A program made the position numbers and the translations under genes. The notes under the pieces were generated by a model. The model worked only from the letters and a program-made list of their open reading frames with translations, was not told where the DNA came from and did no database searches. A stretch of DNA of 64,000 bases from a virus (taxonomy: Duplodnaviria; Caudoviricetes), in the IMG/VR virus record IMGVR_UViG_3300021256_000008, positions 21,079 through 85,078 of that record, one strand, 5' to 3'. This document shows, one piece after another, positions 1-64,000 of this stretch; position 1 is the first letter of the stretch; each line of letters begins with the position of its first letter.

Positions 1-2976
1 GTCAACATACTTATTCACAACGCTATGTGAATCTGTAAGATTAACGCTATTAATCGAAACAGAGTTCTTTCCCGTCGTGAGACCGAGTGAATAGCCAACA
101 CTGTGCCCATCGTCGTACGCTTCGGTTCCAGTCGTAACAGTTCCGGCGAGCGTATTGTTGTTCGACGCGGTTGCAAGAAGATTAATTGTCGTCCTATGAG
201 TGGATTTATTATAACTGTCACTCTTGTTCGGATCTCTTACGAGCGTTCGAATCGTAACATTGCTTCGTCCGGCATTATAAGACGTGTTATAAAACGATGT
301 AATATCCGCGGTAAGAGCCCCTGTATAATCATTTCCATTCTCCAAATACGCGGTGTATGGCACTCGAATATTATACCGTTCTCTTGCCGAATCATACGGG
401 TAAGTAATACCGCTGACATCTACGACCAAACGGTCAAAGTCCACATCGTCAAAGCCACGCTGATAGGCTTCTTCCGCTGCTTCACTGGCTCCCGTATTAT
501 ACCCATCCTGATAGGCTTTTGTTCCGGAAACTACAACATCGGCTAATTTTGTCTGACCGTATTCCGTAATCGCCTGAAGATGAACAGTTGTCGCATGAGT
601 CTGCTGATTATAGGTATCCGTGCTGGTTTCGACGCGACCTAATTCATTAATTTTAACGGCTCGCTGAGCCGCCGCCACCCCATTCTGATACGCCTTGGTA
701 GCGGTAACATTAAAAGACTGCGGTTGACTTGTAGCGTATCCAAAGGTAACGGTGCCATCATCGCCGACGGTAATTACATGCGAATGCTGGTTTCCCTGGC
801 CGATTTTATTAATGGACGCATCGACATAAGCTCTGGAGGCAACCGGAAATGTTCCTCCGCCGTCAGAATTGGCAATATTAATAGTCGGAGCCGTAATACT
901 GGCAGCAGTGAGATTTCGAATCGCGACACGATCCATAATAGCAAGAGCTGCATTGATTTCTTCAGCGGTAACCTTCTTTGATTTCAAAACATCGATCTCA
1001 CCGTTTAAAGCTGAAAGTTGACCGTTAATCACACTCAAGTCTCCGTCAACAACTGTCTTATCGGCTTTCAGTTCAAGGAGGGATCCAAGCTGTGTAGTGC
1101 GGGCTGTTACGCTCGCAATATTTGTCTTATTCTCGGCCGCGGTCGATGCGATCATCTGAACGCTTGACTTCAGTTCAGTCGTGGACGTTTTAATATTTGC
1201 CTCATTAACACGAATCTGCTGACCGTTTTCATCAACTTTTCTTGAAAGCGATTGAATGTTAATGTTTCCAGTTTCAGCATCCACGTCGATGCCAACGCTC
1301 TTCAAAACGTTGAACCGCTTATTGGTCTTTTCAAATTCACCGCGAATATTTGTCTTTACTGCTTCGACTTCGAAACGATCCGCCTTGCCACGAAGACCGG
1401 ATTCCATTTCATTGGCCCAAACATCCCAAGTTGCAATTTTTTCGCCGGTGTCGGTTTGAACTCTGGCAACCGTTTGAGATACAGCAGTAATCCGGTCGTC
1501 AATTGTCTCGATTCTTTCCTCAGTCTTAGCCTCGTAGGTGTCGAGCTTGCCGGTTGTTTCATTCAGGCGTTCTGAAATTGCATGAAGATTAATATTTCCT
1601 TCTTCAGCATTGAAATCAATACCAACCTGATTTTCAAGAACCTTTTGCTGACCCTTCAGCAAACGATAGAGTCCGCCGATACTGCCAACACCATCGGGAT
1701 TATCTGGATCTATATCAATCCACTCTTCGCGAACCTCATTTTTAACTTCTGTTTTCGCTTTTTGAATGTCGGCTGCTTGTGCGCTTCCAACCGCGCCGAT
1801 TCCGGAGGCATAACCTCCATAACTGCCACTGCTCTCTGCGCCATTTCCATACGTATCGCTCTGAGCGCGTTTGTCCTCGCGGTAACGCTGCGTTAAAGTC
1901 TGCTTCGGATTTCCGAAGGTATAGGATGTATTTTCCGGATTTGCAAGATCATATTCAATTTTAGTGCACGTCAGATATTCTACGAGTTTATGCGGCGAAG
2001 AATTAATATGAACTCTCTGTCCGACCTGAATCGCCGTGACGGAAGAATCGAGGAAATGCAGATCCACCGCGTTTACCGTAATGGAAACCGGAACGTTAGA
2101 GTGCTCAGCGAGATATCTCTGACCGTTTTCAAGAAGCGTCGAAGCGCTTGTAACATTGGAAAATACATGCGTGCGAATAATTCTCCCGTATTCTGAAACC
2201 GCAGCGCTGTCAACAATCTCATCACTTCCGCCATTTACCGATGCTACCGTAAGATTATCATCGCCAAGCGGCACCAGAACTGTAAACAGATCTTCTTCAG
2301 AAATCTCCTGGGTTAGATCAAGTAAATTGATACCAAACGTGACTTCCTGCGCCGCCGTATCAGTATAAGACCCGAGAAGATCGATATATGTCGTGTTTCC
2401 GACACGTCTTGTTTTCAGATATCCGCCGCAATAATCGATCAGACAGGTCTGAATGAAATCGAAGCTGTTGTTCCATTCGTCCGTAATGGAATTTAGCGCA
2501 ATCTGCTTATAGTCGATCGTGCCCTCATCCGGATTTTCATCGCGCCCTGTAAGCTTGACTGACCGGTCTTCAATCGTAATGTTTCCGACCGTAAATTGTT
2601 TATAAGCTTCAACGCGAGCGTTATGTGCCGCGATGATTTTTCGAAACAGTGCGTGGGCCGTACCGCTGTATTTTTCACCTTTCTGAACACTGTCTACAAG
2701 GTATGCGAGATCGCCTTCGCAGTATACTCGTCTAAAATTGTTAAAATCGCTTGTATAACTTAAAACTCTGCCCCGGAACAGTTCCGTCCCATCAATCGTG
2801 ACACTGATAACGGTTCGCATCTGGTGCAGAGAATTGTAATATAGATTACTGTTCGGAATGGAAAACTCAAATGATCCGGCTTTTCCGAATTCTACAGTCA
2901 GTTTCGGTTCAACAATAACGTAAGATGGATTTGACGGATCGTAAATCGAAACGCCGTCTGCGTAAATATAAAACAT
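1..2976 (-). CDS. Tail-tip protein (Tal/prophage endopeptidase-type N-terminus, coiled-coil stalk, beta-rich host-recognition region); 3' end lies outside the window
   Basis: ATG at 2976 overlaps the upstream TGA (TGATG). Hand translation starts MFYIYADGVSIYDPSNPSYVIVEPKLTVEFGKAGSFEFSIP. Spot-checked segments are open in this frame near 721-840 and 1-60. It is absent from the ORF track, consistent with no stop inside the window. Lies after TMP and Dit. Confidence 0.8.
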   Translation of the reverse strand, partial: MFYIYADGVSIYDPSNPSYVIVEPKLTVEFGKAGSFEFSIPNSNLYYNSLHQMRTVISVTIDGTELFRGRVLSYTSDFNNFRRVYCEGDLAYLVDSVQKGEKYSGTAHALFRKIIAAHNARVEAYKQFTVGNITIEDRSVKLTGRDENPDEGTIDYKQIALNSITDEWNNSFDFIQTCLIDYCGGYLKTRRVGNTTYIDLLGSYTDTAAQEVTFGINLLDLTQEISEEDLFTVLVPLGDDNLTVASVNGGSDEIVDSAAVSEYGRIIRTHVFSNVTSASTLLENGQRYLAEHSNVPVSITVNAVDLHFLDSSVTAIQVGQRVHINSSPHKLVEYLTCTKIEYDLANPENTSYTFGNPKQTLTQRYREDKRAQSDTYGNGAESSGSYGGYASGIGAVGSAQAADIQKAKTEVKNEVREEWIDIDPDNPDGVGSIGGLYRLLKGQQKVLENQVGIDFNAEEGNINLHAISERLNETTGKLDTYEAKTEERIETIDDRITAVSQTVARVQTDTGEKIATWDVWANEMESGLRGKADRFEVEAVKTNIRGEFEKTNKRFNVLKSVGIDVDAETGNINIQSLSRKVDENGQQIRVNEANIKTSTTELKSSVQMIASTAAENKTNIASVTARTTQLGSLLELKADKTVVDGDLSVINGQLSALNGEIDVLKSKKVTAEEINAALAIMDRVAIRNLTAASITAPTINIANSDGGGTFPVASRAYVDASINKIGQGNQHSHVITVGDDGTVTFGYATSQPQSFNVTATKAYQNGVAAAQRAVKINELGRVETSTDTYNQQTHATTVHLQAITEYGQTKLADVVVSGTKAYQDGYNTGASEAAEEAYQRGFDDVDFDRLVVDVSGITYPYDSARERYNIRVPYTAYLENGNDYTGALTADITSFYNTSYNAGRSNVTIRTLVRDPNKSDSYNKSTHRTTINLLATASNNNTLAGTVTTGTEAYDDGHSVGYSLGLTTGKNSVSINSVNLTDSHSVVNKYVD

Positions 2977-3728
2977 CAGAGCATTCCTCCGGTCGCTTCA
3001 ATTGTAACTCGCCCGTTTCCGCTGAAAGTCAGAACATTTTCGCCCTGTTCAAACGAAATGGCGTAAAGCTCATTCGTTCCGCGATTCAGCGGATAACTTG
3101 TTCCCTGGTATGTAACGCTCATTCCCGGAGCGCTGCACTGAATAACGGTCGGCCCCGAAACATCTCCGGTCGAAATATAGACGACTCTCGCCGTTCCATT
3201 GACAGGGAGATTCTTATAGCTCTTGATAACGCCAGTTTCGAAATTAAACGGATCCCAGAGCCAGTCGTCTCCACCGGTATATAGCTGTCTTTTATATGGA
3301 TCAACCGTATATTTGATTGTGATTGTCGAATTTCCGGGACTGGAATTCCATTCGTCGATCGTAAAGCGGCCTTTATAATAATAACCTGGGTCATCGTCAA
3401 GAATTGCCCGATAGTTATATCCCTGAAGGTATTCCATGATCTCTGTATATCGCTCATACCACTCATCATATGCGGCGTTATACTCAACCTGTCCGGAATT
3501 GATGACAATAAACTCCCATGATCCAGTTCGAGCCCCGTAAGTTACACGGCCGGAAACAGAGTCAGTTAAATCGATAATTCCATCGCCGCCCGGAATATCC
3601 ACAAAATGCGTTTTCGCCGAGGGCGGATTAAAAATCGGTCTGGAGCTTGGGACCAGATGCCAGTCGTCCCAGGTATTCTTATTTCCGATCGTGACGGAAT
3701 GAAACTGCTTCGCCTGCGTCGAACTCAC
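2976..3728 (-). CDS. Distal tail protein (Dit)-like, 250 aa
   Basis: Position between TMP and tail tip; motifs TWDDWHL...P, G.RTGSWEF, DDDPGYYYKGR resemble siphovirus Dit. Confidence 0.75.
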   Translation of the reverse strand: MSSTQAKQFHSVTIGNKNTWDDWHLVPSSRPIFNPPSAKTHFVDIPGGDGIIDLTDSVSGRVTYGARTGSWEFIVINSGQVEYNAAYDEWYERYTEIMEYLQGYNYRAILDDDPGYYYKGRFTIDEWNSSPGNSTITIKYTVDPYKRQLYTGGDDWLWDPFNFETGVIKSYKNLPVNGTARVVYISTGDVSGPTVIQCSAPGMSVTYQGTSYPLNRGTNELYAISFEQGENVLTFSGNGRVTIEATGGML

Positions 3729-3750
3729 GCCTAATCCCTCCTTCCATAAC

Positions 3751-4251
3751 TTAGAATTTTGTCGTATTGCTGTTTGCTACATTTCTCTTATATGGATCAA
3801 CGTTGTAGTTAATTGTAATTGTCGAATTATGCTGCCCCGGATTCCAGGCATTTACGACAAGTCGTCCGGTATAGTACCAGCCCGATTCATCATTCAGAAT
3901 AATATTGTGCTTTTTCCCATGAAGAAAGCGCATAATATCACTGTACAGAACAGACCACTGTTTGAAAACTTTATCGGACGGCACCTGTCCGGGATTGATG
4001 ACGATAAACTCCCAGCTGCCGGATCGGTTCCCGTAGACCGTTTTCCCGGCAAGAGATTCTGTCATATCGATAAAACCATCCCCTCCGACAAGCTCCAGAT
4101 AGGAACTTTTAATCGGAGGGGGTGCGATCAGAGGTCTTGAAGAAGGGACAAGATGCCAGTCGTCCCAGGTATTTTTGTAGCCATCCGTATCGTTTCCGAT
4201 CGTGATCGAATGAAATCCGACGGCCTGCGTGCTTGGTGTCGGTACTGTCAT
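3751..4251 (-). CDS. Second, shorter Dit-like paralog, 166 aa
   Basis: Aligns by eye with the N-terminal part of 2976-3728 (FHSITIG..KNTWDDWHLVPSSRP; GSWEFIVIN; NSTITI.Y.VDPYKR). Confidence 0.7.
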   Translation of the reverse strand: MTVPTPSTQAVGFHSITIGNDTDGYKNTWDDWHLVPSSRPLIAPPPIKSSYLELVGGDGFIDMTESLAGKTVYGNRSGSWEFIVINPGQVPSDKVFKQWSVLYSDIMRFLHGKKHNIILNDESGWYYTGRLVVNAWNPGQHNSTITINYNVDPYKRNVANSNTTKF

Positions 4252-4287
4252 AAGTGTCCCTCCTTCCGACTTCCATTTTGAATTAAT

Positions 4288-7200
4288 TTAGTTTCCTCGT
4301 GCTTTTCTTCCGGCCATAACGCCGAGTTGACGGTCCATGCCAGTAGAAATACCACCAACAAGTCGCCCAGAATCAAGTACGACCCTCATATTCGCAATCT
4401 GTTGGCCAAGATTATCGACCTTATTTGAAATTGCACCGACAAGATCATTCATTCTGCTGTTATCAATGCTATATTCAACTGTACCGCTGATATCTTCAGC
4501 ACGAATCGCATAGTTATCCCAAAGCGAACGCATTTCGCCAGACTGCTTTATGATCTCTGCCCTCTGATCCTGGGACATTGTATATAATTTCTCTTGTGTC
4601 CTCTGGATATCCTGCCAATATGCATATTCCTCTTTGGTATTAGCTGCGGCAAGCTCGGCAGAATTGATTACTGGAGAAACTCGCGGAGAGATCTCAAAGC
4701 CTTCGCTCGCGACAACGGCTACCTGTGACATCGCATCGGAAACCGTTGTAATCAGATTGTCGGCAAGCTGATCGCCGGCTGCAGTAAGATCAGAAGACTG
4801 ATTCAAAATACCGAGAACGAGGCCGTCAACCGTATATTCACCGACAGTCATCATTTCCCTCGACGGAGACTGAATACGACCACGAGAACGAACACCCTGA
4901 TCAACTTGGCTATACATCCATTCACCGGCATTAGATAAGATGCCGTCACCTTTGAATATCCCGCTGACATAACCGTACACGGTATCAAGACCAAGATACG
5001 GACCAAACTCGCCGGCTTCGTTTCCGATTCCGTTAAGAACTTGGTCCGCGGAAAACTCGCCTCCGCTAAGTAAAGAAGCCGTCCCTTCAGTGCCAGTAAT
5101 TGAGCCGAGAAGCTGATTAAGAAATTCCGCTCCGCCCTCTTCGCCGGATGCACCGAGAGAATTTTTAAATTCCTGTTTAACGGATTCCAGATTTGTTCGA
5201 ACTTCTTCCAGCGCCTGTTCTTTTTGAGATGCATTGCTGTAAGATTCATCAGAACCAATCGAAGAGACAGCCTGACTGGTTTCTTCTGCTGTAACCTTAA
5301 TTTCTTCCAGTTTCTTCTTGACGGATTCCATCTGAGAATAGTCTCCGCCGGCCGCTTTGAGTTCTGCATTAAATTCTTTAGTAGTAAGACCAAGATACTC
5401 ACGAAGCTGCGCTTTATACTTTTCAAGGGCAGCGGCCTGAGTATTTGCATAGGTCATCATACCGTTAACTTCTTCAAGCGTTTTCTCAGAAGTTCCATTC
5501 AGAAAAGCTTCGTCTTCAGCTTTCCAATCATTAAATGCTTTTTCATACTCGGCCTTTGCATTTTCGATCGCATGCAAATATCCTTCGACATCTTTGCTGT
5601 GACCTTCAAAATACTGATCATCGAAAGCCTTTTCATTACGATCCATTTCCTGGATACCGGAATATACAGCGTAAATAAGAGCTGCAACACCGAGAATCCA
5701 CCAGAAAAGACTGCTCATTGTCGCCGTAGTTGTAGCAGCCATTGTTCCGGCGGCAGCCGTCGCGCCTCCGGTTAACTTTGTGAATGCTCCGAGAATACCA
5801 CCTGCGCCATTTGTTCCAATCATTGCTGTCGAAACACGACTTGCAAGAATTAACATAACAGCGGTTGCTGTAAATAATTTTTCAGCAAAACTGGCTTCGT
5901 CCCAAACGTCGCTGATAACTTGTCGAACAACATCGAATATTGTATGGACAATACTCGTAATACTGTCGACAAACTGCCCTTTTCGTGCCTCCATGCTTGC
6001 AGCGAGCGAATTAAAGAATTGAGTAAACGCTTCTACAGCAATTTCGGTCATCTGCGGAATAATATCAAGCAAATAAAGCGCCGCGAGAACCACAATGCTT
6101 CCAAGCAGCTGAAACATACTTGGTAAATGATCAATAACTGCTTTACCGACATCTTTAAGCATTCCGCCAATACCTGCCGTCAAAGAACCTGTAAATTTCG
6201 ATAATTTTGAACCGGCATTACCGAGGCTAAATAAACCTTTCAGACTTTTAACAATGGCGGCAATAGAAAGGGCAAATAAACCGAAAGCGACTGCGCCCCA
6301 GATAAAGTTCGGTGCACCGTCTTTATCCCTGATTGATTTACCAACCGAGATCAGTCCGTCTACAAATTTTGGAAATGCTTCCGAAATTGATCCAAGTGCA
6401 AACGACAAGCCAAGAAGCGCTACCGAGAACAACGCAAAGCTTCCTGCGATTTTCAGCATTCCGCTTCCGAGTTTGCTGAGCGCTCCGCCCATGAGTAATG
6501 CCGCAAAGGCGAAGCCTGTTAAAATAATCGCCAATTCCCCAAGCGGAAGAAGATTGTCTTTAATCTTTTCCCAACTATATTTCTTTTCGAGAACGATGAT
6601 GGCTCCAGCAAAAGCACCAAGGACCGGAATCATCAGATTCAAAGCCAGGGCAAAGAGAGCCATTCCGGCCGCTATTTTGATAATGTTTCCAGAACCCTTC
6701 ATGCCACCGACAGCTCCAAAAGCGGCTGCCATAAGTGCAAGAATAGCACTTATTCCGAGAAGGGCCGCCAAAGCCTTACCAAAAGTGTCGCCGGGCAAAG
6801 CTGCAAGTGCCGCCAACGGAACAATAAGTAAACCGATTGAGAGTGCTACAAGCGCCATACTGCCGGCCATTTTCATTACGTTGGAAGACCCTTCGCCTTT
6901 GCCAAAGTGATTAAAGGCCAGAACGACCCCGCCAAGTGCCGCGATCAGTCCGATAACACCGAGGACCGCAGCAAGAATCATATTGAGACTCTTATCTCTT
7001 GCAAACAGCGCCAGTTCCGCCATCGGAAGCATCAGCATCTGAATGGAAAGAGCCAGTGCCAGAAACGTTAATGCTACTCCGCCGCCGTTAAACTTTGGAA
7101 GGGCGGCCATCTTTGTGACAAACAATCCAAGCAGACCAACAAGAGCAATAAGCCCAACCATGGTTCCAATCAGAACCGCCGGATTTTCAGCAGTTACTTT

Positions 7201-10200
7201 TCGTACAACCGCCAGAGCAGCCGCAATAGAAGCAATAACCATCGCAAGCCCGAACAGCTTTGCCGCTAAACCGTTAAATACATTAACCTTCAGAGCATTT
7301 CCGATGTTGTAACTATTGTCACCAAACTTTCCGAGAGATGACATGTGCTTCATAATCACCGACATGACAAGCATCAGAAGCCCAATAACAGTCGCCGCAT
7401 GAGTAAGCTTATCCTGCGGAATAAAGCTGAGCGCCAATAGAGCACCGGCTAAAATGCCGATAGCAGTCGCGATTTTAATGTAAGCTTCCGCTGTTACATT
7501 CTTTTTAAATGCCGTAAGAACGTCTCCGGCTTTCTCGATTGTCCCGGCAAACGCTTCCGGAATTGAAGCTATATTTTTTGTTAGGTTTTTAGTCTGTTCG
7601 ACGAGCTCCGCTACTTTCGCAAGGAACACCGTCATAGCCGCAACCTTCAGAGTATTAAGAACTTTCTCAAAACTAATTTTCTGAAGCTGTTCGTGAATGC
7701 TGTTCTTAACCGTTTCAAAGAATGTTTTAATTCTATTTTGAATTTCCGTAGTATCGCCCATGAAACCTCTGGTAATGGGTTCCACTGCATCAGACATTTC
7801 TTCAAGAGCAAGTACAACACCGGACGATTCGGGCTCAACGTCAAAGAAAATACCACGAATCCAATGATAAAGATCCTCAAGAGTGCCTATAAGATCGAAT
7901 TCCTGAAAACCAGCCTTAACTGCTCTGAGAAGAGATAAGAGATAATCGAATCCGGAACCGATCGCATTTGCCATTTCGGCGCTTTCCATAAATCCCTTAA
8001 AATTCTGGGAGAAAGCAAGCGCATGAACACTGGCTCGTTCAAGAAAATCACCGATTTTTTCAATAAGCACCGGAAGAGTGCTGTCGCGAAACTTGTCAAA
8101 CAGCTCACCAATTCGACCTGAGGCCTGAGTAAGTGGGCCGCCGAACGACTCAAAAATTGTCCGAAATGCAGCGCCGAAATTTTCAAGAATAGGACGGTCT
8201 CCGATAGCCCCGATCGCAGATCCAAGAGCTTCGGCCACGGACATAATTCCGCGGAATGCCCCTCCGCCGATTTTTCCAGCAAAACTGATGGCAGTTCCAA
8301 AGGCTTTTACAACACTGAGCAGAACACTGAATACCGTTGTAAGGCCGGAAATCGTTCCTTCGCCAGGCTGTAGAGCAAGGGTAAAATCATGAAAACCCTT
8401 GACTAGACGGAAAAGACCGTTTGCAATATGTTCTTCATCGCCGAAGACTTTCGTGAATCCGCCTCTGAAAGCCTTCTGTACAGCCATAAATGCATCGATG
8501 ATGTTAAGTAGACCCTGACGGAAATATTCTCCGCCGTTCATCGCCTTCTGGCTTGCTTCATCTACTTCCGTAATACCGTGAACGACCGCATCATATAGAT
8601 CTTCGTACGTCTCAATAGATTCGGCGGCATCGTCTGCGGCCTGAGAAGTCTGCTCAAGATACTCAGCGAACGTATTAGCACCAAGCCGACTTCCGAGATT
8701 ATTATACTGATAATACAGCTCCATCCATTCGATGAGCTGCTCATCACTCATATTGAGGCCGCCCCATTTAAGATCGCCCGCCATAGCCTGCATGAGCTCA
8801 TAGTCATAGCCCATTTCTTCAAGCATCTTGCGGCGCTCTTCACCATTGCCATAATCGCCTCGTAGAACGCCAATCGCAACCTCACGCATCTCCTGAAGAG
8901 AGTGCGTAGCATGCTGGACAGCAGCATCAGTTTCGGTCAGCGCATCATCGCTGGATCCAAAAAGTGCGTCCATGGCCTGTCTAAAGAGATCTGCGGAAAT
9001 GCCGCCTTTTTTAAGAGCGTCGTCTACGCCGTTAAAGTTTTCAATGGCATCGATTGCGGCTCTATCGGCAACGCTGTAAAGAGCTTTCTCGAAGTCTTCC
9101 ATGGTTTTACCGGAAGATTCCAGTCTCTTTTCAAAGCGTTCCCATCCGCCGGCTAGATTTTTAACAGCGTTCTGTCCTTTGGTTGTGGCATCACTTTTTC
9201 CGAATGCCATAGAAAGAATACTGTTTCTGGTCTCGCCACCGACAGCAAAAATATCGTAAAATCGGTTTGCAATATCGGTCCAAAACTTTGTGGCCGTTTC
9301 TGCATCTCCGAAGAGATGCTCAAACGTATTCATCCAGCCGGTGGAAACTGCATCCTTGACTGAGTCAACCACATCACCCCAGGTTCTGGCGTTCTGACCC
9401 GCCTTGAGCGCTTTCAGAGAGAACTCATCTAGATCATAACCGAGGCGCTGAAAAGCTTCATCCAGAGTGATACCGAGTTCTGTAGCCAAAGACTTCGCAT
9501 TGTTTTCAAGCTCTATCATGGCTTCCGAAGCCGTGTCGATGCTCATGTCCCCCATGTATCTACGAATTTCTTTAACAGCTTTAGAATATTTGTTAAAGAC
9601 ATTCATCATAACATCGGAACTAAACCATGATGTTCTGCTCAAGGCATCGGAAGAAAACAGACCGGCCAGATCAAAGGATTGACCGGCTTTTGCGGTTTTG
9701 TCCGTGGTTTCCCAAAGACCGTCTGCAACCTGTTTTAAATATCCAAGCTCTACTGCGGCTGCGGCGGCTTGTTTACGAAATTCCTGAGTATCCATGGAGG
9801 CGTTCTGAATTGACTTATAGTCGTCATATTTCAGGGCGCCTTTACCCATGGCCTGTGACAGCTGATACATTGCCATGGAAGCTTTTGTGGCGTTCTGACC
9901 TGATACTGCGGCCCAAAGCGCGATACCCTCCATAGCAGTCACAGACTGATCAAGATCCTGGCCGGTCGCCGTGAATTTCGCGATGTTACCGACCATATCA
10001 GTGAAGTTATAGCTAGTTTCATCGGTAAACCAGTTCAGGTCTTCCATAAGCTTATTGACTTTTTCAAGCTCATATCCCTGCGCGGTTAACGTCGAAACGG
10101 CAGTAGTCTTTTCACCGAACTTCCCCATGCCCTGCATAATTGGGTCAATGGTAAAGCTCTTGATGGTTCTGGTCGCGAAATTATAAACACTGTCAGTTAA

Positions 10201-10461
10201 GTTGGAAATAACGCGCATTCCGACGATTTCAAGAGCCGAGAAGCCTTCTTTGATCTTCTCAAGTCCTGAAACCATCGGATTAGCGTCAAACTTGGAAACC
10301 GATTCGGTCATGTCATCGAAAGCTTTGGAATCACTCTTCAGATGAAGTGCCCGCTCCAATTTCTCAAGTGTCGATATTGTTTTATGAGCGCCTTCTTCAA
10401 ATCCTTTGTTGTCAAGTCGCATTTCTACGACGCGCTCATCAACAGTTCTTGCGTTCGGCAT
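4288..10461 (-). CDS. Tape measure protein, 2057 aa
   Basis: Very long, Ala/Gly-rich and helical with many hydrophobic segments; tape-measure-like N-terminal region; follows the tail chaperones. Confidence 0.95.
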   Translation of the reverse strand: MPNARTVDERVVEMRLDNKGFEEGAHKTISTLEKLERALHLKSDSKAFDDMTESVSKFDANPMVSGLEKIKEGFSALEIVGMRVISNLTDSVYNFATRTIKSFTIDPIMQGMGKFGEKTTAVSTLTAQGYELEKVNKLMEDLNWFTDETSYNFTDMVGNIAKFTATGQDLDQSVTAMEGIALWAAVSGQNATKASMAMYQLSQAMGKGALKYDDYKSIQNASMDTQEFRKQAAAAAVELGYLKQVADGLWETTDKTAKAGQSFDLAGLFSSDALSRTSWFSSDVMMNVFNKYSKAVKEIRRYMGDMSIDTASEAMIELENNAKSLATELGITLDEAFQRLGYDLDEFSLKALKAGQNARTWGDVVDSVKDAVSTGWMNTFEHLFGDAETATKFWTDIANRFYDIFAVGGETRNSILSMAFGKSDATTKGQNAVKNLAGGWERFEKRLESSGKTMEDFEKALYSVADRAAIDAIENFNGVDDALKKGGISADLFRQAMDALFGSSDDALTETDAAVQHATHSLQEMREVAIGVLRGDYGNGEERRKMLEEMGYDYELMQAMAGDLKWGGLNMSDEQLIEWMELYYQYNNLGSRLGANTFAEYLEQTSQAADDAAESIETYEDLYDAVVHGITEVDEASQKAMNGGEYFRQGLLNIIDAFMAVQKAFRGGFTKVFGDEEHIANGLFRLVKGFHDFTLALQPGEGTISGLTTVFSVLLSVVKAFGTAISFAGKIGGGAFRGIMSVAEALGSAIGAIGDRPILENFGAAFRTIFESFGGPLTQASGRIGELFDKFRDSTLPVLIEKIGDFLERASVHALAFSQNFKGFMESAEMANAIGSGFDYLLSLLRAVKAGFQEFDLIGTLEDLYHWIRGIFFDVEPESSGVVLALEEMSDAVEPITRGFMGDTTEIQNRIKTFFETVKNSIHEQLQKISFEKVLNTLKVAAMTVFLAKVAELVEQTKNLTKNIASIPEAFAGTIEKAGDVLTAFKKNVTAEAYIKIATAIGILAGALLALSFIPQDKLTHAATVIGLLMLVMSVIMKHMSSLGKFGDNSYNIGNALKVNVFNGLAAKLFGLAMVIASIAAALAVVRKVTAENPAVLIGTMVGLIALVGLLGLFVTKMAALPKFNGGGVALTFLALALSIQMLMLPMAELALFARDKSLNMILAAVLGVIGLIAALGGVVLAFNHFGKGEGSSNVMKMAGSMALVALSIGLLIVPLAALAALPGDTFGKALAALLGISAILALMAAAFGAVGGMKGSGNIIKIAAGMALFALALNLMIPVLGAFAGAIIVLEKKYSWEKIKDNLLPLGELAIILTGFAFAALLMGGALSKLGSGMLKIAGSFALFSVALLGLSFALGSISEAFPKFVDGLISVGKSIRDKDGAPNFIWGAVAFGLFALSIAAIVKSLKGLFSLGNAGSKLSKFTGSLTAGIGGMLKDVGKAVIDHLPSMFQLLGSIVVLAALYLLDIIPQMTEIAVEAFTQFFNSLAASMEARKGQFVDSITSIVHTIFDVVRQVISDVWDEASFAEKLFTATAVMLILASRVSTAMIGTNGAGGILGAFTKLTGGATAAAGTMAATTTATMSSLFWWILGVAALIYAVYSGIQEMDRNEKAFDDQYFEGHSKDVEGYLHAIENAKAEYEKAFNDWKAEDEAFLNGTSEKTLEEVNGMMTYANTQAAALEKYKAQLREYLGLTTKEFNAELKAAGGDYSQMESVKKKLEEIKVTAEETSQAVSSIGSDESYSNASQKEQALEEVRTNLESVKQEFKNSLGASGEEGGAEFLNQLLGSITGTEGTASLLSGGEFSADQVLNGIGNEAGEFGPYLGLDTVYGYVSGIFKGDGILSNAGEWMYSQVDQGVRSRGRIQSPSREMMTVGEYTVDGLVLGILNQSSDLTAAGDQLADNLITTVSDAMSQVAVVASEGFEISPRVSPVINSAELAAANTKEEYAYWQDIQRTQEKLYTMSQDQRAEIIKQSGEMRSLWDNYAIRAEDISGTVEYSIDNSRMNDLVGAISNKVDNLGQQIANMRVVLDSGRLVGGISTGMDRQLGVMAGRKARGN

Positions 10462-10463
10462 TG

Positions 10464-10838
10464 TTACTTTGCAACCTCCTTCCAGGCAGCATCTGCAATA
10501 CGATCAAATACAGGCTGAATGGCAGGAGAAATATAATGCCTGCCCTGAACAAATCCTCCGTTGGCGGTACCATGGCCATAATCAAGAATAACCGCGATCG
10601 GTACACCGTCATTGAAGTTGTCGTTTGTCCAGAAAATACTGACGGTTCCTGGTTTCCGAACAATCTCGTAATCCCAGGATGCCGCCGTCTTACCCGTAAC
10701 TTTCGGGGTTGCGTCGGAAAGAGCCTTGACTCCTTCTTCTGCATATTTAATAAGAGAGCTTTCAAAATCCAGTTTCCGGATGCGATTCAGAAAGCTGGTT
10801 GTCTTTTTGAAATCTCCTTTAACCGTACACCGGATCAT
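10464..10838 (-). CDS. Tail completion/neck protein (HK97 gp10-like)
   Basis: TPKVTGKTAASW and ILDYGHGT..GGFVQGRHYISPA motifs; start moved to MIRCTVKG at 10838 behind AAGGAG. Confidence 0.65.
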   Translation of the reverse strand: MIRCTVKGDFKKTTSFLNRIRKLDFESSLIKYAEEGVKALSDATPKVTGKTAASWDYEIVRKPGTVSIFWTNDNFNDGVPIAVILDYGHGTANGGFVQGRHYISPAIQPVFDRIADAAWKEVAK

Positions 10839-10851
10839 TTTTAAGCTCCTT

Positions 10852-11397
10852 TTATCCTCTTGTGTTATATTTGGCTCGCCGCTGTGCATTTAAAGCTGAC
10901 CATTCGGCGGCGAGTTCCTGTCTGCCTCGTTTCTTAGGTGCCTGGCTCTTAACCGCGCATGTTTCAATCAAGGTTAACAGGTGGTTTAAATGCCATTTAG
11001 CGCACGGATCAAACGGGATATTGTAATAAGTCATCCAGAAATAAATCAGCTCATTGGTCATGCTTTCTCGAGGCGGACGCTGCGGTCGTTTCGGGAACAC
11101 CGTGGCAGTTTGCGAATCGGCAATATAGTCTGCAATCCGCTTCTTCATTCTTTGATCGATCGCATAGAACACGTTGGGATCCACGTTTCTGGTGGTGCAC
11201 ATGCATCGAATGTAATCCGTGAATTCTTCATCAGTTTTCGGTTTTCTGGAAAGATAAGCCTTATGCCATTTAGCTTCCCATTTTGAAATGCTGATGAGGC
11301 TGTGTTCCAGTTCAAGCTTTGTATATTTTGTCACTACAAAGCGATTGATCCGTTCGTCATAAAATTCTTTTTCCGGAATGACAAGCGGAAGCGGCAT
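10852..11397 (-). CDS. Tail assembly chaperone, second part (GT-like)
   Basis: Immediately precedes the neck and TMP genes; ELIYFWM..YNIPF...W motif is typical of downstream chaperone segments. Confidence 0.6.
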   Translation of the reverse strand: MPLPLVIPEKEFYDERINRFVVTKYTKLELEHSLISISKWEAKWHKAYLSRKPKTDEEFTDYIRCMCTTRNVDPNVFYAIDQRMKKRIADYIADSQTATVFPKRPQRPPRESMTNELIYFWMTYYNIPFDPCAKWHLNHLLTLIETCAVKSQAPKKRGRQELAAEWSALNAQRRAKYNTRG

Positions 11398-11403
11398 TGC
11401 CGT

Positions 11404-11898
11404 TTAAGCCTGCTGAGCAGTCGAGAGTTCCTTCAGTTCCTGAAGATTCACGCCCTGCTCAAGCAGAAGCTTCTCCGCTTCTTCCTTTTGTCCTTCATCC
11501 ATGTTCGGAAGGATGCTGTCTGCAAAATCATTCAGACTTTCTTTTCCGGTAAGCAGATCAAATACGAAATTATCGTATGCCGGCGTTCCGCGGAATTTCT
11601 GTGCATAAGATCTTCCATAGTCATCTTCTTTCAGAAACAGGCTCGGGTCTTCCTTCGGACGGACACCGTATGCCTTGGAAACAAGAACCCGGACAAAGCG
11701 AACAAAAGTGTCTTTCGGCGGCTCGTTCGGATGTTCCTTGGAATCCTTGATGAGGGACGTAAGATATGAGATCAGACCGCCCTGATCTTCAAAAGCTCTG
11801 TCGAGATCGATGCAGTCGTTCTTACTAAGGTTAAAATACGCGTCAATTGTCTTTTCATTTCCGTCATAATCGACATAATTAAATACTTTATGAAGCAT
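11404..11898 (-). CDS. Tail assembly chaperone (G-like)
   Basis: Directly downstream of the major tail protein; acidic helical 164 aa; SD AAAGGAG. Confidence 0.65.
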   Translation of the reverse strand: MLHKVFNYVDYDGNEKTIDAYFNLSKNDCIDLDRAFEDQGGLISYLTSLIKDSKEHPNEPPKDTFVRFVRVLVSKAYGVRPKEDPSLFLKEDDYGRSYAQKFRGTPAYDNFVFDLLTGKESLNDFADSILPNMDEGQKEEAEKLLLEQGVNLQELKELSTAQQA

Positions 11899-11919
11899 TG
11901 CTCATTTTCTCCTTTCGTA

Positions 11920-11952
11920 TAAAAAGAGAGGCTCCCATTTCTGAGAGCCTCT
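11920..11952 (-). terminator. Intrinsic terminator after the major tail gene
   Basis: Minus strand AGAGGCTCTC-agaaat-GGGAGCCTCT followed by CTTTTT. Confidence 0.8.
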
Positions 11953-11969
11953 GAAATATAAATCTGGGA

Positions 11970-12665
11970 TCAGGAAGCGTTCTGAATAATGGTAAGAACT
12001 TCGTCAGGCAGAGGCAGACGGGGCGCGGTTCCGGTTCCGCTGCCCTCACCGTCTGTGCCGTAAAGCACGTCTTCGATCGCCTTCAGCTTAACATTCTTTT
12101 TGCCATCCTGCTGGGGCGGGAACTTTGTGGAATCAATAACCATCATAGCGGTGGGCTTATGACCAGTCACAGCAACGGGGATGGTATCGACTTCCCAACT
12201 GAACTGAACAGCTTCGGGACTATCATTGATGGTCTGATAGCTCTTTTCGGACGGGGAAGCGGTGGCGCCCCAGACCAGATGAATCTTGTAGCCGTAATCT
12301 TCGTACTTGGTATCGTTACCGATCGTGGTGACCCAGCTAAAGCCGAAGGGCTTACGAGGCTGCTGACCGATGGTAACGCCATCCATAAGGGTGGCGGAGC
12401 CGTCGCATTCTGCAAATTCGTCCGGATATGTATAGGCCTCGATGGTGGCCTTGTAGTTCTCCGCGCTGCGAATAGAAAGATACTTGATATCGTCGGCGTA
12501 GATATCATTCGCTTCGGCACCGTCCGGAGAATCCGTAACCGCGCTCAGGCCGTTCCAAGCGACACCGGTGGAATAAACGCCGTTTTCCTGAAGATAAAGA
12601 ACACCCTGCTTGGTACCGGTTTCATAAAACCGTTCACCGACGGCATCCCATGTAAGTTTACTCAT
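11970..12665 (-). CDS. Major tail (tube) protein, 231 aa
   Basis: WDAVGERFYETG..GVLY, GVAWNGL..V, YADDIKY, YKIHLVW; typical siphovirus MTP at the expected position. Confidence 0.9.
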   Translation of the reverse strand: MSKLTWDAVGERFYETGTKQGVLYLQENGVYSTGVAWNGLSAVTDSPDGAEANDIYADDIKYLSIRSAENYKATIEAYTYPDEFAECDGSATLMDGVTIGQQPRKPFGFSWVTTIGNDTKYEDYGYKIHLVWGATASPSEKSYQTINDSPEAVQFSWEVDTIPVAVTGHKPTAMMVIDSTKFPPQQDGKKNVKLKAIEDVLYGTDGEGSGTGTAPRLPLPDEVLTIIQNAS

Positions 12666-12679
12666 GTGAGTTGTCCTCC

Positions 12680-13000
12680 TTAATAATAGATGGTAAATGG
12701 AAAGTGATAGAGATTATCAGTTACCGTGGGCCTACCAGGAGAGCAGTAGCTGAAATGCTTCAGTATGGCTCTCGGTAGCGCCGTTTCAGCATCTCTGCTG
12801 ATCACCATGACCTGGTACTGATCACGAACGATATAGTTTTTGTCATTGGCTTTTACAGTGTCATAACCAGTCCGCTGGTAAACCACTGCGTCATATTTCA
12901 TGCGAACCGATTCTGGTGGCTCAAAGTAAGTATGCTGATAACCGAGAATTTCTTGCTGCAGATCCCGCAGTTCTTGATCAAGTTTCAGGCGTCGGTCCAT
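12680..13000 (-). CDS. Tail terminator-like protein
   Basis: YFEPPESVRMKYDAVVY motif; between head closure and MTP; start moved to MDRRLKL at 13000 (SD GGAGGG). Confidence 0.65.
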   Translation of the reverse strand: MDRRLKLDQELRDLQQEILGYQHTYFEPPESVRMKYDAVVYQRTGYDTVKANDKNYIVRDQYQVMVISRDAETALPRAILKHFSYCSPGRPTVTDNLYHFPFTIYY

Positions 13001-13316
13001 TGTAGAGCCCTCCAAATGAAATTCTGAGCCGCGGGTATTCAACCATTACGCTCTGCACTTCCCATAACGTGTTCATAAACTCAACGTACTTCATGGACGA
13101 GAAGTGATTCAGCGCGTATGGATCTGCAACGATGGAAATATCATTGTTAATGGTAAAATCATCAACAGTCTTGTCGGCATTCTGCGTTTTCGCGTAATTT
13201 TTCAGAAGCTCGCCGGCGTAATATCGCTCTTCAAGTTTCGGTTCGTAACGACTCGGGCGTTCCGCCATCTCAGCATCTGTTTTTAGAAAGCCGATTTTTC
13301 CATAAAAACGTGCCAT
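12978..13316 (-). CDS. Head closure/stopper protein
   Basis: 112 aa directly after the capsid gene; ISIVADPYA...KYVEF...WEV..V...YPRL pattern. Confidence 0.65.
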   Translation of the reverse strand: MARFYGKIGFLKTDAEMAERPSRYEPKLEERYYAGELLKNYAKTQNADKTVDDFTINNDISIVADPYALNHFSSMKYVEFMNTLWEVQSVMVEYPRLRISFGGLYNGPTPET

Positions 13317-13370
13317 AAAATCACTTCTCTTCCATTTTGATTAGTTTCGTCTAACCGCTGATTAAAACGA

Positions 13371-15386
13371 TTATGCAACTTCCTCTTCGAGAACGATGAA
13401 GGAGTACAGACGAGTGGTCGCACCGGAAACGCGGGTCTCGATCAGAGACTTCAGCTGGTTGAAGTCAATGTCAAAGTCGGTGAAATGAGTAATTTCGCCG
13501 CCCTTGGTGGAACCGATGTTATAATCATTCAGGTTACCGATGATAGCAAGCAGACGATAGGTCTTTGCACTTGCGCCTTCGCCAACGGTACGGGTCAGAT
13601 TCTCGAATTCGGGAACGTTGTAAACGCCGTTGACGCCGAGCGTAGAGGTGAGTTCAGCCTTATCCTTGTACAGACGACGACCGTTCAGATCCTTCGCGAG
13701 CTGAATCTTATTGAAGAAACGCTGAGCGCAGAACATATCCATGTTGCCAGAACCACGATAATCGATCATAGCATCAAGGATGGTCTCCTCGACGGCCTGA
13801 GCATACACATAGTTCGCACCAAAGCCCGGATCATTCTCTGCGGCGGTAGCAGAAACAACCTTACGAATGGTGTAAACGCCGTTGTCGGTCCAGATAGGAC
13901 GAATGCGATCTTCAAAGATCTTATCGTCGTCGTTGAGAGCACGACCATCGCCGATCAGGATAGCACGAGCAAGTTCCTTCTCGAGCTGCATACGGTCAAT
14001 GCCGTACTGATAAGTGACATAATCGAAGTCGGTAATATCAACAACGTCATCACGGTTCAGGGCACTCTTGGCATAGATAGTCTGAGGCTCGGTGGTACGC
14101 TTCACAACTGCATAGTTCTCAAGCAGCGTCTTAGCCTTACCCTTCTGATAGCCCTTTGCACGGAGACCGTCGACCTCACGAATATCAACATAAGAAGTGC
14201 GAACACGGCTAAACGGGCTACGATGGACCTTGTTAAGAACAGTCTTAACCCAAGCCTGATCGTTGGTAACGAGCTCCGGAGCGCCCGGGCGAACATCATG
14301 CCACTCGGGGAACAGGGCATCCACACCGGCCGGAGTCTGGCCGGAGGGATAAGAGGTGAAGCCACTGACCGGAGCCAGATCGTCATGGCTCAGAGAATTC
14401 TGTTCGGCATAGGCATTGAGGGCCTCTTTGAAGCTGCCATACTTTTTCGCAACGTCAATAATATGCCCCTGATCCTCATGAGAAATATAGTTGGTCGGAC
14501 GGGCGGCATCAGTGTCTGCAAAAGCGTTAAAATTCATGTTATCTCCTCCAATATCATCATGTTCGACATTATCGTCGTCACTGTCTTTGCCTTCAGCTGC
14601 CTTAGCAACAAGGAACTGAAGGACCTTCATCTGCTTAGAATTCATAGTGTTCAGAACATCCTGAACAGTTTCATCTCCATTATCTTCGTCGTCGGCATGC
14701 TCGAGAACTTCACCTTCGTCGGGGTCGTTGAGATCATCGTGCTCAACTTTGTTCTCTGCCGCCGCCTGAGCGACAATAAAAGAGACGACTTTACGCTGCT
14801 TATCGGTCAGGGTGTCAAGAACATCCTGAACGGTTTCGTTATCGTCCATGTCTTTTTCTCCTTTTTCATTCTTGTCGTTATCATCATCGTCGTCGTCAGA
14901 ATCTGCATGAGCAAGTTCCGGCGGATAATCATCGCCGACATAAATATAAGCTTCATCCATGAGCGTCTCGCAGTCGTCACCGTGAACGACAACGGGGTAG
15001 ACAATCTGAGCACCCATATTGGCTCCGGCAAGCACAAGGCTTACTTCCTTAATTGAACCGTGGAGAACATCTCCGCCCTGCTGCTGCAGCTGATTGGCCC
15101 AAATAGAAAGTGAAGTAATATCACCGTGAGCAATATCGATCTTTGCAGATTTCGCCAGATCGCTGTCATTGAGATACCCATAAAAGAAAACGCCCTCAGG
15201 TCTGTTCTCAAGATATCCATGTCCGAGAACTGCCTCAGGGCTGTCGTGATTGTGTCCCCATACAATTGGGACCCGCTGTCCGTCCTGGTGGGCGAACGCA
15301 TCGCGTCTGATCGTGCGGCCGTCAGAACACCGAATATCGTTTCTGGTGGCCCAGCCGCAGAAATCATAGCCTTTGTACTTAGCCAT
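13371..15386 (-). CDS. Fused prohead protease-scaffold-major capsid protein (HK97 fold), 671 aa
   Basis: N-terminal HK97-type protease (GWAT.NDIRCSDGRTI, WGHNH, LSIWAN, EVSLVLAGAN); acidic middle with two helical repeats; C-terminal capsid domain (ELARAILIGDG, FDIDFNQ.K.LIETRVSG). Confidence 0.9.
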   Translation of the reverse strand: MAKYKGYDFCGWATRNDIRCSDGRTIRRDAFAHQDGQRVPIVWGHNHDSPEAVLGHGYLENRPEGVFFYGYLNDSDLAKSAKIDIAHGDITSLSIWANQLQQQGGDVLHGSIKEVSLVLAGANMGAQIVYPVVVHGDDCETLMDEAYIYVGDDYPPELAHADSDDDDDDNDKNEKGEKDMDDNETVQDVLDTLTDKQRKVVSFIVAQAAAENKVEHDDLNDPDEGEVLEHADDEDNGDETVQDVLNTMNSKQMKVLQFLVAKAAEGKDSDDDNVEHDDIGGDNMNFNAFADTDAARPTNYISHEDQGHIIDVAKKYGSFKEALNAYAEQNSLSHDDLAPVSGFTSYPSGQTPAGVDALFPEWHDVRPGAPELVTNDQAWVKTVLNKVHRSPFSRVRTSYVDIREVDGLRAKGYQKGKAKTLLENYAVVKRTTEPQTIYAKSALNRDDVVDITDFDYVTYQYGIDRMQLEKELARAILIGDGRALNDDDKIFEDRIRPIWTDNGVYTIRKVVSATAAENDPGFGANYVYAQAVEETILDAMIDYRGSGNMDMFCAQRFFNKIQLAKDLNGRRLYKDKAELTSTLGVNGVYNVPEFENLTRTVGEGASAKTYRLLAIIGNLNDYNIGSTKGGEITHFTDFDIDFNQLKSLIETRVSGATTRLYSFIVLEEEVA

Positions 15387-15495
15387 TCATCATGACCTCC
15401 TATAGTATCGATAAACTTCCATTTTGATTTTGTTCCGCGTCATCGTTTTCATGTTCCGCATACTAGAAGTCGAAAATTGGAAGCTTCTCTATAAT

Positions 15496-16902
15496 TTAAA
15501 ATTCTCCCTGACTAAAACGTCTGAGTCGTGCCAGGGCATCGTCCGGCGGAAGTCCTTCTGTTCCGGCACTGTTACCGCTTTGAATATTCTGAAGCCGGGT
15601 TATGGCGTCGCCTTCCGGTATTTCAGTTTCTTCATCCATCGAATTTTCTACTGTTTCGTCGGCAGGAACGTCTGCGCCTGTCGCGCTCGGATTCACCTGC
15701 ATGTCAATCGGCATATTCGGGTTCATCAGCATATCGGCGCCTTCCTGATCGGAGGGTTTAAAGCCGAGGATACCGCGCATCTCATTCGACGCCAGAATCT
15801 GATTTCGTATGAGCGTATCTCCGAGCTTCGCAACTTCGGTCGGAGGAACGACTCGGAACGCATTATAAAACGCCATCATACGGTGCCCTTGAGTATAAGC
15901 CCACTGACTCAACCACTTTCGGTTAATTCCGTCCGTAAGTGTAGTAACCAGAGGCTCAATCATTTTCATGACATAATTGATAAGCATCTGTTCATTTGCT
16001 GTATTATTCAGAATTTCTGGAGCCATACCAAGCTGATCATGAAGTTGTTTAGTCAGCGTATCGATTTGAGACTGAAGATTGTTTTCAAGCGGCCGCCCAA
16101 GCTGGATCACCTTTTCAGAAGCGTCTATATAACCAATCCCATAACGCGAACCGGTTAATTGCTCTTCCAAATCACGCGTTCGTTCTCTGGCGCGTTCTTT
16201 CTGTGTATCATGACGGGTAGAATATGGAAGCTGAATGATCATGTCCAGCTTTCCGGATGCCGTCTTTTCATCCAACTGGTCAAGAATAGCGAGTTTTCGG
16301 CGCAGTCTCTGCATCAAAGAGTTTGGAGCATTCATAATATCCCAGAAAGGATTTTGAATGATGACACACAACTGCTTTGGAAAACTTATCTGTTCTTTCT
16401 GACCGGTCACGTCGTTATATAGCTCAACATCAATTGCGAATGGATGCCAGCCAATAATTTTTCCGACGCGCGCTGTTTTAACCGTTGTGACACTGAGCGT
16501 AGCCCAATTGATGTCTGCAATAATTGGACAGATTGCAATATAACCTTCATCAAGAAGCGACGCATAAATATCTTGCTTGAACTCTCGACCAGACTGATCA
16601 AGGTTTGCTTCTCGAATAAAAAGACTATTAAGCTCATCCTTAACGTCGCTTTTATAGCGATCAGATTCATCAAGTTTAACATGACGAATATCAATTGCTG
16701 CTGCATCAACGGCCATACGATTTAAAATAGGCGCAATAATAGACCGTTCGCCACCGGCTCTTGGCCTTCGACGATCCGGCCTATAGGAAGATGCGTAACT
16801 GTAATATGTTACTTCGCGCGGACCCGTTGTAGTCGGATCCCGATTTCGAAAGGCGTTCCAAGCCTTTTGAATTCGTTCACCCAATGAGGGCAATGGAATC
16901 AC
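15496..16902 (-). CDS. Portal protein, 468 aa
   Basis: Between terminase and capsid genes; NR.AVD.A.IDIRHV and GKLDMIIQLPY, typical portal size. Confidence 0.85.
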   Translation of the reverse strand: MIPLPSLGERIQKAWNAFRNRDPTTTGPREVTYYSYASSYRPDRRRPRAGGERSIIAPILNRMAVDAAAIDIRHVKLDESDRYKSDVKDELNSLFIREANLDQSGREFKQDIYASLLDEGYIAICPIIADINWATLSVTTVKTARVGKIIGWHPFAIDVELYNDVTGQKEQISFPKQLCVIIQNPFWDIMNAPNSLMQRLRRKLAILDQLDEKTASGKLDMIIQLPYSTRHDTQKERARERTRDLEEQLTGSRYGIGYIDASEKVIQLGRPLENNLQSQIDTLTKQLHDQLGMAPEILNNTANEQMLINYVMKMIEPLVTTLTDGINRKWLSQWAYTQGHRMMAFYNAFRVVPPTEVAKLGDTLIRNQILASNEMRGILGFKPSDQEGADMLMNPNMPIDMQVNPSATGADVPADETVENSMDEETEIPEGDAITRLQNIQSGNSAGTEGLPPDDALARLRRFSQGEF

Positions 16903-16911
16903 CTCCGAAGT

Positions 16912-17946
16912 TTATGATTTCTTAGATTTCAGAAGAGGACCAAACAGATTGGAAAGCTCTTCACCGGACATATTCGACAGAAACTCCCATTCTTCCATTT
17001 CGTCGTGCATTCCATCGACGATGTTCTGTGCTGTCCACATCTGATACTGTGTATATTCCCCGTTTTTGTATCCCTGCTCAATTTCTTTAAGCGCGTCTTC
17101 GGCTTCCTTGATCACCTGCTGGGCCTGCTGTTTTCCGTTATCCGCCCACTCCTTCAGTTTATCCGGGGAAGACGGAATTTCAGTTGCATAGCTTCCGAGC
17201 ATGGATCTGGTTTCGCTATTGGAATTAGAAGGAGAGCCGTTATGGTCTTTCAGTTTCTGCTGAATTTCTTCCTTGGCCTTTCTTGCTGTTTCTTTAGCAT
17301 TGGATGCTACTTCAGATGCTTTTTCCTTAACATCATCTGCCGCATTTTCAACAGCTTCTCCTGCCTCGGCGACCTTTCGTCTTGCCATCTCGGCTTTCAT
17401 GCCGGCTGGGTGCTTCTGAAGCTCGGACCAGGCCTTTTTCATGCGATCTTTAGAAGCCTCGCTGAAGTTTTCATCGGAAGCCTGTTTTCCGGCGTCCTGA
17501 TACTCCTTATATGCTCTGGCGGAAGCCTTGGCTTCATTAACCGCACCCGAAGCCTTATTCTTAAACTCGTTCCCGATCTGTTCGGCACGGGTCCTGGCTT
17601 TGGAAGCTTTTTCCTGCGCTTCGCCCATTCCGGCTCTGGCCTTTTCCTTAGCTTTATTCACCGTTTGCTGAGCGGCAGCTTTCTTTTCAGCCAGATACGC
17701 CTTAAGCTCTTCCTGCGTATAGAAATATCTGGTACGCCCATTCTCTTCAATCTTCTGAATGTACTTATGGGTGGTTCTTACGCCCCTGCCGACACCCTGC
17801 TTTACAGCGCCAGCTGCTGAACCGACTGCAGATCGTGCAGTTCTTAAGGCTCCGCTTGTGCGCTGTCTTATATCGGAAAGCGATGCATGCGCAATGTAAG
17901 GACTTCCATTTTGATCGAACAGTAGAATGTAATCGTCTTCATTCAT
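16912..17946 (-). CDS. Ala/Lys-rich putative internal head protein, 344 aa
   Basis: N-terminal DYILLFDQNGSPYIAH; HKYIQKIEENGRTRYFY motif; long low-complexity helical body; lies in the head module. Confidence 0.55.
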   Translation of the reverse strand: MNEDDYILLFDQNGSPYIAHASLSDIRQRTSGALRTARSAVGSAAGAVKQGVGRGVRTTHKYIQKIEENGRTRYFYTQEELKAYLAEKKAAAQQTVNKAKEKARAGMGEAQEKASKARTRAEQIGNEFKNKASGAVNEAKASARAYKEYQDAGKQASDENFSEASKDRMKKAWSELQKHPAGMKAEMARRKVAEAGEAVENAADDVKEKASEVASNAKETARKAKEEIQQKLKDHNGSPSNSNSETRSMLGSYATEIPSSPDKLKEWADNGKQQAQQVIKEAEDALKEIEQGYKNGEYTQYQMWTAQNIVDGMHDEMEEWEFLSNMSGEELSNLFGPLLKSKKS

Positions 17947-18019
17947 TCCTTACTTTCACTCTCCTTTCTGTTATGTAATGCTAACATCGGAGTCATCCTC
18001 CATTTGTTATAAATAGAAA

Positions 18020-18832
18020 CTAGTTCTTCTTGAAATGCTCATTAAGTTCCGAAATAAGAGCATCCTTATACTTGTTCACAAAGCTAGTGACATGCTCTTT
18101 TTTCTCATCGGTAACTTCTTTCAGTGCAATCTGCGCAAAATCGCCGGTCTCTTTAAAAAACGTCTTTGCGGCTTCTCTTTTCTCACGCTTGGCCTTCTTG
18201 ACTGCCTCACTAGATGCATTCAAATCCCGCTTGGCATTAGCCTTTTCGAACTTAATCGGCGGAACCGCTTCAAAAGCACCAACGTGCATCGCCAGAGCCT
18301 GTAAGCCAACGTTTTTCATGTATTCCTTGAAATTATCTTTTTTGGCTTTCCGAGCACGTTTTGCTTCGGCCTGCTTTTTCTTATAATCTGCAAGTGCCTC
18401 AACTGCCTCAGCATACTCCCGTTCCTTCTGATTCTTTGGAGCAAAGCCAGTTCCGCCGGTCACAGGAGTAGAGCTATTAAGCCCGTCTCCGCGTTTATAG
18501 ACGCTTCCTTCTTTCGATTTACCGGTCACTTTCTTAGAATGTCCGACAGGACGCCTGCCTGGAGTGGTAACGGTGCCTCTTCTGAATTTATCAGATCCTT
18601 TACCTTCATAAATGCCGCCGTTTTCCGAAACTGATCTGGTACCTGCACTTCGATTACGCTGATAGGCATCCCATTCCTGCTTACTGTAGAAATAGCGTGT
18701 TTTCAGACCGTTCTTTATTTTCTCATAGTACTTATGATCTTTCTTACTTTCATTTTGATTCTGTCTACGAAAGAAGGCATGAGAAATGTAAGGATGACCG
18801 GATTCATCAAAACTCACAATATAGTCTGACAT
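18020..18832 (-). CDS. Basic putative internal head protein, 270 aa
   Basis: N-terminal DYIVSFDESGHPYISH; HKYYEKIKNGLKTRYFY motif shared with 16912-17946. Confidence 0.55.
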   Translation of the reverse strand: MSDYIVSFDESGHPYISHAFFRRQNQNESKKDHKYYEKIKNGLKTRYFYSKQEWDAYQRNRSAGTRSVSENGGIYEGKGSDKFRRGTVTTPGRRPVGHSKKVTGKSKEGSVYKRGDGLNSSTPVTGGTGFAPKNQKEREYAEAVEALADYKKKQAEAKRARKAKKDNFKEYMKNVGLQALAMHVGAFEAVPPIKFEKANAKRDLNASSEAVKKAKREKREAAKTFFKETGDFAQIALKEVTDEKKEHVTSFVNKYKDALISELNEHFKKN

Positions 18833-18848
18833 ATCTCTTCACCAGTTC

Positions 18849-19295
18849 TCAAAGATGTCTTAGATACATCTGATTAGTGGTACGTGAAACGCGATTCATA
18901 AATTCCTGACCGGCTGTAATGATACTCGGATCCAGAGTTACAACACTCTGTTTGCCGAATTCCTTCTCCATTTGCTGTACCCATCTGGCGCCTTTTTGTG
19001 CTGTTTTAACGGCACGTGCTGACTGCACTCTAGACTTCGCGTACTGCTTTTGAGCGTAATTCGGAGACCGGAATAAAACTCTGGAATCCGCTGCTGCGCC
19101 TTTTGCCATACGCTTACGGGCCTTCTCGTCGTGCTTTTCGATCTTTCTCTGGAACTTTCCGACTTTCTTGGCGGCTTTCTCATAAGCCCGCTGAGGATTA
19201 TGCCGAACGCCCCATTTCATACCGAGAACACCGTAATGAGCGAGACTTGGAGAGCCGTTTTCATCATAGGATACAATGTAATCGGACATAATCAA
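18849..19295 (-). CDS. HxGxxGxKWGVR-motif protein (DUF7211-like), 148 aa
   Basis: SLAHYGVLGMKWGVR followed by a highly basic region; the DUF number is from memory and needs checking. Confidence 0.6.
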   Translation of the reverse strand: MIMSDYIVSYDENGSPSLAHYGVLGMKWGVRHNPQRAYEKAAKKVGKFQRKIEKHDEKARKRMAKGAAADSRVLFRSPNYAQKQYAKSRVQSARAVKTAQKGARWVQQMEKEFGKQSVVTLDPSIITAGQEFMNRVSRTTNQMYLRHL

Positions 19296-19852
19296 TGCTC
19301 CCTTCGAACTGTATACTTCTTTCCTGTAACAAATCCGGAAGCATCCGGTTGGTTGTATTTAGTGGCCTGATACGCATTAATGCTGTTATACGCCAGATTA
19401 CCCGGAATACCCGCAAGGGCATGGGCCAATGCCGTTTCACCAGCAGTTACAAAACGGTTGTATTCCTTGCTGTTAATTGTCATCCCTTTATTGCTTGCAT
19501 CAGAAAGAATCTTACTTACAAGCTTTTCGCCGGAACGAATAGCGTCGTCATATTCCTTGGCTTTTGCGGTATGCTCTTCATACTTATCGTCTTTACTCTT
19601 CTGATAAGCTTTTTCAGCTTTGATCTTTTCTTTTGCGCTTTTGTAACGAAGGCGAGCATTTTCGGATTCGATCTTATTCAGGCTTCTCTGTGTACTACTC
19701 GCGCTGTCTGAATTATACCGTTTCTTTCCGGCATCGGTTAACGTACCGTCCTCATTTTGATACCGCCGGACGCCCCATTTCTGTCCTTTGATACCATGGT
19801 GAGCGAGGTAATCGTTTTCATAATAATCCATAAAGTCGCTCATGGTTATCAC
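19292..19852 (-). CDS. HHGxKGxKWGVRR-motif protein (DUF7211-like), 186 aa
   Basis: YLAHHGIKGQKWGVRRYQNEDGTLT. Confidence 0.6.
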   Translation of the reverse strand: MITMSDFMDYYENDYLAHHGIKGQKWGVRRYQNEDGTLTDAGKKRYNSDSASSTQRSLNKIESENARLRYKSAKEKIKAEKAYQKSKDDKYEEHTAKAKEYDDAIRSGEKLVSKILSDASNKGMTINSKEYNRFVTAGETALAHALAGIPGNLAYNSINAYQATKYNQPDASGFVTGKKYTVRREH

Positions 19853-19857
19853 CTCAT

Positions 19858-21603
19858 TTATTCAAACATGTCCCTGTTGATCCTATAGGCAACATAGGCA
19901 TCGAGCATCGCAGAGACATTATCGATCTTCTCTTCGCGATGCTTCTTTCTTAATTTTCTGTTTCCATTAGTATCTTCCTGGGCAACACAATGGCCCATAC
20001 AGAACTGCATAATATCTTCGTCAAAAATAAGTTCACGGCGTTCCGCAAGAACCTTCAGTTCACCAAGCGGAACTGACTCGGTCTTTACACCCTGAGGAAC
20101 TTTTTCAATTCCGTATGGTCCGTTATCGATCTCCCAACGATTGATAAACACCGGCGCATTATATGGGTCGTATCCAACGCACATGACGTTATAGCGCTTA
20201 TCGTTAATAAACTGATAGAGATCTTCATAAACCATACCGATATCAAGAACGGTGGAGTCCATAATAACAAGACTACCTTCACGAAGGAACTTTTCATATT
20301 CCTGTCGAAGTGCTCTCGGAAGCTTTTGGAACGTATAGGACGTAATATAGCTTCGCGCCTTAACTCCAAAGCCTCTTCCCGGAATCGGGAACAGAAATGT
20401 AAAAGCACAAAAGTCGTCACCGAGCGAAAGGTCAGCACCCATCGAGCAGCTCATACCATCGAAGTACTGGCGGTGATGCGGCTTGGTTTCTTCATAAGTA
20501 AAGAAATACGTGTAACCTTCACATGGGATTCCAAAACGTTTGGCCAGAATATCATTACGGTTAGAAGGGCTCTTTTCAGAACGTTCTTTCTCGAGCTTAT
20601 AAGTCTCGTACGTTACTGTGTGACCAAGATTCGGGTTGGCCTTCAGCCACATATTCGGATTCTCGAGTTCCGTAAGATCGTCAAGCTTATACCACCAGAT
20701 GGACACATGAGGATTGTAGTAATCGCCCTTTAAGATGTCCATCAGTTCCATTTTGATTGTATCGCCAGGCCCATTTCGAACGGTTCCTTCCGATGATGTC
20801 GCAACAATTAGCCAATCGTCAACTTTGGCCGCTCCCTGTTCAAGAGCGCCAACGACATCTTCGTTTACAACTCCGGAAAGCCATTCGTCAACGGTTGAGT
20901 ATTTGCATCTTGCGCCCTGAAGCTTATCAATGCGCATAGGACGCGACTCGATAATGGACTGAGTTTCGAAGTTTTCAATACCCTTCTTGGTGGCTGCAAT
21001 CTTGACACGATCCGCTTTCTTCCCGGTCGTATTCTGGAGCGATCCTTCTGTCATGAACTGAAGAACCGGGCCTCTTGCTCTGGCTATCGCGATCTTAAGA
21101 GGCAACAGCGTTTCTTCGGATTGGCGTATCGTAGGTGCCGTGATTATTTGGTCAGTAGATTCTTCGTCCATGATCAGACCATACGCTTGAATACATGTGC
21201 AGTATAGACTTTTTGCTGCGCCACGACCGACAATCAGATACTGCTTATTACGCAACCGCTTCTTAATGTACCGCGTCTCCAGATGAACTCCGGGACCGTA
21301 GCTGTTCGGCACCCAGACATCTCGCCGGATGAAATAGAACCAAGAATAAATATCCTCGGCCCATAATTTAAATGAGTCGAGGAGTCTAAGGTCTCCGCCG
21401 TCCGTAAGGGTTAGTTCCGATTCACAAAAGTTGATCCAACCGTCCATGACCGTATCGTCATAGTAGCAGCGCGGATCGGCGATAAGACCGTCTATAATGT
21501 TCATTTGAAGAGCGACTTCCCGATTCACCGGAATCTCTCTTCTTAGTACGGCGTCTCGAAAAGCGCCGTAATATTTTGGTACAGCGGTGTTCGATAACGC
21601 CAT
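19858..21603 (-). CDS. terL: Terminase large subunit, 581 aa
   Basis: Walker A GRGAAKS, Walker B STVDEW, nuclease GADLSLGDD and KIDNVSAMLDA. Confidence 0.95.
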   Translation of the reverse strand: MALSNTAVPKYYGAFRDAVLRREIPVNREVALQMNIIDGLIADPRCYYDDTVMDGWINFCESELTLTDGGDLRLLDSFKLWAEDIYSWFYFIRRDVWVPNSYGPGVHLETRYIKKRLRNKQYLIVGRGAAKSLYCTCIQAYGLIMDEESTDQIITAPTIRQSEETLLPLKIAIARARGPVLQFMTEGSLQNTTGKKADRVKIAATKKGIENFETQSIIESRPMRIDKLQGARCKYSTVDEWLSGVVNEDVVGALEQGAAKVDDWLIVATSSEGTVRNGPGDTIKMELMDILKGDYYNPHVSIWWYKLDDLTELENPNMWLKANPNLGHTVTYETYKLEKERSEKSPSNRNDILAKRFGIPCEGYTYFFTYEETKPHHRQYFDGMSCSMGADLSLGDDFCAFTFLFPIPGRGFGVKARSYITSYTFQKLPRALRQEYEKFLREGSLVIMDSTVLDIGMVYEDLYQFINDKRYNVMCVGYDPYNAPVFINRWEIDNGPYGIEKVPQGVKTESVPLGELKVLAERRELIFDEDIMQFCMGHCVAQEDTNGNRKLRKKHREEKIDNVSAMLDAYVAYRINRDMFE

Positions 21604-21622
21604 TTTGAATTTTGCTCCTTAA

Positions 21623-23122
21623 TTAATCAATTTGCCAAACATAACGAATGTTTTTACGATTCTCAGGAGTGTCCTCAAAACCAAGATCTTTAAGAACAAC
21701 ACTATCTAGATTTTCTTCTGCTTTGTCATAAGCTTCTCTTGCTTTTTTCATTGCAGGATCGTTATTGAGTTGACGAACTCCTTCTAAAAAGTTGTTATCA
21801 AGATCGTATTTTTTGTATAGACTTTCATTGACGTTTTCTAGTTCGTCCCATTTGTCCTTAAGATCGGCAAGCGCCCTTTCATGATCTTTGGACACCGAAC
21901 GACTGTCGTACCAATTGCCGCTTTTTTCATTATAAGCTTTAGAAATCGCAATATACTTTCCGATATCAGCATCAGAAGGGTTTTCGCCAGTTGCCGATTT
22001 CAAATAGTCTTCCTGAGCCCTCGCACGCTCGTCACGGTCTTTAATATTAGACATGCGATCAAGTTCGAGTTCGCCGTCTTTTTCTAATTTATCCCAATAT
22101 TTTTTATAGATTTCTTTATCCTGTTTGGAAGCTTTCCACTTTCCGTTGCTTCTTTTTCGGTATACATTTCGAAAGGTTCCGTTACTGGCATACCTGGTTT
22201 TTCCTTCTTCGGTCAGTGTCCCGTCTGCATTCTGGTAGCGTCTTACGCCCCATTTCATACCAAGAATGCCATGATGAGCGAGAAAATCTTCGTCGTCTGA
22301 AATATCTTCCACATTAGTTCCGAGTGCGTCATGTGATACATACCAGTCGGGATCCCGCCCGGTGTACCAGTTTGCGTTTTTCGGAAGATTATCAACAATA
22401 TCTTGGACAAGGTCTTCGGTTGACTTCACTTCCGGAATAGACGAAGCTACTTTCTTATTAAGTACATCAACGGAATTAGACCACTTGACGTATTCGGCGA
22501 GTTCATTTGCCGTGAACGCCTTCTGATTCTTCAGAATATCATCAACTGACATGTTTCGAAGAAGTGCCGCCTTGTCAACTTTCTTCTCTTCCGGTTTTTC
22601 ACCGATCTTGAGCATTCTCTTACCGTTGACTTTTCCGGAGTCAACCAGTACGTTGTTAACTTCGGCCATAAGGTTATACATACCCTTTGCGTTTTCAGCG
22701 AGGCCTTTAATCTTGCCGAGATTCTGAGAAAACTGCTGCATTTTGTTCCATCCGCGCTGAATTTCAGCATCACGAATATCTTTCAGCGCAGTATCGGTTC
22801 TGATCTTATTCGTAAGATCACGGATCTCATCGTCGGAAAACTCGGTGCGGTACTTATACAGTCTGCTCGGATGTTTACGAACATGCTCTTTCAGAGCTTC
22901 ATGCTTTTCGGCTTCTGACTCTTTTGCCTTGGCGGCTTTTTCTTCCTTCAGCTTACTTACTTTATCCTTAATCTTTTCTCGGACTGATTTGTCAGAAATT
23001 CCGCGTCTCTGTCGCCCGAGCTGTGTGAGAGATCCGTCTTCGTTCTGATAACGACGAATTCCCCATTTCTGGCCTTTAATGCCGTGATGGGCCAGATAAT
23101 CATTGTTGAGTTCAAATTCCAT
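21623..23122 (-). CDS. Protein with two tandem HHGxxGxKWG modules, 499 aa
   Basis: YLAHHGIKGQKWGIRRYQNEDGSLT at the N-terminus and FLAHHGILGMKWGVRRYQNADGTLT internally. Confidence 0.65.
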   Translation of the reverse strand: MEFELNNDYLAHHGIKGQKWGIRRYQNEDGSLTQLGRQRRGISDKSVREKIKDKVSKLKEEKAAKAKESEAEKHEALKEHVRKHPSRLYKYRTEFSDDEIRDLTNKIRTDTALKDIRDAEIQRGWNKMQQFSQNLGKIKGLAENAKGMYNLMAEVNNVLVDSGKVNGKRMLKIGEKPEEKKVDKAALLRNMSVDDILKNQKAFTANELAEYVKWSNSVDVLNKKVASSIPEVKSTEDLVQDIVDNLPKNANWYTGRDPDWYVSHDALGTNVEDISDDEDFLAHHGILGMKWGVRRYQNADGTLTEEGKTRYASNGTFRNVYRKRSNGKWKASKQDKEIYKKYWDKLEKDGELELDRMSNIKDRDERARAQEDYLKSATGENPSDADIGKYIAISKAYNEKSGNWYDSRSVSKDHERALADLKDKWDELENVNESLYKKYDLDNNFLEGVRQLNNDPAMKKAREAYDKAEENLDSVVLKDLGFEDTPENRKNIRYVWQID

Positions 23123-23148
23123 TATTTAGCCCTCACTTCCTGCAATAT

Positions 23149-23186
23149 TAAAAAGAGAGCCCTGAGGATTACCGCAAGGCTCTCTC
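23149..23186 (-). terminator. Intrinsic terminator
   Basis: Minus strand AGAGAGCC...GGCTCTCT followed by TTTT. Confidence 0.75.
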
Positions 23187-23194
23187 GTTTTTAC

Positions 23195-23794
23195 TTAGTC
23201 GTTCATACCGGCGGCACGAATCATCGAAATGTACTTCTTGAGTTCCTGCTTCTCGTAATCGGAAGCAGATGTATCAAAGAGCTTTTCGAGACAGGAGACC
23301 GCGCGGTCGCTTATGCTGTGACGACTGTAGCCGTGACCACGATCGGAGTATTCAGGACCATAGTACGGATCGCCGCAATAGCTGCGGTTCATGAACTCAG
23401 AAGGATATCCGGGATAACCTGAGTAGCCATCGGAATTGCTCTGATACCAGCCATGAACACCATAGTTGGGATTCCCATAGCTTCCGCGATTCATGCTACC
23501 ATAACTGCGATCCGAGTAGACAGCCCGCTCAGGCATGCCGTAAGAAGTGATATGATACTGACGGTAAGGTTCGCCGTGCATAGAATATCCACGCTCAGCG
23601 TACTCACCTGGTTCTTTCTTCTCTTCCTCGGCCTTGCACTCCTCTACACGGCAGCAAAGCTCGTCGTACAGATGAAGACCGTCAATGGCGGCTTTGGTTT
23701 CGGCAGGAGTGAGGTCATTCTTCTGCATGAGTTCGTCGAGGCATTTCGCTACGACTTTCTTCATGTTTTCCATGGATTCAGTTTTCAGTTCCAT
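23195..23794 (-). CDS. Tyr/Gly/Ser-rich protein with helical termini (spore-coat-like composition)
   Basis: Start moved to MELKTE behind GAGGAGG; central Y/G/S/R-rich low-complexity tract. Confidence 0.55.
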   Translation of the reverse strand: MELKTESMENMKKVVAKCLDELMQKNDLTPAETKAAIDGLHLYDELCCRVEECKAEEEKKEPGEYAERGYSMHGEPYRQYHITSYGMPERAVYSDRSYGSMNRGSYGNPNYGVHGWYQSNSDGYSGYPGYPSEFMNRSYCGDPYYGPEYSDRGHGYSRHSISDRAVSCLEKLFDTSASDYEKQELKKYISMIRAAGMND

Positions 23795-23808
23795 TTTGAA
23801 TTTCCTCC

Positions 23809-24261
23809 TCACTTCTTCTTGAACACAATATTCGCAGCCTGGACCAGAATAGGTGTAGTTCCAGTGTTACGAATACTGAGCGTCTGGCAGCAGCCCTTCC
23901 AAATGGACACGTTGGCAGCTCTGGAGACATTAAAGTACTGTTCAATAGCGGCCGGCGTAACTTCCATTTCGGTTCCTGCCAGAGTATTTCCGTCAAGAGC
24001 GAATGCAACCGAAATAGGTCCGACTGTCTCTCCTTCAAGAATGGCGATATTAGCGCCGAAATCCACCATATAGTCTACGGTAGCCGGCTTGCAGCAACAT
24101 CTCCGAACACAGGAACCGGTATCGATTCCCTTCATCAGAAAGGCGCCGCTGTCCTCACGGTGCAGAATATAACCCCTCGGGCATGACTGTGCCGTATCGG
24201 TGAAGACGATGGCCTCACCGGGGTTGACCGTCTGAACGGCAACACTAGTCCATTCAGCCAT
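23809..24261 (-). CDS. BclA-C-terminal-like beta-sandwich protein, 150 aa
   Basis: VQTVNPGEAIVF, Y.V.FGANIA, I..A..LDG, ANIV; resembles the trimeric C1q/BclA-CTD pattern; Cys cluster CVRRCCCK. Confidence 0.5.
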   Translation of the reverse strand: MAEWTSVAVQTVNPGEAIVFTDTAQSCPRGYILHREDSGAFLMKGIDTGSCVRRCCCKPATVDYMVDFGANIAILEGETVGPISVAFALDGNTLAGTEMEVTPAAIEQYFNVSRAANVSIWKGCCQTLSIRNTGTTPILVQAANIVFKKK

Positions 24262-24273
24262 CTCGGCACCTCC

Positions 24274-25116
24274 TTAACCCATGCAGCCGCAGCCTGTATT
24301 CTGAGGGCAGCAGTTCTGATTCTGAGGGCAGCAGTTCGGATTCTGAACGATATACGCAGGACGCGCCGTCGGCAGAACATACTGCTCAATCTCATTAGCC
24401 AGAGCACGCTGACCGGCCTGAATCGTTGCAGTCTGCTGGGCCTGAGAGGCCAGACGATTCGCTTCGTTCAGCTGAGCCGTAAGAGCAGCAATCTGCTGAT
24501 CCTTACCGGCAAGCTCGAGCTGGCAGATCTTATCCATAACGGTCTGAATACCGGCATTCGTAGCATTGACAATCGCCTGGGTATTGGCATTATTTGCCAT
24601 TAGCATATTGGTCAGACCTTCGTTCAGGGCAGTGCGATCCGCACAGTTCTCAGTCGCGACCGTATACTTTAAGTCGGCGAGGCCGGCACGGTTCTCACAA
24701 CAGCAGCTCTGAAGATTCATGGCCAGGCCATTCATGCCGGAAATCGTCGCTGCCTGATTGGTGTTCAGAGCCTGAAGAATGTTCATGTTGGCATTGCAGC
24801 GGGAGATCTCAGCGTTTGCAAAGCCGTTGTTGATAGCGCCGGTAATGCCGTTCAGAGAACCCATGATGGCAGACTGGTCAAATCCGCGCTGAACATCAGC
24901 GTTCTGCTGGTTGCCAATCATAAACGGCATCATACCGCCCATGCCGCCACCAAAGCCGAAGCCATTGCCCCAACCGTTGTTAGCAAACAGAAGCAGGATA
25001 ATCAGCCACCAGGCAGCGTCGCCGCCGAAGAAGCCGTTACCGAAACCACCGTTACCGCCATACATAGGACTTACGGGCATCGTGAAATTGGCATTACCGT
25101 TTTCAGAGTAAGACAT
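24274..25116 (-). CDS. Gly-rich / TM / coiled-coil protein with Cys-rich tail
   Basis: GGNGGFGNGFFGG-WWLIILLLF-GWGNGFG; N/Q/A-rich heptads; CCCENR; 21-nt tandem repeat encoding NCCPQ twice; start moved to 25116 (SD AAAGGAG). Confidence 0.7.
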   Translation of the reverse strand: MSYSENGNANFTMPVSPMYGGNGGFGNGFFGGDAAWWLIILLLFANNGWGNGFGFGGGMGGMMPFMIGNQQNADVQRGFDQSAIMGSLNGITGAINNGFANAEISRCNANMNILQALNTNQAATISGMNGLAMNLQSCCCENRAGLADLKYTVATENCADRTALNEGLTNMLMANNANTQAIVNATNAGIQTVMDKICQLELAGKDQQIAALTAQLNEANRLASQAQQTATIQAGQRALANEIEQYVLPTARPAYIVQNPNCCPQNQNCCPQNTGCGCMG

Positions 25117-25285
25117 GATAATCTTCTCCTTTGAGAATATGAATTTACGTTCTTTCAATTCGCGCTCTATTTACACAGAAAAATTGCGTCCGGACGAAAG
25201 AGGATGAGCACGGATCATTCCGACGTATAAGGAATATTTAAACCGACCTCTGGTTAGCTGCTCCTTGGTTGGTCTAAACCAATAT

Positions 25286-25320
25286 AAAAAGAGCCTTACG
25301 CAAAATTTGCGCAAAGCTCT
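25286..25320 (-). terminator. Intrinsic terminator after the lysis cassette
   Basis: Minus strand AGAGCTTTGCGCA-aattt-TGCGTAAGGCTC followed by TTTTT. Confidence 0.7.
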
Positions 25321-25481
25321 GATTTGACAAAGTTATTTTGAATTATACTTGATCGTTTTAACCCGCGAAGGGCAACAGTTGTAAAACAAGAAACTGACCT
25401 GTTGACAGTTTAAGTTGTTAAGTTTTTGCTCTTCAAAAGAAAAGTCTACAATACAAATACCACGAAAGTGTAGCTCAAAGA

Positions 25482-25838
25482 TTATACGATAAACGAAATG
25501 TGCCCTCGAAGTCTGTCTTCTGTATTCGATATAGCGTTAAAGCGTGCAGAAACCAAAACATCACCGTTTCTCGATACAGAAAATGTACTGCCGGAAGATG
25601 TAGAACGGTCTGTCCCCATTAAAACATTTACATCCATCTTTGGCCTATACCCTTCTGGAAGCGTCACTATAGTTTTATTTTTCCAAGCACTTATAGTTCC
25701 TAACTCTGAAACAAAATAAAGAGCATCTAAAGTTACTACATTTCCGGCACGGCAGTATTCCACATAGGATACCGTTCCAAGAGTTATTTTTACAGGGGCT
25801 TCTGCTGTGCCTCTTATAATTTTGCTTGTTGCCATCAC
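25482..25838 (-). CDS. Stand-alone receptor-binding head-like domain, 118 aa
   Basis: R.GNVVTL, TLPEGYRP, F.V..NG.V and terminal ISFIV, typical of tail fibre/RBP C-terminal beta domains. Confidence 0.55.
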   Translation of the reverse strand: MMATSKIIRGTAEAPVKITLGTVSYVEYCRAGNVVTLDALYFVSELGTISAWKNKTIVTLPEGYRPKMDVNVLMGTDRSTSSGSTFSVSRNGDVLVSARFNAISNTEDRLRGHISFIV

Positions 25839-25870
25839 TCAGCCCTCCGATTATTTATGTTCATTTTGAT

Positions 25871-26197
25871 TTACTTATCGGAATTCTCGACTTTAACCTT
25901 CGCAACCTTCATGTTCAGAAGATCGGAAACAGTGATGTTGCCGAAGTTAAACGCAGCCGTCTCTTCATCCGGATTTAGGGTGATAGTACCGGCAACATCC
26001 TTACCGTTCTTGTAATAGCTATTAGAACTGATCTGCAGCAGAGCTCCGAGAAATGCGTCGACGGCAACGATCGTTCCGACAATCGCATCGGCATAGGGAA
26101 GATTCCACAGCGGAGCGAGCGCCGCATACAGAGTGCCAAGTGCAGGCAGGACAATCTGGGCAATGTACTTCAGTACGTCATAGGTTTTATTATTCAT
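25871..26197 (-). CDS. Holin (Dp-1-like) with a soluble C-terminal extension
   Basis: NKTYDVLKYIAQIVLPALGTLY; two TM segments; FLGALLQISS..Y. Confidence 0.8.
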   Translation of the reverse strand: MNNKTYDVLKYIAQIVLPALGTLYAALAPLWNLPYADAIVGTIVAVDAFLGALLQISSNSYYKNGKDVAGTITLNPDEETAAFNFGNITVSDLLNMKVAKVKVENSDK

Positions 26198-26718
26198 GAT
26201 TCTTCTCCTTCCTCTTTTAAGAAACTATGTTCTTGAATGCATTTTTCATAGAGCCGCCTTATTTCTTTAATTGCGGCTTCTATAACACCATTCTTGATTT
26301 CATTCTTCTGAATGTGTGATTCATAAGCATCACACTTTTTGATCATAAAATCGAATTGCTCTTTTGTATGCTTTCGCCCATTCATGCAGGCGTTTGCAAA
26401 CTCAAGGATATCGCGTCTGGTATCTTCCAGAGACTTTTTTTCCGATTCGGTGATGTGCTCAGAAAGCTGAGTCTGAACATAATCGACCTTTTTGTCGAGA
26501 GCTTTAATTTCGCCACGAACCGTATCCATTTTCTTATCGATCTTATCGTTGAATCTGGATCCGATCCACTTAATAATAGCGCTCCACGGGCTCCACTTGA
26601 TTTTCGGGATGATCTCGATCCCGATTGACATCAGAAAGATCAGCACGCCCCAGAAAGTCGTCGCTTTCCAACCGATGTAATTTAAAAAATCCTGAAATGT
26701 CATAGGATTTTCCTCCAA
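26194..26718 (-). CDS. Membrane-anchored coiled-coil lysis-module protein (holin-like), 174 aa
   Basis: N-terminal TM segment, heptad repeat region, between endolysin and holin. Confidence 0.55.
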   Translation of the reverse strand: MEENPMTFQDFLNYIGWKATTFWGVLIFLMSIGIEIIPKIKWSPWSAIIKWIGSRFNDKIDKKMDTVRGEIKALDKKVDYVQTQLSEHITESEKKSLEDTRRDILEFANACMNGRKHTKEQFDFMIKKCDAYESHIQKNEIKNGVIEAAIKEIRRLYEKCIQEHSFLKEEGEES

Positions 26719-26833
26719 AGAAAAAATAGAGCGAACCGTTTTATTGGAACGCCCTGTTAAAATTAAACCGGCCCGTTGCTATGAAACCATACAATAATGG
26801 CTGTCATAGCCCCAAACCACAAAAGAAACCACT

Positions 26834-28414
26834 TCATACTTTAAGCAGCTCCTTCCATGTTTTTGGGCCGATTTCACCGTCCAGTTCGAGACCTTTTGCT
26901 TTCTGGAAATGTCGGATCTTCTCATCCATTTCCTTACCGAAGATACCGGTTACGACGATGGTGTAGCCCCAGCACTGCAAAGCTGCCTGCGCAAGCTTCA
27001 CATCGGAGCCCTCATCTTCCATTTTGATTTCGCGAACTCGAATGTTTGGAAACGGAATCTGAGTTACGGGCTCAATAACGGTCTCTTCCTGCTTCGGCTT
27101 CGGTGTGTTAAGCGCTGCCTCCAACGCCTTTCTAGTATCAGGACCGACTTCACCGTCAACAGGATCAAGACCGTGCTCAGTCTGGAACTTCTTCACAGCA
27201 TTGTAGGTATCCGTGCCGAAATCTCCGTCCGCGCCCCATTTACCGAGATCGTATCCAAGCTTCATGAGCTTCTGCTGAAGATCTTTCACGTCTTCGCCGC
27301 TTACACCCATTCGAAGAATGCGATCAGAAGTATTAGAGAATACAGCCGAAACATCACCATTTGATGCAAGCTCCCATCTCGGTCTTCCGTAACCATAAAT
27401 CGACGCACTCGACAGGGAATATGTACGTCTGCTTACCTGATCGGATGAGTTACCTTCAATTGTTGTCACCATTCCGCTGGAAACTGCTTCGACAATTCCT
27501 GTATGGCTCACTTCGCCGGCTGAATAGGTAAAGAAGATCTGATCACCTGGTTTCGGATCATTCGTCCAACGTCCTGCCTGCTTGTAGTACTGTGCTGAAT
27601 AAAGGCATCCGGCGCCGGCACTGTTATATGGCTGACATACCATCTGCCGTCCGATTTCCGCGCCGAAACATTTCACGAACAGCCAGTCTACAAATACATC
27701 GCACCAGGCATAACCGTTCTTGTTTCCATTATAGAAATTCCCGATGGCAGCCAGGTCTCTTGCGTATTTTGTCCAGTTACCTGCTCCTGAGTTTGCGGTC
27801 TTATCGTCAAGACTTGCGTTTGAAGCTTTTTCATGGTAACCGAGTTCGGCTCGTGCCTGGTTGAGAGCCTTTTCGATTGCCTCATCTGCACTAATAGCAG
27901 AAGAACCGTCGTCAAGAGTAAGTGCCGAGAACATTTTAAAGAAGTTCTGAGCTGCCTGATAGCGGTTCACCATGTTGTTTGTTTTTTCTTTCGGATTCTC
28001 CCATTTGTCGAGGAGCTCCCAGGTACAGGCTTTCAGATCCGAACTGCTTGTTACCAGTTTCCACTGATTTGGGAAATAATTTTTCATTTCCCAGAGCAGA
28101 TACTGAATCTGAGTTTCAGAGTCTCCGATCGATTTACCCCTTGCTCGATGGAAATCGTACATGCGGCCTTTTCTTGTGGGTTCGGTCCACTGTGCATATC
28201 CATAGCCAACGCCGTCATAGGAAAACTGATGTCTGGTACGCTCTCCTGAATCTATCTGAGCTGTGTAAACATCATCGGCAATTCCCTTTGAGTCTTCGGC
28301 GTTGTTTGGCCGGAACGCACTTTCGAACTGAATCTGTCCAAGAGTCGCGCAGGCTCCTGCTTGAGTCATACCGGCTTCTCGAAAGCGCCGATAAAGGTGT
28401 TCTTGTGTTGTCAT
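26834..28414 (-). CDS. Endolysin: phage-tail-type lysozyme + CHAP + two peptidoglycan-binding domains, 526 aa
   Basis: LGQIQFESAF...GYGYAQWT (lysozyme); YAWCDVFV...SHTGIV...IEGN (CHAP); G.DVK.LQ..L..LGY..G..DG.FG..T..AV..FQ and a second DGEIGPKTW repeat. Confidence 0.9.
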   Translation of the reverse strand: MTTQEHLYRRFREAGMTQAGACATLGQIQFESAFRPNNAEDSKGIADDVYTAQIDSGERTRHQFSYDGVGYGYAQWTEPTRKGRMYDFHRARGKSIGDSETQIQYLLWEMKNYFPNQWKLVTSSSDLKACTWELLDKWENPKEKTNNMVNRYQAAQNFFKMFSALTLDDGSSAISADEAIEKALNQARAELGYHEKASNASLDDKTANSGAGNWTKYARDLAAIGNFYNGNKNGYAWCDVFVDWLFVKCFGAEIGRQMVCQPYNSAGAGCLYSAQYYKQAGRWTNDPKPGDQIFFTYSAGEVSHTGIVEAVSSGMVTTIEGNSSDQVSRRTYSLSSASIYGYGRPRWELASNGDVSAVFSNTSDRILRMGVSGEDVKDLQQKLMKLGYDLGKWGADGDFGTDTYNAVKKFQTEHGLDPVDGEVGPDTRKALEAALNTPKPKQEETVIEPVTQIPFPNIRVREIKMEDEGSDVKLAQAALQCWGYTIVVTGIFGKEMDEKIRHFQKAKGLELDGEIGPKTWKELLKV

Positions 28415-28427
28415 TTTGAATCACAAC

Positions 28428-28649
28428 CTATCTGTTTCGTCCGGTAAGCTTATTCGCAATGGCTGCATACTGGTTAAACTGATCCGGAGTCATTTTTTCA
28501 TTTTGAATTAATTGTCGAACAATCTGCTCAGGTGACATACCAGTTGGAGCAATCTGTCGTGCCAAGTTCTGAAGAGCAGAATTCAGATCAAAGCCGGGTC
28601 CGAATCCCTGCTGCTGGTTTTGCTGATGAGAGTTAAAGAATGGATTCAT
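28428..28649 (-). CDS. Small Gln-rich conserved phage protein, 73 aa
   Basis: MNPFF..Q-rich, PEQIVRQLIQN..MT.DQFNQ; SD GAGGAGG. Confidence 0.6.
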   Translation of the reverse strand: MNPFFNSHQQNQQQGFGPGFDLNSALQNLARQIAPTGMSPEQIVRQLIQNEKMTPDQFNQYAAIANKLTGRNR

Positions 28650-28662
28650 TACGTTATCCTCC

Positions 28663-29157
28663 TCAACCGTTCAGAAGCTTTTCAAGCTTATTATTCATTC
28701 CGTCGACCGTTCCGGCGAGTTTCTCGACAAGATCGTAAAGCTGCTTGTGCTCATCTTTCGTTACGAACTGAGCTTCGGGGCCGAACGGAAGTTCTTCAAC
28801 TGTGTAGTGAAGGGCATGGATCGGATTTTTAATATTCCCGTTGGCGTCCGTTTCACGACGATAAATCACAGGATTGTTATTATCCTGAAAATACATCTCT
28901 TCGCTCGGAGAAGTCGGATATGACAAAACTTCATCCATGCTTTCGACCCAAACAATATTACATTTAGGCCCGGTAGTCGCATTCATGATCGGATTCATCG
29001 GCTGAGTATTTGGCACCGGATTTACTGTCGGAAGGCTTGTGAATCCTTTCGCAGTTCCTGCAGAAGGTACTGGTGTCGGAAGTACCGGATTAGTAAATGG
29101 TTTGGTTACGGATGTCCCGACCGAAGCCGGGTTTGATCCAAATGTATTTATGCTCAT
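28663..29157 (-). CDS. Pro/Asn-rich protein with a C-terminal conserved domain and coiled coil, 164 aa
   Basis: Low-complexity N-terminus, then IVWVE...YP......YF.D.NNPVIY..D..G; SD AAAGGAG. Confidence 0.6.
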   Translation of the reverse strand: MSINTFGSNPASVGTSVTKPFTNPVLPTPVPSAGTAKGFTSLPTVNPVPNTQPMNPIMNATTGPKCNIVWVESMDEVLSYPTSPSEEMYFQDNNNPVIYRRETDANGNIKNPIHALHYTVEELPFGPEAQFVTKDEHKQLYDLVEKLAGTVDGMNNKLEKLLNG

Positions 29158-29163
29158 TTCTTA

Positions 29164-29544
29164 TTATTCTCCTTTCGTCCAGTAATACGTGGGCGTCTCA
29201 CTCCCTGAATCCCATGTATCGTAATAGTCTCCATCTACTACAGTTACAACATGCTGATCTAAGACCAATAAAAAGCTGCCGAGAGGATGATCTCGACAGA
29301 AGTCTTTTACAGTATATTTACCTAGAAATTGGTCAGGAATAAACCTTCTTGTAAATCCAAGCTTATAAAGATATGCTCCCCAGGTGGCGTTCCCGGAGGG
29401 CATATCTTTATACAGGAATCCTTGGAAGGTAGTGGCGGTATAGACTGTATCCCAGTCCTGGTTAAGCAACTTACAGATTGCTCTTATAGTACAGTCGCCA
29501 ACAAACCTTCCATTTGGATTCGGGTTGAAAAATTTAAAGGCCAT
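29164..29544 (-). CDS. Putative papain-like cysteine peptidase (C39-like), 126 aa
   Basis: GDCTIRAI (Cys) and HVVTVVDG.YYDTWDS (His/Asp) pattern. Confidence 0.55.
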   Translation of the reverse strand: MAFKFFNPNPNGRFVGDCTIRAICKLLNQDWDTVYTATTFQGFLYKDMPSGNATWGAYLYKLGFTRRFIPDQFLGKYTVKDFCRDHPLGSFLLVLDQHVVTVVDGDYYDTWDSGSETPTYYWTKGE

Positions 29545-29550
29545 TTTGTT

Positions 29551-29904
29551 TTAATAGCCGTAACGCGATACTTCTTTAAGAGTCCACTCTAGCTCAGCAA
29601 TCTGTTCTTTGAACACGTTTACAACTGTCGCTGAGACTGGCGTATCAAAGATCTGACGCGTTTTTAGATAAATATACTGCTTTACTTCTTCTGGTCTGGT
29701 ATCGGCCGACATAAAATCATCCCAAGTTTCTGATGAACCTGTGATCTTAAAAGGAAGTGTAGGACCGACACCAAGTTGGCATAGTCGGGAAAATGCAGTA
29801 TTAATATGGATGATAAGATCTGTATCGAAGATTTCATATGATGCAGATGGACCTATCATCTTACGAATTGTTTCTAAAATACTATTCGTTTCTTCAGTTG
29901 GCAC
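29551..29904 (-). CDS. Head-tail connector (adaptor)-like protein, 117 aa
   Basis: SIL.TI.KM.G...FD.DLIIHIN.AF..L.QLGVGP...VK.YIYLK...FD.P; GTG start with SD GAGGTG. Confidence 0.6.
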   Translation of the reverse strand: MPTEETNSILETIRKMIGPSASYEIFDTDLIIHINTAFSRLCQLGVGPTLPFKITGSSETWDDFMSADTRPEEVKQYIYLKTRQIFDTPVSATVVNVFKEQIAELEWTLKEVSRYGY

Positions 29905-29926
29905 GGGTCGTCACCTCTGTTTCCTA

Positions 29927-29955
29927 TTGAGAAATGTCTTATGTTTTGCTATAAT
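29927..29955 (+). promoter_or_regulatory. Host sigmaA-type promoter
   Basis: TTGAGA-17 nt-TATAAT with extended -10 TG, upstream of the only clear plus-strand gene. Confidence 0.75.
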
Positions 29956-29991
29956 GAAGTCACATAACAAATATAAGAAAGGATTGCGGGC

Positions 29992-30588
29992 ATGAAAAAA
30001 TTCATTTCAATGATGCTGGTTCTGACGCTGCTTGGAAGTTTATTCTCTGTAACATCTTTTGCTGATGCCAAATCTGACATTGAAGTAATGTCAAAAATAG
30101 CAGACAAACTTTTTGATACTTCAGATGACATGGATGTCCAGGTATTCTTTTCAGCAGCTACTTATGAACTGTTACGTAGAAAAATTATTTCGGTTGAGCA
30201 ATGCAATGAAATACTTTCAATCATTCAGTCACCGGATAAAAATACTTATACATTCGGTAAGGGAACCTTTATTGTCGGTACAGATCTGAAAGCCGGCACC
30301 TATAATATCTTTTGTGAATCTACGGACCAGGATAATTACTCGGACAGCATAAGTTCTTTCGGAGATCTCTATACCCAGTATGGGATGCAGGAATATGCAG
30401 ACGCTTTTAGTTCTCTTGGTGGTCTTGCTGATTCGATGAAGTCTATTACTGTTACGACTTACTCTTCCAGAGGTCTGATGGATAAGTACTACACACTGAA
30501 AAATAATGAATCAGCTCGTATCATTCTGACAGATGGAATGCAGCTTGAAATTAGCGGCGGAACTGCAAGACTTGAGTTCGTAAGATAA
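29992..30588 (+). CDS. Secreted/surface protein with a signal peptide (moron-like), 198 aa
   Basis: MKK + hydrophobic core + SFA-D cleavage-like site; GTFIVGTDLKAGTYNI motif; SD AGAAAGGA; own promoter. Confidence 0.75.
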   Translation: MKKFISMMLVLTLLGSLFSVTSFADAKSDIEVMSKIADKLFDTSDDMDVQVFFSAATYELLRRKIISVEQCNEILSIIQSPDKNTYTFGKGTFIVGTDLKAGTYNIFCESTDQDNYSDSISSFGDLYTQYGMQEYADAFSSLGGLADSMKSITVTTYSSRGLMDKYYTLKNNESARIILTDGMQLEISGGTARLEFVR

Positions 30589-30589
30589 C

Positions 30590-31021
30590 TTAAATCTTCC
30601 AGGGACATGTGTCATTTGGTGTTCTTACTACGAGCTCATAAGGTGTAATAAGAGACTCGTCACCATAATGAATCGCGTCATGAGTTCGTTTACGACAAGA
30701 AATAACATACTCGGGATTCATTAAGAACTGTGTCTGATCAATGATGTCTTTCGTATCTATTGGATTCATATGGTGAATAAATATCTTTTCATGCTCCCCA
30801 AACGGATGATCAAGATCCGCCAAGTCACAACCGAAGTCTCTTAAAATTATCTCTCTTCTAAACTTTCGCCATTCGTACGATGTGTAGAATTTTTGATTTA
30901 AATATCGCTCCCAGCCAAAAGTTTCTTCACCAACTTTTCCGCCGAGCTTTAGATAGCGAAAACGCTCAAGAAATGTAGGAAGAGCCATAAGCTCAGAATA
31001 CGTACGGATTTTCTGGTACAT
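30590..31021 (-). CDS. HNH endonuclease (terminase-associated type)
   Basis: W...R..I..RD.GCDL; IHHMNP; H.AIH; start moved to MYQKIR at 31021. Confidence 0.85.
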   Translation of the reverse strand: MYQKIRTYSELMALPTFLERFRYLKLGGKVGEETFGWERYLNQKFYTSYEWRKFRREIILRDFGCDLADLDHPFGEHEKIFIHHMNPIDTKDIIDQTQFLMNPEYVISCRKRTHDAIHYGDESLITPYELVVRTPNDTCPWKI

Positions 31022-31358
31022 CGGTAGACTCCGTTCTATAATTCTTAAGAGCTGCAACAACTTCTTTGTAAAATATAGCACGATCTTTCTCGGACTCGAT
31101 AGCCGATGTCTTAGCTCTGAGTAACGCGTTCTCCTCTTGCAGTTTCGCCATCTCTTCTCTATACTTTGCAGAACCGGCCTTTAGAAAAGGAACTATCTCG
31201 GCAGCCGTTGCAGTGCCATTATCAATTCGCTCTTCAACAAGGCGATAGCTTTTCATGATCAATCGGTTCTCATACTCTTCTGGAGTGGTCGGAATTGGCT
31301 CAGGAAAAACTTCACTACTAGTTTGTTTGGGTTTTCGTGCAGCCAAGGTATAGTTCAT
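30993..31358 (-). CDS. Candidate terminase small subunit, ~121 aa
   Basis: Small helical protein with a C-terminal coiled coil next to the HNH gene and the non-coding GC-rich site; assignment is positional only. Confidence 0.4.
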   Translation of the reverse strand: MNYTLAARKPKQTSSEVFPEPIPTTPEEYENRLIMKSYRLVEERIDNGTATAAEIVPFLKAGSAKYREEMAKLQEENALLRAKTSAIESEKDRAIFYKEVVAALKNYRTESTDVPENPYVF

Positions 31359-31383
31359 CTCCTTTCTTGCCTAGTTTTACCAT

Positions 31384-31537
31384 AGTCTCGATACTTTTTA
31401 GGTGAGTATGATGCTAGTTTTCACTAGAGTATGGACGGAGCAAATGACACGAAAGGAGAACCCTTGGAAGAAGAGGAATACGGCAATGAGCAAAACCGTT
31501 AACGAATACATCATACTCACTTAAAAAGCATCGGACT
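31384..31537. repeat. Long imperfect inverted repeat (about 29-nt arms)
   Basis: AGTCTCGATACTTTTTAGGTGAGTATGATG (31384-31413) pairs with CATCATACTCACTTAAAAAGCATCGGACT (31509-31537). Confidence 0.85.
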
Positions 31538-31550
31538 AAAATATAAACTA

Positions 31551-31623
31551 TCCCCCCGGAGGAAAATTTAGGACCCGCGCGATTATGGGCCCCCTATATT
31601 ATATTTTGACCCTCCCCCGGGTG
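31551..31623. other. GC-rich island in a non-coding gap; putative packaging/genome-end site
   Basis: CCCCCCGGAGG...GACCCGCGCG...GGGCCCCC...CCTCCCCCGGG in an AT-rich ~480-bp gap next to HNH and the terS candidate. Confidence 0.4.
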
Positions 31624-31834
31624 TTTATATCCGATTTATATTTAGTTTATGTTCATAAAAGACGAATGAACAAGCGCAAAGCGCATAGAAGTTGTAAGAA
31701 ATGCAACTAGATAGCGATTCGTTATGAGATAGTTGACATCTATACCTATAATCAATCTATAATCATACAAAAAGCTATCTAGTTGCGGTCTAGTTTCAGT
31801 TTATTTCGTTTCTATTATTACAATTTTATTCTTT

Positions 31835-32101
31835 CTAACTCTCTACGACTTTTACATAACATACTTCTTTTCCAGTAACAGGACTAATCATTCGAAGATC
31901 CATCGCTACAATCTCATCACAAGCATCTTCGATAGCCTGATCCATTTCTTTTTCCGTAAGATCGGGAGAAATAGCAGCAATGCGCGCGAGGTAGGACATG
32001 GAATAATAGCCACATTCTTTTTCGTCATACGCTGCCCAACGATCATATTGTTTGAATGGATCAAACTTATTGTCACTTGTTGTTATTAGTGTTCGCGCCA
32101 T
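31835..32101 (-). CDS. Conserved hypothetical protein, 88 aa
   Basis: TT.DN.FDPF.Q.D.W..YD...GYY...YLARIA; overlaps the end of the RNA polymerase gene. Confidence 0.65.
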   Translation of the reverse strand: MARTLITTSDNKFDPFKQYDRWAAYDEKECGYYSMSYLARIAAISPDLTEKEMDQAIEDACDEIVAMDLRMISPVTGKEVCYVKVVES

Positions 32102-34883
32102 TGTTCAAATCGCCTCCCATTCCATTAAAGTTCTTGAATTCTTTTGCTAAAGCATCTACTGAAACTCCTAATTCTTTTGCTACAGTTGAAGGTGCATAGC
32201 CAGAATTCAATAATACTCTTGCACGACTTTTTGTCGTTGCTTTCATTCCGGTAGAGGCTCTTGGTAAAGCTCTTTCTTTTATTTTAGTTTTATCTGAGTA
32301 TCTTAAAACTTTTTGGAACTGAGTATCTGAAATAGCTCCAGCCTGAATTGCTTCCCATTCACGATCAGTAAGATCTATTCTGTAACGTTTTTCATGTCTT
32401 CCGCCATTTACAGCGTCTCTTGCATTATCTAAAGCTTTAGCGGCAAGTTTTCTTCTCTTATCAGCATGATCTTTATCTCTAAGAGAAGGATCAGCCGCTT
32501 CTTTTGCTCTCATAACATTTGAGGCAATGATCTGAGCTTGACGCTCTTTCGGAGCCTCGAGTTCTGCTCGAGCAATCTTCTTTGCAAGAGTTCCGTCTTT
32601 TCCTACAACATCGTCGTAGACTTCACGTGCGGTCTTGTTCTGTTCAAGCCGACCAGTAGAACGAGCTTCTTTACGAGCTTCATTTGCCAGCGCTTTCATT
32701 CTATTAGAATGCTCAGCATACACTTCTTCAATGTAATAACCGGCGGACAGTTCATGAGCATCGTCTACAACCGATAATTTTTCAACTTTGTCAATATTGT
32801 CTACCCATTTACCATTCTTATCTTTATGCTTATGACCCGTAGGACGATAGATCTTTTCACCTCTATCATAACGTTCCTTCTCTTCCGGTGTCATGGTAGA
32901 GTAGGCATAGATTTCCTTTCTCTCAGGAATTCTGGTCTCACCCTTAGCTCTCGAAATCAGTGTGGAAGCGCCGCCACCATCCTGATAAAGTTCTTTAAGT
33001 TGAGCGATGCCATTATCTTCGTAAGACTTTTTCCAGTCAAGGTTGTGTTTTTCGGCATCTATTACGCACATTGAATGCCTAACGGCTCGTTCGATTTCGC
33101 TTGGATCAGCGCCCTTGATCGTCATGTCCGTAATCAAGTTGGATGCCATACCCATCTGAACGCCTTTATTAAAGCCGTCGCCCTTCTTTCCATCCTTGCT
33201 TTTACCGGTTCGAATCGGATCGTTCGGATCTCTCGTGTAGTAATCGGACGGATTGTAATCGATGAGACCTTCCATAGGAGGAGCTGTCTTTAGCTTTTGG
33301 CCTTTTGTCGGAATAACAAGAACTGTATCGCCGTCATAATCTGCGCCAGATAGCTGGTTTGCAGAACGTGAATTAATCCCAATTGCGTGCGCTGCAGATG
33401 TACCAAGAAGCGCTTTTCCTTCAGGATTGTTATTATTTACAATCAGCCTTGGAATCTGGAAAACGCCTTCATGCGGATGACGAACAAGAATGACTTCTTC
33501 TCCCTGTTCATACATAGGAGCATAAACTTCGTTATCTTTAAGACTCGTAACAGGTAAAATTGCAAAAGCACCTTGGCGCGGCAATGCAGCGGCTTTCAAA
33601 TGCACGGCGGCAGAATCACATGTATCTGCAAACTCTTCGCAAAGTTGCCTCTTAAGAGTCGGATTTGTGATAGATTTAAGTTCCTCAAATTCATCGCTCA
33701 TTTCGCCATAGCGGAGATCGAGTTGCTTTTTTGCAAGCTGTGGCCACTGCTTCGAAAGAAATTGGGATGACAGGTTTTTCTTCCACGTATCCCAGTCTTC
33801 ATCATCGTTTACGATGTTAATCGGCGACGTATGTTTTTCACCATTAGGGCCATCGTATTCCCACTGCCTAAAAGATGCTCCAAACGGATTTTCGGCATCG
33901 ATTTTTCCTTTATCGTCCGTTTTCATTTCTTTAAGAACGGTGTTATCACCTTTCCCAATCATCGGAACATCTGAATGCTTATTTGTATTAAACACAATAT
34001 CGACGCCGGGAGGCATCTTTGAAGGATCACCATAAACGGCCATTCCCTTCAGATAATGTGTCCCATCAACACCAATTCGAACCTGGGCATAGTTTCTGCC
34101 GCCCAAATATAAATCATCGGTTCCTGGACGAATCTCGATAACTCCGTCTTTCTCCTGTCCGCCGCCAGGTTCACCAGTATTGTAGTTCACCATGACGCGG
34201 CTTGAATCGATACTCGGGATCGGCTTTCTGTGAACTGCAGTTTCGCCGTAGTCCTCAAAATATAAACCTTCAGGCGATGTTACTTTCCCAAGATTCTCTT
34301 TAAGCTCTGCTTTGGTTACTTCGCCATCACAAAGAATTTTTAGATTCGTAAACTGCTTCGGATTACTGACCTGAGGAAGGCGATAATCATAGACGTTGTA
34401 TCCTTCGTCTTCAAGAAGCAGTCTTGCAGCATGAAGCTGCTCTTCACTGATATTCAGCTGACGGTTAACACCTTCACCGATGTCCAGATACGGTTTGTCT
34501 TTCAGATACTCTTTCAGCTCGTTAGCGATATTCTGTACAGTATCTTCGCGACGTTTCTTTGATGGATCCAAAAGATTACGAACAGTACCTTCTGAAACTC
34601 CAAGCTTTTCAGCAATTGCCGTGTTACTCCAGCCTTTATCTTTCAGCTTCAGGGCTGTCATCTGATTTTCGGCACCGATTTGATTCTTATAGATCTTTCG
34701 CATGGCGACATAATCGCCGGTACTCAAACCCATAGCTTCAGCAATTTGCTTCTTTGATAGTCCTTGTGCGGCAAGGTCGTCAGCGCGCTGAAGAAAGTTT
34801 TTATTACGCTGAGGATTCTTTCCGGATCCCCAAGGGTAACGTCCAGAATGTCTAGGTGTTCCGTAATGTTTTAAAATATTCAT
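32073..34883 (-). CDS. Single-subunit two-barrel (DPBB) RNA polymerase, YonO/QDE-1-like, with HTH domains
   Basis: LSGADYDGD (33327-33347), upstream LVRHP, and AQVRIG...LKGM resemble RdRP-family signatures; two N-terminal HTHs (KKQIAEAMGLS, NTAIAEKLGVSEGTVRN) and a C-terminal HTH (STVAKELGVS); ATG 34883 preferred over TTG 34895. Confidence 0.8.
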   Translation of the reverse strand: MNILKHYGTPRHSGRYPWGSGKNPQRNKNFLQRADDLAAQGLSKKQIAEAMGLSTGDYVAMRKIYKNQIGAENQMTALKLKDKGWSNTAIAEKLGVSEGTVRNLLDPSKKRREDTVQNIANELKEYLKDKPYLDIGEGVNRQLNISEEQLHAARLLLEDEGYNVYDYRLPQVSNPKQFTNLKILCDGEVTKAELKENLGKVTSPEGLYFEDYGETAVHRKPIPSIDSSRVMVNYNTGEPGGGQEKDGVIEIRPGTDDLYLGGRNYAQVRIGVDGTHYLKGMAVYGDPSKMPPGVDIVFNTNKHSDVPMIGKGDNTVLKEMKTDDKGKIDAENPFGASFRQWEYDGPNGEKHTSPINIVNDDEDWDTWKKNLSSQFLSKQWPQLAKKQLDLRYGEMSDEFEELKSITNPTLKRQLCEEFADTCDSAAVHLKAAALPRQGAFAILPVTSLKDNEVYAPMYEQGEEVILVRHPHEGVFQIPRLIVNNNNPEGKALLGTSAAHAIGINSRSANQLSGADYDGDTVLVIPTKGQKLKTAPPMEGLIDYNPSDYYTRDPNDPIRTGKSKDGKKGDGFNKGVQMGMASNLITDMTIKGADPSEIERAVRHSMCVIDAEKHNLDWKKSYEDNGIAQLKELYQDGGGASTLISRAKGETRIPERKEIYAYSTMTPEEKERYDRGEKIYRPTGHKHKDKNGKWVDNIDKVEKLSVVDDAHELSAGYYIEEVYAEHSNRMKALANEARKEARSTGRLEQNKTAREVYDDVVGKDGTLAKKIARAELEAPKERQAQIIASNVMRAKEAADPSLRDKDHADKRRKLAAKALDNARDAVNGGRHEKRYRIDLTDREWEAIQAGAISDTQFQKVLRYSDKTKIKERALPRASTGMKATTKSRARVLLNSGYAPSTVAKELGVSVDALAKEFKNFNGMGGDLNNGANTNNNK

Positions 34884-34884
34884 A

Positions 34885-35457
34885 TCAGCCTTCAACCTCT
34901 CTCAACGAATCCTGGACCCAGCCATCTTTTTCTTTGATGTTATAGATGACTTCTTCAACGCGGTCCTTATCAGGACTAAACTCCTGAATATCATCATTCT
35001 GATAAATACGCAGATTCACTTTTGTGTTAAGCGGATTTACGCCATAGGCCCGCTCATATTCCAAAAGAAAAAGAGCAGCATAAATTTCAAGCTGCTCCAT
35101 ATGAACCGGTCCGCTGCCGGTTTTGAGATCATGAACACGAAGAATACCGTGATCAAAATTAATTGCATCGCTATGGCCAAAGCATGAGTCAGAATACTTT
35201 AAAGCAACTTCAGGCGTCATTCCGAAACCAATTGCATCGTTTACATATGCAACCAGTGTTTGAGTTGAACCGCGAAGTTTCAAACCTTTATTTATCAAGC
35301 GAGCTGCAATGTCATGAAGTTCTGTACCTTCTGCAGCCGCTTTCTGTGCTCTGATATAATTTCTTATCTGATCCTGTGTATAATTTAACCAATACGGTTT
35401 ACTTGGACTCAGAAGAGCATGCTTGCCCTCCAGTTCTAAATGCTTGTTGAAGTTCAT
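34885..35457 (-). CDS. PD-(D/E)XK nuclease-like protein (DUF2800/Cas4-like)
   Basis: HALLSPS...W, EGTELH, FGHSDAI, VHDLKTG, QL.IYA; start moved to MNFNKH at 35457 (SD AGGAGG). Confidence 0.7.
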   Translation of the reverse strand: MNFNKHLELEGKHALLSPSKPYWLNYTQDQIRNYIRAQKAAAEGTELHDIAARLINKGLKLRGSTQTLVAYVNDAIGFGMTPEVALKYSDSCFGHSDAINFDHGILRVHDLKTGSGPVHMEQLEIYAALFLLEYERAYGVNPLNTKVNLRIYQNDDIQEFSPDKDRVEEVIYNIKEKDGWVQDSLREVEG

Positions 35458-35728
35458 CCAATACCTCCTGCTTATTCTCGGGGTAAATGAATCTCGCAAA
35501 CGACATCTGATCAGCACGCTCAACGTAATAATCCTGATTAGGCTGATGCGTTGATTTCTCTTCCCTTTTACATTCAAGCAATGCCCAATGATCTTTGTAT
35601 AAAACTGTGAGATCAGGGAATCCCTGTCGTGTCTCATTCTTATAGATCAACGCTTCAGGAAATATCTTTTCAAGCTCATCGATCAGATCTCGTTGGAACT
35701 TACTTTCAAGCGCTTTCTTATTAGCCAT
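35399..35728 (-). CDS. VRR-NUC domain nuclease, 109 aa
   Basis: ES.FQ, GFPDL, LECK, Q motifs. Confidence 0.75.
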   Translation of the reverse strand: MANKKALESKFQRDLIDELEKIFPEALIYKNETRQGFPDLTVLYKDHWALLECKREEKSTHQPNQDYYVERADQMSFARFIYPENKQEVLDELQQAFRTGGQACSSESK

Positions 35729-35777
35729 TTCGAAATCCCGAAGCAGATGCTAAAAATGCATATCTGCTTCCCTCTCT

Positions 35778-35802
35778 ACTATAGTCGCTGTAAATTTTAC
35801 GA
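35778..35802 (-). promoter_or_regulatory. Phage promoter motif, copy 1
   Basis: TCGTAA-AATTTACAGCGAC-TATAGT. Confidence 0.7.
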
Positions 35803-35871
35803 ATCGCGTAAAATGCGCCAAATAAGAAAAAGGAAACAGAATGCTAAAAATGCATATCTGCTTCCCTCTCT

Positions 35872-35896
35872 ACTATAGTCGCTGTAAATTTTACGA
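35872..35896 (-). promoter_or_regulatory. Phage promoter motif, copy 2
   Basis: TCGTAA-AATTTACAGCGAC-TATAGT. Confidence 0.7.
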
Positions 35897-37138
35897 TTTT
35901 CGTGATTTAAAGAAAACGCTTTCGTTGAAGTTCCGTTTTCGTTTAAGAGCTCTACTAATTGCAATATCAATAGGCGCCATTGATCTGAAGCTGTAGTAAT
36001 ATAAATCGTGGAAAGGAGTATTTCGCCGATCTATACGACCCATCGCTTGTTCGGTTGCTTTGTACGAATAACTCGGAGAATAGAATAGCATGGAGTCCGT
36101 TGTCGTGCAGTTCCATCCTTCTGCTCCCGCAGCATACTGAACAAGATAGACCCAGCGAATATCAGTCGGAACTTCTTCATGCCGGTGCCCGTTCCATTCC
36201 CTGACAACTGTGCCTTCCGGCCAGTTCGCATTCTTGAGAATATCAAGTTCATAATCGAAGTTATAAAAGATAATGAGTCTTGGATGTTCTTGCGCAATTT
36301 CCAAAACATTTTCAATTCTCGACGGATCTGAATTTACAATTTTCCGGAGAAGATAACAAAGTTCGCTGACATTCTCAACAGGCCTGTTTTCGAATATATT
36401 CCATCTTTCGCGCATGAGCACCCTGTAAGACTCACGGTCATACTCTACCGGTATAACTTCACTATGCCGCTCTGTCGGCTTCTGATATTCAATGTTCACA
36501 AGAATTGAATCCCGCATACGTTGCAAAATATAATCGTCGATGTAGCGGTCAACCTGCGGATACTTGGAATAGCGATTATAGACGACATGACGCATCTCGA
36601 ACTCTCTCTTAGTCCGAAAGAATCCGTTCGCAATAAAGATTGCCAGATAGTCCATCCAACAGTCTCCTGGTGTTGCCGTGAGAAATATCCAGTGATTTGA
36701 CTTTGAAATCTTTACGAACGCTCTTGCCCATGTCTTGTAACTCACCACTCTCTGTTCGTCAAATAGAAAGACTGCGTCTTTTACATCGATATACTTCTGA
36801 ACATTATTCCATGAATCGACAGTTACCTTTACCTTGTCTTTGTAGGATGACTTTTCAGGATTCGTCGAAAGTCCAAAAGGCTCCATCTCTTCATCCCATT
36901 CACCATCGTCACGTTTTTTGGCAGTGGTGATAATGTAAAGATCCTTCGGCCAGAGCATTGGAACAATATCATTCTTAAGACCTCGTTCCTTTCCGTTCAT
37001 CTGGCCGCCGCAAACCTTCGTGAAGTACCAGGCAAGGCCGGTCCGACTTTTGCCGGAACCGACTCCACCAATCAGAATATTACCGTTCTGCAATTGTTCA
37101 AGTGCCTTCAGCTGACCTGCATCAAGCTCCGGAGTCAT
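35891..37138 (-). CDS. SF2 (SNF2/DEAD-like) helicase, 415 aa
   Basis: GGVGSGKS, FDEQ, LTATP, EQAMGRIDR motifs. Confidence 0.9.
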   Translation of the reverse strand: MTPELDAGQLKALEQLQNGNILIGGVGSGKSRTGLAWYFTKVCGGQMNGKERGLKNDIVPMLWPKDLYIITTAKKRDDGEWDEEMEPFGLSTNPEKSSYKDKVKVTVDSWNNVQKYIDVKDAVFLFDEQRVVSYKTWARAFVKISKSNHWIFLTATPGDCWMDYLAIFIANGFFRTKREFEMRHVVYNRYSKYPQVDRYIDDYILQRMRDSILVNIEYQKPTERHSEVIPVEYDRESYRVLMRERWNIFENRPVENVSELCYLLRKIVNSDPSRIENVLEIAQEHPRLIIFYNFDYELDILKNANWPEGTVVREWNGHRHEEVPTDIRWVYLVQYAAGAEGWNCTTTDSMLFYSPSYSYKATEQAMGRIDRRNTPFHDLYYYSFRSMAPIDIAISRALKRKRNFNESVFFKSRKS

Positions 37139-37144
37139 TGTCGA

Positions 37145-37696
37145 TTAAAACGGACTCTCTTCGGTCTCTTCCGTACCAGGAGCTGTCACGACCGGTCCGC
37201 GCAGGTTCGCATATTTCTCGGCAATATAATTGGGAGTTACCTCAACAACAATCTGCTGGGCGTAGATCGGAACATACTTCACGCCGTTGTTGTGTGTCTT
37301 CTCTTTACCAAACTCGACATTCAGGCACATGTTCCTAATGTCGACATTATTGATCATGAAAATATGATCGGCATCAAGAGGCGTGGTAACATCCCTACTG
37401 ATAAGGAACGCATCCACGTTCTTAATGTAATAGGAAATAATTACAGACACGTAAGGAACCGGAACGTCGTTCGGGTCCTGAACCTTTGTATACTTAACTT
37501 CGCATCCGCGATCCTTCAGTTCCTCCGCGATCTCTTCAGAGACATAGAGCAGGAAATTTCTGTATCCGGGACTGTTTACGGTTCTGCCGGTAACACGGTC
37601 TTTCTTCTCTTCTCCACCAAAGTTCCTGGAACGTACCTCACGATCCACGATTCCGTCAATGGTAATTCCTCTTGCTGTTCTTTCTACGATCTGCAT
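37145..37696 (-). CDS. Putative single-stranded DNA-binding protein, 183 aa
   Basis: Beta-rich, RNF.G...N.PG.RNF, acidic C-terminal tail ending in PF; between polymerase and helicase. Confidence 0.6.
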   Translation of the reverse strand: MQIVERTARGITIDGIVDREVRSRNFGGEEKKDRVTGRTVNSPGYRNFLLYVSEEIAEELKDRGCEVKYTKVQDPNDVPVPYVSVIISYYIKNVDAFLISRDVTTPLDADHIFMINNVDIRNMCLNVEFGKEKTHNNGVKYVPIYAQQIVVEVTPNYIAEKYANLRGPVVTAPGTEETEESPF

Positions 37697-37729
37697 TTTT
37701 GTTTCTCCTTTTTGTTTAAATATAAATAA

Positions 37730-40700
37730 TTAATTATTTGCAAACGCAGCGAAATCACCGTATTCTTCAATCGTGCGTATTGCATCGTTCTTAAGGGCCT
37801 CGAAATAATCATAATCTATCTGATCTTCAAGACCGAAATCTTTCACTTGCTCTGCTTCGAGCCAGCGATATCCTTTTGCTCCTGACGCATAGGAGTACTT
37901 TCCGTTGTTCTCTCGAACAAGACGACCTGCCTTGCAGCCTTCTTTCATCGGGCAGAACAAGCCTGACTTTCCAATAAAGTGGTAATCATGGCACTTTGCG
38001 ATCTCTTCTCTCAATTCGAGAATTCGCAGATAATCACGATGATACTGCTCGATGGTATATTGCTCCTGCTTCTTGTCGGGAATATCAACCAAAGTAGGTG
38101 CAGTTCCATCGTTGAGTTTCTGTTCATTCTCTTCAGAAAGATCGTAGCCGGCCTTATGCCACTTTCGAAGAAGCTTCTCTTCTTCTTTCTCAAACGGCTC
38201 GGAAGATGGGAGATCTTCATCCATGTCAAGATATAAACCGTTTCCGACCTTCACGGTCTGTGTCACCGTAAGATCCCAAAAGCTGAGAGGTTCGTGTGTA
38301 AAAAGTGTTTTAAAAACATAAGGTTCCTTAAACTGGTCGCCGGTTGCGTCCCATTTACCAGCCATCTTTCCGTTTGCAGGATCATCGGTATATTTGCAAA
38401 TATAAACGGCGTTGTTCACAAGGCAAAGCTTTTCAAACTTGTGTTCAACCTCAAACGTGTATCCGAACTTCTTTCCGTAATCATAAACAAACTGAAATAT
38501 CATAGGATCGGGATTATCAATCTTGATACTATCGGTCTTTACATGAATGACTTTATAATTGCGCTTCTTAACTTCCAGAAGAAGATCGATCATGAAAAGA
38601 GCCCCTCGTTTGGCGACCCAGTTGTCATCATTTCGGGGATCTCTCAATTTGTTCGGAAAATGTGCCGCTGTGAGGCCGTAAACGCTGTTTATTGCAATTT
38701 TCAGTGCCTGGCTGAGTTGTTTTGCGTCTTCATCAGACGTTAAATATGGGGCAAGTATGCCGCCGTAGAGACCTCTGACCCAGTCATAGTCCTTATGCTT
38801 TATGTGTAAACGAATATCAAGAAGCATCTTGAAATTCTCCGTATATGGACCGAATCCATTTTCGGCAATCAAGGATGACGGATGATGCGAGGCAGAGTCA
38901 TAGCACTCTGCACCGTAATATTGTCCCCATTCGGCATAAACAAAGCCGCCCTCGCCGGGATCAAACCCTTTGTAGAACGACTTTCCGCTAATAATGTTGT
39001 TTCGGTAATAATTCTTACCAAATATCATTTGCTCATCTTTGGTTAAAACGTATTTACCTTCTTCAAATTCGTACAAACCGTACTTCTTCGGGTTCTCTGG
39101 AATATCTTTCAGATCGAGTTTCATCATGTACCGATCTCGATCAATTCCATACTGACTGAATTCGTAACCTGGAAACAGCTTTGTAAGATCGGGTTTTACA
39201 AACAACGCCTGAGGTGCCTTCTCATTTCCAACAATCAGCTTCATGGTGAGATTGTTTGTTGAATCGTTGACCGTACTTCCTGGACCTCTCAGTGCGTTGG
39301 CAAGCTCAACCAGGATCTCGCGCGCTTTAAAGTCTGACTGATTCTTGAAGAATACCTTTTCCGTTGCAATTACGTCATTGCAGCAGTACTCTGCTACTCT
39401 CTTCCAAAGATTCTTCGGAACTGGCTTATCCCACGGAAGCCCGGCTTCATCGTGACGAATATCAACGCCTTCCTTCTGAAGCGCAATCTCCCACTTCTTA
39501 AGCCCTTTCTTTTCTGAACAAAAATCAAATACATCTGAATAACTGAGATTCTTCGATTGATTAATCGCCCAGTCGTTCTTACCCTTCGGAGCATTGATGA
39601 GATTCTGTGACCGAACAAACAGCTCATATAAGCTGTCTCCACAGATTCTTGCATAACAAATATGGTTATCGTACCCGAGGTTATTAAATCCGATAGCATT
39701 GTATTTCTGGAAGAAATCAAGAACTTCATTCGGCTCCGGATTAATAAGTGTCACGCAGTCTTCTCCAATCGGCTTATAAACTAATATAAACAGATTCGGA
39801 AAAACTTCAGTATCAAAGAATGCAATCTTCTTTTCACCTTTTGGCGGCTCAACCCATTTCGTTTCCTCTTCGCTCTTGTAAGGAAATCCGGAAGCCATAT
39901 CCAGGCATTCCAGAGAATGGTTATGAGATCCTGCTGCAAACTCAAGAACCTGAGATTTAAATTCGCTCATATCGTATTTCATGCCGCTGTTATAGGCATC
40001 GTTCAATACTTTACCAATGTACTGAACACAGCAGACGGTCGAATACGGAGAAATCTCTTTTCTCAGAGCCTTACGAACTGCAGCAGCTAAATGCTTTTGA
40101 TCTTTAATAACATATTCTTCTACCGTTTTTGGTCTCTCCTTTCTTATTGGCAAACCGGAACTGATCGTTGCAATCGGTAAATCATTACAACGTGTCAGTT
40201 TTCTTCTGAGAGACTGTTTTCCAGTGTAAAATTTAATTTCTACTTCATCTTCATAAATCGATGCGACTTTACTGATGTCTCCGGTGTAAATATAAGTCAA
40301 ATGAATACCTTGACCGCTCCTACTGAGTTCTGCATAAGTTGGAGGCCATTTTGATGCTGCTTCGATATTCAATTCCAAAGACTTCTTACCAGTTTTCGGA
40401 TCCTTCTTATCAAAATCAATAAAAGCATAATTTTCAGGAGGCTTTGTATAATGAAGCTCTGACGTATTAATATCTTTTAGGACGGTCTCGCACTTATCCC
40501 AACTGGTAGACGGCCTGTCACTGCCATCGTCACAAATATAAGCGTACTGTGCCGGCCATAAGCTCCCTACTTCATCGAGAAAACTCTTTGTTGTATTGAA
40601 TTTTAGCCATGTGCCATTACTATCCGCCGTCTCCGCTTCAGAAATATCATCGGATTCTTCAGCTTCTTCCAGAAATTCACTGAACTTTTCTATTTTAAGA

Positions 40701-41983
40701 TTCATATAAACGTTTCTCAGATACTCGTCTTTTTCACGATCATGATACCGTTCTTTATAAATCCGAAAATAGTTTTTAAGTTCCTCTTTAAATGTGCGCT
40801 TAATAAAACGCCATTCTTTCGGAAGCCTTGCATCATCGGCATAAATGTTATATTCCATCCATGCGTCATTCAGCGTAATATATTCCTTATCTTGGATTCT
40901 TTCATACAGCCAGTCGTGCATGAAATTATAAAAGTCATTTGTTGCGCTGATCATTTCTGTCGGAATATATTGATCGTAGTAATAAGGATCGGCTTCATAA
41001 ACATCAAGGCAGTGTTTTGCAATCGCGCCTAACTCAAAATCAATTTCACCAAGTAGCCTCTGATACTTCTTAAACGGAATTTTATTTCCGGTTGGCGAAA
41101 TATCAATCAGCCTTCGAATAATTCCTGACTTTGAGTCTGTAATTCGAACCGGTTTATTTGTGCCCATGAAAAGCATTGAACACATGCTCATCGGATACTG
41201 TGTCTTGTGCTTCTCATTTACAAGAATAGTCTCATGCGAGACAAGGCTGTTAAGTCTTGTATTATCTTCGATTTTACTTAGATCACCATCATGCTGAATT
41301 GCAACAAGTGGATTATCCTTAAACGCTTCCAAAGAAAAATCCTTGCTCGCCATACCGATACTCTTTGCATCAAAAGTAGTCGTGTATCCCTGAAAGAGTT
41401 TATCTATAATATTCAGAACCGTTGACTTACCGGTTCCGGAATCTCCGTAAAATACAAAGAACTTTTGAATATGTTTTGAATCGCCGGATACAACCGAACC
41501 GATTGCCCATTCAATCTTGTGTTTTTCTTCTTCAGAATATAAAGTTCCTACAAGTTCATCCCATGCGTGATAGTCTCCGTCCTCGAGCGAATATGGAAGT
41601 GTAATGGATGAATAGTCTTCTCTGCAGATTGGAGAATTCTGAAAAACAAGTTTCGTGTTGAGAGGATGAAAATTATCATCCATCTGTCTCTTCAGATATT
41701 TCTTCCACTGATCGATGGACCCAAGGCTTGAATATTTCATATACATAATCTTCGCACCTTCGAGATCAACGTCACTTGCTTTGTATTCTTCCATCATGCG
41801 ATCAATTTTATTCTTTACAACGTCTTCATCTTTTGACCATTTACCATTGTCTTCATCCCACACGGCATAAAAGTCGTTGCCTCGAATCATGAGATCTTTT
41901 GTCTTTGTAGTGATGAACTCAGGAAAGATTTCAATGGGTGTATTTTTACTGCGTTGCCTTCGCCGAATAATAACAAAATCCGT
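37730..41983 (-). CDS. Fused SF3/D5-like helicase + AEP primase + 3'-5' exonuclease + family B DNA polymerase
   Basis: GDSGTGKST and FMGTN (SF3); FIDFD...SRSGQGIH (AEP); FFDTE, GFNNLGYD, YCCNDV (exonuclease); DSASHHPS, K.AINSVYG, KTDS (PolB). First ATG is at 41890, but the frame is open to an ACG at 41983 behind AGGAGG. Confidence 0.85.
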   Translation of the reverse strand, partial: TDFVIIRRRQRSKNTPIEIFPEFITTKTKDLMIRGNDFYAVWDEDNGKWSKDEDVVKNKIDRMMEEYKASDVDLEGAKIMYMKYSSLGSIDQWKKYLKRQMDDNFHPLNTKLVFQNSPICREDYSSITLPYSLEDGDYHAWDELVGTLYSEEEKHKIEWAIGSVVSGDSKHIQKFFVFYGDSGTGKSTVLNIIDKLFQGYTTTFDAKSIGMASKDFSLEAFKDNPLVAIQHDGDLSKIEDNTRLNSLVSHETILVNEKHKTQYPMSMCSMLFMGTNKPVRITDSKSGIIRRLIDISPTGNKIPFKKYQRLLGEIDFELGAIAKHCLDVYEADPYYYDQYIPTEMISATNDFYNFMHDWLYERIQDKEYITLNDAWMEYNIYADDARLPKEWRFIKRTFKEELKNYFRIYKERYHDREKDEYLRNVYMNLKIEKFSEFLEEAEESDDISEAETADSNGTWLKFNTTKSFLDEVGSLWPAQYAYICDDGSDRPSTSWDKCETVLKDINTSELHYTKPPENYAFIDFDKKDPKTGKKSLELNIEAASKWPPTYAELSRSGQGIHLTYIYTGDISKVASIYEDEVEIKFYTGKQSLRRKLTRCNDLPIATISSGLPIRKERPKTVEEYVIKDQKHLAAAVRKALRKEISPYSTVCCVQYIGKVLNDAYNSGMKYDMSEFKSQVLEFAAGSHNHSLECLDMASGFPYKSEEETKWVEPPKGEKKIAFFDTEVFPNLFILVYKPIGEDCVTLINPEPNEVLDFFQKYNAIGFNNLGYDNHICYARICGDSLYELFVRSQNLINAPKGKNDWAINQSKNLSYSDVFDFCSEKKGLKKWEIALQKEGVDIRHDEAGLPWDKPVPKNLWKRVAEYCCNDVIATEKVFFKNQSDFKAREILVELANALRGPGSTVNDSTNNLTMKLIVGNEKAPQALFVKPDLTKLFPGYEFSQYGIDRDRYMMKLDLKDIPENPKKYGLYEFEEGKYVLTKDEQMIFGKNYYRNNIISGKSFYKGFDPGEGGFVYAEWGQYYGAECYDSASHHPSSLIAENGFGPYTENFKMLLDIRLHIKHKDYDWVRGLYGGILAPYLTSDEDAKQLSQALKIAINSVYGLTAAHFPNKLRDPRNDDNWVAKRGALFMIDLLLEVKKRNYKVIHVKTDSIKIDNPDPMIFQFVYDYGKKFGYTFEVEHKFEKLCLVNNAVYICKYTDDPANGKMAGKWDATGDQFKEPYVFKTLFTHEPLSFWDLTVTQTVKVGNGLYLDMDEDLPSSEPFEKEEEKLLRKWHKAGYDLSEENEQKLNDGTAPTLVDIPDKKQEQYTIEQYHRDYLRILELREEIAKCHDYHFIGKSGLFCPMKEGCKAGRLVRENNGKYSYASGAKGYRWLEAEQVKDFGLEDQIDYDYFEALKNDAIRTIEEYGDFAAFANN

Positions 41984-42033
41984 ACGATTCCCTCCTTTCT
42001 CGCCATAACGTAATTTTTTCGCTTGGTGTCAAA

Positions 42034-42180
42034 TTGCCACTTTTTTTTGTGGTTTTTTTATATATAAATTAATTTTTCTTCACACAATAACCAAAAAAAA
42101 AGTGACAATGGGCACCATAAAAAGGGGTTTTTTGAAAAAAATGGCCAAAAATCACGAAAAATCGCTAAAAAATGCCGTTT
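42034..42180. other. Putative replication origin
   Basis: AT-rich gap upstream of the replicase; inverted repeat 42034-42054 / 42089-42108; A-tracts phased at 10 bp (42135-42176). Confidence 0.45.
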
Positions 42181-42249
42181 TTTAAAATTTTATACGTACG
42201 GCGAAATTTTACATTTTTCATCACTTTTTCACGAAATTTACAAAAAAAT

Positions 42250-42786
42250 TCATATCGGAAAACGTTCTTCCAGGTATGCGTTCATCTGCCACCAGAGGTC
42301 TTTTTGATTCATATTTTGCTTCGCGTTTCTGACCGGAAAAGCTCCTCCGGCACCATTTTTTGCGTACCTTCTGTGAATGAAATTATCGATAATTTTGTCC
42401 ACTTCTGCCTCATAAAAATTATAGTCGTCGTATATGTCGAGCCCTAAATTCTGCATCATTTCCCAGAACCATATACCCGATCTGTCTCCATAATCCGGAT
42501 CATGCATGATGTTAAATTCAGCGCTGCGAGCGAGAGCGATGAGCATTTCAAGCACCGAACACGGTGACTTTGAGACGCTCATCATCTCGCAATTTATGCG
42601 TAAATTCCCCATTTCCTGGTCAAATAATTTACGCAAATATATCCCATCGGCGGCCCTATTTTTGTCGTAAACAAGCTCCCATGTATACTCTTTGGAATAT
42701 AATTTCCGAAGAAGTTTCTGGTAATTTGCAGCAATATAATCGTCGCCGATGAGCCTGATTAACCAACAAAAATATGCCTCATTCAT
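42250..42786 (-). CDS. Conserved hypothetical protein, 178 aa
   Basis: YF.WL, D.NRAADG..LR, CSVLEMLIALA, W.QMNAYL; coherent ORF in the operon. Confidence 0.7.
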   Translation of the reverse strand: MNEAYFCWLIRLIGDDYIAANYQKLLRKLYSKEYTWELVYDKNRAADGIYLRKLFDQEMGNLRINCEMMSVSKSPCSVLEMLIALARSAEFNIMHDPDYGDRSGIWFWEMMQNLGLDIYDDYNFYEAEVDKIIDNFIHRRYAKNGAGGAFPVRNAKQNMNQKDLWWQMNAYLEERFPI

Positions 42787-42794
42787 AGTCTTAA

Positions 42795-43460
42795 TCAGCC
42801 CTCTCGGTATCCGTCAGGAGGTCCATATTCATCAGAATATAATCCGTCCTCCACATAGATTTCATAGTCCACTACAAGCCGCGGATTGCGAATAAATGCC
42901 GTCCTGTCAGCATAATTACCAACGCATTTATCCCATTCTCCACCGACCAATATAAACGGATTTGTGATAATGGTTCCGTCTTCTGTTGCCATAATTTTGT
43001 CACCGCGATAGTAAACAAGTCGCTCTTGTTCATACCCGTCATCGGCCATAAAATCGTCTTTGTCAATCTCAAAGACCCCTCCGTCGGTCTCATCATTTCC
43101 GATAAAACCTGCTTCAGGGTTGTCATTTTCGTCTTCGTTTTCTCTTACATGAGTGAAAATTCCGCTGTCTCTGGGGTCTGAAAACAGCTCCGAAGTCTTT
43201 CCTTCTGACCCCTGAAACAGTGTGTGATACGGAACTTTTGCCCGTTTTTCAGGTTCATAACTGTCGTTTGCAGCGACAATTTCAGCCCCTTTTTCCCGAG
43301 TTCCCGTATCATTTTTGACCGTAAAAGGCGGCTCAGAGTCGCTTTCCGAACCGCTTTTTTCTGCTTTTTCAAGCTCTTCTTTAATATCTTTTCGGAGCCA
43401 AAGCAACATTCCGCCTGCTCCAATAGCCGCTCCGAACAGGAAAATAAGTAAATTTTTCAC
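42795..43460 (-). CDS. Membrane-anchored acidic protein, 221 aa
   Basis: N-terminal TM segment (LLIFLFGAAIGAGGMLLW); acidic linker; GTG start. Confidence 0.7.
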   Translation of the reverse strand: MKNLLIFLFGAAIGAGGMLLWLRKDIKEELEKAEKSGSESDSEPPFTVKNDTGTREKGAEIVAANDSYEPEKRAKVPYHTLFQGSEGKTSELFSDPRDSGIFTHVRENEDENDNPEAGFIGNDETDGGVFEIDKDDFMADDGYEQERLVYYRGDKIMATEDGTIITNPFILVGGEWDKCVGNYADRTAFIRNPRLVVDYEIYVEDGLYSDEYGPPDGYREG

Positions 43461-43596
43461 TTAAAATCTCCTATTTTTATGTCTAAATTCTCATTTTTAA
43501 TACCAATGACGACGTATCCGACGATCGCTGTGACCAGAAATCCGACAGTCATCATGGAAATCCCCACAATTTTTCCAAGAATTTTGATTAATTTCA

Positions 43597-44601
43597 TCAG
43601 ACTTTACCCTCCAACGGGTAGAAATTGAAGTCAAGACGGACACATTTCTCGTAAATCGGCTCTCTTGTCCGTTCATCGATCACTTTTCGATATCCGTCAA
43701 GGAATGTGAGGTTCAGTTTTCTCATTTCAGGATCGGGAACCTTCATTGCATTTGTTGAAATACCGTATTCGCGAAGGGCCTTGAGCTCTTCTTCGCTGAG
43801 TCCGAGGGCATTTTCGTTAAATCCCATCTTTCGGAAGATTTCAATTCCCGTATAACACCGAACAAGGCCCGATTCCAGGTCCATATTAATAAGTCTTGCT
43901 CGTTTTTCGGCATATTCACGGTCAAAATCCTTGTACATAATATCCGTTGTCTCTGGAACATAGTTTCTTGCGAAGATTGAGCCTGGTTGAGACATGAAAA
44001 TCGTGCCCTGTTTCTCAACAATCTTCTTTTCACCGGTCTCAGGGTCCTTTTCCAGCACTTTTACGGTGCCTTCCTGCGCTCCCATGAAGATTTTCTGCTC
44101 AGTTTCCGCTCCGACAGCATTGGCAACACGTTCCCGGTACTCTTTCATGAGCTGAGTTCCGGCAAACATATCTGCTGCAAGCTGACGATTCTTATGTCGA
44201 AGGTCTACATGCCCCCAAGTAACAAGTCCAAAGCCCGAAAACCACAAAAATGCCGGAATTCCATAGAGTTTCAGCATCTCATAGGCGAGTTTTCCGTAAA
44301 TTTTTGTGTACTGACGGCCCTTTTCGATCTTCATCTGCTTCTTAGTAGCAGGCAGAATATCAATTCCGGAGTCTTCTTCAGGGATTACAATTGCTTCGTC
44401 AACCTGTTTTGCCGCTTCTTTGGCTTCTTCGACGGCCTTTTTCGCTTTCTCGGTCTTCATACAGGCCGTCACAGTACCCGCGAGAAGGAAAAGACCCCCT
44501 CCGATAAGCGCGAGTTCCGGTTTCGCGGCCATAATAGCTACTCCTGCACTCTGAAAAGGGAGCTTCCATCCTCCGTTTTTCATTTTATTAAAGAAATTCA
44601 T
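43597..44601 (-). CDS. DUF6353-like membrane-anchored protein, 334 aa
   Basis: PELALIGGG...T.TAC.KT.KA, coiled coil, second hydrophobic stretch, YRERV; DUF number from memory. Confidence 0.6.
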   Translation of the reverse strand: MNFFNKMKNGGWKLPFQSAGVAIMAAKPELALIGGGLFLLAGTVTACMKTEKAKKAVEEAKEAAKQVDEAIVIPEEDSGIDILPATKKQMKIEKGRQYTKIYGKLAYEMLKLYGIPAFLWFSGFGLVTWGHVDLRHKNRQLAADMFAGTQLMKEYRERVANAVGAETEQKIFMGAQEGTVKVLEKDPETGEKKIVEKQGTIFMSQPGSIFARNYVPETTDIMYKDFDREYAEKRARLINMDLESGLVRCYTGIEIFRKMGFNENALGLSEEELKALREYGISTNAMKVPDPEMRKLNLTFLDGYRKVIDERTREPIYEKCVRLDFNFYPLEGKV

Positions 44602-44646
44602 GGTTTTTCCTCCAAAAATATAGACGTTTTATCATTTTAAACGTGC

Positions 44647-45306
44647 TTAAATTGCCATTGTGGGCGGAAATTCGATCATCCAGCGTCCATCGGTTCTCAT
44701 AACAGGCCTTGCCGTTGTAAGATCTGTCCATCCGGTAGACTGTAGTGTCCAGTTTCCTTCCTGACCAGTAATGCCGGCATAGGTATAAAAGTCCGCAACT
44801 CTGACGCGACGATATCTTTGAAGTTCTCGATTCATACGGTCGAGAACCAGGTATGCGTCGTCACGAGTATCGAAAGAAATATCAGTAAGACCTACATTTC
44901 CTCTAAAGCTAACAGGTCCTGGCGCAGGATTTGCATAGCCTGGAGGAGGCGAGGCATTCGGATACATGCTGTTATAAGGCACAGGATCGCGTCTGACGGG
45001 CTGATAGCCGTAACCGGGAATATAATTGCCTGAACCCATTCCGATGCCGCCATAGCCTCCCTGGCCGCCGTAGAGGGCCATCTGAAGGGCACCATTGCCA
45101 AGTTTAAAGACCAGATCCTTAATTGAAGGTCCAAGAATATAATAGGCGAGGTAGTTTCCGACGGCATCTAGCTTATCCGAAAACAGGAATTTGACGATTC
45201 TTTTTCCGAGTGGCGGCTTATCGATTTTGACTTTGCCCTGAACAACTTTCGTCGCAGGTTCCTGCACATTATAGTTTGTTGCTTCGTTAGCCATTTCTAT
45301 CTCCAT
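44647..45306 (-). CDS. Hypothetical protein with a D(F/L)Y..aG...GW C-terminal domain, 219 aa
   Basis: Gly/Tyr/Pro-rich linker, then F.TR.DA..VL..M...VADFY..AG.T...GWTDL. Confidence 0.65.
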   Translation of the reverse strand: MEIEMANEATNYNVQEPATKVVQGKVKIDKPPLGKRIVKFLFSDKLDAVGNYLAYYILGPSIKDLVFKLGNGALQMALYGGQGGYGGIGMGSGNYIPGYGYQPVRRDPVPYNSMYPNASPPPGYANPAPGPVSFRGNVGLTDISFDTRDDAYLVLDRMNRELQRYRRVRVADFYTYAGITGQEGNWTLQSTGWTDLTTARPVMRTDGRWMIEFPPTMAI

Positions 45307-45341
45307 TTCTATAGTATTTTGTTATATGAAAATATCAGTCC

Positions 45342-45386
45342 AAAAAAAGCAAAAGCTATAGGCTCTGTAAAGAGCCCATGGCTTTT
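45342..45386 (-). terminator. Terminator hairpin with a TTAC-AG loop
   Basis: Minus strand AAAGC..GGGCTCT-TTAC-AGAGCCT..GCTTTT followed by a T-run. Confidence 0.7.
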
Positions 45387-45415
45387 TAACCTCCAAGTTA
45401 CAAACTTTTACGGTT

Positions 45416-45868
45416 TCATGCTTCGTCCGTAGTCGGGACTGCAGTCTCGCTGATATTGATCGTCTCGACCGAAGATCCGCTCTCAAGTTCTGCCGGGGCC
45501 GGGGTTACCGAGATGTCGCCGTCTCCAAGTTCGACAGAATCCGAAGATCCGCCTTTGCCTCCGAAGAGCAGGGCTCCGGTTACGCCAGCGGCAGCAAGAG
45601 CAACGCCACCAAGGATCTTCAGGGTCTTCTTACCCTTCGGTTCCTTAGGAGCTTCCTCCTTTGCCTTCCGCTTTTCCTCCTTCGCCTGCGCCTTCTTCAT
45701 GCGCTGGTCCAGATACTTCTGGTATCCTCTGTCGATCAGGTTCGGCTTCACCATTACGGTGACCGCGTTGTCCTGGGCAGGCTGAGTAGCCTGATCCATA
45801 GTGGTCTCAACTTCCTTAATTTCAGTTTCAACAACTGCTTTTTCCTGATTCTTCAGATTCTCATTCAT
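45416..45868 (-). CDS. Acidic protein with a central TM helix
   Basis: Start moved to MNENL (SD GGAGG); ILGGVALAAAGVTGALLFGG. Confidence 0.65.
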   Translation of the reverse strand: MNENLKNQEKAVVETEIKEVETTMDQATQPAQDNAVTVMVKPNLIDRGYQKYLDQRMKKAQAKEEKRKAKEEAPKEPKGKKTLKILGGVALAAAGVTGALLFGGKGGSSDSVELGDGDISVTPAPAELESGSSVETINISETAVPTTDEA

Positions 45869-45920
45869 GTGTTTTACCTCCATAAAAAATAATTTGTAAA
45901 TTTGTTGAGGTCTTTTCCTC

Positions 45921-45945
45921 ATTATAGAAAATGTAGATTTTACGA
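45921..45945 (-). promoter_or_regulatory. Phage promoter motif, copy 3
   Basis: TCGTAA-AATCTACATTTTC-TATAAT. Confidence 0.7.
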
Positions 45946-46063
45946 ATCATTTTCTATTTTCGTATCAAATTGCTCCATTTTTACCGAAAATATCACTAAA
46001 ATAGGCATAAATTAGGCCAGTTGTAAGACTTTTCAGCCCTACAACCAGCCATAAAACCTTATT

Positions 46064-47101
46064 TTACAGTGGATTTCGCTCCATAAGTTCACTTGACGGA
46101 CTTAGAAGTTCCGTATAATCAAGATAAATAACAGCAGGATGCCCTGTCGCCGGATCCAGATACTCTTTATATTTCATAATCTGGCTAGGTTTCAGCAAAT
46201 CACTTCCGCCGTAATAACGAAATTCCAAAAGTTCACCGAGCCTTGTATCGCCGTCTTCGCACCCGTCAATTTCACCGATGGAGTTCAGGAACGATTCCAG
46301 ATCAAGCGTCGAATATACTTCCCCATACTGATCTTCGTCATATTTATCCTCACTCCACGGATTATCGCCTGACGAATAGAATGCATCTCCGAGCCGCTTC
46401 TTAATTGCTTTCTTGCGTCTGGATTTCAGAATATCATTGGCTTCGGCGATTCCCTCGGTTACCTCGATAATATCTCCTCGGAATCTTGCATGCGTGACCT
46501 TATCGATAATAAGCGCTGTTCCAGGTCCATAATCATTTTGGTGACTGATAAGTTCATCGACAATCTCTTCCCGATCATACTCTTCGTCGATAATATCATT
46601 CTCAAGATCGTGCATGGCTTTCGAGTCTTCCTTCAGCCCTGCTTTCTCCTTGAGTTTTGCGATCAGACCGTCCTGTTTCTTGTTCTTTTCCTCAAGAAAC
46701 TGCGTGAGAATATACATTTCTGCAAGACGATCCAGCGTAAGCTTCTGGGCACCGATTAGAAGCCCCGTAGAAGCGATTCCAAGGGCCATGGCTGTCCAGC
46801 AGTACTGTAGGTAGATAATAATCTTATCTTTTTTAGGAAGCTCGCTACGGGCCTTTATAGCGTCCATAACGCCACGTCCTGAAGCCTCGTTTTCTTCCTC
46901 CGAAATATCAATTGTCGACTGCAGATCTGCTTCTTTCTTTGCAATTACCTGTTCTGCTTTCTTGCTCTGTTTCCAGAGAATATAAGCTCCGAGCCATCCA
47001 AGGCAGATTCCTCCGCCCGTCATAATCATCGGAGCGTTCTTCTTACCGAAAGCCATTCCTGTTGAAAGTAGACCTTTTGCTGTATTTATAATATTGCTCA
47101 T
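46064..47101 (-). CDS. DUF6353-like membrane-anchored protein, 345 aa
   Basis: KNAPMIMTGGGI, TM segments, coiled coil, DKVTHARF. Confidence 0.6.
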   Translation of the reverse strand: MSNIINTAKGLLSTGMAFGKKNAPMIMTGGGICLGWLGAYILWKQSKKAEQVIAKKEADLQSTIDISEEENEASGRGVMDAIKARSELPKKDKIIIYLQYCWTAMALGIASTGLLIGAQKLTLDRLAEMYILTQFLEEKNKKQDGLIAKLKEKAGLKEDSKAMHDLENDIIDEEYDREEIVDELISHQNDYGPGTALIIDKVTHARFRGDIIEVTEGIAEANDILKSRRKKAIKKRLGDAFYSSGDNPWSEDKYDEDQYGEVYSTLDLESFLNSIGEIDGCEDGDTRLGELLEFRYYGGSDLLKPSQIMKYKEYLDPATGHPAVIYLDYTELLSPSSELMERNPL

Positions 47102-47106
47102 ACTTT

Positions 47107-47952
47107 TTACCTCTTCGTGTCTTTTGCCTGTCTGAGGCCTACGGGTTCCGTGTCATAAATAATTGCTTTCGTACCGCCGTCTCCTGTATCGATCCAGCCG
47201 ATCCGAGCTTTAAATCGGTTCTTGTCGCCCCATCCGACATGATACCCAGCACCGCATGATTCCATTCCGAGCATGCCGCGCCAGTCATTCCACCTTAGGA
47301 ACGTTGAGCGCTCTGCTTCAGCGATAGCATCCAACAAAACGCCGGGATTGATCTCGATAAACTGTCCCCAGTAAGTATCGTAATATCGTTCATAATTACT
47401 GTCGTCCGGATCTTCGCTACTTGAAAACTTTGATACCTCGGTTGTTACACTTCCGTTTTTGAGTTTCTCTCCGAGAACTTCGCGGTTAATATCATTGCGA
47501 ATCTTCTCAAATTTCTCTTCTCCGACTAGTTCCTTAACTTTCTCGGAACCTGACTTAATCTTGTCCTGGTTCATTGCGATAAGAGCGGACATTCCGGCGA
47601 TAGTTCTTCCGTTAAGATGATTCGAAAGAAAAGCAAGGCCTGCCGCGAGAACAGCGCTGGTAAGACTCCACCGATAAATATAAAGGAGCGTCAGACCGGA
47701 ATTAAGCTTCATTCTGCGCTCTTCTGCCTTACCCTCCTCGGCCGTGCAAATGCCTGCTGCGACATCCTGTTTCAGATCCTGAATATCATTATCCCTCTGC
47801 GTCTGAATGCGTCCTGCGGCTTTTGCGGCCTTATACGCGAAGAATACAGTGAGACCTGAGCAGAGCATTGAGCCCACCGTTGCAAATGTCGGCGCATTTT
47901 GATCTAAGAAACCGCCAATTCCTTTAAGCATTTTGTTTGTTTTCGTTTCCAT
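47107..47952 (-). CDS. DUF6353-like membrane-anchored protein
   Basis: NAPTFAT...TVFFAYKA; YYDTYWGQF; WNDWRGMLG...GW; start moved to 47952 (SD GGAGG). Confidence 0.6.
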   Translation of the reverse strand: METKTNKMLKGIGGFLDQNAPTFATVGSMLCSGLTVFFAYKAAKAAGRIQTQRDNDIQDLKQDVAAGICTAEEGKAEERRMKLNSGLTLLYIYRWSLTSAVLAAGLAFLSNHLNGRTIAGMSALIAMNQDKIKSGSEKVKELVGEEKFEKIRNDINREVLGEKLKNGSVTTEVSKFSSSEDPDDSNYERYYDTYWGQFIEINPGVLLDAIAEAERSTFLRWNDWRGMLGMESCGAGYHVGWGDKNRFKARIGWIDTGDGGTKAIIYDTEPVGLRQAKDTKR

Positions 47953-47954
47953 TA

Positions 47955-48398
47955 TCATACCTCCCAGTAACATTCCATTGGAAAACATCCTTGTTTTGGC
48001 TCTACGATTAACACTCTTTCTCCAAATTTGTCGTAGAGTTCTGTTTTTGGTCCAAGCCATGTGAATGAGAACTCAAGATCTACTTTCCAGTCTTCAGACG
48101 GAGAATATCCATACTTTGCTCCGAAGTCTGTTTCCTCGATCCCCCATAATTTGTAGAGATCATTATAATTGACCCAATCGCCATCTTCATCGGTATAGCG
48201 CTTTATGAATGTTTCGCAGCCGCTTCGTACCCACTTTTCACTTGCTCGAAATATCCGTCCGCTGTACCCGTCATAGATAAGATCGTTTCCGTGTCCGGTA
48301 TACTCGACAGATGGACGATTAATCATTGGGCCTCTTGGATCTCCGCAACGATACGGGACGTGTTTCGCCGGCGTTTTAATTCTCTTTTGTTCCGGCAT
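47955..48398 (-). CDS. Stand-alone C-terminal DUF6353-like domain protein
   Basis: YDGYSGRIF, YNDLYKLWG...GY; start uncertain (48398 or 48419). Confidence 0.55.
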   Translation of the reverse strand: MPEQKRIKTPAKHVPYRCGDPRGPMINRPSVEYTGHGNDLIYDGYSGRIFRASEKWVRSGCETFIKRYTDEDGDWVNYNDLYKLWGIEETDFGAKYGYSPSEDWKVDLEFSFTWLGPKTELYDKFGERVLIVEPKQGCFPMECYWEV

Positions 48399-48639
48399 CT
48401 TCGCACGCTCCGAACTCATACTCACCGGTCTCTTCGCCATTGAAGTTCGCATAACACTGTCTGCAGTCGTTCCATCCCTGGTTATACACGTCGCATTCCT
48501 GATTATGCTTTTTCCTTTCTCGCTCGGTGCTTCTGTCCGCCGCAAATACTCCTGCACAGAACCCAATAGCAAGAAGACCAAGAACCTTTACTGACGCGAT
48601 GACTCCACATACTTTTCCGACAACATACCATTTGCTCAT
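48376..48639 (-). CDS. Small membrane protein
   Basis: Hydrophobic N-terminal half; SD GAAAGGAG. Confidence 0.55.
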   Translation of the reverse strand: MSKWYVVGKVCGVIASVKVLGLLAIGFCAGVFAADRSTERERKKHNQECDVYNQGWNDCRQCYANFNGEETGEYEFGACEDAGTKEN

Positions 48640-48694
48640 TTTCTGATTCTCCTTTCGTGTCAAAAAATATTAGAGAGGTTGTCCATTCCTCTCT

Positions 48695-48719
48695 ATAATA
48701 GAATCTGTAATTTTTACGA
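48695..48719 (-). promoter_or_regulatory. Phage promoter motif, copy 4
   Basis: TCGTAA-AAATTACAGATTC-TATTAT. Confidence 0.65.
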
Positions 48720-48723
48720 GGCC

Positions 48724-49125
48724 TTACGATTCAGTTTTGTCATCCTCATCCTCGTCTTCATCGTTCATAAAATCCTGCTCGGCAATTTCATCGTCGTCAA
48801 GTTCCTCGTCTGAGGGAAGCAAGTTTTCTGGAATATTGCCTTCGAAAATATAATACTTATAGATAAGTCTCAGCCGCTCATAGGAGTCGACTACTTCTGC
48901 TACCAACTGAAGAATATCATCGAGATGTAACTCGGAAGAATCCGGCGAAAGCACGTCATCAATCATTGCGTTTTTGGTCCTGATGAGGCTTGCCTTGATT
49001 TCCCTGTAAAGCCGGATATTGCTTACGCCGAGATCATTGTGAATACAGTCGTAGCGATTGGATTTCTTTACGGTTTTAGGTTCTGGATTTTCGGTGCTCA
49101 TATAAATTTCATCTGCAATGCTCAT
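48724..49125 (-). CDS. Hypothetical protein with an acidic tail, 133 aa
   Basis: SD AAAGGAG; D/E-rich C-terminus. Confidence 0.65.
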   Translation of the reverse strand: MSIADEIYMSTENPEPKTVKKSNRYDCIHNDLGVSNIRLYREIKASLIRTKNAMIDDVLSPDSSELHLDDILQLVAEVVDSYERLRLIYKYYIFEGNIPENLLPSDEELDDDEIAEQDFMNDEDEDEDDKTES

Positions 49126-49158
49126 ACTGGTTCTCCTTTACATATAAGTTATTTTGGC

Positions 49159-49193
49159 AAAAGGGAAGAGCGCCTGTAAATCCAAGCGCTCTT
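49159..49193 (-). terminator. Terminator hairpin containing TTACAG
   Basis: AAGAGCGC-ttggatTTACAG-GCGCTCTT then cccTTTT. Confidence 0.65.
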
Positions 49194-49199
49194 AAAGAA

Positions 49200-49721
49200 T
49201 TATTCATCGGGCGGATACATTCCGCAGTTGTCCACAAGATGTGAAATGATTGGTTTTCCGTCATACCAGGGTTCGTCAGCATATTGCTTCGAGTCCTCGA
49301 TAATGAACATTTCTCCAGATTTCATATCAAGTGTATCTGCAAATGATACAACCTTGTCCCAATTATCTTTGTAGTTCTCTTCCCAAAGTTTCTTGAAAGC
49401 ATCCTTTTCGCTTTCATCGTTTTCGTTCTTTGCAGGAATATAATCAATTGTGTCTTCGTTTCCGTCTTCGCTAAGACCTTTCTGGACCATACCCGCATAG
49501 TTGTTTTCATCCTGAGTAGACGAAACAGCAGTGGTATCGGACTTTTCGCCCATGTAACGAATAAGAACTCCAAGACCTGTTCCGACCACAACAAGTCCAA
49601 CGACAGCGCGTGGATGCTGTGATACGAAAACTGAGACTTTGTTCTTAACCTTTACGGCAGTTTCCTTTGTCTTTGCTTTCGTCTCTTCATACTTCATTTT
49701 GATGCGTTCCATTCTAGTCAT
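49200..49721 (-). CDS. Single-TM acidic protein (paralog of 49828-50250)
   Basis: FVSQHPR + TM; NW..V..F...LD; start moved to 49721. Confidence 0.65.
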   Translation of the reverse strand: MTRMERIKMKYEETKAKTKETAVKVKNKVSVFVSQHPRAVVGLVVVGTGLGVLIRYMGEKSDTTAVSSTQDENNYAGMVQKGLSEDGNEDTIDYIPAKNENDESEKDAFKKLWEENYKDNWDKVVSFADTLDMKSGEMFIIEDSKQYADEPWYDGKPIISHLVDNCGMYPPDE

Positions 49722-49760
49722 AACATTACCCCTTTCCAAATATAAGTAATTTATTCCTGC

Positions 49761-49785
49761 ATCATAGAAGCTGTCGTTTTTGCGA
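49761..49785 (-). promoter_or_regulatory. Phage promoter motif, copy 5
   Basis: TCGCAA-AAACGACAGCTTC-TATGAT. Confidence 0.7.
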
Positions 49786-49813
49786 AAAGAAGAGGAACCT
49801 GTAAGATTCCTCT
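49785..49813 (-). terminator. Terminator abutting promoter copy 5
   Basis: AGAGGAATC-TTACA-GGTTCCTCT-tcTTTT. Confidence 0.75.
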
Positions 49814-49827
49814 GTTTTTAGTGTTTC

Positions 49828-50250
49828 TTAGACTTCAACGTCATAGGTCTTGGCCGGCTCCTCGACGAACGTGACCGTATCATCGTTATCATTGGATTCG
49901 ATCATCGGTTTGTACGTATGTGTTACGCTCCTGTCACCGCTGCCGTTTCCGTTGATCTCGATGTTAAACGATTCGTTCGGCGCCAGATCAAGTCCCTGAA
50001 CAAAGTCCCAGACCTGTTCAAAGTTACTTTTGTCCTCTTCTTTTTTCTCACTGTTTCCGGATGACTTCTCCTCACTCGGCGGAAGACAAATTCCGAGAAC
50101 GACCGGGAGCCCAACAAAGAACGCGACAAGAGTCGTGGTCGTAAGCCGCGGATGCTCGTCAACGAACTTGTTAAAGTTAGCTCCGAAGTTTTTAAGTCCT
50201 TCTTCAGCTTTATCTGCTTTGTCCTTCAGCCAGGTTTTTACTTTACCCAT
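49828..50250 (-). CDS. Single-TM acidic protein, 140 aa
   Basis: FVDEHPR + TM; NF..V..F...LD; SD AGGAGG. Confidence 0.65.
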   Translation of the reverse strand: MGKVKTWLKDKADKAEEGLKNFGANFNKFVDEHPRLTTTTLVAFFVGLPVVLGICLPPSEEKSSGNSEKKEEDKSNFEQVWDFVQGLDLAPNESFNIEINGNGSGDRSVTHTYKPMIESNDNDDTVTFVEEPAKTYDVEV

Positions 50251-50288
50251 TTTTAATTCCTCCTGAAAATAGTGTAGGCTTCTGCCTC

Positions 50289-50313
50289 ATTTTAGGGTCT
50301 GTCAATTTTGCGA
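50289..50313 (-). promoter_or_regulatory. Phage promoter motif, copy 6
   Basis: TCGCAA-AATTGACAGACCC-TAAAAT. Confidence 0.7.
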
Positions 50314-50347
50314 AAAAAGAGGAGAGCGCTTAAAATTCTACGCTCTC
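50313..50347 (-). terminator. Terminator abutting promoter copy 6
   Basis: GAGAGCG...CGCTCTC-ctcTTTTTT. Confidence 0.7.
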
Positions 50348-50601
50348 ACAAAGAACTCTTCTTTCAGGTCTTCCCATGCCTCCGTCCAGGTGCAGGCCTC
50401 GAAGAGTTTCTTCCCTGTTTTCTTATTGTAGGATTCAAAGTGATCCCCTCTTTTGCGGACATCGAAATCTTCGAAATTGTACTGATGATGGTCATTTAGT
50501 TTCATATGAATAGCCTCCAGTGTCGTTTCTCTTTTGCGACGGACCTTCTTCGCCATTTCACTTGAAAAATTCCGAAATTCATCAAAACTCATCGATTTCA
50601 T
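50338..50601 (-). CDS. Hypothetical protein, ~85 aa
   Basis: Cassette gene with SD GAAAGGAG. Confidence 0.6.
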   Translation of the reverse strand: MKSMSFDEFRNFSSEMAKKVRRKRETTLEAIHMKLNDHHQYNFEDFDVRKRGDHFESYNKKTGKKLFEACTWTEAWEDLKEEFFVRA

Positions 50602-50610
50602 CTCCTTTCT

Positions 50611-50635
50611 ATTAAACGAGATGTAAAAGTTTCGA
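50611..50635 (-). promoter_or_regulatory. Phage promoter motif, copy 7
   Basis: TCGAAA-CTTTTACATCTCG-TTTAAT. Confidence 0.6.
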
Positions 50636-50637
50636 AA

Positions 50638-50895
50638 TTAAGTTTTCTGCTGAGTATGTCTATTCAAGTTGTCATTTCCTTTGGGCGACATGGCAGAATC
50701 TCTGATCTCTTGTGCCTTAGCGTCCGGATATTCAAATATCACGAGAGCCTTTTCCATCATTCCGACAACAACATACGAAACGGTCTTGATGCGGTGCTTC
50801 GGATGCTCCTCCAAATATCTATTAATTTGGACATCGATCATGGTTCCTCCGCTTCTGGCAGTGTTCATCATAAATATTTTTGCCGTTTGAGCCAT
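50638..50895 (-). CDS. Hypothetical protein, 85 aa
   Basis: SD AAGGAGG; small alpha/beta pattern. Confidence 0.6.
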   Translation of the reverse strand: MAQTAKIFMMNTARSGGTMIDVQINRYLEEHPKHRIKTVSYVVVGMMEKALVIFEYPDAKAQEIRDSAMSPKGNDNLNRHTQQKT

Positions 50896-50926
50896 TTGTT
50901 ATTCCTCCTTTTTAAGTAAATCGTTT

Positions 50927-50957
50927 AAAAAAAAAGAAGCCGCTGTTAAACGACTTC
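50927..50957 (-). terminator. Terminator hairpin containing TAACAG
   Basis: GAAGTCGTT-TAAC-AGCGGCTTC followed by a long T-run. Confidence 0.75.
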
Positions 50958-51269
50958 AAATTTTAAATTTGTTTTATCGTAGTTGATCATTTTGACCGGT
51001 GTATCTGTCCAAACCATTTCATCAATACTGATTGTCAACGGTTCGTATTCTTTATCATCGCTGCACCATTTAAGACACGATGAAATATCTTCATTTACTA
51101 TTACCGGATATGGAAGAACCTTTTTTATTTCTTCAATATACTCGGATAGATAAAGTTGATTTTTCTCGTGAAACTTCTTATTTAGTGTTTCAATGACTTC
51201 GTGAATACATTTACTGTCCGAATAAAATACGTACTTGGTAAACGGTTCGCAGAAAAGTTCTCTAGCCAT
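50946..51269 (-). CDS. Small DUF6353-C-like domain protein, 107 aa
   Basis: E.I..LN....E..L.LSEY; similar to 51338-51655. Confidence 0.55.
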   Translation of the reverse strand: MARELFCEPFTKYVFYSDSKCIHEVIETLNKKFHEKNQLYLSEYIEEIKKVLPYPVIVNEDISSCLKWCSDDKEYEPLTISIDEMVWTDTPVKMINYDKTNLKFEVV

Positions 51270-51287
51270 AATTATCGCCTCCTTTCT

Positions 51288-51312
51288 ATTAAGGAGACTG
51301 TAATAATTACGA
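51288..51312 (-). promoter_or_regulatory. Phage promoter motif, copy 8
   Basis: TCGTAA-TTATTACAGTCTC-CTTAAT. Confidence 0.7.
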
Positions 51313-51349
51313 GAAATAATAGAGGACCTGTAATTTCTTACAGATCCTC
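51313..51349 (-). terminator. Terminator abutting promoter copy 8
   Basis: GAGGATCTGTAA-GAAA-TTACAGGTCCTC-tattattt. Confidence 0.7.
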
Positions 51350-51655
51350 AAATCTATATCTTGGTTCATGAAAATTGAGTAAGATAATTGGCAATCCATG
51401 ATAACTTCCGATTGCGTCGAGCGATATTGGTTCATAGTCAGATTTTTCTTCATCATTCGGACAATCGAATTCTAGCCATAATTTACGATATATTGGAGGC
51501 GCCCCAATGTTAATCTTCGCATAAATATCATACAGATTGAGTTCGCCTCGATCACGTATCTCATGGTTTAATTTTTCGATCGTCTCAGTTATTTTTTCTC
51601 TTTCTGCAACAAACCATTCTGCTTGAACTTGATCATAATATATTTGTTCAGCCAT
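51338..51655 (-). CDS. Small DUF6353-C-like domain protein, 105 aa
   Basis: E.I..LN..I...GELNLYDIY; P.Y at the C-terminus. Confidence 0.55.
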   Translation of the reverse strand: MAEQIYYDQVQAEWFVAEREKITETIEKLNHEIRDRGELNLYDIYAKINIGAPPIYRKLWLEFDCPNDEEKSDYEPISLDAIGSYHGLPIILLNFHEPRYRFEDL

Positions 51656-51675
51656 TATTACTTCAACTCCTTTCC

Positions 51676-51700
51676 ATTAAAGGAGCTGTTATTTTTGCGA
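51676..51700 (-). promoter_or_regulatory. Phage promoter motif, copy 9
   Basis: TCGCAA-AAATAACAGCTCC-TTTAAT. Confidence 0.7.
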
Positions 51701-51727
51701 AAAAAGAAGAGGAACTGTTAGTTCCTC
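51701..51727 (-). terminator. Terminator abutting promoter copy 9
   Basis: GAGGAACT-AAC-AGTTCCTC-ttcTTTTT. Confidence 0.75.
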
Positions 51728-51939
51728 CGTGCTTGTTTAAGCTTTCTATTCTCATAACATCCGATGAATGTTCGCAACCCATCAAGTCTACTTTCAGCAG
51801 AACGAAGTAACCATGCATCATCATTGTCCTCGTTTGCTTCGTTCAACTGCTTAATGTATGCTTCGACTCCATCGATTTGAGTATCGAGCTTTTTAATGAG
51901 TTCAAGTCTCTCTTCTTTTGTCATTGAATATTCCTCCAT
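51718..51939 (-). CDS. Small helical-hairpin protein, 73 aa (paralog of 62813-63052)
   Basis: MTKEERLELIKKLD; SD GGAGG. Confidence 0.65.
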   Translation of the reverse strand: MEEYSMTKEERLELIKKLDTQIDGVEAYIKQLNEANEDNDDAWLLRSAESRLDGLRTFIGCYENRKLKQARRN

Positions 51940-51963
51940 TTATTTAATGTTAGATTTCTCTGC

Positions 51964-51988
51964 ATTATAGGAGCTGTAATTCTTGCGA
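51964..51988 (-). promoter_or_regulatory. Phage promoter motif, copy 10
   Basis: TCGCAA-GAATTACAGCTCC-TATAAT. Confidence 0.75.
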
Positions 51989-52217
51989 TTCTGGCACTGC
52001 ATATTGCACATTTCGCCATCGAGTTTACAGAATGGAATGTTTGCGTGCATATCTTGCTCCCATTCAACGCTTGGACAATTTCTTACAAACTATGCGTCCG
52101 CTTTTTCTTGCTCGAAAATATCATTGACATTGAATTCCTTACCTTGCGCTTGCGCTGAATATAATAGAAGTAACATAATCATCCAGGCTTCGTCATTTGA
52201 CATTAAGAATTCTCCAT

Positions 52218-52258
52218 AAAAAAAAGAAGAGCACTTAAAATTTAATCTAAGTGCTCTC
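52218..52258 (-). terminator. Intrinsic terminator
   Basis: AGAGCACTTA...TAAGTGCTCT-tcTTTTTTT. Confidence 0.75.
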
Positions 52259-52475
52259 TTATGATTTCGGGTGTTAAGTCTTCGAATCCTAATCGATCTA
52301 TTTCTTTGTACCGCAAAGAATTTTTCCAAAGGGCTTTAATAATAATCATTATTTGCTGTCCGTCAATCGTTTCCGTGACGAACAATGGTAATAAATGATT
52401 AATATTATAAATCTTTGAAATTAAATCTTCTGCAATAGTTTCATCGTCGATTAGTTTATACTTCGTTAAGCACAT
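52242..52475 (-). CDS. Hypothetical protein, 77 aa
   Basis: SD AAGGAGG; cassette gene. Confidence 0.55.
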   Translation of the reverse strand: MCLTKYKLIDDETIAEDLISKIYNINHLLPLFVTETIDGQQIMIIIKALWKNSLRYKEIDRLGFEDLTPEIIREHLD

Positions 52476-52491
52476 AACATCGCCTCCTTCT

Positions 52492-52516
52492 ATAAAAGGA
52501 GTTGCAAAACTTGCGA
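52492..52516 (-). promoter_or_regulatory. Phage promoter motif, copy 11
   Basis: TCGCAA-GTTTTGCAACTCC-TTTTAT (more divergent). Confidence 0.55.
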
Positions 52517-52544
52517 AAAGTTAGAGGACCTGTAATGATCCTCT
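52516..52544 (-). terminator. Terminator abutting promoter copy 11
   Basis: AGAGGATC-ATTACA-GGTCCTCT-aacTTTT. Confidence 0.65.
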
Positions 52545-52860
52545 AAACGTAATCCCACGGTTGTGCATCTAGCATCTTAACCATTTGATCATATGTCATA
52601 TCAGTTTGTATATATTTGCACAGATAACGATTTGGCTTATAATCGACCGGCTTTACAATTACGTAAATGGATTCGCCTTTACTACGATAAACACTAACAT
52701 TATCAAATAATTGTAATCCTTCGTGCTTATTCAAAGTTAATAGCCAATCTTTTTTGAATCTAAAAGATCCGCATCTATTAATATACTCGATCGCCCATGC
52801 AATTTTACCGCTCTCTGTAGTCATTTGTTTCTGATTAATTTTGTCTCGATAAGAAGCCAT
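52543..52860 (-). CDS. Hypothetical protein, 105 aa
   Basis: SD GAAAGGGGAG; cassette gene. Confidence 0.6.
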   Translation of the reverse strand: MASYRDKINQKQMTTESGKIAWAIEYINRCGSFRFKKDWLLTLNKHEGLQLFDNVSVYRSKGESIYVIVKPVDYKPNRYLCKYIQTDMTYDQMVKMLDAQPWDYV

Positions 52861-52877
52861 ATTACACTCCCCTTTCT

Positions 52878-52902
52878 ATTAAGGAGGCTGTAAATATTAC
52901 GA
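52878..52902 (-). promoter_or_regulatory. Phage promoter motif, copy 12
   Basis: TCGTAA-TATTTACAGCCTC-CTTAAT. Confidence 0.7.
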
Positions 52903-52916
52903 TTCTTCCTTTTCAT

Positions 52917-53480
52917 CTAATCATGAAGATCTACAATACAAGCATAGTAATCTTGATTATTTTTAATTGCGCTTTTGATAAGTTCATCAAAATTTTCATT
53001 CTTTGTAAGATGCTCGCCATCCCAATGTTCCCGCGCGTATCCGTTACCGTCTATATCAACAAAACAATAACAATTAATCAGATCTTCGACATTAATAATA
53101 TCTGAAATCTTTGCGCCATCAACATAAAGAAATCCATCTCTAAAACCAAGAGATGGAAAAAAGATTTCTTCTATACCGGTAAAACTATAAAATCCAAGTT
53201 TAACGTCGTTTGCTGTTAATTCTTCAAGAAGATATGAACGAAATAACCGTCCAGCTCTAGGATTAGCGATATAGTAATTCCATTCATATTTATCTGAATT
53301 CTTTTTGGTGGACAGTTTAAGCAATCCGTTAAATCTTCCACCGAGTCCATACCAGTCCCATGAAAATGCAGGATATTTGCATGGTCTTGTTTCATTTTCT
53401 TCGCAAAATGGACTTAACGTCTTACTTATAACATCATCGGATGGAAATTCTTTTGAAAAAATAACACAACAATAATGCAT
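52917..53480 (-). CDS. Conserved hypothetical protein, 187 aa
   Basis: MHY, WDWYGLGGRFNG, VDLHD end. Confidence 0.65.
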   Translation of the reverse strand: MHYCCVIFSKEFPSDDVISKTLSPFCEENETRPCKYPAFSWDWYGLGGRFNGLLKLSTKKNSDKYEWNYYIANPRAGRLFRSYLLEELTANDVKLGFYSFTGIEEIFFPSLGFRDGFLYVDGAKISDIINVEDLINCYCFVDIDGNGYAREHWDGEHLTKNENFDELIKSAIKNNQDYYACIVDLHD

Positions 53481-54631
53481 TAATTATTCTCCTTCAAATA
53501 CTTCTGAAATCTGTTTTCATCTCCAACCGTAATATCATTCTCGAGATCAAGCCCAAATTCCTCAGCTTTCTCAAGGATCGCTTCCGCCAGTTCCTTTTCA
53601 TACTTCGGATCGACATAGTTAAAGAATCTGATGGCGGATTTCACGTGTTTCTTGTCGGGCATTGGGAATTTCTTGAGCTCTGGAACTCCATAGAGATCTT
53701 CGTCGTCATCTTCATCCGAGTGCTTAATATTATTTTCTCTATCTTCGATTAAATATTTCCAAAATCCTTGCTTATCTTTTGAGTACTCCACAGTAACCTC
53801 AAATCCGTTTTCTGTTTCGTTCACACCTATAACGTTTCCGATAGGTTCTGAATCTGCATGCCGAAGTCCATAAAATTCTACATCATTACCATAATCCGTG
53901 ACTGCAGCATTGTCGGTGGCTTCGCGATAACTATCTTCATCTTTTGGATTGTATTCAAGTTTACCGAAGATCGGCCGAACATCGTCTGGTGTCGGTACGG
54001 GCGGTTTCCCTGATTCCCAGAAGAGATCGTGATAATTTTGAGTGTTGCTATCCTGTTCCGCCCAAAAATGCTTATACTGCTTTTCAATCTCCGAAATATC
54101 ATGCCCGGCGACAGTTTCCTGCATGATGAGTACTTTCCAGATCCGATCTAAAATATACTCGACGATCTCACGGCTCTTCGGATTAATAATCTGCTTACTC
54201 CTGTGGTCGGCATACCAGCTAAATATCTCAAAGAGATTTCCAGACTTCCAACTGAATGACCACCAGTCAGCAATCATTTCAAATATCACATGCACTGGAA
54301 TCTCAAGTGCTTTATACGGCATTCCGCTCTCAGGATCATCTTCAAGAAGCACCCAGTACTGCCAATGGTGCGGATTATTGTGAATGTGATGCAGCCAGGC
54401 ATAGTTAAATTCCTGAACCACTTTATAACTGCGATTCCCGCCGTAAAAATACTTGTCATAGGCATCGTATTCTTCGACGGAGTATTTGCTATCATCGTGA
54501 TCAAAATTGGCCAAAGCTACTTCGAGCTCAGGCTTTTCTTCTTCAAAGCCAAGATTATCCAGCATCCAGTGAAGACCTTTATTTACATTTCCGATATGTT
54601 CGGCCAGATACTGATCGTATGTGTAACTCAT
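53480..54631 (-). CDS. HD-like phosphohydrolase (DUF5662-like) fused to additional C-terminal domains, 383 aa
   Basis: H..NV, HDDSK...EY..Y, AWLHH...NPHHWQYW, EMIADW; C-terminal YG.PE.KKFPM....HV.SAIRFF module. Confidence 0.65.
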   Translation of the reverse strand: MSYTYDQYLAEHIGNVNKGLHWMLDNLGFEEEKPELEVALANFDHDDSKYSVEEYDAYDKYFYGGNRSYKVVQEFNYAWLHHIHNNPHHWQYWVLLEDDPESGMPYKALEIPVHVIFEMIADWWSFSWKSGNLFEIFSWYADHRSKQIINPKSREIVEYILDRIWKVLIMQETVAGHDISEIEKQYKHFWAEQDSNTQNYHDLFWESGKPPVPTPDDVRPIFGKLEYNPKDEDSYREATDNAAVTDYGNDVEFYGLRHADSEPIGNVIGVNETENGFEVTVEYSKDKQGFWKYLIEDRENNIKHSDEDDDEDLYGVPELKKFPMPDKKHVKSAIRFFNYVDPKYEKELAEAILEKAEEFGLDLENDITVGDENRFQKYLKENN

Positions 54632-55272
54632 TTGTTTTCTCCTTCGTCCATATAATATTTTTCCAGCATTTTTGCCCGTTTATCCTGTGCAATCTTCAGA
54701 GCATGCTCTTCATCTTTGGCCGCGCCATACCAGTGGAATGTAAGAAATTCATCGCCAAATATTTCTGGTTTTGTTACAAGTTTGCCGCCGAGGCACGACT
54801 CTATATAGTGCGGCGCGTCTTCAATCAATTTTTCAGTTTTTTCGTGCATCCACGTTTTGTGTTTGCAGAAACATTTCCCGCGCCTATCGATGCTGACATA
54901 ATAAACCGGAATAAGGTCATCAAGATCCTCATGTGGCTCATTGATTTTGTATGTTTCAATTTCAACAAAATCATTATCACAATAATAACCCTTTGAATAA
55001 TACTTTTTAAGTTTTTCGGCTCTTTCTTTTGAGACGGTTACGGCATTAATACCATAATCTGAATATTCTCCGGATGTAATGACATAAACTTCTTCAAATT
55101 TCTTAGATGCCGGGCACCAGTCAGGCTTCGTGCAGTTCTTCGCATATTCGATAACACTTTTGGTTGTTTTTAAGGTTCCATCTGTAGTACTAAAATAACA
55201 GAAACCTCGCTCATAATCACAAAACATACAATCGTCACAATTCTTAGGCTCTGGAATATCAAGTAGAAACAT
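54628..55272 (-). CDS. Hypothetical protein with an N-terminal Cys cluster
   Basis: P.NC.DC.FC...C..WCP; VYVITSGEYSDY; start moved to 55272 (SD GAGGAGG). Confidence 0.6.
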   Translation of the reverse strand: MFLLDIPEPKNCDDCMFCDYERGFCYFSTTDGTLKTTKSVIEYAKNCTKPDWCPASKKFEEVYVITSGEYSDYGINAVTVSKERAEKLKKYYSKGYYCDNDFVEIETYKINEPHEDLDDLIPVYYVSIDRRGKCFCKHKTWMHEKTEKLIEDAPHYIESCLGGKLVTKPEIFGDEFLTFHWYGAAKDEEHALKIAQDKRAKMLEKYYMDEGENK

Positions 55273-55431
55273 CTGATTCCTCCTCAATAATAAATGCAAC
55301 GCTTTCAAGCGGTCCGAAAGCATCCCGAACTTCCCGACAATATCCATCTGGGCAGCGAGAACCTGGATGACAGAAATGTTCACAGTAAGCTTTCATCGCC
55401 TGGTCTTTTGTTATGTATTCTTCGGAAATAT

Positions 55432-56016
55432 TCACGGACTATTTATCTCCTTCGGCAGCGGAATTGAATTATAGTGCTTGCCAGTTTTCTTTATCTGATT
55501 TTTAATATATGCATTTTTAAAGAATCCATCTTTATAAAGCGTTAGAGGCTCAATAACATAATAGAAATTATCGTCTATCTCATAAATAACAAACGTTCGA
55601 TCGTTAAACTCAGCATTCAGATCGACGACAATTATTTCATCACCAACACGAAGTTCCTGTTCTTCCTTATCTTTTTCAGCCTTCCATTTATTTACCTTAT
55701 CGATAATTTCTTCCGGTGATTTATTTATAATAATCTTTTCTGCATATACGGAACCAAATAATTTACGCATATCCGAAACCGGCATTAATGGGACTCTGCC
55801 ACAAGGTGCAAAGAGACAGCGTATGGCGTCATACAGATCCTGAATTCCTTTATTATAAACTTCATCAATCTTCGACTGCCAGTCCGTCTCTTCCTCTTCT
55901 TTTTCCTGAAGCTCTTTCAGCTTTACATTAATTTGATAATTTTCAATATTTATATGACTAATTAAATTTCCTATTTTCGGTAGGAGTTCTTTCCATTCAG
56001 CATTAATATCATTCAC
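55432..56016 (-). CDS. Hypothetical protein (coiled coil plus SH3-like VGD...KTG tail), 194 aa
   Basis: LRVGDEI...KKTGKHY motif shared with 56747-57049. Confidence 0.6.
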   Translation of the reverse strand: MNDINAEWKELLPKIGNLISHINIENYQINVKLKELQEKEEEETDWQSKIDEVYNKGIQDLYDAIRCLFAPCGRVPLMPVSDMRKLFGSVYAEKIIINKSPEEIIDKVNKWKAEKDKEEQELRVGDEIIVVDLNAEFNDRTFVIYEIDDNFYYVIEPLTLYKDGFFKNAYIKNQIKKTGKHYNSIPLPKEINSP

Positions 56017-56018
56017 GA

Positions 56019-56648
56019 TTATTCCTCCTTAAATCTCAAATAATAGTTTTTAGCAAAACTCGCAATTGTCTCAGCTCCAAGGTCTCCTGTTCCATCGTAC
56101 AAATATCCAATGCGTCTTCCGATACGATATGGATCGTCAAGCTCTGTAATTTCGTTCCAGAGTCTTTCATTCTCCATCATACTCTCAAATATAAACGCGC
56201 ATTGGACTTCTGCGTCTGCAATAGATTCACCATTTTCTTGTACGAAATCATAGAAATGTTCCAGATACTTAACGTCTGACCATTGCCCAAGTCCGAATCC
56301 GCCATAGTGGACATTAACTTTTCTTATGAATTCGTCTTTTGTTGATCCGTCTTTTAGTCCTAAATCAATTTTTTCAACGAATTCTTGGCAAATATCAGTT
56401 ACGCCCTTTGCGTGATTTCTCTGAGGCCACCCTGCTATAGCATCGGATCTCATCTGGCTTTCTCGAAAGAAATATCCCATGATTCCCGCTGTAATGGCGT
56501 CACTCGGAGAATATTTACTTAGTTCTTCCCAAACAAGTTCTTCGGAAGTCTCGGACTTATACTCAGTTGCAACTCCATGAGCAGCACACGGTTCCAGAGC
56601 AAATATCACGATTAAGAATGCTGATAACATTTCTACTAACTTTTTCAT
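56019..56648 (-). CDS. Secreted phage-tail-type lysozyme, 209 aa
   Basis: Signal peptide (MKK-hydrophobic-CAA); AGIMG...RES; GFGLGQWS; homologous by eye to the endolysin N-terminal domain. Confidence 0.7.
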   Translation of the reverse strand: MKKLVEMLSAFLIVIFALEPCAAHGVATEYKSETSEELVWEELSKYSPSDAITAGIMGYFFRESQMRSDAIAGWPQRNHAKGVTDICQEFVEKIDLGLKDGSTKDEFIRKVNVHYGGFGLGQWSDVKYLEHFYDFVQENGESIADAEVQCAFIFESMMENERLWNEITELDDPYRIGRRIGYLYDGTGDLGAETIASFAKNYYLRFKEE

Positions 56649-56746
56649 AGATTTATACCTCCAAAATTAAAAGAACCTGCTCACGGTACTATGAACAGGT
56701 CCAGTCCTATTATGATTTTATCCAGTTACGACTCGTTTATTTGATA

Positions 56747-57049
56747 CTAGAAATTTATACTATAGTGCTTTCCGGTTTTTTGATAACTGTTAATATCATT
56801 TGTAAATTGCATTCCACCATCGTCAAGGCTGCATAACACGATATAACACCCATTTCTACCTAAATAGATAAGCTTTTTGTTATAGTTTTTGCTGTTCTTA
56901 TTAATGCAGATGATTTCATCGCCGACCCAAAAATCATCCTGTGGAAAAGCTTCATTAATAGCCGTATATACATCCTGAAGCGCTGTATTATAGTCTTCTT
57001 CAGCTTGTCGAAGCCTGCACATCGCGTCATTAAATTTCTCGTAGTTCAT
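56747..57049 (-). CDS. Hypothetical protein, 100 aa
   Basis: WVGDEII...QKTGKHY. Confidence 0.6.
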   Translation of the reverse strand: MNYEKFNDAMCRLRQAEEDYNTALQDVYTAINEAFPQDDFWVGDEIICINKNSKNYNKKLIYLGRNGCYIVLCSLDDGGMQFTNDINSYQKTGKHYSINF

Positions 57050-57327
57050 GTTAGCCCTTCCTCTTTCTTCAGCTGACTAAGCTCTTTTTCAAGTGCAATA
57101 ATCCGCTCCTGCCTCTGAATATCGCAGCTGATCAGCTCGGTTAAAGCGATATTAAACTTTTCAGAGATCTTAACTGCTCTATCCAAATCAATCGGAGTTT
57201 CTCTGCGAAACATTGTCGCCAAATATCCACGACGAAAGCCCAGCTCTTCTTCAAAATCCTGGATTCTGATTCCCTGTTTTTTACAGAAATATTGAGCGTT
57301 CGAAATAAGAATCTGTGATGGAGTCAT
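57046..57327 (-). CDS. XRE-family helix-turn-helix protein, 93 aa
   Basis: GI.I.DFEEELGF.RGYLA...ISEKFNIAL.ELI plus a C-terminal coiled coil. Confidence 0.7.
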   Translation of the reverse strand: MTPSQILISNAQYFCKKQGIRIQDFEEELGFRRGYLATMFRRETPIDLDRAVKISEKFNIALTELISCDIQRQERIIALEKELSQLKKEEGLT

Positions 57328-57340
57328 TGAAAGTCAAGAC

Positions 57341-57793
57341 CTACCTTTCAACAGCTACTGGACGAAGGATTTTTTTCTCCAGTATACGTTCTGTAAATTT
57401 ACTCACAGCCCAGTCGTCCATTACGTAATCAATAGCCAATTCCCGATAAGTAAAAAAGTGAATTCCATTTGCGCATATGAACGGTTGATCTTCGAAGCGA
57501 TCCGGATAAACAATTTCTCCAGGACGATAGCAAAAGTTTGGATCAAAAAGTGAAAACGCCGAATCTAAGTGTTCTTGAGTCACTTTTACAATTGGTGCAT
57601 CTAGAAGATCCGAGACAATAGCTATTTTATTAATTTTCAGAACCCTGGCGACATTAGATCGAGTCTTATAACCAGTGCTACAGTATTTTACTCCAGGGTA
57701 TCTTTCTGGAACCTCAAGTTCAATTAGAGCATAACAAAGGCGAAGATCACCATTGTCGTCAGTTTCACTAAATCCAATCTTATAGCCTTTCAA
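57341..57793 (-). CDS. DUF5758-like protein, 150 aa
   Basis: ELEVP, K.R...ARV, S.FD.NF.Y..GE.V....F, C..GIHFF..R..A..Y. Confidence 0.6.
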   Translation of the reverse strand: MKGYKIGFSETDDNGDLRLCYALIELEVPERYPGVKYCSTGYKTRSNVARVLKINKIAIVSDLLDAPIVKVTQEHLDSAFSLFDPNFCYRPGEIVYPDRFEDQPFICANGIHFFTYRELAIDYVMDDWAVSKFTERILEKKILRPVAVER

Positions 57794-58068
57794 AAGTCAA
57801 TTCCTTTCTTTTCAATCACCCAAGAATCGTCACGGAATATCACGTCACTGAAAGTCCGTTCCTGTACGCCGATTCCATGATACATATACTTACACTTAAT
57901 AAAATATCCGGTTTCGGCAGGAGTTACCTCAACAACTTCCAACCGATCCGGAATTGTCATAGTCTTATGTTTGCGATAAATGCGGTCACCAGGTTTAACC
58001 TTGCATCTCGGCTTCATAAAGTCCTCAACCGAAATTTCATTTGCAGCAACAGTTTTCATTTCGTCCAT
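57790..58068 (-). CDS. Hypothetical protein, 92 aa
   Basis: Coupled stop/start overlaps within the operon. Confidence 0.6.
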   Translation of the reverse strand: MDEMKTVAANEISVEDFMKPRCKVKPGDRIYRKHKTMTIPDRLEVVEVTPAETGYFIKCKYMYHGIGVQERTFSDVIFRDDSWVIEKKGIDF

Positions 58069-58070
58069 GA

Positions 58071-58490
58071 TTATTTTTCAGTCTCCTTTAGTTGTCTTAT
58101 GAAAGAATTAAAAAGTACTATACCCGGTCTTTCGAAGTTAATTAGAAATGCGATGTCCTGATATGTAGCGCTATAGCTTATGCACCCTTTGGCAATACCA
58201 ATCAGGCGGCAGTATGCTTCGGCCTCATTGCGGCGAATCCATGGAAAGTGCATCAGCCATTTCTTAAATGTCTTACGGGACATTTTCTTATGAGGTAGTA
58301 TTAGTGTGCCTGAAAATGTAGTAGTTGTATTGTTCAGGTAGTGCAAAGTCATTTTGTTCGAAGTTTCTATTTCGACCGGTTCTTCTTCAATAAGAAACGG
58401 CTCTATGAATTCAATCGGCTCACCATAAGTTCCATCAGAATTTATAGCTCGTAATGTCATCTGCTTACCATGAAATTCTCTAGGCGGCAT
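58071..58490 (-). CDS. Hypothetical protein, 139 aa
   Basis: Operon-coupled ORF. Confidence 0.55.
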   Translation of the reverse strand: MPPREFHGKQMTLRAINSDGTYGEPIEFIEPFLIEEEPVEIETSNKMTLHYLNNTTTTFSGTLILPHKKMSRKTFKKWLMHFPWIRRNEAEAYCRLIGIAKGCISYSATYQDIAFLINFERPGIVLFNSFIRQLKETEK

Positions 58491-58710
58491 ATCGTTCCTC
58501 CATAAGAAGTGTTCTTCTTCCGCCTGGCTCTTTTACCCAGAGTTCTTTACGAAAATATATAGTATTTAATTCTGTATTTTTAAATGCTCTTTCGGCAGCA
58601 ACGCGGTCTGTCCAACTATCTTCCCAGAGATCTGAAATATAACCTGTTGGCTCTCCAGGGCATACTTTCGTAAGTGTAAGCACATAGATCATTTGGTTTC
58701 TACCTCCCAA
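58480..58710 (-). CDS. Hypothetical protein, ~70 aa
   Basis: Operon-coupled ORF. Confidence 0.5.
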   Translation of the reverse strand: MGGRNQMIYVLTLTKVCPGEPTGYISDLWEDSWTDRVAAERAFKNTELNTIYFRKELWVKEPGGRRTLLMEERYAA

Positions 58711-58931
58711 TAATAACTCGGTCCGCAGTCTTCTCGCCTCTCCTGAAATATAAACCTTTCTGGATGATTCTCAGGATCATCACAGGCTCCATACTTTGCG
58801 CATTCTGGCTTGAGTGTGTGAGAGCATAGATCATCTGTTGCGGCGACAGGATCCTCACGAAAAATACAATATGGATGTAAGTAACAGTCCATACCCTCGC
58901 CTTTACAAATATAAATAATGTCAGGTTTCAT
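58689..58931 (-). CDS. Small Cys-rich protein, 80 aa
   Basis: Multiple Cys/His residues; overlaps neighbours by ATGA. Confidence 0.55.
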   Translation of the reverse strand: MKPDIIYICKGEGMDCYLHPYCIFREDPVAATDDLCSHTLKPECAKYGACDDPENHPERFIFQERREDCGPSYYWEVETK

Positions 58932-59122
58932 TCTTCCTCAACTTTCCCAGGACAATTGTCCGATCTTTTTGTTAATCCGTCTTTCGCTAAAATATCAAGC
59001 GTTGGATCGATTGCACAGCGAAGTTTAAGAGGCCCGTATCCAGTAGAGATGCGAACCTCTTTGAAAGGGCACGAAATACAGTTTTCAGGAGTCGGGATCG
59101 AAAAGTGAAATATCATAATCAA
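58928..59122 (-). CDS. Small Cys-rich protein, 64 aa
   Basis: P.NC.SCP...C...R..NCP, similar to the N-terminus of 54628-55272. Confidence 0.55.
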   Translation of the reverse strand: MIMIFHFSIPTPENCISCPFKEVRISTGYGPLKLRCAIDPTLDILAKDGLTKRSDNCPGKVEEE

Positions 59123-59328
59123 GCCTCTGGAAATTTACCGTCATAAAGTGAATACACTACATGACAAGCTATTCTGGCAACCTCGTCAGCTGAAATGCTA
59201 GTGTGCTTGTCATTTAACATCTCAACATTAGTCGGTTCTTTCAGTATGTCGTCGATTTCCTTTCCACTTTTCATACCAAATATCACGTTCTCAACAAGAT
59301 GCTCAGCGTTACTCATTTTGCCTCCCAA
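59119..59328 (-). CDS. Hypothetical protein, ~66 aa
   Basis: Operon-coupled ORF. Confidence 0.5.
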   Translation of the reverse strand: MGGKMSNAEHLVENVIFGMKSGKEIDDILKEPTNVEMLNDKHTSISADEVARIACHVVYSLYDGKFPEA

Positions 59329-59495
59329 TATTCCGGCTTCTCAGTTCCTTCGCGCATGGCGTTCTCGGCTTCAAGGCAGGTGGCGCAAGGTTCCTGAGCC
59401 TCGAATGAAAAGCTCTCTTTTGGGAACTTATGCGCATAGTGTTTGCAGCTCTCGCACCACTTATCGAAACGAACTTCTTTTAAATCACTTTCCAT
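59313..59495 (-). CDS. Small zinc-binding-type protein
   Basis: KEV.FDKWC.SCKH...PC..CL...P..WE; start moved to MESDL. Confidence 0.6.
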   Translation of the reverse strand: MESDLKEVRFDKWCESCKHYAHKFPKESFSFEAQEPCATCLEAENAMREGTEKPEYWEAK

Positions 59496-59748
59496 AGTTT
59501 TCAATCTCCTCACGTAATTCTTCGGCTGCGACGACCAGAATCTCATCGAAGCTTAGCTTCGAGGACCGATAAATCTCATATGTAATGTAATGCTGAGCAG
59601 CGGTCCCGGTCGATCTCTTCGAATAATCGCGAATCTGAATCTTGATGTCTCCGTATGGTCCCTGCTCAATACTCACTACAGCATCCTTATGTGTGCTTGT
59701 ATAGTTAAGCAGCCATTCAGCAAATGTTTGGATCTTTTGTTCGTCCAT
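59485..59748 (-). CDS. Hypothetical protein, 87 aa
   Basis: SD GAGGAGG. Confidence 0.6.
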   Translation of the reverse strand: MDEQKIQTFAEWLLNYTSTHKDAVVSIEQGPYGDIKIQIRDYSKRSTGTAAQHYITYEIYRSSKLSFDEILVVAAEELREEIENYGK

Positions 59749-60025
59749 CGGATTCCTCCTCGTATTTTAGGCATACGGTCTTAAAATCGGTATCTGTTTC
59801 TACAATATCAAAGTAGTCACAATTAACGCAATTCATAATTTCCGGATAGAATTTGCATTTGTTCTTTGTTCGCTTTTGATTTGCGAAAAGAGATTCTGGA
59901 ACACAATAATAGCAATGTTTATTTTTATCGTTTGGATCTTTAGGCCAGTCAACACATTCTTCATCGCAAGGTTCCATGCCGGTAATAACTTTTACTTCAA
60001 ATCTATTTTCTTTTTTGCTATCCAT
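59717..60025 (-). CDS. Cys-rich hypothetical protein, 102 aa
   Basis: CxxC pairs. Confidence 0.5.
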   Translation of the reverse strand: MDSKKENRFEVKVITGMEPCDEECVDWPKDPNDKNKHCYYCVPESLFANQKRTKNKCKFYPEIMNCVNCDYFDIVETDTDFKTVCLKYEEESDGRTKDPNIC

Positions 60026-60164
60026 AATTTGATAATTTCACTTTTTCAGAATAATCTCAACGCCAACGCCATTCATGGTATAGAAGCACTGGTTCTTTTC
60101 AAGTGTTTTCAGGTCCTGTGTCGGAAAACTCGGATTAATACACTTAAGGACCGTGTTAATCTGA

Positions 60165-60368
60165 TCAACGGTCCCGATTACGATCATGTTTTGTGTTTCT
60201 GTCATCTTTTAATATCTCCTTTATATCTTCTAATTCAGCGTATATTGTGATACACCATGCACAAATTGTCGCTCCTGTCATATAATCATTTGGAATAATA
60301 CCATCAAGGCATAAAATGAATATAGCAAGAGCTCCGATTCGAAGGATAAAACCAATTATGCTGTCCAT
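60165..60368 (-). CDS. Small two-TM membrane protein, 67 aa
   Basis: Two hydrophobic helices; SD GAGGTGAG. Confidence 0.55.
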   Translation of the reverse strand: MDSIIGFILRIGALAIFILCLDGIIPNDYMTGATICAWCITIYAELEDIKEILKDDRNTKHDRNRDR

Positions 60369-60736
60369 GTCTCACCTCAAAAATATCAACCAAAATGGAA
60401 CCCAGTAAATTGCGCCAAGAATCAGAAATGTAAGTGTGCTGTAAACAACATTCACCTGGGCCTTATGTTCACCGCTCCACTGAAGTCCCATTTGAAGAAA
60501 AAACCAAAGCCCTAAAATTAGGCCGGCGAAAAAATATTTCATGTGATTACTCCCTTAGTCTACCGAATAATCCATTGCGAGAGTCAGAGCTGTAGAGCTA
60601 TCCATTCCGAGTTTCCTCAATTCTGCTAAAATAGCATCTCGCTGTTTTTTGTCTTTGTTATGAAGTGCCTTTGCCAGTTTGTAAATATAAGTTTCTAATT
60701 CTCCCATACGGCAGAGTCTCCTTTTTTATTTTATTA

Positions 60737-60970
60737 TTAATAAGTTCGCTTTACATCTCGGCGATCGAAGTCTCTCCAGTCGTCAAAGAACTCTTTCATG
60801 AGTTTATTGTACTTTTCACTGCATGTCGGACAAAGAAGTCTGGAGCTTTCCATGTCACGACTTGCTTCTGAATAAACAATATTCCAGCCTTCTGCTTCTC
60901 CGATTTTCTCGAAAAATGAAGTTGTTCCACACCGATCGCAAATATAATATTTTCCGAGCTTAGTTGACAT
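60737..60970 (-). CDS. Zinc-ribbon protein, 77 aa
   Basis: CDRC...LCP.C. Confidence 0.6.
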   Translation of the reverse strand: MSTKLGKYYICDRCGTTSFFEKIGEAEGWNIVYSEASRDMESSRLLCPTCSEKYNKLMKEFFDDWRDFDRRDVKRTY

Positions 60971-61346
60971 TGGATTTCTCCTGCTCTTCCGTTAACGCTT
61001 CAATCTCGAAGTCAATAAACTGCTTCGCCTTTTTAAGATCCTGAATTATGTCATCTTTTCTGCCGGCTCTTGAAATATACTTTACCGCTGATCCGAGATT
61101 AAAGTTCAGATTCCAGTCGCGAATTACATCTTTTGGTTCATATTTACGGCCATCTACGTAATGCGAAGGATGGCTGATGGTAGCATTTCTATCTGAAGCT
61201 TTAATAATCTGACGATCATAATGGTATTTACAAAGAATTTGTTCATTCTTCAGCAAGTTATCTGCCTCGATACATCTTTTCCCATAAACGTTCGGGGCAC
61301 TTTCATTCGTGCAAACAGTATCATGGTCAAAAACACACCAGCTCAT
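60960..61346 (-). CDS. DUF3310 (SaV-like, nucleotide-kinase-associated) protein, 128 aa
   Basis: HPSHY, F.LG.AVKYI.RAGRK, DL.KA. Confidence 0.75.
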   Translation of the reverse strand: MSWCVFDHDTVCTNESAPNVYGKRCIEADNLLKNEQILCKYHYDRQIIKASDRNATISHPSHYVDGRKYEPKDVIRDWNLNFNLGSAVKYISRAGRKDDIIQDLKKAKQFIDFEIEALTEEQEKSNVN

Positions 61347-61382
61347 TTCTCATTCCTCCAATCGCAAAATTCTTCGAACCAT

Positions 61383-62000
61383 TCATTCCAAATGATCCCG
61401 AGAAGTATTAGAGTTTTCTTCCACCACGGGAACATCCAAGCTAGTTTCTTCCACTCCAGCCATCTGTTCCAGCGATGAACTAGTTTCTTCATCGTCGCAG
61501 CCCTCCTTTTTTCGTATTTGTAAAATATAATCACGAAGATCATAATCGATTGACCTAGGGCAATAGATCGGAAAATTCTGTTCAGTCATATGTAACATAT
61601 TCTTATTCCAATATCGTATAGCTCCCTCAAATGCGCGAAAATCTTTGTCGAGATTTGTTTCGTTATAGCGCTTCATTAACCTAATACCCCAGGCTTCTTT
61701 CATATCTGCTCTTGGACAAAATATAACGACTGGAGGGCAAAAATAATTGGATTTCATATCTTTTATTTCTTTTAATTTATTTTGAACCGCCACATGGCAG
61801 CTAAGCAGTACAGTAAATCCTTGTCGAGCAATGTCAAATGCTAGCTTACAATATCTAGTTACCCAATCCTCGTCACAGAACGCAAACCCTTCCTCATCAC
61901 GTGAAAAATAGCTGCTCTCCAGATCGATACAGTTATTCCAGCCTGCAATAGAACTCTTACCGATTCCTGGATATCCGCAAACAATAAGACCTTTTTTCAT
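61383..62000 (-). CDS. P-loop NTPase/kinase, 205 aa
   Basis: CGYPGIGKS Walker A at the N-terminus, IDLESS. Confidence 0.7.
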   Translation of the reverse strand: MKKGLIVCGYPGIGKSSIAGWNNCIDLESSYFSRDEEGFAFCDEDWVTRYCKLAFDIARQGFTVLLSCHVAVQNKLKEIKDMKSNYFCPPVVIFCPRADMKEAWGIRLMKRYNETNLDKDFRAFEGAIRYWNKNMLHMTEQNFPIYCPRSIDYDLRDYILQIRKKEGCDDEETSSSLEQMAGVEETSLDVPVVEENSNTSRDHLE

Positions 62001-62296
62001 TAAATTCCTCCTAGTCTTGCTCTCTGTCCTCTATGATAAGCAACCTTTACCGGATCATTCTTACGATTTTCAGCTTTATCGAAGTAATATAATACACTTA
62101 CATGGCTCTTACATTCCGGGCAGTCCACCATCTGCATTCCGTCCTCTGCAAGATGCGTATGCCTGAAATCAAGACAAATCGGGTATCCGCAGAAATGACA
62201 CTTTACAATATCATTCTCATAGAGCGATTTTGTGATATGTTGTCCGCCTTCGACAATATCTCGAACAATTGGAAACTGAACTTTAACTTTTGGCAT
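62000..62296 (-). CDS. Zinc-ribbon protein, 98 aa
   Basis: C.FCG...CPEC. Confidence 0.6.
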   Translation of the reverse strand: MPKVKVQFPIVRDIVEGGQHITKSLYENDIVKCHFCGYPICLDFRHTHLAEDGMQMVDCPECKSHVSVLYYFDKAENRKNDPVKVAYHRGQRARLGGI

Positions 62297-62307
62297 AACA
62301 ATTCTCC

Positions 62308-62559
62308 TTAAATAAATGTTACTTCTGTTCGATGATTGGGATATGCGTGAAAGACCAATGTTTTTCCTGAAATTTGACGAATATAATCTTCACATGCTTC
62401 TTCAAACGTCTGACCTCTTCCAAATGTGCCGACTAGAAACATTCCGTCTTTAGTTTCGCAATCTTGAAAATGAACTCCTATTCCGGACTCATTATGATTT
62501 TCCCATCGAAAAACATCTAAATGCTTGCCGGTATTAAGTAATCTTTCCAAAGCTGTCAT
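62308..62559 (-). CDS. Hypothetical protein, 83 aa
   Basis: G.G.TFEEAC..Y...I.GK. Confidence 0.6.
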   Translation of the reverse strand: MTALERLLNTGKHLDVFRWENHNESGIGVHFQDCETKDGMFLVGTFGRGQTFEEACEDYIRQISGKTLVFHAYPNHRTEVTFI

Positions 62560-62578
62560 TTATAGTTCCTTTCTATTC

Positions 62579-62776
62579 TTAGTCCAGTAACCTAAACATT
62601 TTGTGACAGTTTGGGCAAATATAAATGTCTTCCATACCTTCAACTTTCTTGATGCCATCATGCTCATAAATGCAGTCGTGTGCCTCAACACCATAGCTGC
62701 AGTGAGGGCATGTGTACCATTCCTCCCCATGAAAGAATGCTCCGGGCCTTGCAGACTGTATTCTATATGATTCCAT
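62579..62776 (-). CDS. Zinc-ribbon protein, 65 aa
   Basis: CPHC...CPNC; SD AAGGAGG. Confidence 0.6.
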   Translation of the reverse strand: MESYRIQSARPGAFFHGEEWYTCPHCSYGVEAHDCIYEHDGIKKVEGMEDIYICPNCHKMFRLLD

Positions 62777-62791
62777 TGTTCTACCTCCTTG

Positions 62792-62824
62792 AAAAAAAAA
62801 GAAGAGGAACTGTTAGTCCCTCTC
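62792..62824 (-). terminator. Terminator hairpin containing TAACAG
   Basis: GAGGGACT-AAC-AGTTCCTC-ttcTTTTTTTTT. Confidence 0.75.
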
Positions 62825-63052
62825 ATTAACCGCTGCTTCGTAGTAATCAAAACATTCTTTAGCCGTTTCGAATGTGCCTCTGACCGTGGTAACAACTTGC
62901 GAATAATCTTTTTCATTATTGCACGCTTTTGCTTCCTCGTCTTCAGCTTTCTCAAGACGTTCCAGATATGGCTCAACTACTTCATCAAAGCAATCATTTA
63001 ATTCCTTAATGATTTTAAGTTTCTCTTCTTTTGTCATAATACTTTCCTCCAT
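62813..63052 (-). CDS. Small helical-hairpin protein, 79 aa (paralog of 51718-51939)
   Basis: MTKEEKLKIIKELND; duplicated leader sequence. Confidence 0.65.
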   Translation of the reverse strand: MEESIMTKEEKLKIIKELNDCFDEVVEPYLERLEKAEDEEAKACNNEKDYSQVVTTVRGTFETAKECFDYYEAAVNERD

Positions 63053-63076
63053 TTAATTAATGTCAGATTTCTCTGC

Positions 63077-63101
63077 ATTATAGGAGCTGTAATTATTGCG
63101 A
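63077..63101 (-). promoter_or_regulatory. Phage promoter motif, copy 13
   Basis: TCGCAA-TAATTACAGCTCC-TATAAT. Confidence 0.75.
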
Positions 63102-63314
63102 TTCTTCCATATGCCTCTCTTTACAATATTTCTTTGCTTCTTCCACTATCCGGACATTATCCTCGTGAAAATATCCACCGGCTTTTTCAATAGCGAAGAT
63201 GATCTCTTCAATGGCCTCATCGGTGTTTCCTTCTCTCAGGAAACGAAGTGCATTATTGAGTAGATCGCACGAAGGATACCTTCCGAATAATGTGTTTTTC
63301 TTCTTTATGTTCAT
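63093..63314 (-). CDS. Hypothetical protein, 73 aa
   Basis: Operon-coupled; its last codons overlap promoter copy 13. Confidence 0.55.
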   Translation of the reverse strand: MNIKKKNTLFGRYPSCDLLNNALRFLREGNTDEAIEEIIFAIEKAGGYFHEDNVRIVEEAKKYCKERHMEESQ

Positions 63315-63709
63315 TCTGATATACCTCTTAGCGCTTTTTCAAACTGATCTTCACCGATCCGTTCCTTAATCTTCCAACAGTCGGTGCAAAGATAAACGTT
63401 CTTCCATTTCCGCAGAGGCGATCTTTTACTGGCTCCGCAGCAAATACAGAAAACTCGTGCTTTTGTCCTAGGGTCTGTTTTCTTATATATACCATCGAGC
63501 ATTTTCTGAAATGATTCCTCTGCGAATTCGCACGTATAGCATGAATCAGAATACGCCATATTGCATTCTCCACAGGTTTCAAATGGACATACCGGTGATT
63601 TTTCCTGAGCGTCTACTGAAATATGCCGTTCTACATAATGCCGAAACACATCATTTACGAAATCATCAGTAAGTTTATGAGTATTAAAGTTTATGCCAGC
63701 GTTCTCCAT
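63311..63709 (-). CDS. Cys-rich hypothetical protein
   Basis: Several CxxC motifs; start moved to MENAG (SD GAGGAGGG). Confidence 0.55.
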   Translation of the reverse strand: MENAGINFNTHKLTDDFVNDVFRHYVERHISVDAQEKSPVCPFETCGECNMAYSDSCYTCEFAEESFQKMLDGIYKKTDPRTKARVFCICCGASKRSPLRKWKNVYLCTDCWKIKERIGEDQFEKALRGISE

Positions 63710-64000
63710 AGAGCACTGTTCCCTCCTCAAATTTAAGTTCTTCGATTGACCTGACCCTTGTTTCCTCGCCATATCGTTTCTTCAGCATTTCTATAGCTCG
63801 GTCTTCACTATACGCAAAAACATATCCGGCCGAAGCATGATACTCATGGTCTTTGAGAATCGCGAACATGGCAAAATATAATTTGAGGTTCTGTACGGAA
63901 TCAGGTTCTTCAACAAGTCTATTATCGGCAACTACAAAACCTTCCTGAAGCAATTCTTCCACTTTATCTGGAAACTTTTTATAACCGTCTATATAAACAT
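63684..64000 (-). CDS. Hypothetical protein, probably 5'-truncated by the window edge
   Basis: The frame stays open upstream of the GTG at 63962 to the edge (..VYIDGYKKFPDKVEELL). Confidence 0.5.
   Translation of the reverse strand, partial: VYIDGYKKFPDKVEELLQEGFVVADNRLVEEPDSVQNLKLYFAMFAILKDHEYHASAGYVFAYSEDRAIEMLKKRYGEETRVRSIEELKFEEGTVLYGERWHKL

Follow-up and report, generated by a model that had tools for sequence, protein, structure and literature searches.

A [hydrophobic]-x-His signature was found in the capsid-precursor linker, at the starts of five head-region proteins and in the RNA polymerase of an 85-kb phage genome from the gut with a siphovirus virion. We propose, with a probability of about one half, that the HK97-family prohead protease fused to the capsid precursor recognizes [LIVM]-x-His, taking His as P1, and that the proteins marked by this site are packaged cargo. 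On sequence grounds, the common signature suggests that the head protease cuts all of the marked proteins and that these travel inside the particle. The analysis covered a stretch of 64,000 nucleotides (the window), to which all positions refer; all genes described below lie on its minus strand.

The capsid precursor is a 671-aa fusion of protease, scaffold and major capsid protein (13371-15386), which matched phrog_3270, labeled "head maturation protease" (E = 5.6e-191), and was modeled by AF2 with a mean pLDDT of 81. Its prohead protease domain (residues 1-130; 14997-15386; pLDDT of ~97) aligned with TIGR01543 (proheadase_HK97) over profile positions 5-135 of 142 (E = 1.2e-5; 25 bits, with a cut-off of 59) and with PF04586 (Peptidase_S78; E = 0.0016; 19 bits, under the cut-off of 21). 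Among 88 homologues, H45 and S94 were invariant and H109 was nearly so, and these three are the predicted catalytic residues on the model of the HK97-family prohead serine proteases. An acidic scaffold-like linker follows (residues 131-334; 14385-14996), with a net charge of -42 over 199 aa. The remainder is the predicted mature capsid domain of 337 aa (residues 335-671; 13371-14384), for which Foldseek returned the HK97, GTA, D3 and actinophage capsids, all indicating an HK97 fold (E = 3e-13 to 1e-10; TM (target) of 0.5-0.7). The matches to the HK97, GTA and actinophage capsids had E = 3e-13 to 1e-11 and spanned ~330 columns. The portal protein (15496-16902; PF04860, E = 3e-12; phrog_12) and the large terminase (19858-21603; PF20441, E = 9e-25; phrog_9) are also encoded in the window. 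A search of the PDB returned nothing related in sequence to the fusion, to the polymerase or to the tag family.

The preliminary description had placed seven [LIV]-x-H sites in the linker, and translation of the minus-strand ORF located all of them: VVH135-GD (His codon 14982-14984), LAH160-AD (14907-14909), VEH216-DD (14739-14741), LEH230-AD (14697-14699), VEH276-DD (14559-14561), ISH303-ED (14478-14480) and LSH334-DD (14385-14387). The arithmetic of the last site was also correct, in that a cut after His334 would leave 337 aa. Seven of the eight linker His residues in this phage are held by the motif. In the AF2 model, the sites border three helical modules (186-212, 241-265 and 303-329), and six of them lie inside, or at most two residues from, segments of low pLDDT; the seventh, His303, opens a predicted helix (303-316) and is five residues beyond the segment 269-298.

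The motif was then quantified in 144 homologues of the fusion, clustered at ≤50% identity, with residue shuffles as the control. L, I, V, M or F occupied position -2 of 879 of 984 linker His residues (89%), compared with 210±13 after shuffling (shuffle maximum, 242), whereas 26% of the His residues in the capsid domains of the same homologues were preceded in this way. The median number of sites per linker was six. In the linker logo, P3 was L/I/V/M in 86% of sites (90% including F), P1 was H, P1' was S/A/G/D/N and P2' was D/E. H135, the site that ends the protease domain, was invariant in the homologue alignment, and the L-x-H just ahead of the capsid domain was nearly invariant among 143 homologues. 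These comparisons support the view that [LIVM]-x-H is conserved in the precursor linkers and specific in position, marking where the protease domain ends and where the capsid domain begins. Within the window, the chance test was weak when taken alone, with [LIVMF]xH occurring in the first 30 residues of 13 of 73 minus-strand ORFs; the six ORFs flagged in the preliminary description are among these 13, and the remaining seven share no common context.

The leader sites reported for five head-module genes and the RNA polymerase were all present. Two of the head-module proteins carry a leader and a site with no DUF7211 sequence: a 344-aa basic coiled-coil protein (16912-17946), whose leader ends in PYIAH20-AS (His codon 17887-17889), and its paralogue (E = 2e-14), a very basic 270-aa protein (18020-18832) with the leader end PYISH18-AF (18779-18781) and a body charge of +25. 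When these two proteins were compared by BLAST with the actinophage gene that lies between portal and fusion, the matches were weak and prone to low-complexity effects. In the other three, the site leads into a tag of Pfam PF23847 (DUF7211), the family of unknown function to which the HHGxKGxKWG motif corresponds. The 148-aa protein (18849-19295) has the leader end PSLAH-YG (19236-19238) and matched PF23847 with E = 7e-10 (38.6 bits); a search within the genome itself gave a match at 19197-19247. For the 186-aa protein (19292-19852; DYLAH-HG, 19799-19801; PF23847 E = 8e-9, 35.1 bits), AF2 predicted a disordered segment of residues 1-17 and a folded body, and a length-limited search with this single query returned 4742 homologues. 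The 499-aa protein (21623-23122), whose gene occupies the position of orf7 in Lactococcus phage 1706, contains two DUF7211 modules (E = 7.5e-20, 70.4 bits over two stretches): its first site is DYLAH-HG at H12 (23087-23089), and its internal sites are VSH264-DA (22331-22333) and FLAH283-HG (22274-22276), so that an extra LxH stands 19 aa upstream of the internal tag. Thus, three proteins of the window, with four copies in all, exceeded the PF23847 gathering cut-off of 27 bits. The bodies of the proposed cargo proteins have charges of +3 to +25, opposite in sign to that of the linker (-42). The body of a 183-aa tagged protein was confidently folded but gave no significant PDB match; the best rows, ESCRT-III/Vipp1 hairpins, had E >1 and were rejected as fold relatives.

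The tag was further surveyed in other phages. The DUF7211 peptide is 20-30 residues long, follows the pattern [HY]-G-[IV]-K-G-x-K-W-G-x-R-R and is disordered in AF2. Across 79 viral contigs, P1 was His in 204 of 205 DUF7211 copies, and P3 was L/I/M/F in all 205. Homologues of the TerL, portal, fusion or polymerase of this phage were present on 76 of the 79 contigs; these 76 belong to the lineage of Lactococcus phage 1706, Faecalibacterium phage Oengus and the actinophage clusters AM/AU/BI/DJ/CC; no DUF7211 was found in 14 control genomes. Cultured members of this lineage exist. The same pattern occurs in 1706, Oengus, Circum, DrGrey and ReqiPepy6, whose hosts belong to two phyla (Actinobacteria and Firmicutes). 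Leaders spanned 7 to 35 aa; ahead of the tag His they had a median of 14 aa and could shrink to 6 aa, as in MDYLAH, and they were poorly conserved except for acidic and aromatic residues. A second LxH lay 1-30 aa upstream of 29 of 49 internal tags, compared with 8% of control windows, which is the layout expected for a polyprotein with excisable spacers. Together with the linker residue shuffles, these control windows rule out chance or composition as the source of the motif. The number and kind of tagged genes varied, from 1 to 9 per contig, and effector-type domains occur in some of the bodies (Gln_amidase papain-fold toxin domains in three cases, a 2H phosphoesterase in one). A literature search returned no mention of DUF7211 and nothing relevant on tag peptides, 1706 ORFs or virion YonO-like polymerases.

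The RNA polymerase (32073-34895; phrog_4291, E = 2.5e-303) is a YonO-like single-chain enzyme with HTH units. The DxDGD metal-binding loop that defines YonO-like, two-barrel polymerases is present as GADYDGD, and the match to PF05183 (RdRP) was under the cut-off (E = 0.0084). Its N-terminus reads MNILKH (His codon 34866-34868), followed by YGTPRHSGRYPWGSG, which gives the site ILKH-YG. The opening peptide, Y-G-T-P-R-H-S-G-R-Y-P-W-G-S-G, is related to the DUF7211 peptide by its motif only and does not match the DUF7211 model. The enzyme is 34% identical to 1706 orf75, and at least 8000 candidate relatives were collected from metagenomes, all with E = 1e-10 or better. The tag was kept in 116 of 120 homologues, and His was present in 110 of the 116; it was also found in actinophages, so that its conservation crosses phyla. 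In the other six (about 5%), D, Q or W replaces His and the remaining tag is kept. A DNA pattern scan yielded two complete phages with the polymerase sequence KED-YG, whose capsid linkers still carry LxH, indicating that the polymerase His and the capsid linkers do not covary; a third record (G003) had no match to the fusion or the terminase and was unusable, probably being a fragment that lacks the head module. The occurrence of D, Q or W in the polymerases alongside LxH linkers indicates that His is dispensable for whatever the polymerase tag does. The recurrence of the motif noted in the preliminary description was borne out, far beyond chance, in linkers, tags and polymerases, and its interpretation was supported in part: tags and linkers agree at P3 and P1, but they differ at P1'/P2', where H is followed by [HYWF]-G in tags and by [SAGDN]-[DE] in linkers, and some of the polymerases have no His.

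These data can be assembled into a putative maturation pathway. The protease would cut the acidic linker at seven places; the cut after H135 would free the protease domain, the cuts within the linker would chop the three helical scaffold modules into pieces small enough to exit the shell, and the cut after H334 would expose the HK97-fold capsid domain. The marked proteins, three from the head module with a DUF7211 peptide behind the P3/P1 signature, two further basic ones with a plain leader and site, and the polymerase with its related peptide, would enter the procapsid, be trimmed at His and stay in the filled head. They would probably be released into the cell alongside the DNA, where the polymerase would then act as a virion-RNA-polymerase-like enzyme. 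Since leaders can be as short as six residues, targeting is more likely to reside in the site and the retained DUF7211 peptide than in the removed leader, and an attraction between basic cargo and acidic linker may also contribute. The comparisons show how the motif is conserved and placed and that it is restricted to this lineage; we infer that the sites are cut, that His is P1, that this phage packages the marked proteins and that it injects them. The GenBank record of Lactococcus phage 1706 labels orf7, which has two tags, and orf75, its polymerase, as structural proteins, and a virion association of such proteins is therefore plausible. As a broader and more tentative possibility, these phages may possess a dedicated loading system, in which a His-P1 protease present on every capsid subunit dismantles the scaffold and also receives and trims LxH-[HY]G[IV]..KWG.. 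proteins that mimic the maturation junction. Such a system would load changeable basic, toxin-like or enzyme-like effectors and a YonO-like polymerase that is injected for N4-style early transcription, and it would extend over a large siphovirus lineage that includes phages of Actinobacteria and Firmicutes.

The tag could instead serve for docking without cleavage, a reading that we consider rather unlikely. According to this reading, LxH plus DUF7211, or the polymerase variant, is a linear binding peptide that stays intact and brings proteins to the assembling head by contact with the portal, the protease domain or the helices of the scaffold; LxH would be a cleavage site in the capsid linker alone. 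The conserved block reaches 20-30 residues beyond His, far more than a cleavage site needs, and the His could merely belong to the DUF7211 binding peptide. Docking would also fit the polymerases that keep the tag with D, Q or W, as well as the P1'/P2' residues of the tags, which are unlike those of the linkers, so that tag sites may be bound but uncut or poorly cut. In T4, Asp at the cleavage position stops processing but not targeting (PMC9026906). However, P3 and P1 equal those of the linker sites in nearly all copies, leader length varies freely, as that of removed peptides would, and a second, linker-type site precedes internal tags. In addition, leader and site occur without DUF7211 in the 344-aa and 270-aa proteins.

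Two further explanations were considered, and both fit the data less well than a shared protease site on packaged cargo. The marked proteins might be assembly factors that serve the procapsid as additional scaffold, as core or as chaperones, are degraded at LxH like the linker and are gone from mature virions. The position of the genes between terminase and portal is in keeping with this, as are the low-complexity, Lys/Ala/Glu-rich coiled coils of several of the proteins, which resemble scaffolds, and the possible but weak kinship of the 344-aa/270-aa type to the conserved actinophage gene between portal and fusion. We consider it improbable, given that 1706 orf7 and orf75 are annotated as structural, that some tagged bodies bear effector-type domains, that tagged genes vary in number unlike core assembly genes and that a polymerase is not an assembly factor. 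Still less probable is another role for the linker His residues, for instance in sensing metal or pH when the scaffold is released. In that case, the tag likeness would arise incidentally from a common hydrophobic-x-His turn, and the cuts would be made elsewhere or by a host protease. Repeated His-acidic pairs in an acidic linker could indeed bind metal ions, but the strict hydrophobic P3, the placement at domain borders (H135 and H334) and the disordered context suit protease sites better, and known prohead proteases likewise recognize a P3-x-P1 pattern (T4, L/I-x-E; SPN3US, A-x-E). Regarding a host enzyme, phages whose hosts belong to two phyla keep the pattern and have the fused protease in common, which favors a co-inherited phage protease; a host protease was therefore judged unlikely.

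The proposed system was compared with known ones. In T4, a capsid-targeting sequence (CTS) on IPI-III and Alt is removed by the prohead protease gp21 (Mullaney and Black 1996; PMC9026906). As in T4, a single motif in which P3 is hydrophobic and P1 constant, here putatively that of the protease, is common to the capsid/scaffold and to changeable basic proteins that are internal in T4, N-terminal leaders are short and the tagged set differs between related phages; the T4 internal proteins are delivered with the DNA, and we propose the same here. In contrast to T4, where P1 is Glu and the protease is a separate core protein, P1 here is putatively His, and the protease forms an HK97-type domain within the scaffold-capsid fusion. 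Furthermore, the virion is that of a siphovirus, and a conserved DUF7211 peptide after the site would be retained. The preliminary description had envisaged a T4-like system with His at P1; the signature common to linkers and leaders agrees with it, but the leaders are probably too short and variable for T4-like targeting. In the giant phages phiKZ and SPN3US, which package a virion RNA polymerase, the prohead protease (gp175/gp245) cuts capsid, ejection and other proteins at (S/A/G)-x-E (PMC7411985, PMC5694885). The likeness here lies in a consensus site common to the capsid and many head proteins, in a putative RNA polymerase of the virion, and in propeptides implicated in head targeting, of which the leaders may be the counterpart. 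The differences are the genome size of 85 kb, a single-chain YonO-like polymerase instead of a five-subunit enzyme, a putative P1 His, and short leaders instead of propeptides of 100-130 aa.

The lineage and the capsid-protease fusion had already been described for the 1706/Oengus/actinophage AM-AU-BI-DJ-CC supergroup (PMC5513430; bioRxiv 10.1101/842583), in papers that describe no cleavage sites, linker motif, tag family or polymerase packaging. Its members share the same fusion, gene order and putative YonO-like polymerase with this phage, and the YonO-like assignments for 1706 and Oengus have been published. The available Pfam description of DUF7211 covers neither the L-x-H ahead of the tag, nor a link with the protease-capsid fusion, nor the variant on the polymerase. 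Jamet and colleagues reportedly described, in 2017, effectors and polymorphic toxins that are packaged in the head as fusions with MuF, portal or protease. Such effectors and toxins (PMC9503650) resemble the tagged proteins in joining a constant head-addressing module to variable effector-like bodies (2H and toxin domains) beside the packaging genes. The address here differs in being an N-terminal linear peptide of ~25 residues, sometimes repeated within a chain, and not a folded MuF or portal domain. Phage N4 and the crAss-like phage phi14:2 carry a polymerase in the particle for early transcription. To our knowledge, N4 and crAss-like virion polymerases have no N-terminal protease-site tag, and here we infer packaging from the annotation of 1706. 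The polymerase of this phage falls into the same two-barrel DxDGD fold class as phi14:2 gp66 and YonO; relatives of this class are discussed in PMC2919709.

If the proposal is true, it would give a role to DUF7211, a Pfam family with thousands of members. A His at P1 would also be new among the prohead protease specificities compared (T4, L/I-x-E; SPN3US, A-x-E; and HK97). The HK97 prohead protease cuts after Lys. Furthermore, the proposal would explain how 1706, Oengus and several SEA-PHAGES actinophage clusters could begin transcription with their own non-canonical polymerase. The tag would predict virion cargo from sequence in an abundant phage lineage of gut, rumen and soil, and the predictable cargo would include bodies of the toxin-like and 2H-phosphoesterase types, which may act against host defences. 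The tag may also offer a short address with which foreign proteins could be loaded into the heads of siphoviruses.

The 671-aa protease-scaffold-capsid fusion (13371-15386, minus strand; phrog_3270, E 5.6e-191) carries in its linker the hydrophobic-x-His signature (LxH; L, I, V or M at P3 and His at P1) that the preliminary description had listed there and in several N-terminal leaders, and every listed site was recovered in place. By its sequence, the N-terminal domain of the fusion is probably a distant HK97-type prohead protease, with matches to TIGR01543 (E 1.2e-5) and S78 (E 0.0016), both under their cut-offs, and with invariant H45 and S94. The linker between the protease and capsid domains (net charge −42) contains eight His, seven of which have L, I or V at −2 (H135, H160, H216, H230, H276, H303 and H334). 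The His334 codon is 14385-14387 and 337 residues lie downstream, in agreement with the capsid length that had been predicted for a cut after the last linker His. In the AF2 model (mean pLDDT 81), residues 1-130 formed a compact protease domain, which was joined to the HK97-fold capsid domain by three helical modules with low-confidence segments between them; of the seven sites, six fell inside or no more than two residues from such segments, and His303 opened the helix directly after one. The linker (14385-14996) also holds two copies of a ~30-residue helical repeat (ETVQDVL[DN]T[LM]..KQ.KV..F[IL]VA.AA), each followed by VEH-DD, and this pair looks like a duplicated scaffold module.

The fusion family was sampled as 150 representatives clustered at 50% identity, of which 144 were aligned. 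In these homologues, L, I, V, M or F stood at −2 for 879 of 984 linker His (89%), whereas the same fraction was 26% in the capsid domain and shuffling of linker residues placed only 210 ± 13 His (maximum 242) in the motif. Each linker had 3-10 LxH (median 6), with the logo L43/I22/V11/M10 at P3, A/E/S/Q/K at P2, H at P1, S/A/G/D/N at P1′ and D/E at P2′. H135, at the end of the protease domain, was an invariant column (88 sequences), and the last LxH, found in almost every member, lay a median of 14 residues upstream of the capsid-domain LFP motif.

The source record (85,078 bp, direct terminal repeats), of which the window covers bases 21079-85078, was judged complete, and the minus strand holds nearly all genes of the window. 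In phage order, a YonO-like single-chain RNA polymerase with GADYDGD (32073-34895, minus strand; phrog_4291, E 2.5e-303) is followed by an HNH endonuclease and lysis block and then, all on the minus strand, by a 499-aa tagged protein (21623-23122), the large terminase (19858-21603), four small proteins of 186, 148, 270 and 344 aa (16912-19852), the portal (15496-16902) and the fusion, after which come the tail genes. The lysis block is separated from the 499-aa gene by three Cys/Gly/Tyr-rich protein genes (23195-25158), and neither an LxH leader nor the tag was found in any of their products.

In five head-module proteins and the polymerase, an N-terminal leader ends in [LI]-x-H, and the 499-aa protein has internal sites at VSH264-DA and FLAH283-HG. 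The HHGxKGxKWGVRR motif corresponds to Pfam DUF7211 (PF23847), of which the window has four copies in three proteins, all over the cut-off. The 344-aa (16912-17946) and 270-aa (18020-18832) proteins are paralogues (E 2e-14) that share the leader DYI..FD..G.PYI.H and the block HKYxxKIxxGxxTRYFY, and DUF7211 is absent from both; they may correspond to an actinophage gene between portal and fusion (LxH-EYDPxKxxxYY..R.LKGR), a weak match prone to low complexity. In the window, the tripeptide occurs among the 30 N-terminal residues in 13 of 73 ORFs, so that clustering there makes only a weak case against chance; the case across relatives is overwhelming. For the 186-aa protein, the 120 nearest relatives contained 146 tag copies, of which 99% were preceded by His and 97% had L or I at P3. 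In 79 IMG/VR contigs (196 tagged ORFs), His preceded 204 of 205 copies, a sample partly biased by a His built into one of the two search patterns, and P3 was L, I, M or F in all 205; the extra paralogues per contig were found by the pattern without the His. P1′ and P2′ differ between tag and linker sites. Leaders upstream of the tag His were 7-35 residues long (5th-95th percentile) and acidic or aromatic but otherwise unconserved. In the AF2 model of a 183-aa tagged protein, residues 1-17 were disordered and the body was folded with high confidence. A second LxH, typically LSH-TD, occurred 1-30 residues upstream of 29 of 49 internal tags, compared with 8% of control windows, and the 499-aa protein has the same double-site layout, as would be expected if a polyprotein were cleaved at either end of a spacer.

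A related tag, Y-G-[TIV]-x-[RK]-[HR]-S-G-R-Y-P-W-G, was found in 116 of 120 polymerase homologues, preceded by His in 110 and by D, Q or W in six. Leaders were 6-94 residues long, and all 18 longer than 40 residues had a further LxH. The same layout was seen in ReqiPepy6 gp106, Streptomyces phage Bilo gp57, Oengus gp55 and 1706 orf75, and is therefore older than the split between these actinophage and Firmicutes branches. In several polymerases (P0035, P0041, P0054, P0057 and others), the N-terminus is extended by 70-100 aa that include a conserved FEGWxQDxIDEY..PS.ELY.EL block, and extra LxH sites lie ahead of the YGTPRH tag, as if an additional module were attached and then cut off. In two complete relatives (L091/L096 and L093/L097; 95.6 and 101.2 kb), the polymerase leader ends in ...SEYKED (before YGTPRHSG) and has no LxH, while 7-9 LxH are kept in the capsid linkers; the polymerase tag thus does not require the His. 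Another polymerase (L095, on the 57.8 kb record G003) has three LxH in its leader and D before the tag; this record gave no match to fusion or terminase and is probably a fragment ending before the head module, despite a completeness estimate of 96%.

Queries with the fusion and the polymerase (tblastn) returned nearly identical sets of ~245 phage records, including Arthrobacter, Gordonia, Streptomyces, Curtobacterium, Rhodococcus and Microbacterium phages, Lactococcus phage 1706 and relatives, and Faecalibacterium phage Oengus. Homologues of the window's terminase, portal, fusion or polymerase were present in 76 of 79 DUF7211-bearing contigs, and DUF7211 was absent from 14 of 14 control genomes. 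Circum, DrGrey, ReqiPepy6, 1706 and Oengus each have repeated LxH in the fusion linker and 1-8 tagged paralogues around terminase and portal. In the GenBank record of 1706, "structural protein" is the label of both orf7, which has two tags and occupies the place of the 499-aa gene, and the polymerase orf75 (34% identical to the window's); the ReqiPepy6 record has the same label, by similarity.

Functionally informative Pfam matches were found in only 4 of 93 tagged bodies (three Gln_amidase, one 2H/2′-5′ RNA ligase), so the effector reading rests on few cases; three further bodies matched solely low-complexity or uncharacterised families. The three IMG/VR proteins (alignment A3) matched "Papain fold toxin 1, glutamine deamidase" (best E 2e-10), a domain familiar from polymorphic toxin systems. 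ReqiPepy6 gp13 (L006:546-2141; 531 aa) has an N-terminal 2H phosphoesterase/2′-5′ RNA ligase domain (PF13563, E 6e-7) and an internal MMH-YGIKGMKWGVRR tag near residue 370, so that the tag there follows the enzyme domain rather than preceding it. DrGrey gp10 (L005:6010-6702), tagged MSDELIH-YGVKGMKWG, has by eye an HExxH-like HESAH motif, which suggests a candidate zinc metalloprotease.

The supergroup, the capsid-protease fusion and the putative polymerase have been published (PMC5513430; bioRxiv 10.1101/842583; PMC2919709), and these elements are thus known; DUF7211 is an existing Pfam family without an assigned function, and our literature search found no paper on DUF7211, the linker motif or packaging of this polymerase. 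T4 gp21 cuts L/I-x-E (PMC9026906) and SPN3US gp245 cuts A-x-E (PMC7411985, PMC5694885), and both also process ejected head proteins. Because LxH has the same hydrophobic P3, free P2 and fixed P1, we propose that it is the site of the fused prohead protease. The concept is that of T4, phiKZ and SPN3US, in which capsid protein and cargo share a protease consensus; the window's phage would differ in its His at P1, fused protease and retained address peptide. The T4-like system of the preliminary description fits the P3/P1 signature common to linkers and leaders, but the removed leader is unlikely to be a T4-like address, since one leader is no longer than MDYLAH. The site together with the retained DUF7211 peptide is the likelier address. 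In T4, Asp at the cleavage position stops processing but not targeting (PMC9026906), which is paralleled by the His-less polymerase tags in this lineage. G-[IVLFM], or [YFH]-G-[IVLFM] within eight residues, follows the last linker His in 73 of 138 fusion homologues; thus, the tag (LxH-[HY]-G-[IV]) resembles the capsid maturation junction, a likeness suggesting, speculatively, that protease domains lining the procapsid are its receptor. The protease would take the acidic linker (−42) apart and shorten the basic tagged proteins (+3 to +25) at the same LxH signature, and cleavage, cargo packaging and injection are what we propose for the window's phage.

Follow-up and report, generated by a model that had tools for sequence, protein, structure and literature searches.

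The minus-strand gene at 32073..34883 of the window (the whole 64,000-nucleotide stretch of phage DNA analysed here) encodes a 936-residue, single-chain RNA polymerase with two double-psi beta barrels and helix-turn-helix (HTH) units at both ends. On balance, we favour the reading that this protein is a promoter-specific single-subunit two-barrel DNA-dependent RNA polymerase of the 1706-ORF75/PHROG 4291 family that is probably loaded into virions.

Gene structure and genomic neighbourhood

The open reading frame extends from an ATG at 34883 down to 32073, stop codon included, whereas the plus-strand reading of 32073-34883 is full of stops and was rejected. A Shine-Dalgarno-like GAAGG site precedes the ATG, which overlaps the stop of the upstream exonuclease gene (TGA-T-ATG), and we therefore place the start there and not at the TTG at 34895. 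The assignment as a polymerase draws on the translation, the match to PHROG 4291, the AF2 model and fold matches. The translation contains the sequence features named in the initial annotation for a protein of about 936 residues (LSGADYDGD, LVRHP and AQVRIG...LKGM), with LSGADYDGD at residues 511-519 (nt 33327-33353), R468-H-P470 within VILVRHPHEG, and YAQVRIGVDGTHYLKGM at residues 265-281.

The gene lies in a block at the genome end that reads helicase, VRR-NUC, RecB-like exonuclease, polymerase and small ORF, an order identical to that in phages 1706, ReqiPepy6 and HotFries. The small gene overlaps the polymerase 3' end (31835..32101, minus strand) and resembles 1706 orf76 (phrog_4303, E 1.9e-22); a gene of the same type also follows the polymerase in 1706, ReqiPepy6 and HotFries. 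A GC-rich cos-like gap occupies 31359-31834. Elsewhere the phage encodes a tyrosine integrase, and megablast of 20 kb around the polymerase gene against phage records gave no match. The polymerase gene adjoins genes for an SSAP, the helicase, VRR-NUC and the RecB-like exonuclease, a setting that would suit an RNA polymerase employed as a primase for DNA replication. The phage, however, already has a 1386-aa primase-polymerase (phrog_4210 and primase families), and the HTH units together with 34 oriented, gene-proximal motifs (see below) point to transcription, so that a priming role appears highly improbable.

Family membership

The protein matches PHROG 4291 over its full length (E 5.2e-303), with residues 2-917 of 936 aligned to positions 10-906 of the 909 in the profile, and in 249 of 250 phage records the alignment takes in 80% or more of the query. 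This family, to which Lactococcus phage 1706 ORF75, FP_oengus and some 250 actinophage isolates belong, comprises 2023 clusters at 50% identity (E<=1e-3). The polymerase is not a new kind of protein, as the family has been predicted computationally before: it was read as an HTH and RdRP-like protein with DxDGD (10.1101/842583), and phage 1706 has been listed as a YonO-like family (PMC2919709). Our literature search found no bench work on the PHROG 4291 polymerases. To the published description we add the three-block promoter, the shared N-terminal peptide and the virion link. The only connection to YonO itself that we found is a partial match at residues 445-586 to phrog_8308 (847 positions, unnamed; E 9.6e-7), which we take, as a guess, to be the YonO family.

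Fold and catalytic core

An AF2 model built with 83 sequences (pLDDT 85.5, pTM 0.75) contains two double-psi beta-barrel (DPBB) domains that form one catalytic core, as in the two-barrel superfamily, in support of the polymerase call of the initial annotation. Foldseek ranks QDE-1 first (E 7e-8), followed by P74 gp62 (5e-6), P23-45 gp96 (2e-4) and then beta-prime/Rpb1 chains. The initial annotation had also pointed to YonO and the crAss-like phi14:2 gp66 for structural comparison, and here the outcome was divided, with QDE-1 recovered, the YonO structure absent among the PDB matches listed, and gp66 (entry 6VR4) absent among the listed Foldseek or VIA matches; crAss-like BFVD matches were weak (E 0.06-0.08). 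When the PDB was searched by sequence, using either the protein or an 83-sequence profile, only HTH domains and a borderline match to the P23-45 gp96 loop (E 0.59) came up; kinship to solved polymerases rests on fold.

The first, beta-like barrel spans residues ~222-360 (33804..34220, minus strand) and was delimited from invariant residues and from structural alignments, which begin at residue 222-224 for RDR2, QDE-1 and gp62. It carries Q267-V-R269...K279-G280, beside which D246, D257 and K302 are nearly invariant. Beta-like barrels of the superfamily are marked by an invariant Asp and two Lys (Rpb2 D837, K979 and K987), for which these residues are candidate counterparts. The second, beta-prime-like barrel covers residues ~430-530 (33294..33596, minus strand) and holds R468-H-P470 (nt 33474-33482) upstream of the Asp loop D515-Y-D-G-D519 (nt 33327-33341); the R-x-P of the superfamily corresponds to Rpb1 R446/P448 (PMC2919709). 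Two alignments, one of 148 and one of 83 relatives (41-76% identity), show D515, D517, D519, R468, P470, Q267, R269, K279 and G280 to be invariant, as is G518 of the DxDGD loop in the 148 sequences, and DYDGD, DFDGD or DCDGD occurs in each of the 121 sequences among the matches listed. As judged from these alignments, the catalytic core is under purifying selection as an active site, because its catalytic residues stay invariant in 148 sequences at that level of divergence. After the catalytic barrel, the model contains a pair of helices (573-589 and 594-613; 33045..33167, minus strand) in which M577, G578, N582, D586, D609, K612 and H613 are invariant. The pair falls inside the region that aligns structurally to Rpb1 (residues 428-640) and is a candidate for a bridge-helix-like element.

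Conservation of this kind bears on the names under which the family is filed. Most of the ~250 phage records (SEA-PHAGES) say 'helix-turn-helix DNA binding domain protein', as would befit a regulator that acts mainly by binding DNA and whose polymerase core has decayed, but every catalytic-site residue is invariant in 148 sequences and the core is modelled at high confidence, which makes this the least probable of the readings we weighed. RefSeq and PHROGs, on the other hand, name the family RNA-dependent RNA polymerase, an enzyme that would copy or amplify phage or host RNAs. The best structural matches, QDE-1 and RDR2, are indeed enzymes named RNA-dependent, PHROG 4291 bears the RdRP name, and the Pfam RdRP family PF05183 gives a weak match confined to residues 507-550 (E 0.0084). 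This match, at 15.3 bits, stays below the 23.8-bit cut-off, and the host of the gene is a dsDNA phage without an RNA stage. QDE-1 itself also takes DNA templates (PMC9508822), and both YonO (PMC5467207) and the P23-45 enzyme (10.1101/2022.12.01.518664) are described as DNA transcriptases. Given in addition the three HTH units and the promoter-like placement of a conserved DNA motif, we consider an RNA-templated role very unlikely and continue with a DNA-dependent enzyme as the preferred reading.

HTH units and a putative phage-specific promoter

Pfam and the model place two HTH units near the N-terminus (34569..34775, minus strand) and one at the C-terminus, in agreement with the initial annotation, which had read two built-in HTHs at the N-terminus and one at the C-terminus. 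A weaker unit at residues ~37-55 is followed by a sigma-region-4-like unit at residues 75-105 (HTH_23, E 7.7e-13), with a Sigma70_r4_2 match in the same N-terminal region (E 1.5e-7), and the AF2 model has helices across residues 30-129. The C-terminal unit (residues ~882-923; 32115..32240, minus strand) is indicated by HTH_7 at 887-909, an HTH_23 site and helices at 882-916. HTH units at both ends, combined with DxDGD, are the features by which the family was previously described (10.1101/842583).

A three-block promoter motif, TCGNA-N6-ACA-N5-TATAAT, recurs 34 times in the genome, always on the coding strand and always outside the late genes. Its blocks start at positions 1, 12 and 20 (11 and 8 bp apart), and the PWM scan finds no site between genome 15 and 56.8 kb, the late-gene region. 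The strict pattern finds 18 sites on the coding strand against none on the opposite one (0.05 in shuffles). The motif is conserved across phages with the same block spacing: the strict pattern yields 14/0 in ReqiPepy6 against 0.0 in its shuffles, phage 1706 has nine PWM matches on the coding strand of its early region, and HotFries has four copies. Two tandem copies, TCGTAAAATTTACAGCGACTATAGTAGAG, at 35803..35773 and 35897..35867 (span 35773..35897, minus strand; PWM 40.0 and 39.2), stand upstream of the operon of VRR-NUC, RecB-like exonuclease and polymerase. The position of the polymerase gene behind its own promoter type suggests self-amplifying expression.

A reading of the motif as a sigma-A promoter was rejected, because its 14-nt spacing to the TATAAT block does not fit; it also has no TG extension, and a consensus scan misses it. 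Host sigma-A might nevertheless make use of the TATAAT block, above all in Actinobacteria, whose promoters can often do without a -35 element. No sigma-factor gene was found in the phage genome, and a literature search for the promoter string found nothing. Among the orthologues listed as conserved across the phage group, the polymerase is the sole one described as DNA-binding (10.1101/842583), and we infer that its HTH units are the partner of this promoter.

An N-terminal peptide shared with head-module proteins

The polymerase begins MNILKHYGTPRHSGRYPWGSG, that is, a short leader followed by L-K-H-Y-G-T-P-R-H-S-G-R-Y-P-W-G-S-G, and residues 1-28 (34800..34883, minus strand) are predicted to be disordered (pLDDT <50 for 1-13 and 17-28). 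Within this peptide, S13, G14, R15 and G21 are invariant in the 148- and 83-sequence alignments, and most of the 120 nearest relatives carry an identical motif. Family leaders range from 4 to 171 aa (all 270 members) and are 27.6% acidic; where the motif is present (267 members), the His is found in 255/267, with Leu or Ile at -2 in 217/267.

Genes for DUF7211 proteins surround that of TerL (19858-21603) in the head module, at 21623-23122 (two copies; E 7.5e-20), 19292-19852 (E 8.3e-9) and 18849-19295 (E 7e-10), all on the minus strand, and their products carry a similar leader and an L-A-H-[HY]-G junction. Across all six frames of the 85-kb genome, [LIVM]-x-H-[HY]-G-x(3-10)-W-G has five matches, one at the polymerase N-terminus and four at DUF7211 sites, which are spread over three head-module proteins. 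Shuffling of residues yields 0.015, a figure to be read with the caveat that these very sequences supplied the pattern. An acidic leader with an L-x-H-Y-G junction is common to the polymerase and to DUF7211 proteins near the terminase in four phages, with DDYLAHYGI against DDFLAHYGV in ReqiPepy6 and SLQHYG against ILQHRG in 1706. The two peptide profiles align in hhalign at 92% probability over 16 columns, although its P-value is inflated because the inputs were picked by a regex that already required L-x-H-x-G. Pfam DUF7211 (PF23847) gave no match to the polymerase peptide at E<=10, either alone or in a six-frame genome scan, which recovered exactly the four head-module sites, and a literature search for DUF7211 found nothing. 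The resemblance to head-module leaders that the initial annotation noticed is real but loose at the level of these peptides, holding for the pattern and not for the Pfam family. In all four phages, the protease-capsid fusion also has repeated hydrophobic-x-His sites in its acidic linker, with its capsid domain nearly free of them. We regard the N-terminal peptide as a candidate capsid-loading and protease-site tag.

Probable virion association

The evidence from virions rests on the GenBank labels of relatives. The depositors of phage 1706 label both ORF75 and the DUF7211 protein ORF7 'structural protein' (EU081845). The polymerase homologue of ReqiPoco6 carries the same label, and the notes in the ReqiPepy6 record only repeat those of 1706. 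The 1706 labels reportedly derive from SDS-PAGE with LC-MS/MS. No virion proteomics was found in the FP_oengus paper. The packaging suggested in the initial annotation thus gains support by homology, and for the phage studied here it would follow from the relatives and the peptide.

The same promoter-specific polymerase might instead stay outside the virion, like YonO or P23-45 gp64, to be made after infection or induction and take over middle or late transcription, with the N-terminal peptide doing a different job, for instance in partner binding or turnover. Consistent with this, the gene belongs to the replication module and lies downstream of its own type of promoter, and the integrase marks the phage as temperate, so that at prophage induction the first polymerase must arise without a virion enzyme, through host-driven expression. 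The structural label of 1706 ORF75 and the leader and junction common to head-module proteins in four phages argue the other way, and the 40 kb of late genes lack the promoter, as would be expected more of an early or middle enzyme than of a late one. We consider an unpackaged polymerase possible but clearly the less probable reading, and retain the packaged, promoter-specific enzyme as our working model.

Proposed mechanism

In this model, the second barrel would contribute its DYDGD loop and R468/P470 to catalysis, and the first would contribute Q267/R269/K279. The promoter TCGNA-N6-ACA-N5-TATAAT, which heads early and middle gene cassettes as well as the polymerase's own operon, would be read by the pair of N-terminal HTH units, possibly along with the C-terminal one. 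Packaging is the least certain step: copies made late may enter the procapsid by way of the disordered leader and the L-x-H-Y-G peptide, and the prohead protease may then trim the leader after the His. Delivered with the DNA, the polymerase would allow early transcription to begin before any help from host polymerase.

A broader version, which we put forward tentatively, concerns a supercluster of siphophages of Firmicutes and Actinobacteria. Here an acidic leader followed by hydrophobic-x-His-[Tyr/His]-Gly, in its DUF7211 or polymerase variant, would load HK97-type proheads and double as a prohead protease site cut after the His, bringing in basic internal proteins as well as a promoter-specific two-barrel RNA polymerase. 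The injected polymerase would start host-independent transcription, and the 26-bp three-block promoter would have been inherited with the enzyme across phyla.

If this holds, a machine of ~105 kDa would combine a cellular-type catalytic core with its own promoter readers, a cognate promoter and perhaps a peptide address for capsid loading, offering a tractable system both for sigma-free promoter finding by minimal two-barrel enzymes and for protein loading and delivery by siphophages. It would also correct the annotation in hundreds of phage genomes, for the family is very large and includes ~250 cultured phages, many of them from teaching collections, yet is mostly annotated "HTH DNA-binding protein".

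Comparison with known systems

The closest counterparts are members of the same family: 1706 ORF75, the FP_oengus 'putative RNA polymerase', ReqiPepy6 gp106 and the actinophage homologues are full-length relatives, 33-45% identical in isolates, and metagenome homologues reach 99%. They share the HTH-core-HTH layout, the N-terminal peptide, the neighbours and the place at the right genome end. The polymerase described here differs in coming from an uncultured 85-kb temperate gut-type phage, in its very short leader (4-5 residues before the His) and in lacking the N-terminal extension of the 1706 protein (1029 aa).

T4 internal proteins bear a short N-terminal leader, ending in an L-x-E protease site, that loads them into proheads; the parallel with our peptide goes no further than analogy, and the proposed His-specific site is putative. 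The crAss-like gp66 is a DNA transcriptase. Together with the N4 virion polymerase, which has an unrelated right-hand fold, phi14:2 gp66 provides the working analogy of an injected enzyme that starts early transcription at phage-specific promoters. For YonO of SPbeta, we know of no HTH units or virion association. YonO is otherwise alike, a ~100-kDa single-chain two-barrel DNA-dependent RNA polymerase of a temperate siphophage (PMC5467207). QDE-1 of Neurospora and plant RDR2, eukaryotic RNA-silencing polymerases with 11-16% sequence identity to the phage protein, differ in having neither HTH units nor the N-terminal peptide and in their biology. In the Thermus phages P23-45 and P74-26, gp64/gp62 are non-virion polymerases, whereas gp96 is a virion enzyme fused to the tape measure; none has HTH units, and sequence kinship of these enzymes with our protein is limited to the catalytic loop (hmmsearch E 0.59). 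The suggestion in the initial annotation that a virion polymerase of this type would be without a characterised precedent in siphoviruses was overstated, since P23-45 gp96 has already been characterised (10.1101/2022.12.01.518664); gp96, however, enters the virion as a segment of the tape measure and does not depend on a free N-terminal peptide of the kind proposed here.

Fold and active site of the polymerase

The plus strand of 32073-34883 has no open frame, and the minus strand holds a single long ORF (34895/34883..32073). The likely start codon is the ATG at 34883, five bases past a GAAGG site; because it overlaps the preceding gene's stop codon (TGA-T-ATG), both genes are probably translated together. 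All motifs named in the initial annotation are present in the 936-residue translation, including LSGADYDGD at residues 511-519, VILVRHPHEG with R468 and P470, residues 265-281 (YAQVRIGVDGTHYLKGM) and an N-terminus reading MNILKHYGTPRHSGRYPWGSG. The two N-terminal HTHs and one C-terminal HTH described there correspond to Pfam units at residues 75-105 (HTH_23, 7.7e-13; Sigma70_r4_2, 1.5e-7), more weakly at ~37-55, and at ~887-923. The sole sizeable plus-strand ORF near the polymerase, 29992-30588 (+) (198 aa), matches no PHROG and may not be a real gene.

We built an AlphaFold2 model with 83 relatives (mean pLDDT 85.5, pTM 0.75) and searched it against the PDB with Foldseek. The top match was QDE-1 (E 7e-8), followed by the Thermus-phage polymerases P74 gp62 (5e-6) and P32 gp64 (8e-6) and then plant RDR2; gp96, the virion polymerase that P23-45 carries fused to its tape measure, scored 2e-4, ahead of beta-prime and Rpb1 chains from multisubunit enzymes. 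Structural alignment gave values of 16.2, 5.2 and 441 for maize RDR2 (polymerase residues 222-863), 15.7, 5.0 and 369 for QDE-1 (223-740), 14.8, 4.6 and 361 for P74 gp62 (222-741), and about 11 for Rpb1-type chains (428-640). Invariant in an alignment of 148 sequences are Q267, R269, K279 and G280, R468 and P470, S512, G513, D515, D517, G518 and D519, together with M577, G578, N582, D586, D609 and K612 in the helices after the catalytic loop, and these columns coincide exactly with the expected active-site residues. The modelled fold and the invariant columns therefore make the assignment to the two-barrel polymerases, already proposed from the sequence, secure.

A known family in actinophages, Lactococcus phages and gut phages

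PHROG 4291 ('RNA-dependent RNA polymerase') matches the polymerase end to end (E 5.2e-303), and 1706 orf75 and ReqiPepy6 gp106 carry the same name in RefSeq. When 50,697 phage records were searched in translation, 250 contained homologues, and 249 of these span at least 80% of the polymerase at 33-45% identity. They come from phages of Arthrobacter (95), Gordonia (55), Streptomyces (54) and Lactococcus (13), from gut siphovirus contigs (12), and from phages of Curtobacterium, Microbacterium, Rhodococcus and Faecalibacterium. The family is very large in metagenomes: 8000/8000 candidates scored pass E 1e-5, and grouping at 50% identity gives 2023 clusters that pass E 1e-3, of which 765 also pass 1e-30. 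In linear genomes among the matches listed, the polymerase gene comes last among the large genes, at the right end; FP_oengus, a phage originally described as a prophage, is the sole exception, with the gene at 28.6-31.4 of 58.4 kb. In HotFries gene 56 (record L008, 40574-40664), the annotated start at 40664 is downstream of an in-frame conserved peptide, ALAHYGVLRRSGRYPWGSG; the true start is probably upstream, and other SEA-PHAGES records may share such a late-annotated start.

A preprint on BI-cluster Streptomyces phages reports that the same protein carries HTH domains N- and C-terminally together with a DxDGD loop and matches the Pfam RdRP in HHpred, proposes it as a possible RNA polymerase, and traces homologues to just two sets of phages, an actinophage supercluster and the Lactococcus 1706/Faecalibacterium Oengus group (10.1101/842583). 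Phage 1706 is also among five 'YonO-like' families in a 2010 review (PMC2919709), and P23-45 gp96 is a characterised two-barrel polymerase delivered by a siphovirus (10.1101/2022.12.01.518664). Thus, while the observation behind the initial annotation is confirmed and its interpretation supported, the suggestion that a siphovirus virion RNA polymerase would be uncharacterised was overstated. The polymerase adds one more protein to the PHROG 4291-type family, which had already been described by computation and for which our literature search found no paper on activity, promoters or packaging. Three leads were not found in the searchable literature, namely a putative cross-phylum promoter, a leader shared with DUF7211 proteins in four phages, and the 'structural protein' link of 1706 ORF75.

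Genome setting and a three-block promoter-like motif

The 85,078-bp virus record, whose bases 21079-85078 form the window, is rated complete, with a terminal repeat of 62 bp and nearly all genes on the minus strand. Its tyrosine integrase (genome 11551-12039 (-), outside the window; Pfam Phage_integrase, E 8.8e-16) indicates a temperate phage, and no sigma-factor gene was found in the genome. In transcription order, the minus strand encodes a primase-polymerase (1386 aa), an annealing protein and a helicase, then two tandem putative promoters, VRR-NUC, a RecB-like exonuclease, the polymerase and a small conserved gene (phrog_4303). A role for the polymerase as replication primer-maker is unlikely, because the phage encodes its own primase-polymerase. 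After the phrog_4303 gene, a 476-bp non-coding gap (31359-31834) separates the polymerase module from the HNH/terminase module and contains GC-rich runs (CCCGGGGGAGGG, GGGGGCCC, CCTCCGGGGGG) in DNA that is otherwise AT-rich; it is likely the cos region and corresponds to where linear genomes of related phages physically end. Beyond it lie a 1706-orf4-like gene, an HNH endonuclease, a 1706-orf6-like virion protein, lysis genes, a 499-aa DUF7211 protein (PF23847), TerL, two further DUF7211 proteins, the portal, a protease-capsid fusion and tail genes, the gene order being that of 1706.

A weight matrix made from 13 sites and run on the whole genome located 34 promoter-motif sites, 34/34 on the coding strand, confined to genome 1.9-14.9 kb and 56.9-84.2 kb; none was found in the intervening 42 kb, where the polymerase gene and every late gene lie. 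Those at 35773-35897 (-) and 11 others fall in the window. In the consensus, a T-run precedes TCG[TC]AA-N6-ACA-N5-TATAAT-G.AGA, with blocks at positions 1-3, 12-14 and 20-25. The motif does not fit a sigma-A promoter: a distance of 14 nt between the first hexamer and TATAAT is too short, a TG extension is absent, and scanning with the sigma-70 consensus does not recover the sites. Immediately upstream of the VRR-NUC-exonuclease-polymerase operon, the motif is present in two identical copies spaced by 94 bp, within a 94-bp tandem duplication (35773-35910 (-)) whose copies are identical over ~55 bases, including a hairpin-like GCAGATATGCATTTTTAGCAT.

Two other repeats were observed. The 13-mer CTTCGGGATTTCG occurs at ~35735-35750 (-), directly upstream of the VRR-NUC start, and also upstream of 1706 orf75, where a longer unit, CTATCACGAAAAAACTTCGGGAAAACTTCGGGATT, forms two full repeats and two partial copies (record L005, ~2640-3050); this element may control the polymerase operon. 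TCAAAATGG has 15 coding-strand sites in the genome and 0 on the other strand (window range 4281-40354 (-)), several overlapping start codons (AAAATGGAAG) and others lying within genes.

A strict form of the promoter pattern occurs 18 times on the coding strand and 0 times on the other in the window phage (uncultured, gut-type; 0.05 in shuffles), and 14 and 0 times in ReqiPepy6 (Rhodococcus, 53% G+C; 0.0 in shuffles), each ReqiPepy6 site lying upstream of small early genes and reading TCGCA-N6-ACAC-N4-TATAATGAGACCCC. Phage 1706 (Lactococcus) has nine matrix hits, all on the coding strand in the early region (about one in shuffles; for example TTCGCATGTTTTACATATACTATAGTAGAAAG), and HotFries (Streptomyces, 61% G+C) has four copies at the beginning of its early region. 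Architecture and spacing are the same in 1706, ReqiPepy6 and HotFries, all of which carry the enzyme. Since the three blocks and spacing of this 26-bp motif are kept across hosts of two phyla, host polymerases are unlikely to determine them. Of the orthologues listed as conserved group-wide, the polymerase alone is described as DNA-binding (10.1101/842583), and on the simplest reading, its HTH units would read the three-block promoter. That the enzyme is truly RNA-dependent, as databases name it, is unlikely, given that it is encoded by a dsDNA phage, has three units that bind DNA and comes with a DNA promoter. QDE-1 itself also uses DNA templates (PMC9508822).

The N-terminal leader and a possible place in the virion

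Residues 1-28 are disordered in the AlphaFold2 model, yet contain four invariant columns. The N-terminal motif was located in 267/270 family members; its leader runs from 4 to 171 residues (median 11, all 270 members) and is 27.6% acidic and 7.4% basic. Among the 267, the junction reads L/I (217), any residue, His (255), Tyr (208) and Gly, and SGR-Y-P-W-G-S-G starts exactly seven residues past the His in 244. Three terminase-flanking proteins of the window phage begin alike and match Pfam DUF7211; DYLAH-HGIKGQKWG occurs twice in one DUF7211 protein and once in another, and the terminase-flanking set also contains SLAH-YGVLGMKWG.

The resemblance recurs in the relatives. In ReqiPepy6, the polymerase reads DEDDYLAHYGI and 7/9 head-module proteins D[DS]FLAHYGV; in HotFries, EEALAHYGV faces DDVLAHYGI; and in 1706, DDSLQHYGT faces KDILQHRGV (ORF7), so that Gln precedes the His in both 1706 junctions, whereas Ala does so in the actinophages. 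The ReqiPepy6 head module (record L004, 11700-19450) encodes nine DUF7211-motif proteins, seven sharing a near-identical D[DS]FLAHYGVKGMKWG start on unrelated bodies, compared with three such proteins in the window phage, one in 1706 (two copies) and one in HotFries. The Pfam DUF7211 model gives the polymerase peptide no score, which places the polymerase outside this family, and hhalign aligned the two peptide profiles at 92% probability over 16 columns, both inputs being preselected by a pattern that includes L-x-H-x-G. Leader and junction are alike even so, in line with the resemblance noted initially.

The depositors of 1706 (EU081845) labelled both its polymerase, ORF75, and ORF7 'structural protein', and the ReqiPoco6 polymerase homologue bears this label too. 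The EU081845 label is also found on scattered genes outside the morphogenesis block, a scatter that would fit detection by mass spectrometry. Garneau et al. in 2008 reportedly identified 1706 structural proteins by SDS-PAGE with LC-MS/MS. On the best reading, the polymerase would be a promoter-specific DNA-dependent transcriptase of which a fraction is packaged and delivered: it would transcribe its own operon along with the early and middle cassettes, and some copies would be loaded into capsids and enter along with the DNA. The same enzyme could instead be produced only after infection, with no packaging. We consider this plausible but less likely, a standing it keeps because of points that argue against packaging: the label is a database entry in one or two relatives, the peptide lies outside DUF7211, and a temperate phage must, at induction, obtain its first enzyme from the host polymerase.

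Hydrophobic-x-His is a candidate site for the head protease and recurs in the protease-scaffold-capsid fusions of the four phages (window 13371-15386 (-); relatives' records L002 6971-9031, L004 22127-24277 and L008 5700-7778). Each has four to six hydrophobic-x-His sites in an acidic linker (residues ~150-335) and at most one within the capsid domain, with one at an equivalent place just ahead of that domain (NSLSH-DD, TVLKH-AI, YALKH-GI, TALEH-GV). Taken together, the shared leader, the label and these sites would fit a putative capsid-loading leader trimmed in the prohead, in the manner of the T4 internal proteins, whose capsid-loading leader is trimmed within the prohead.
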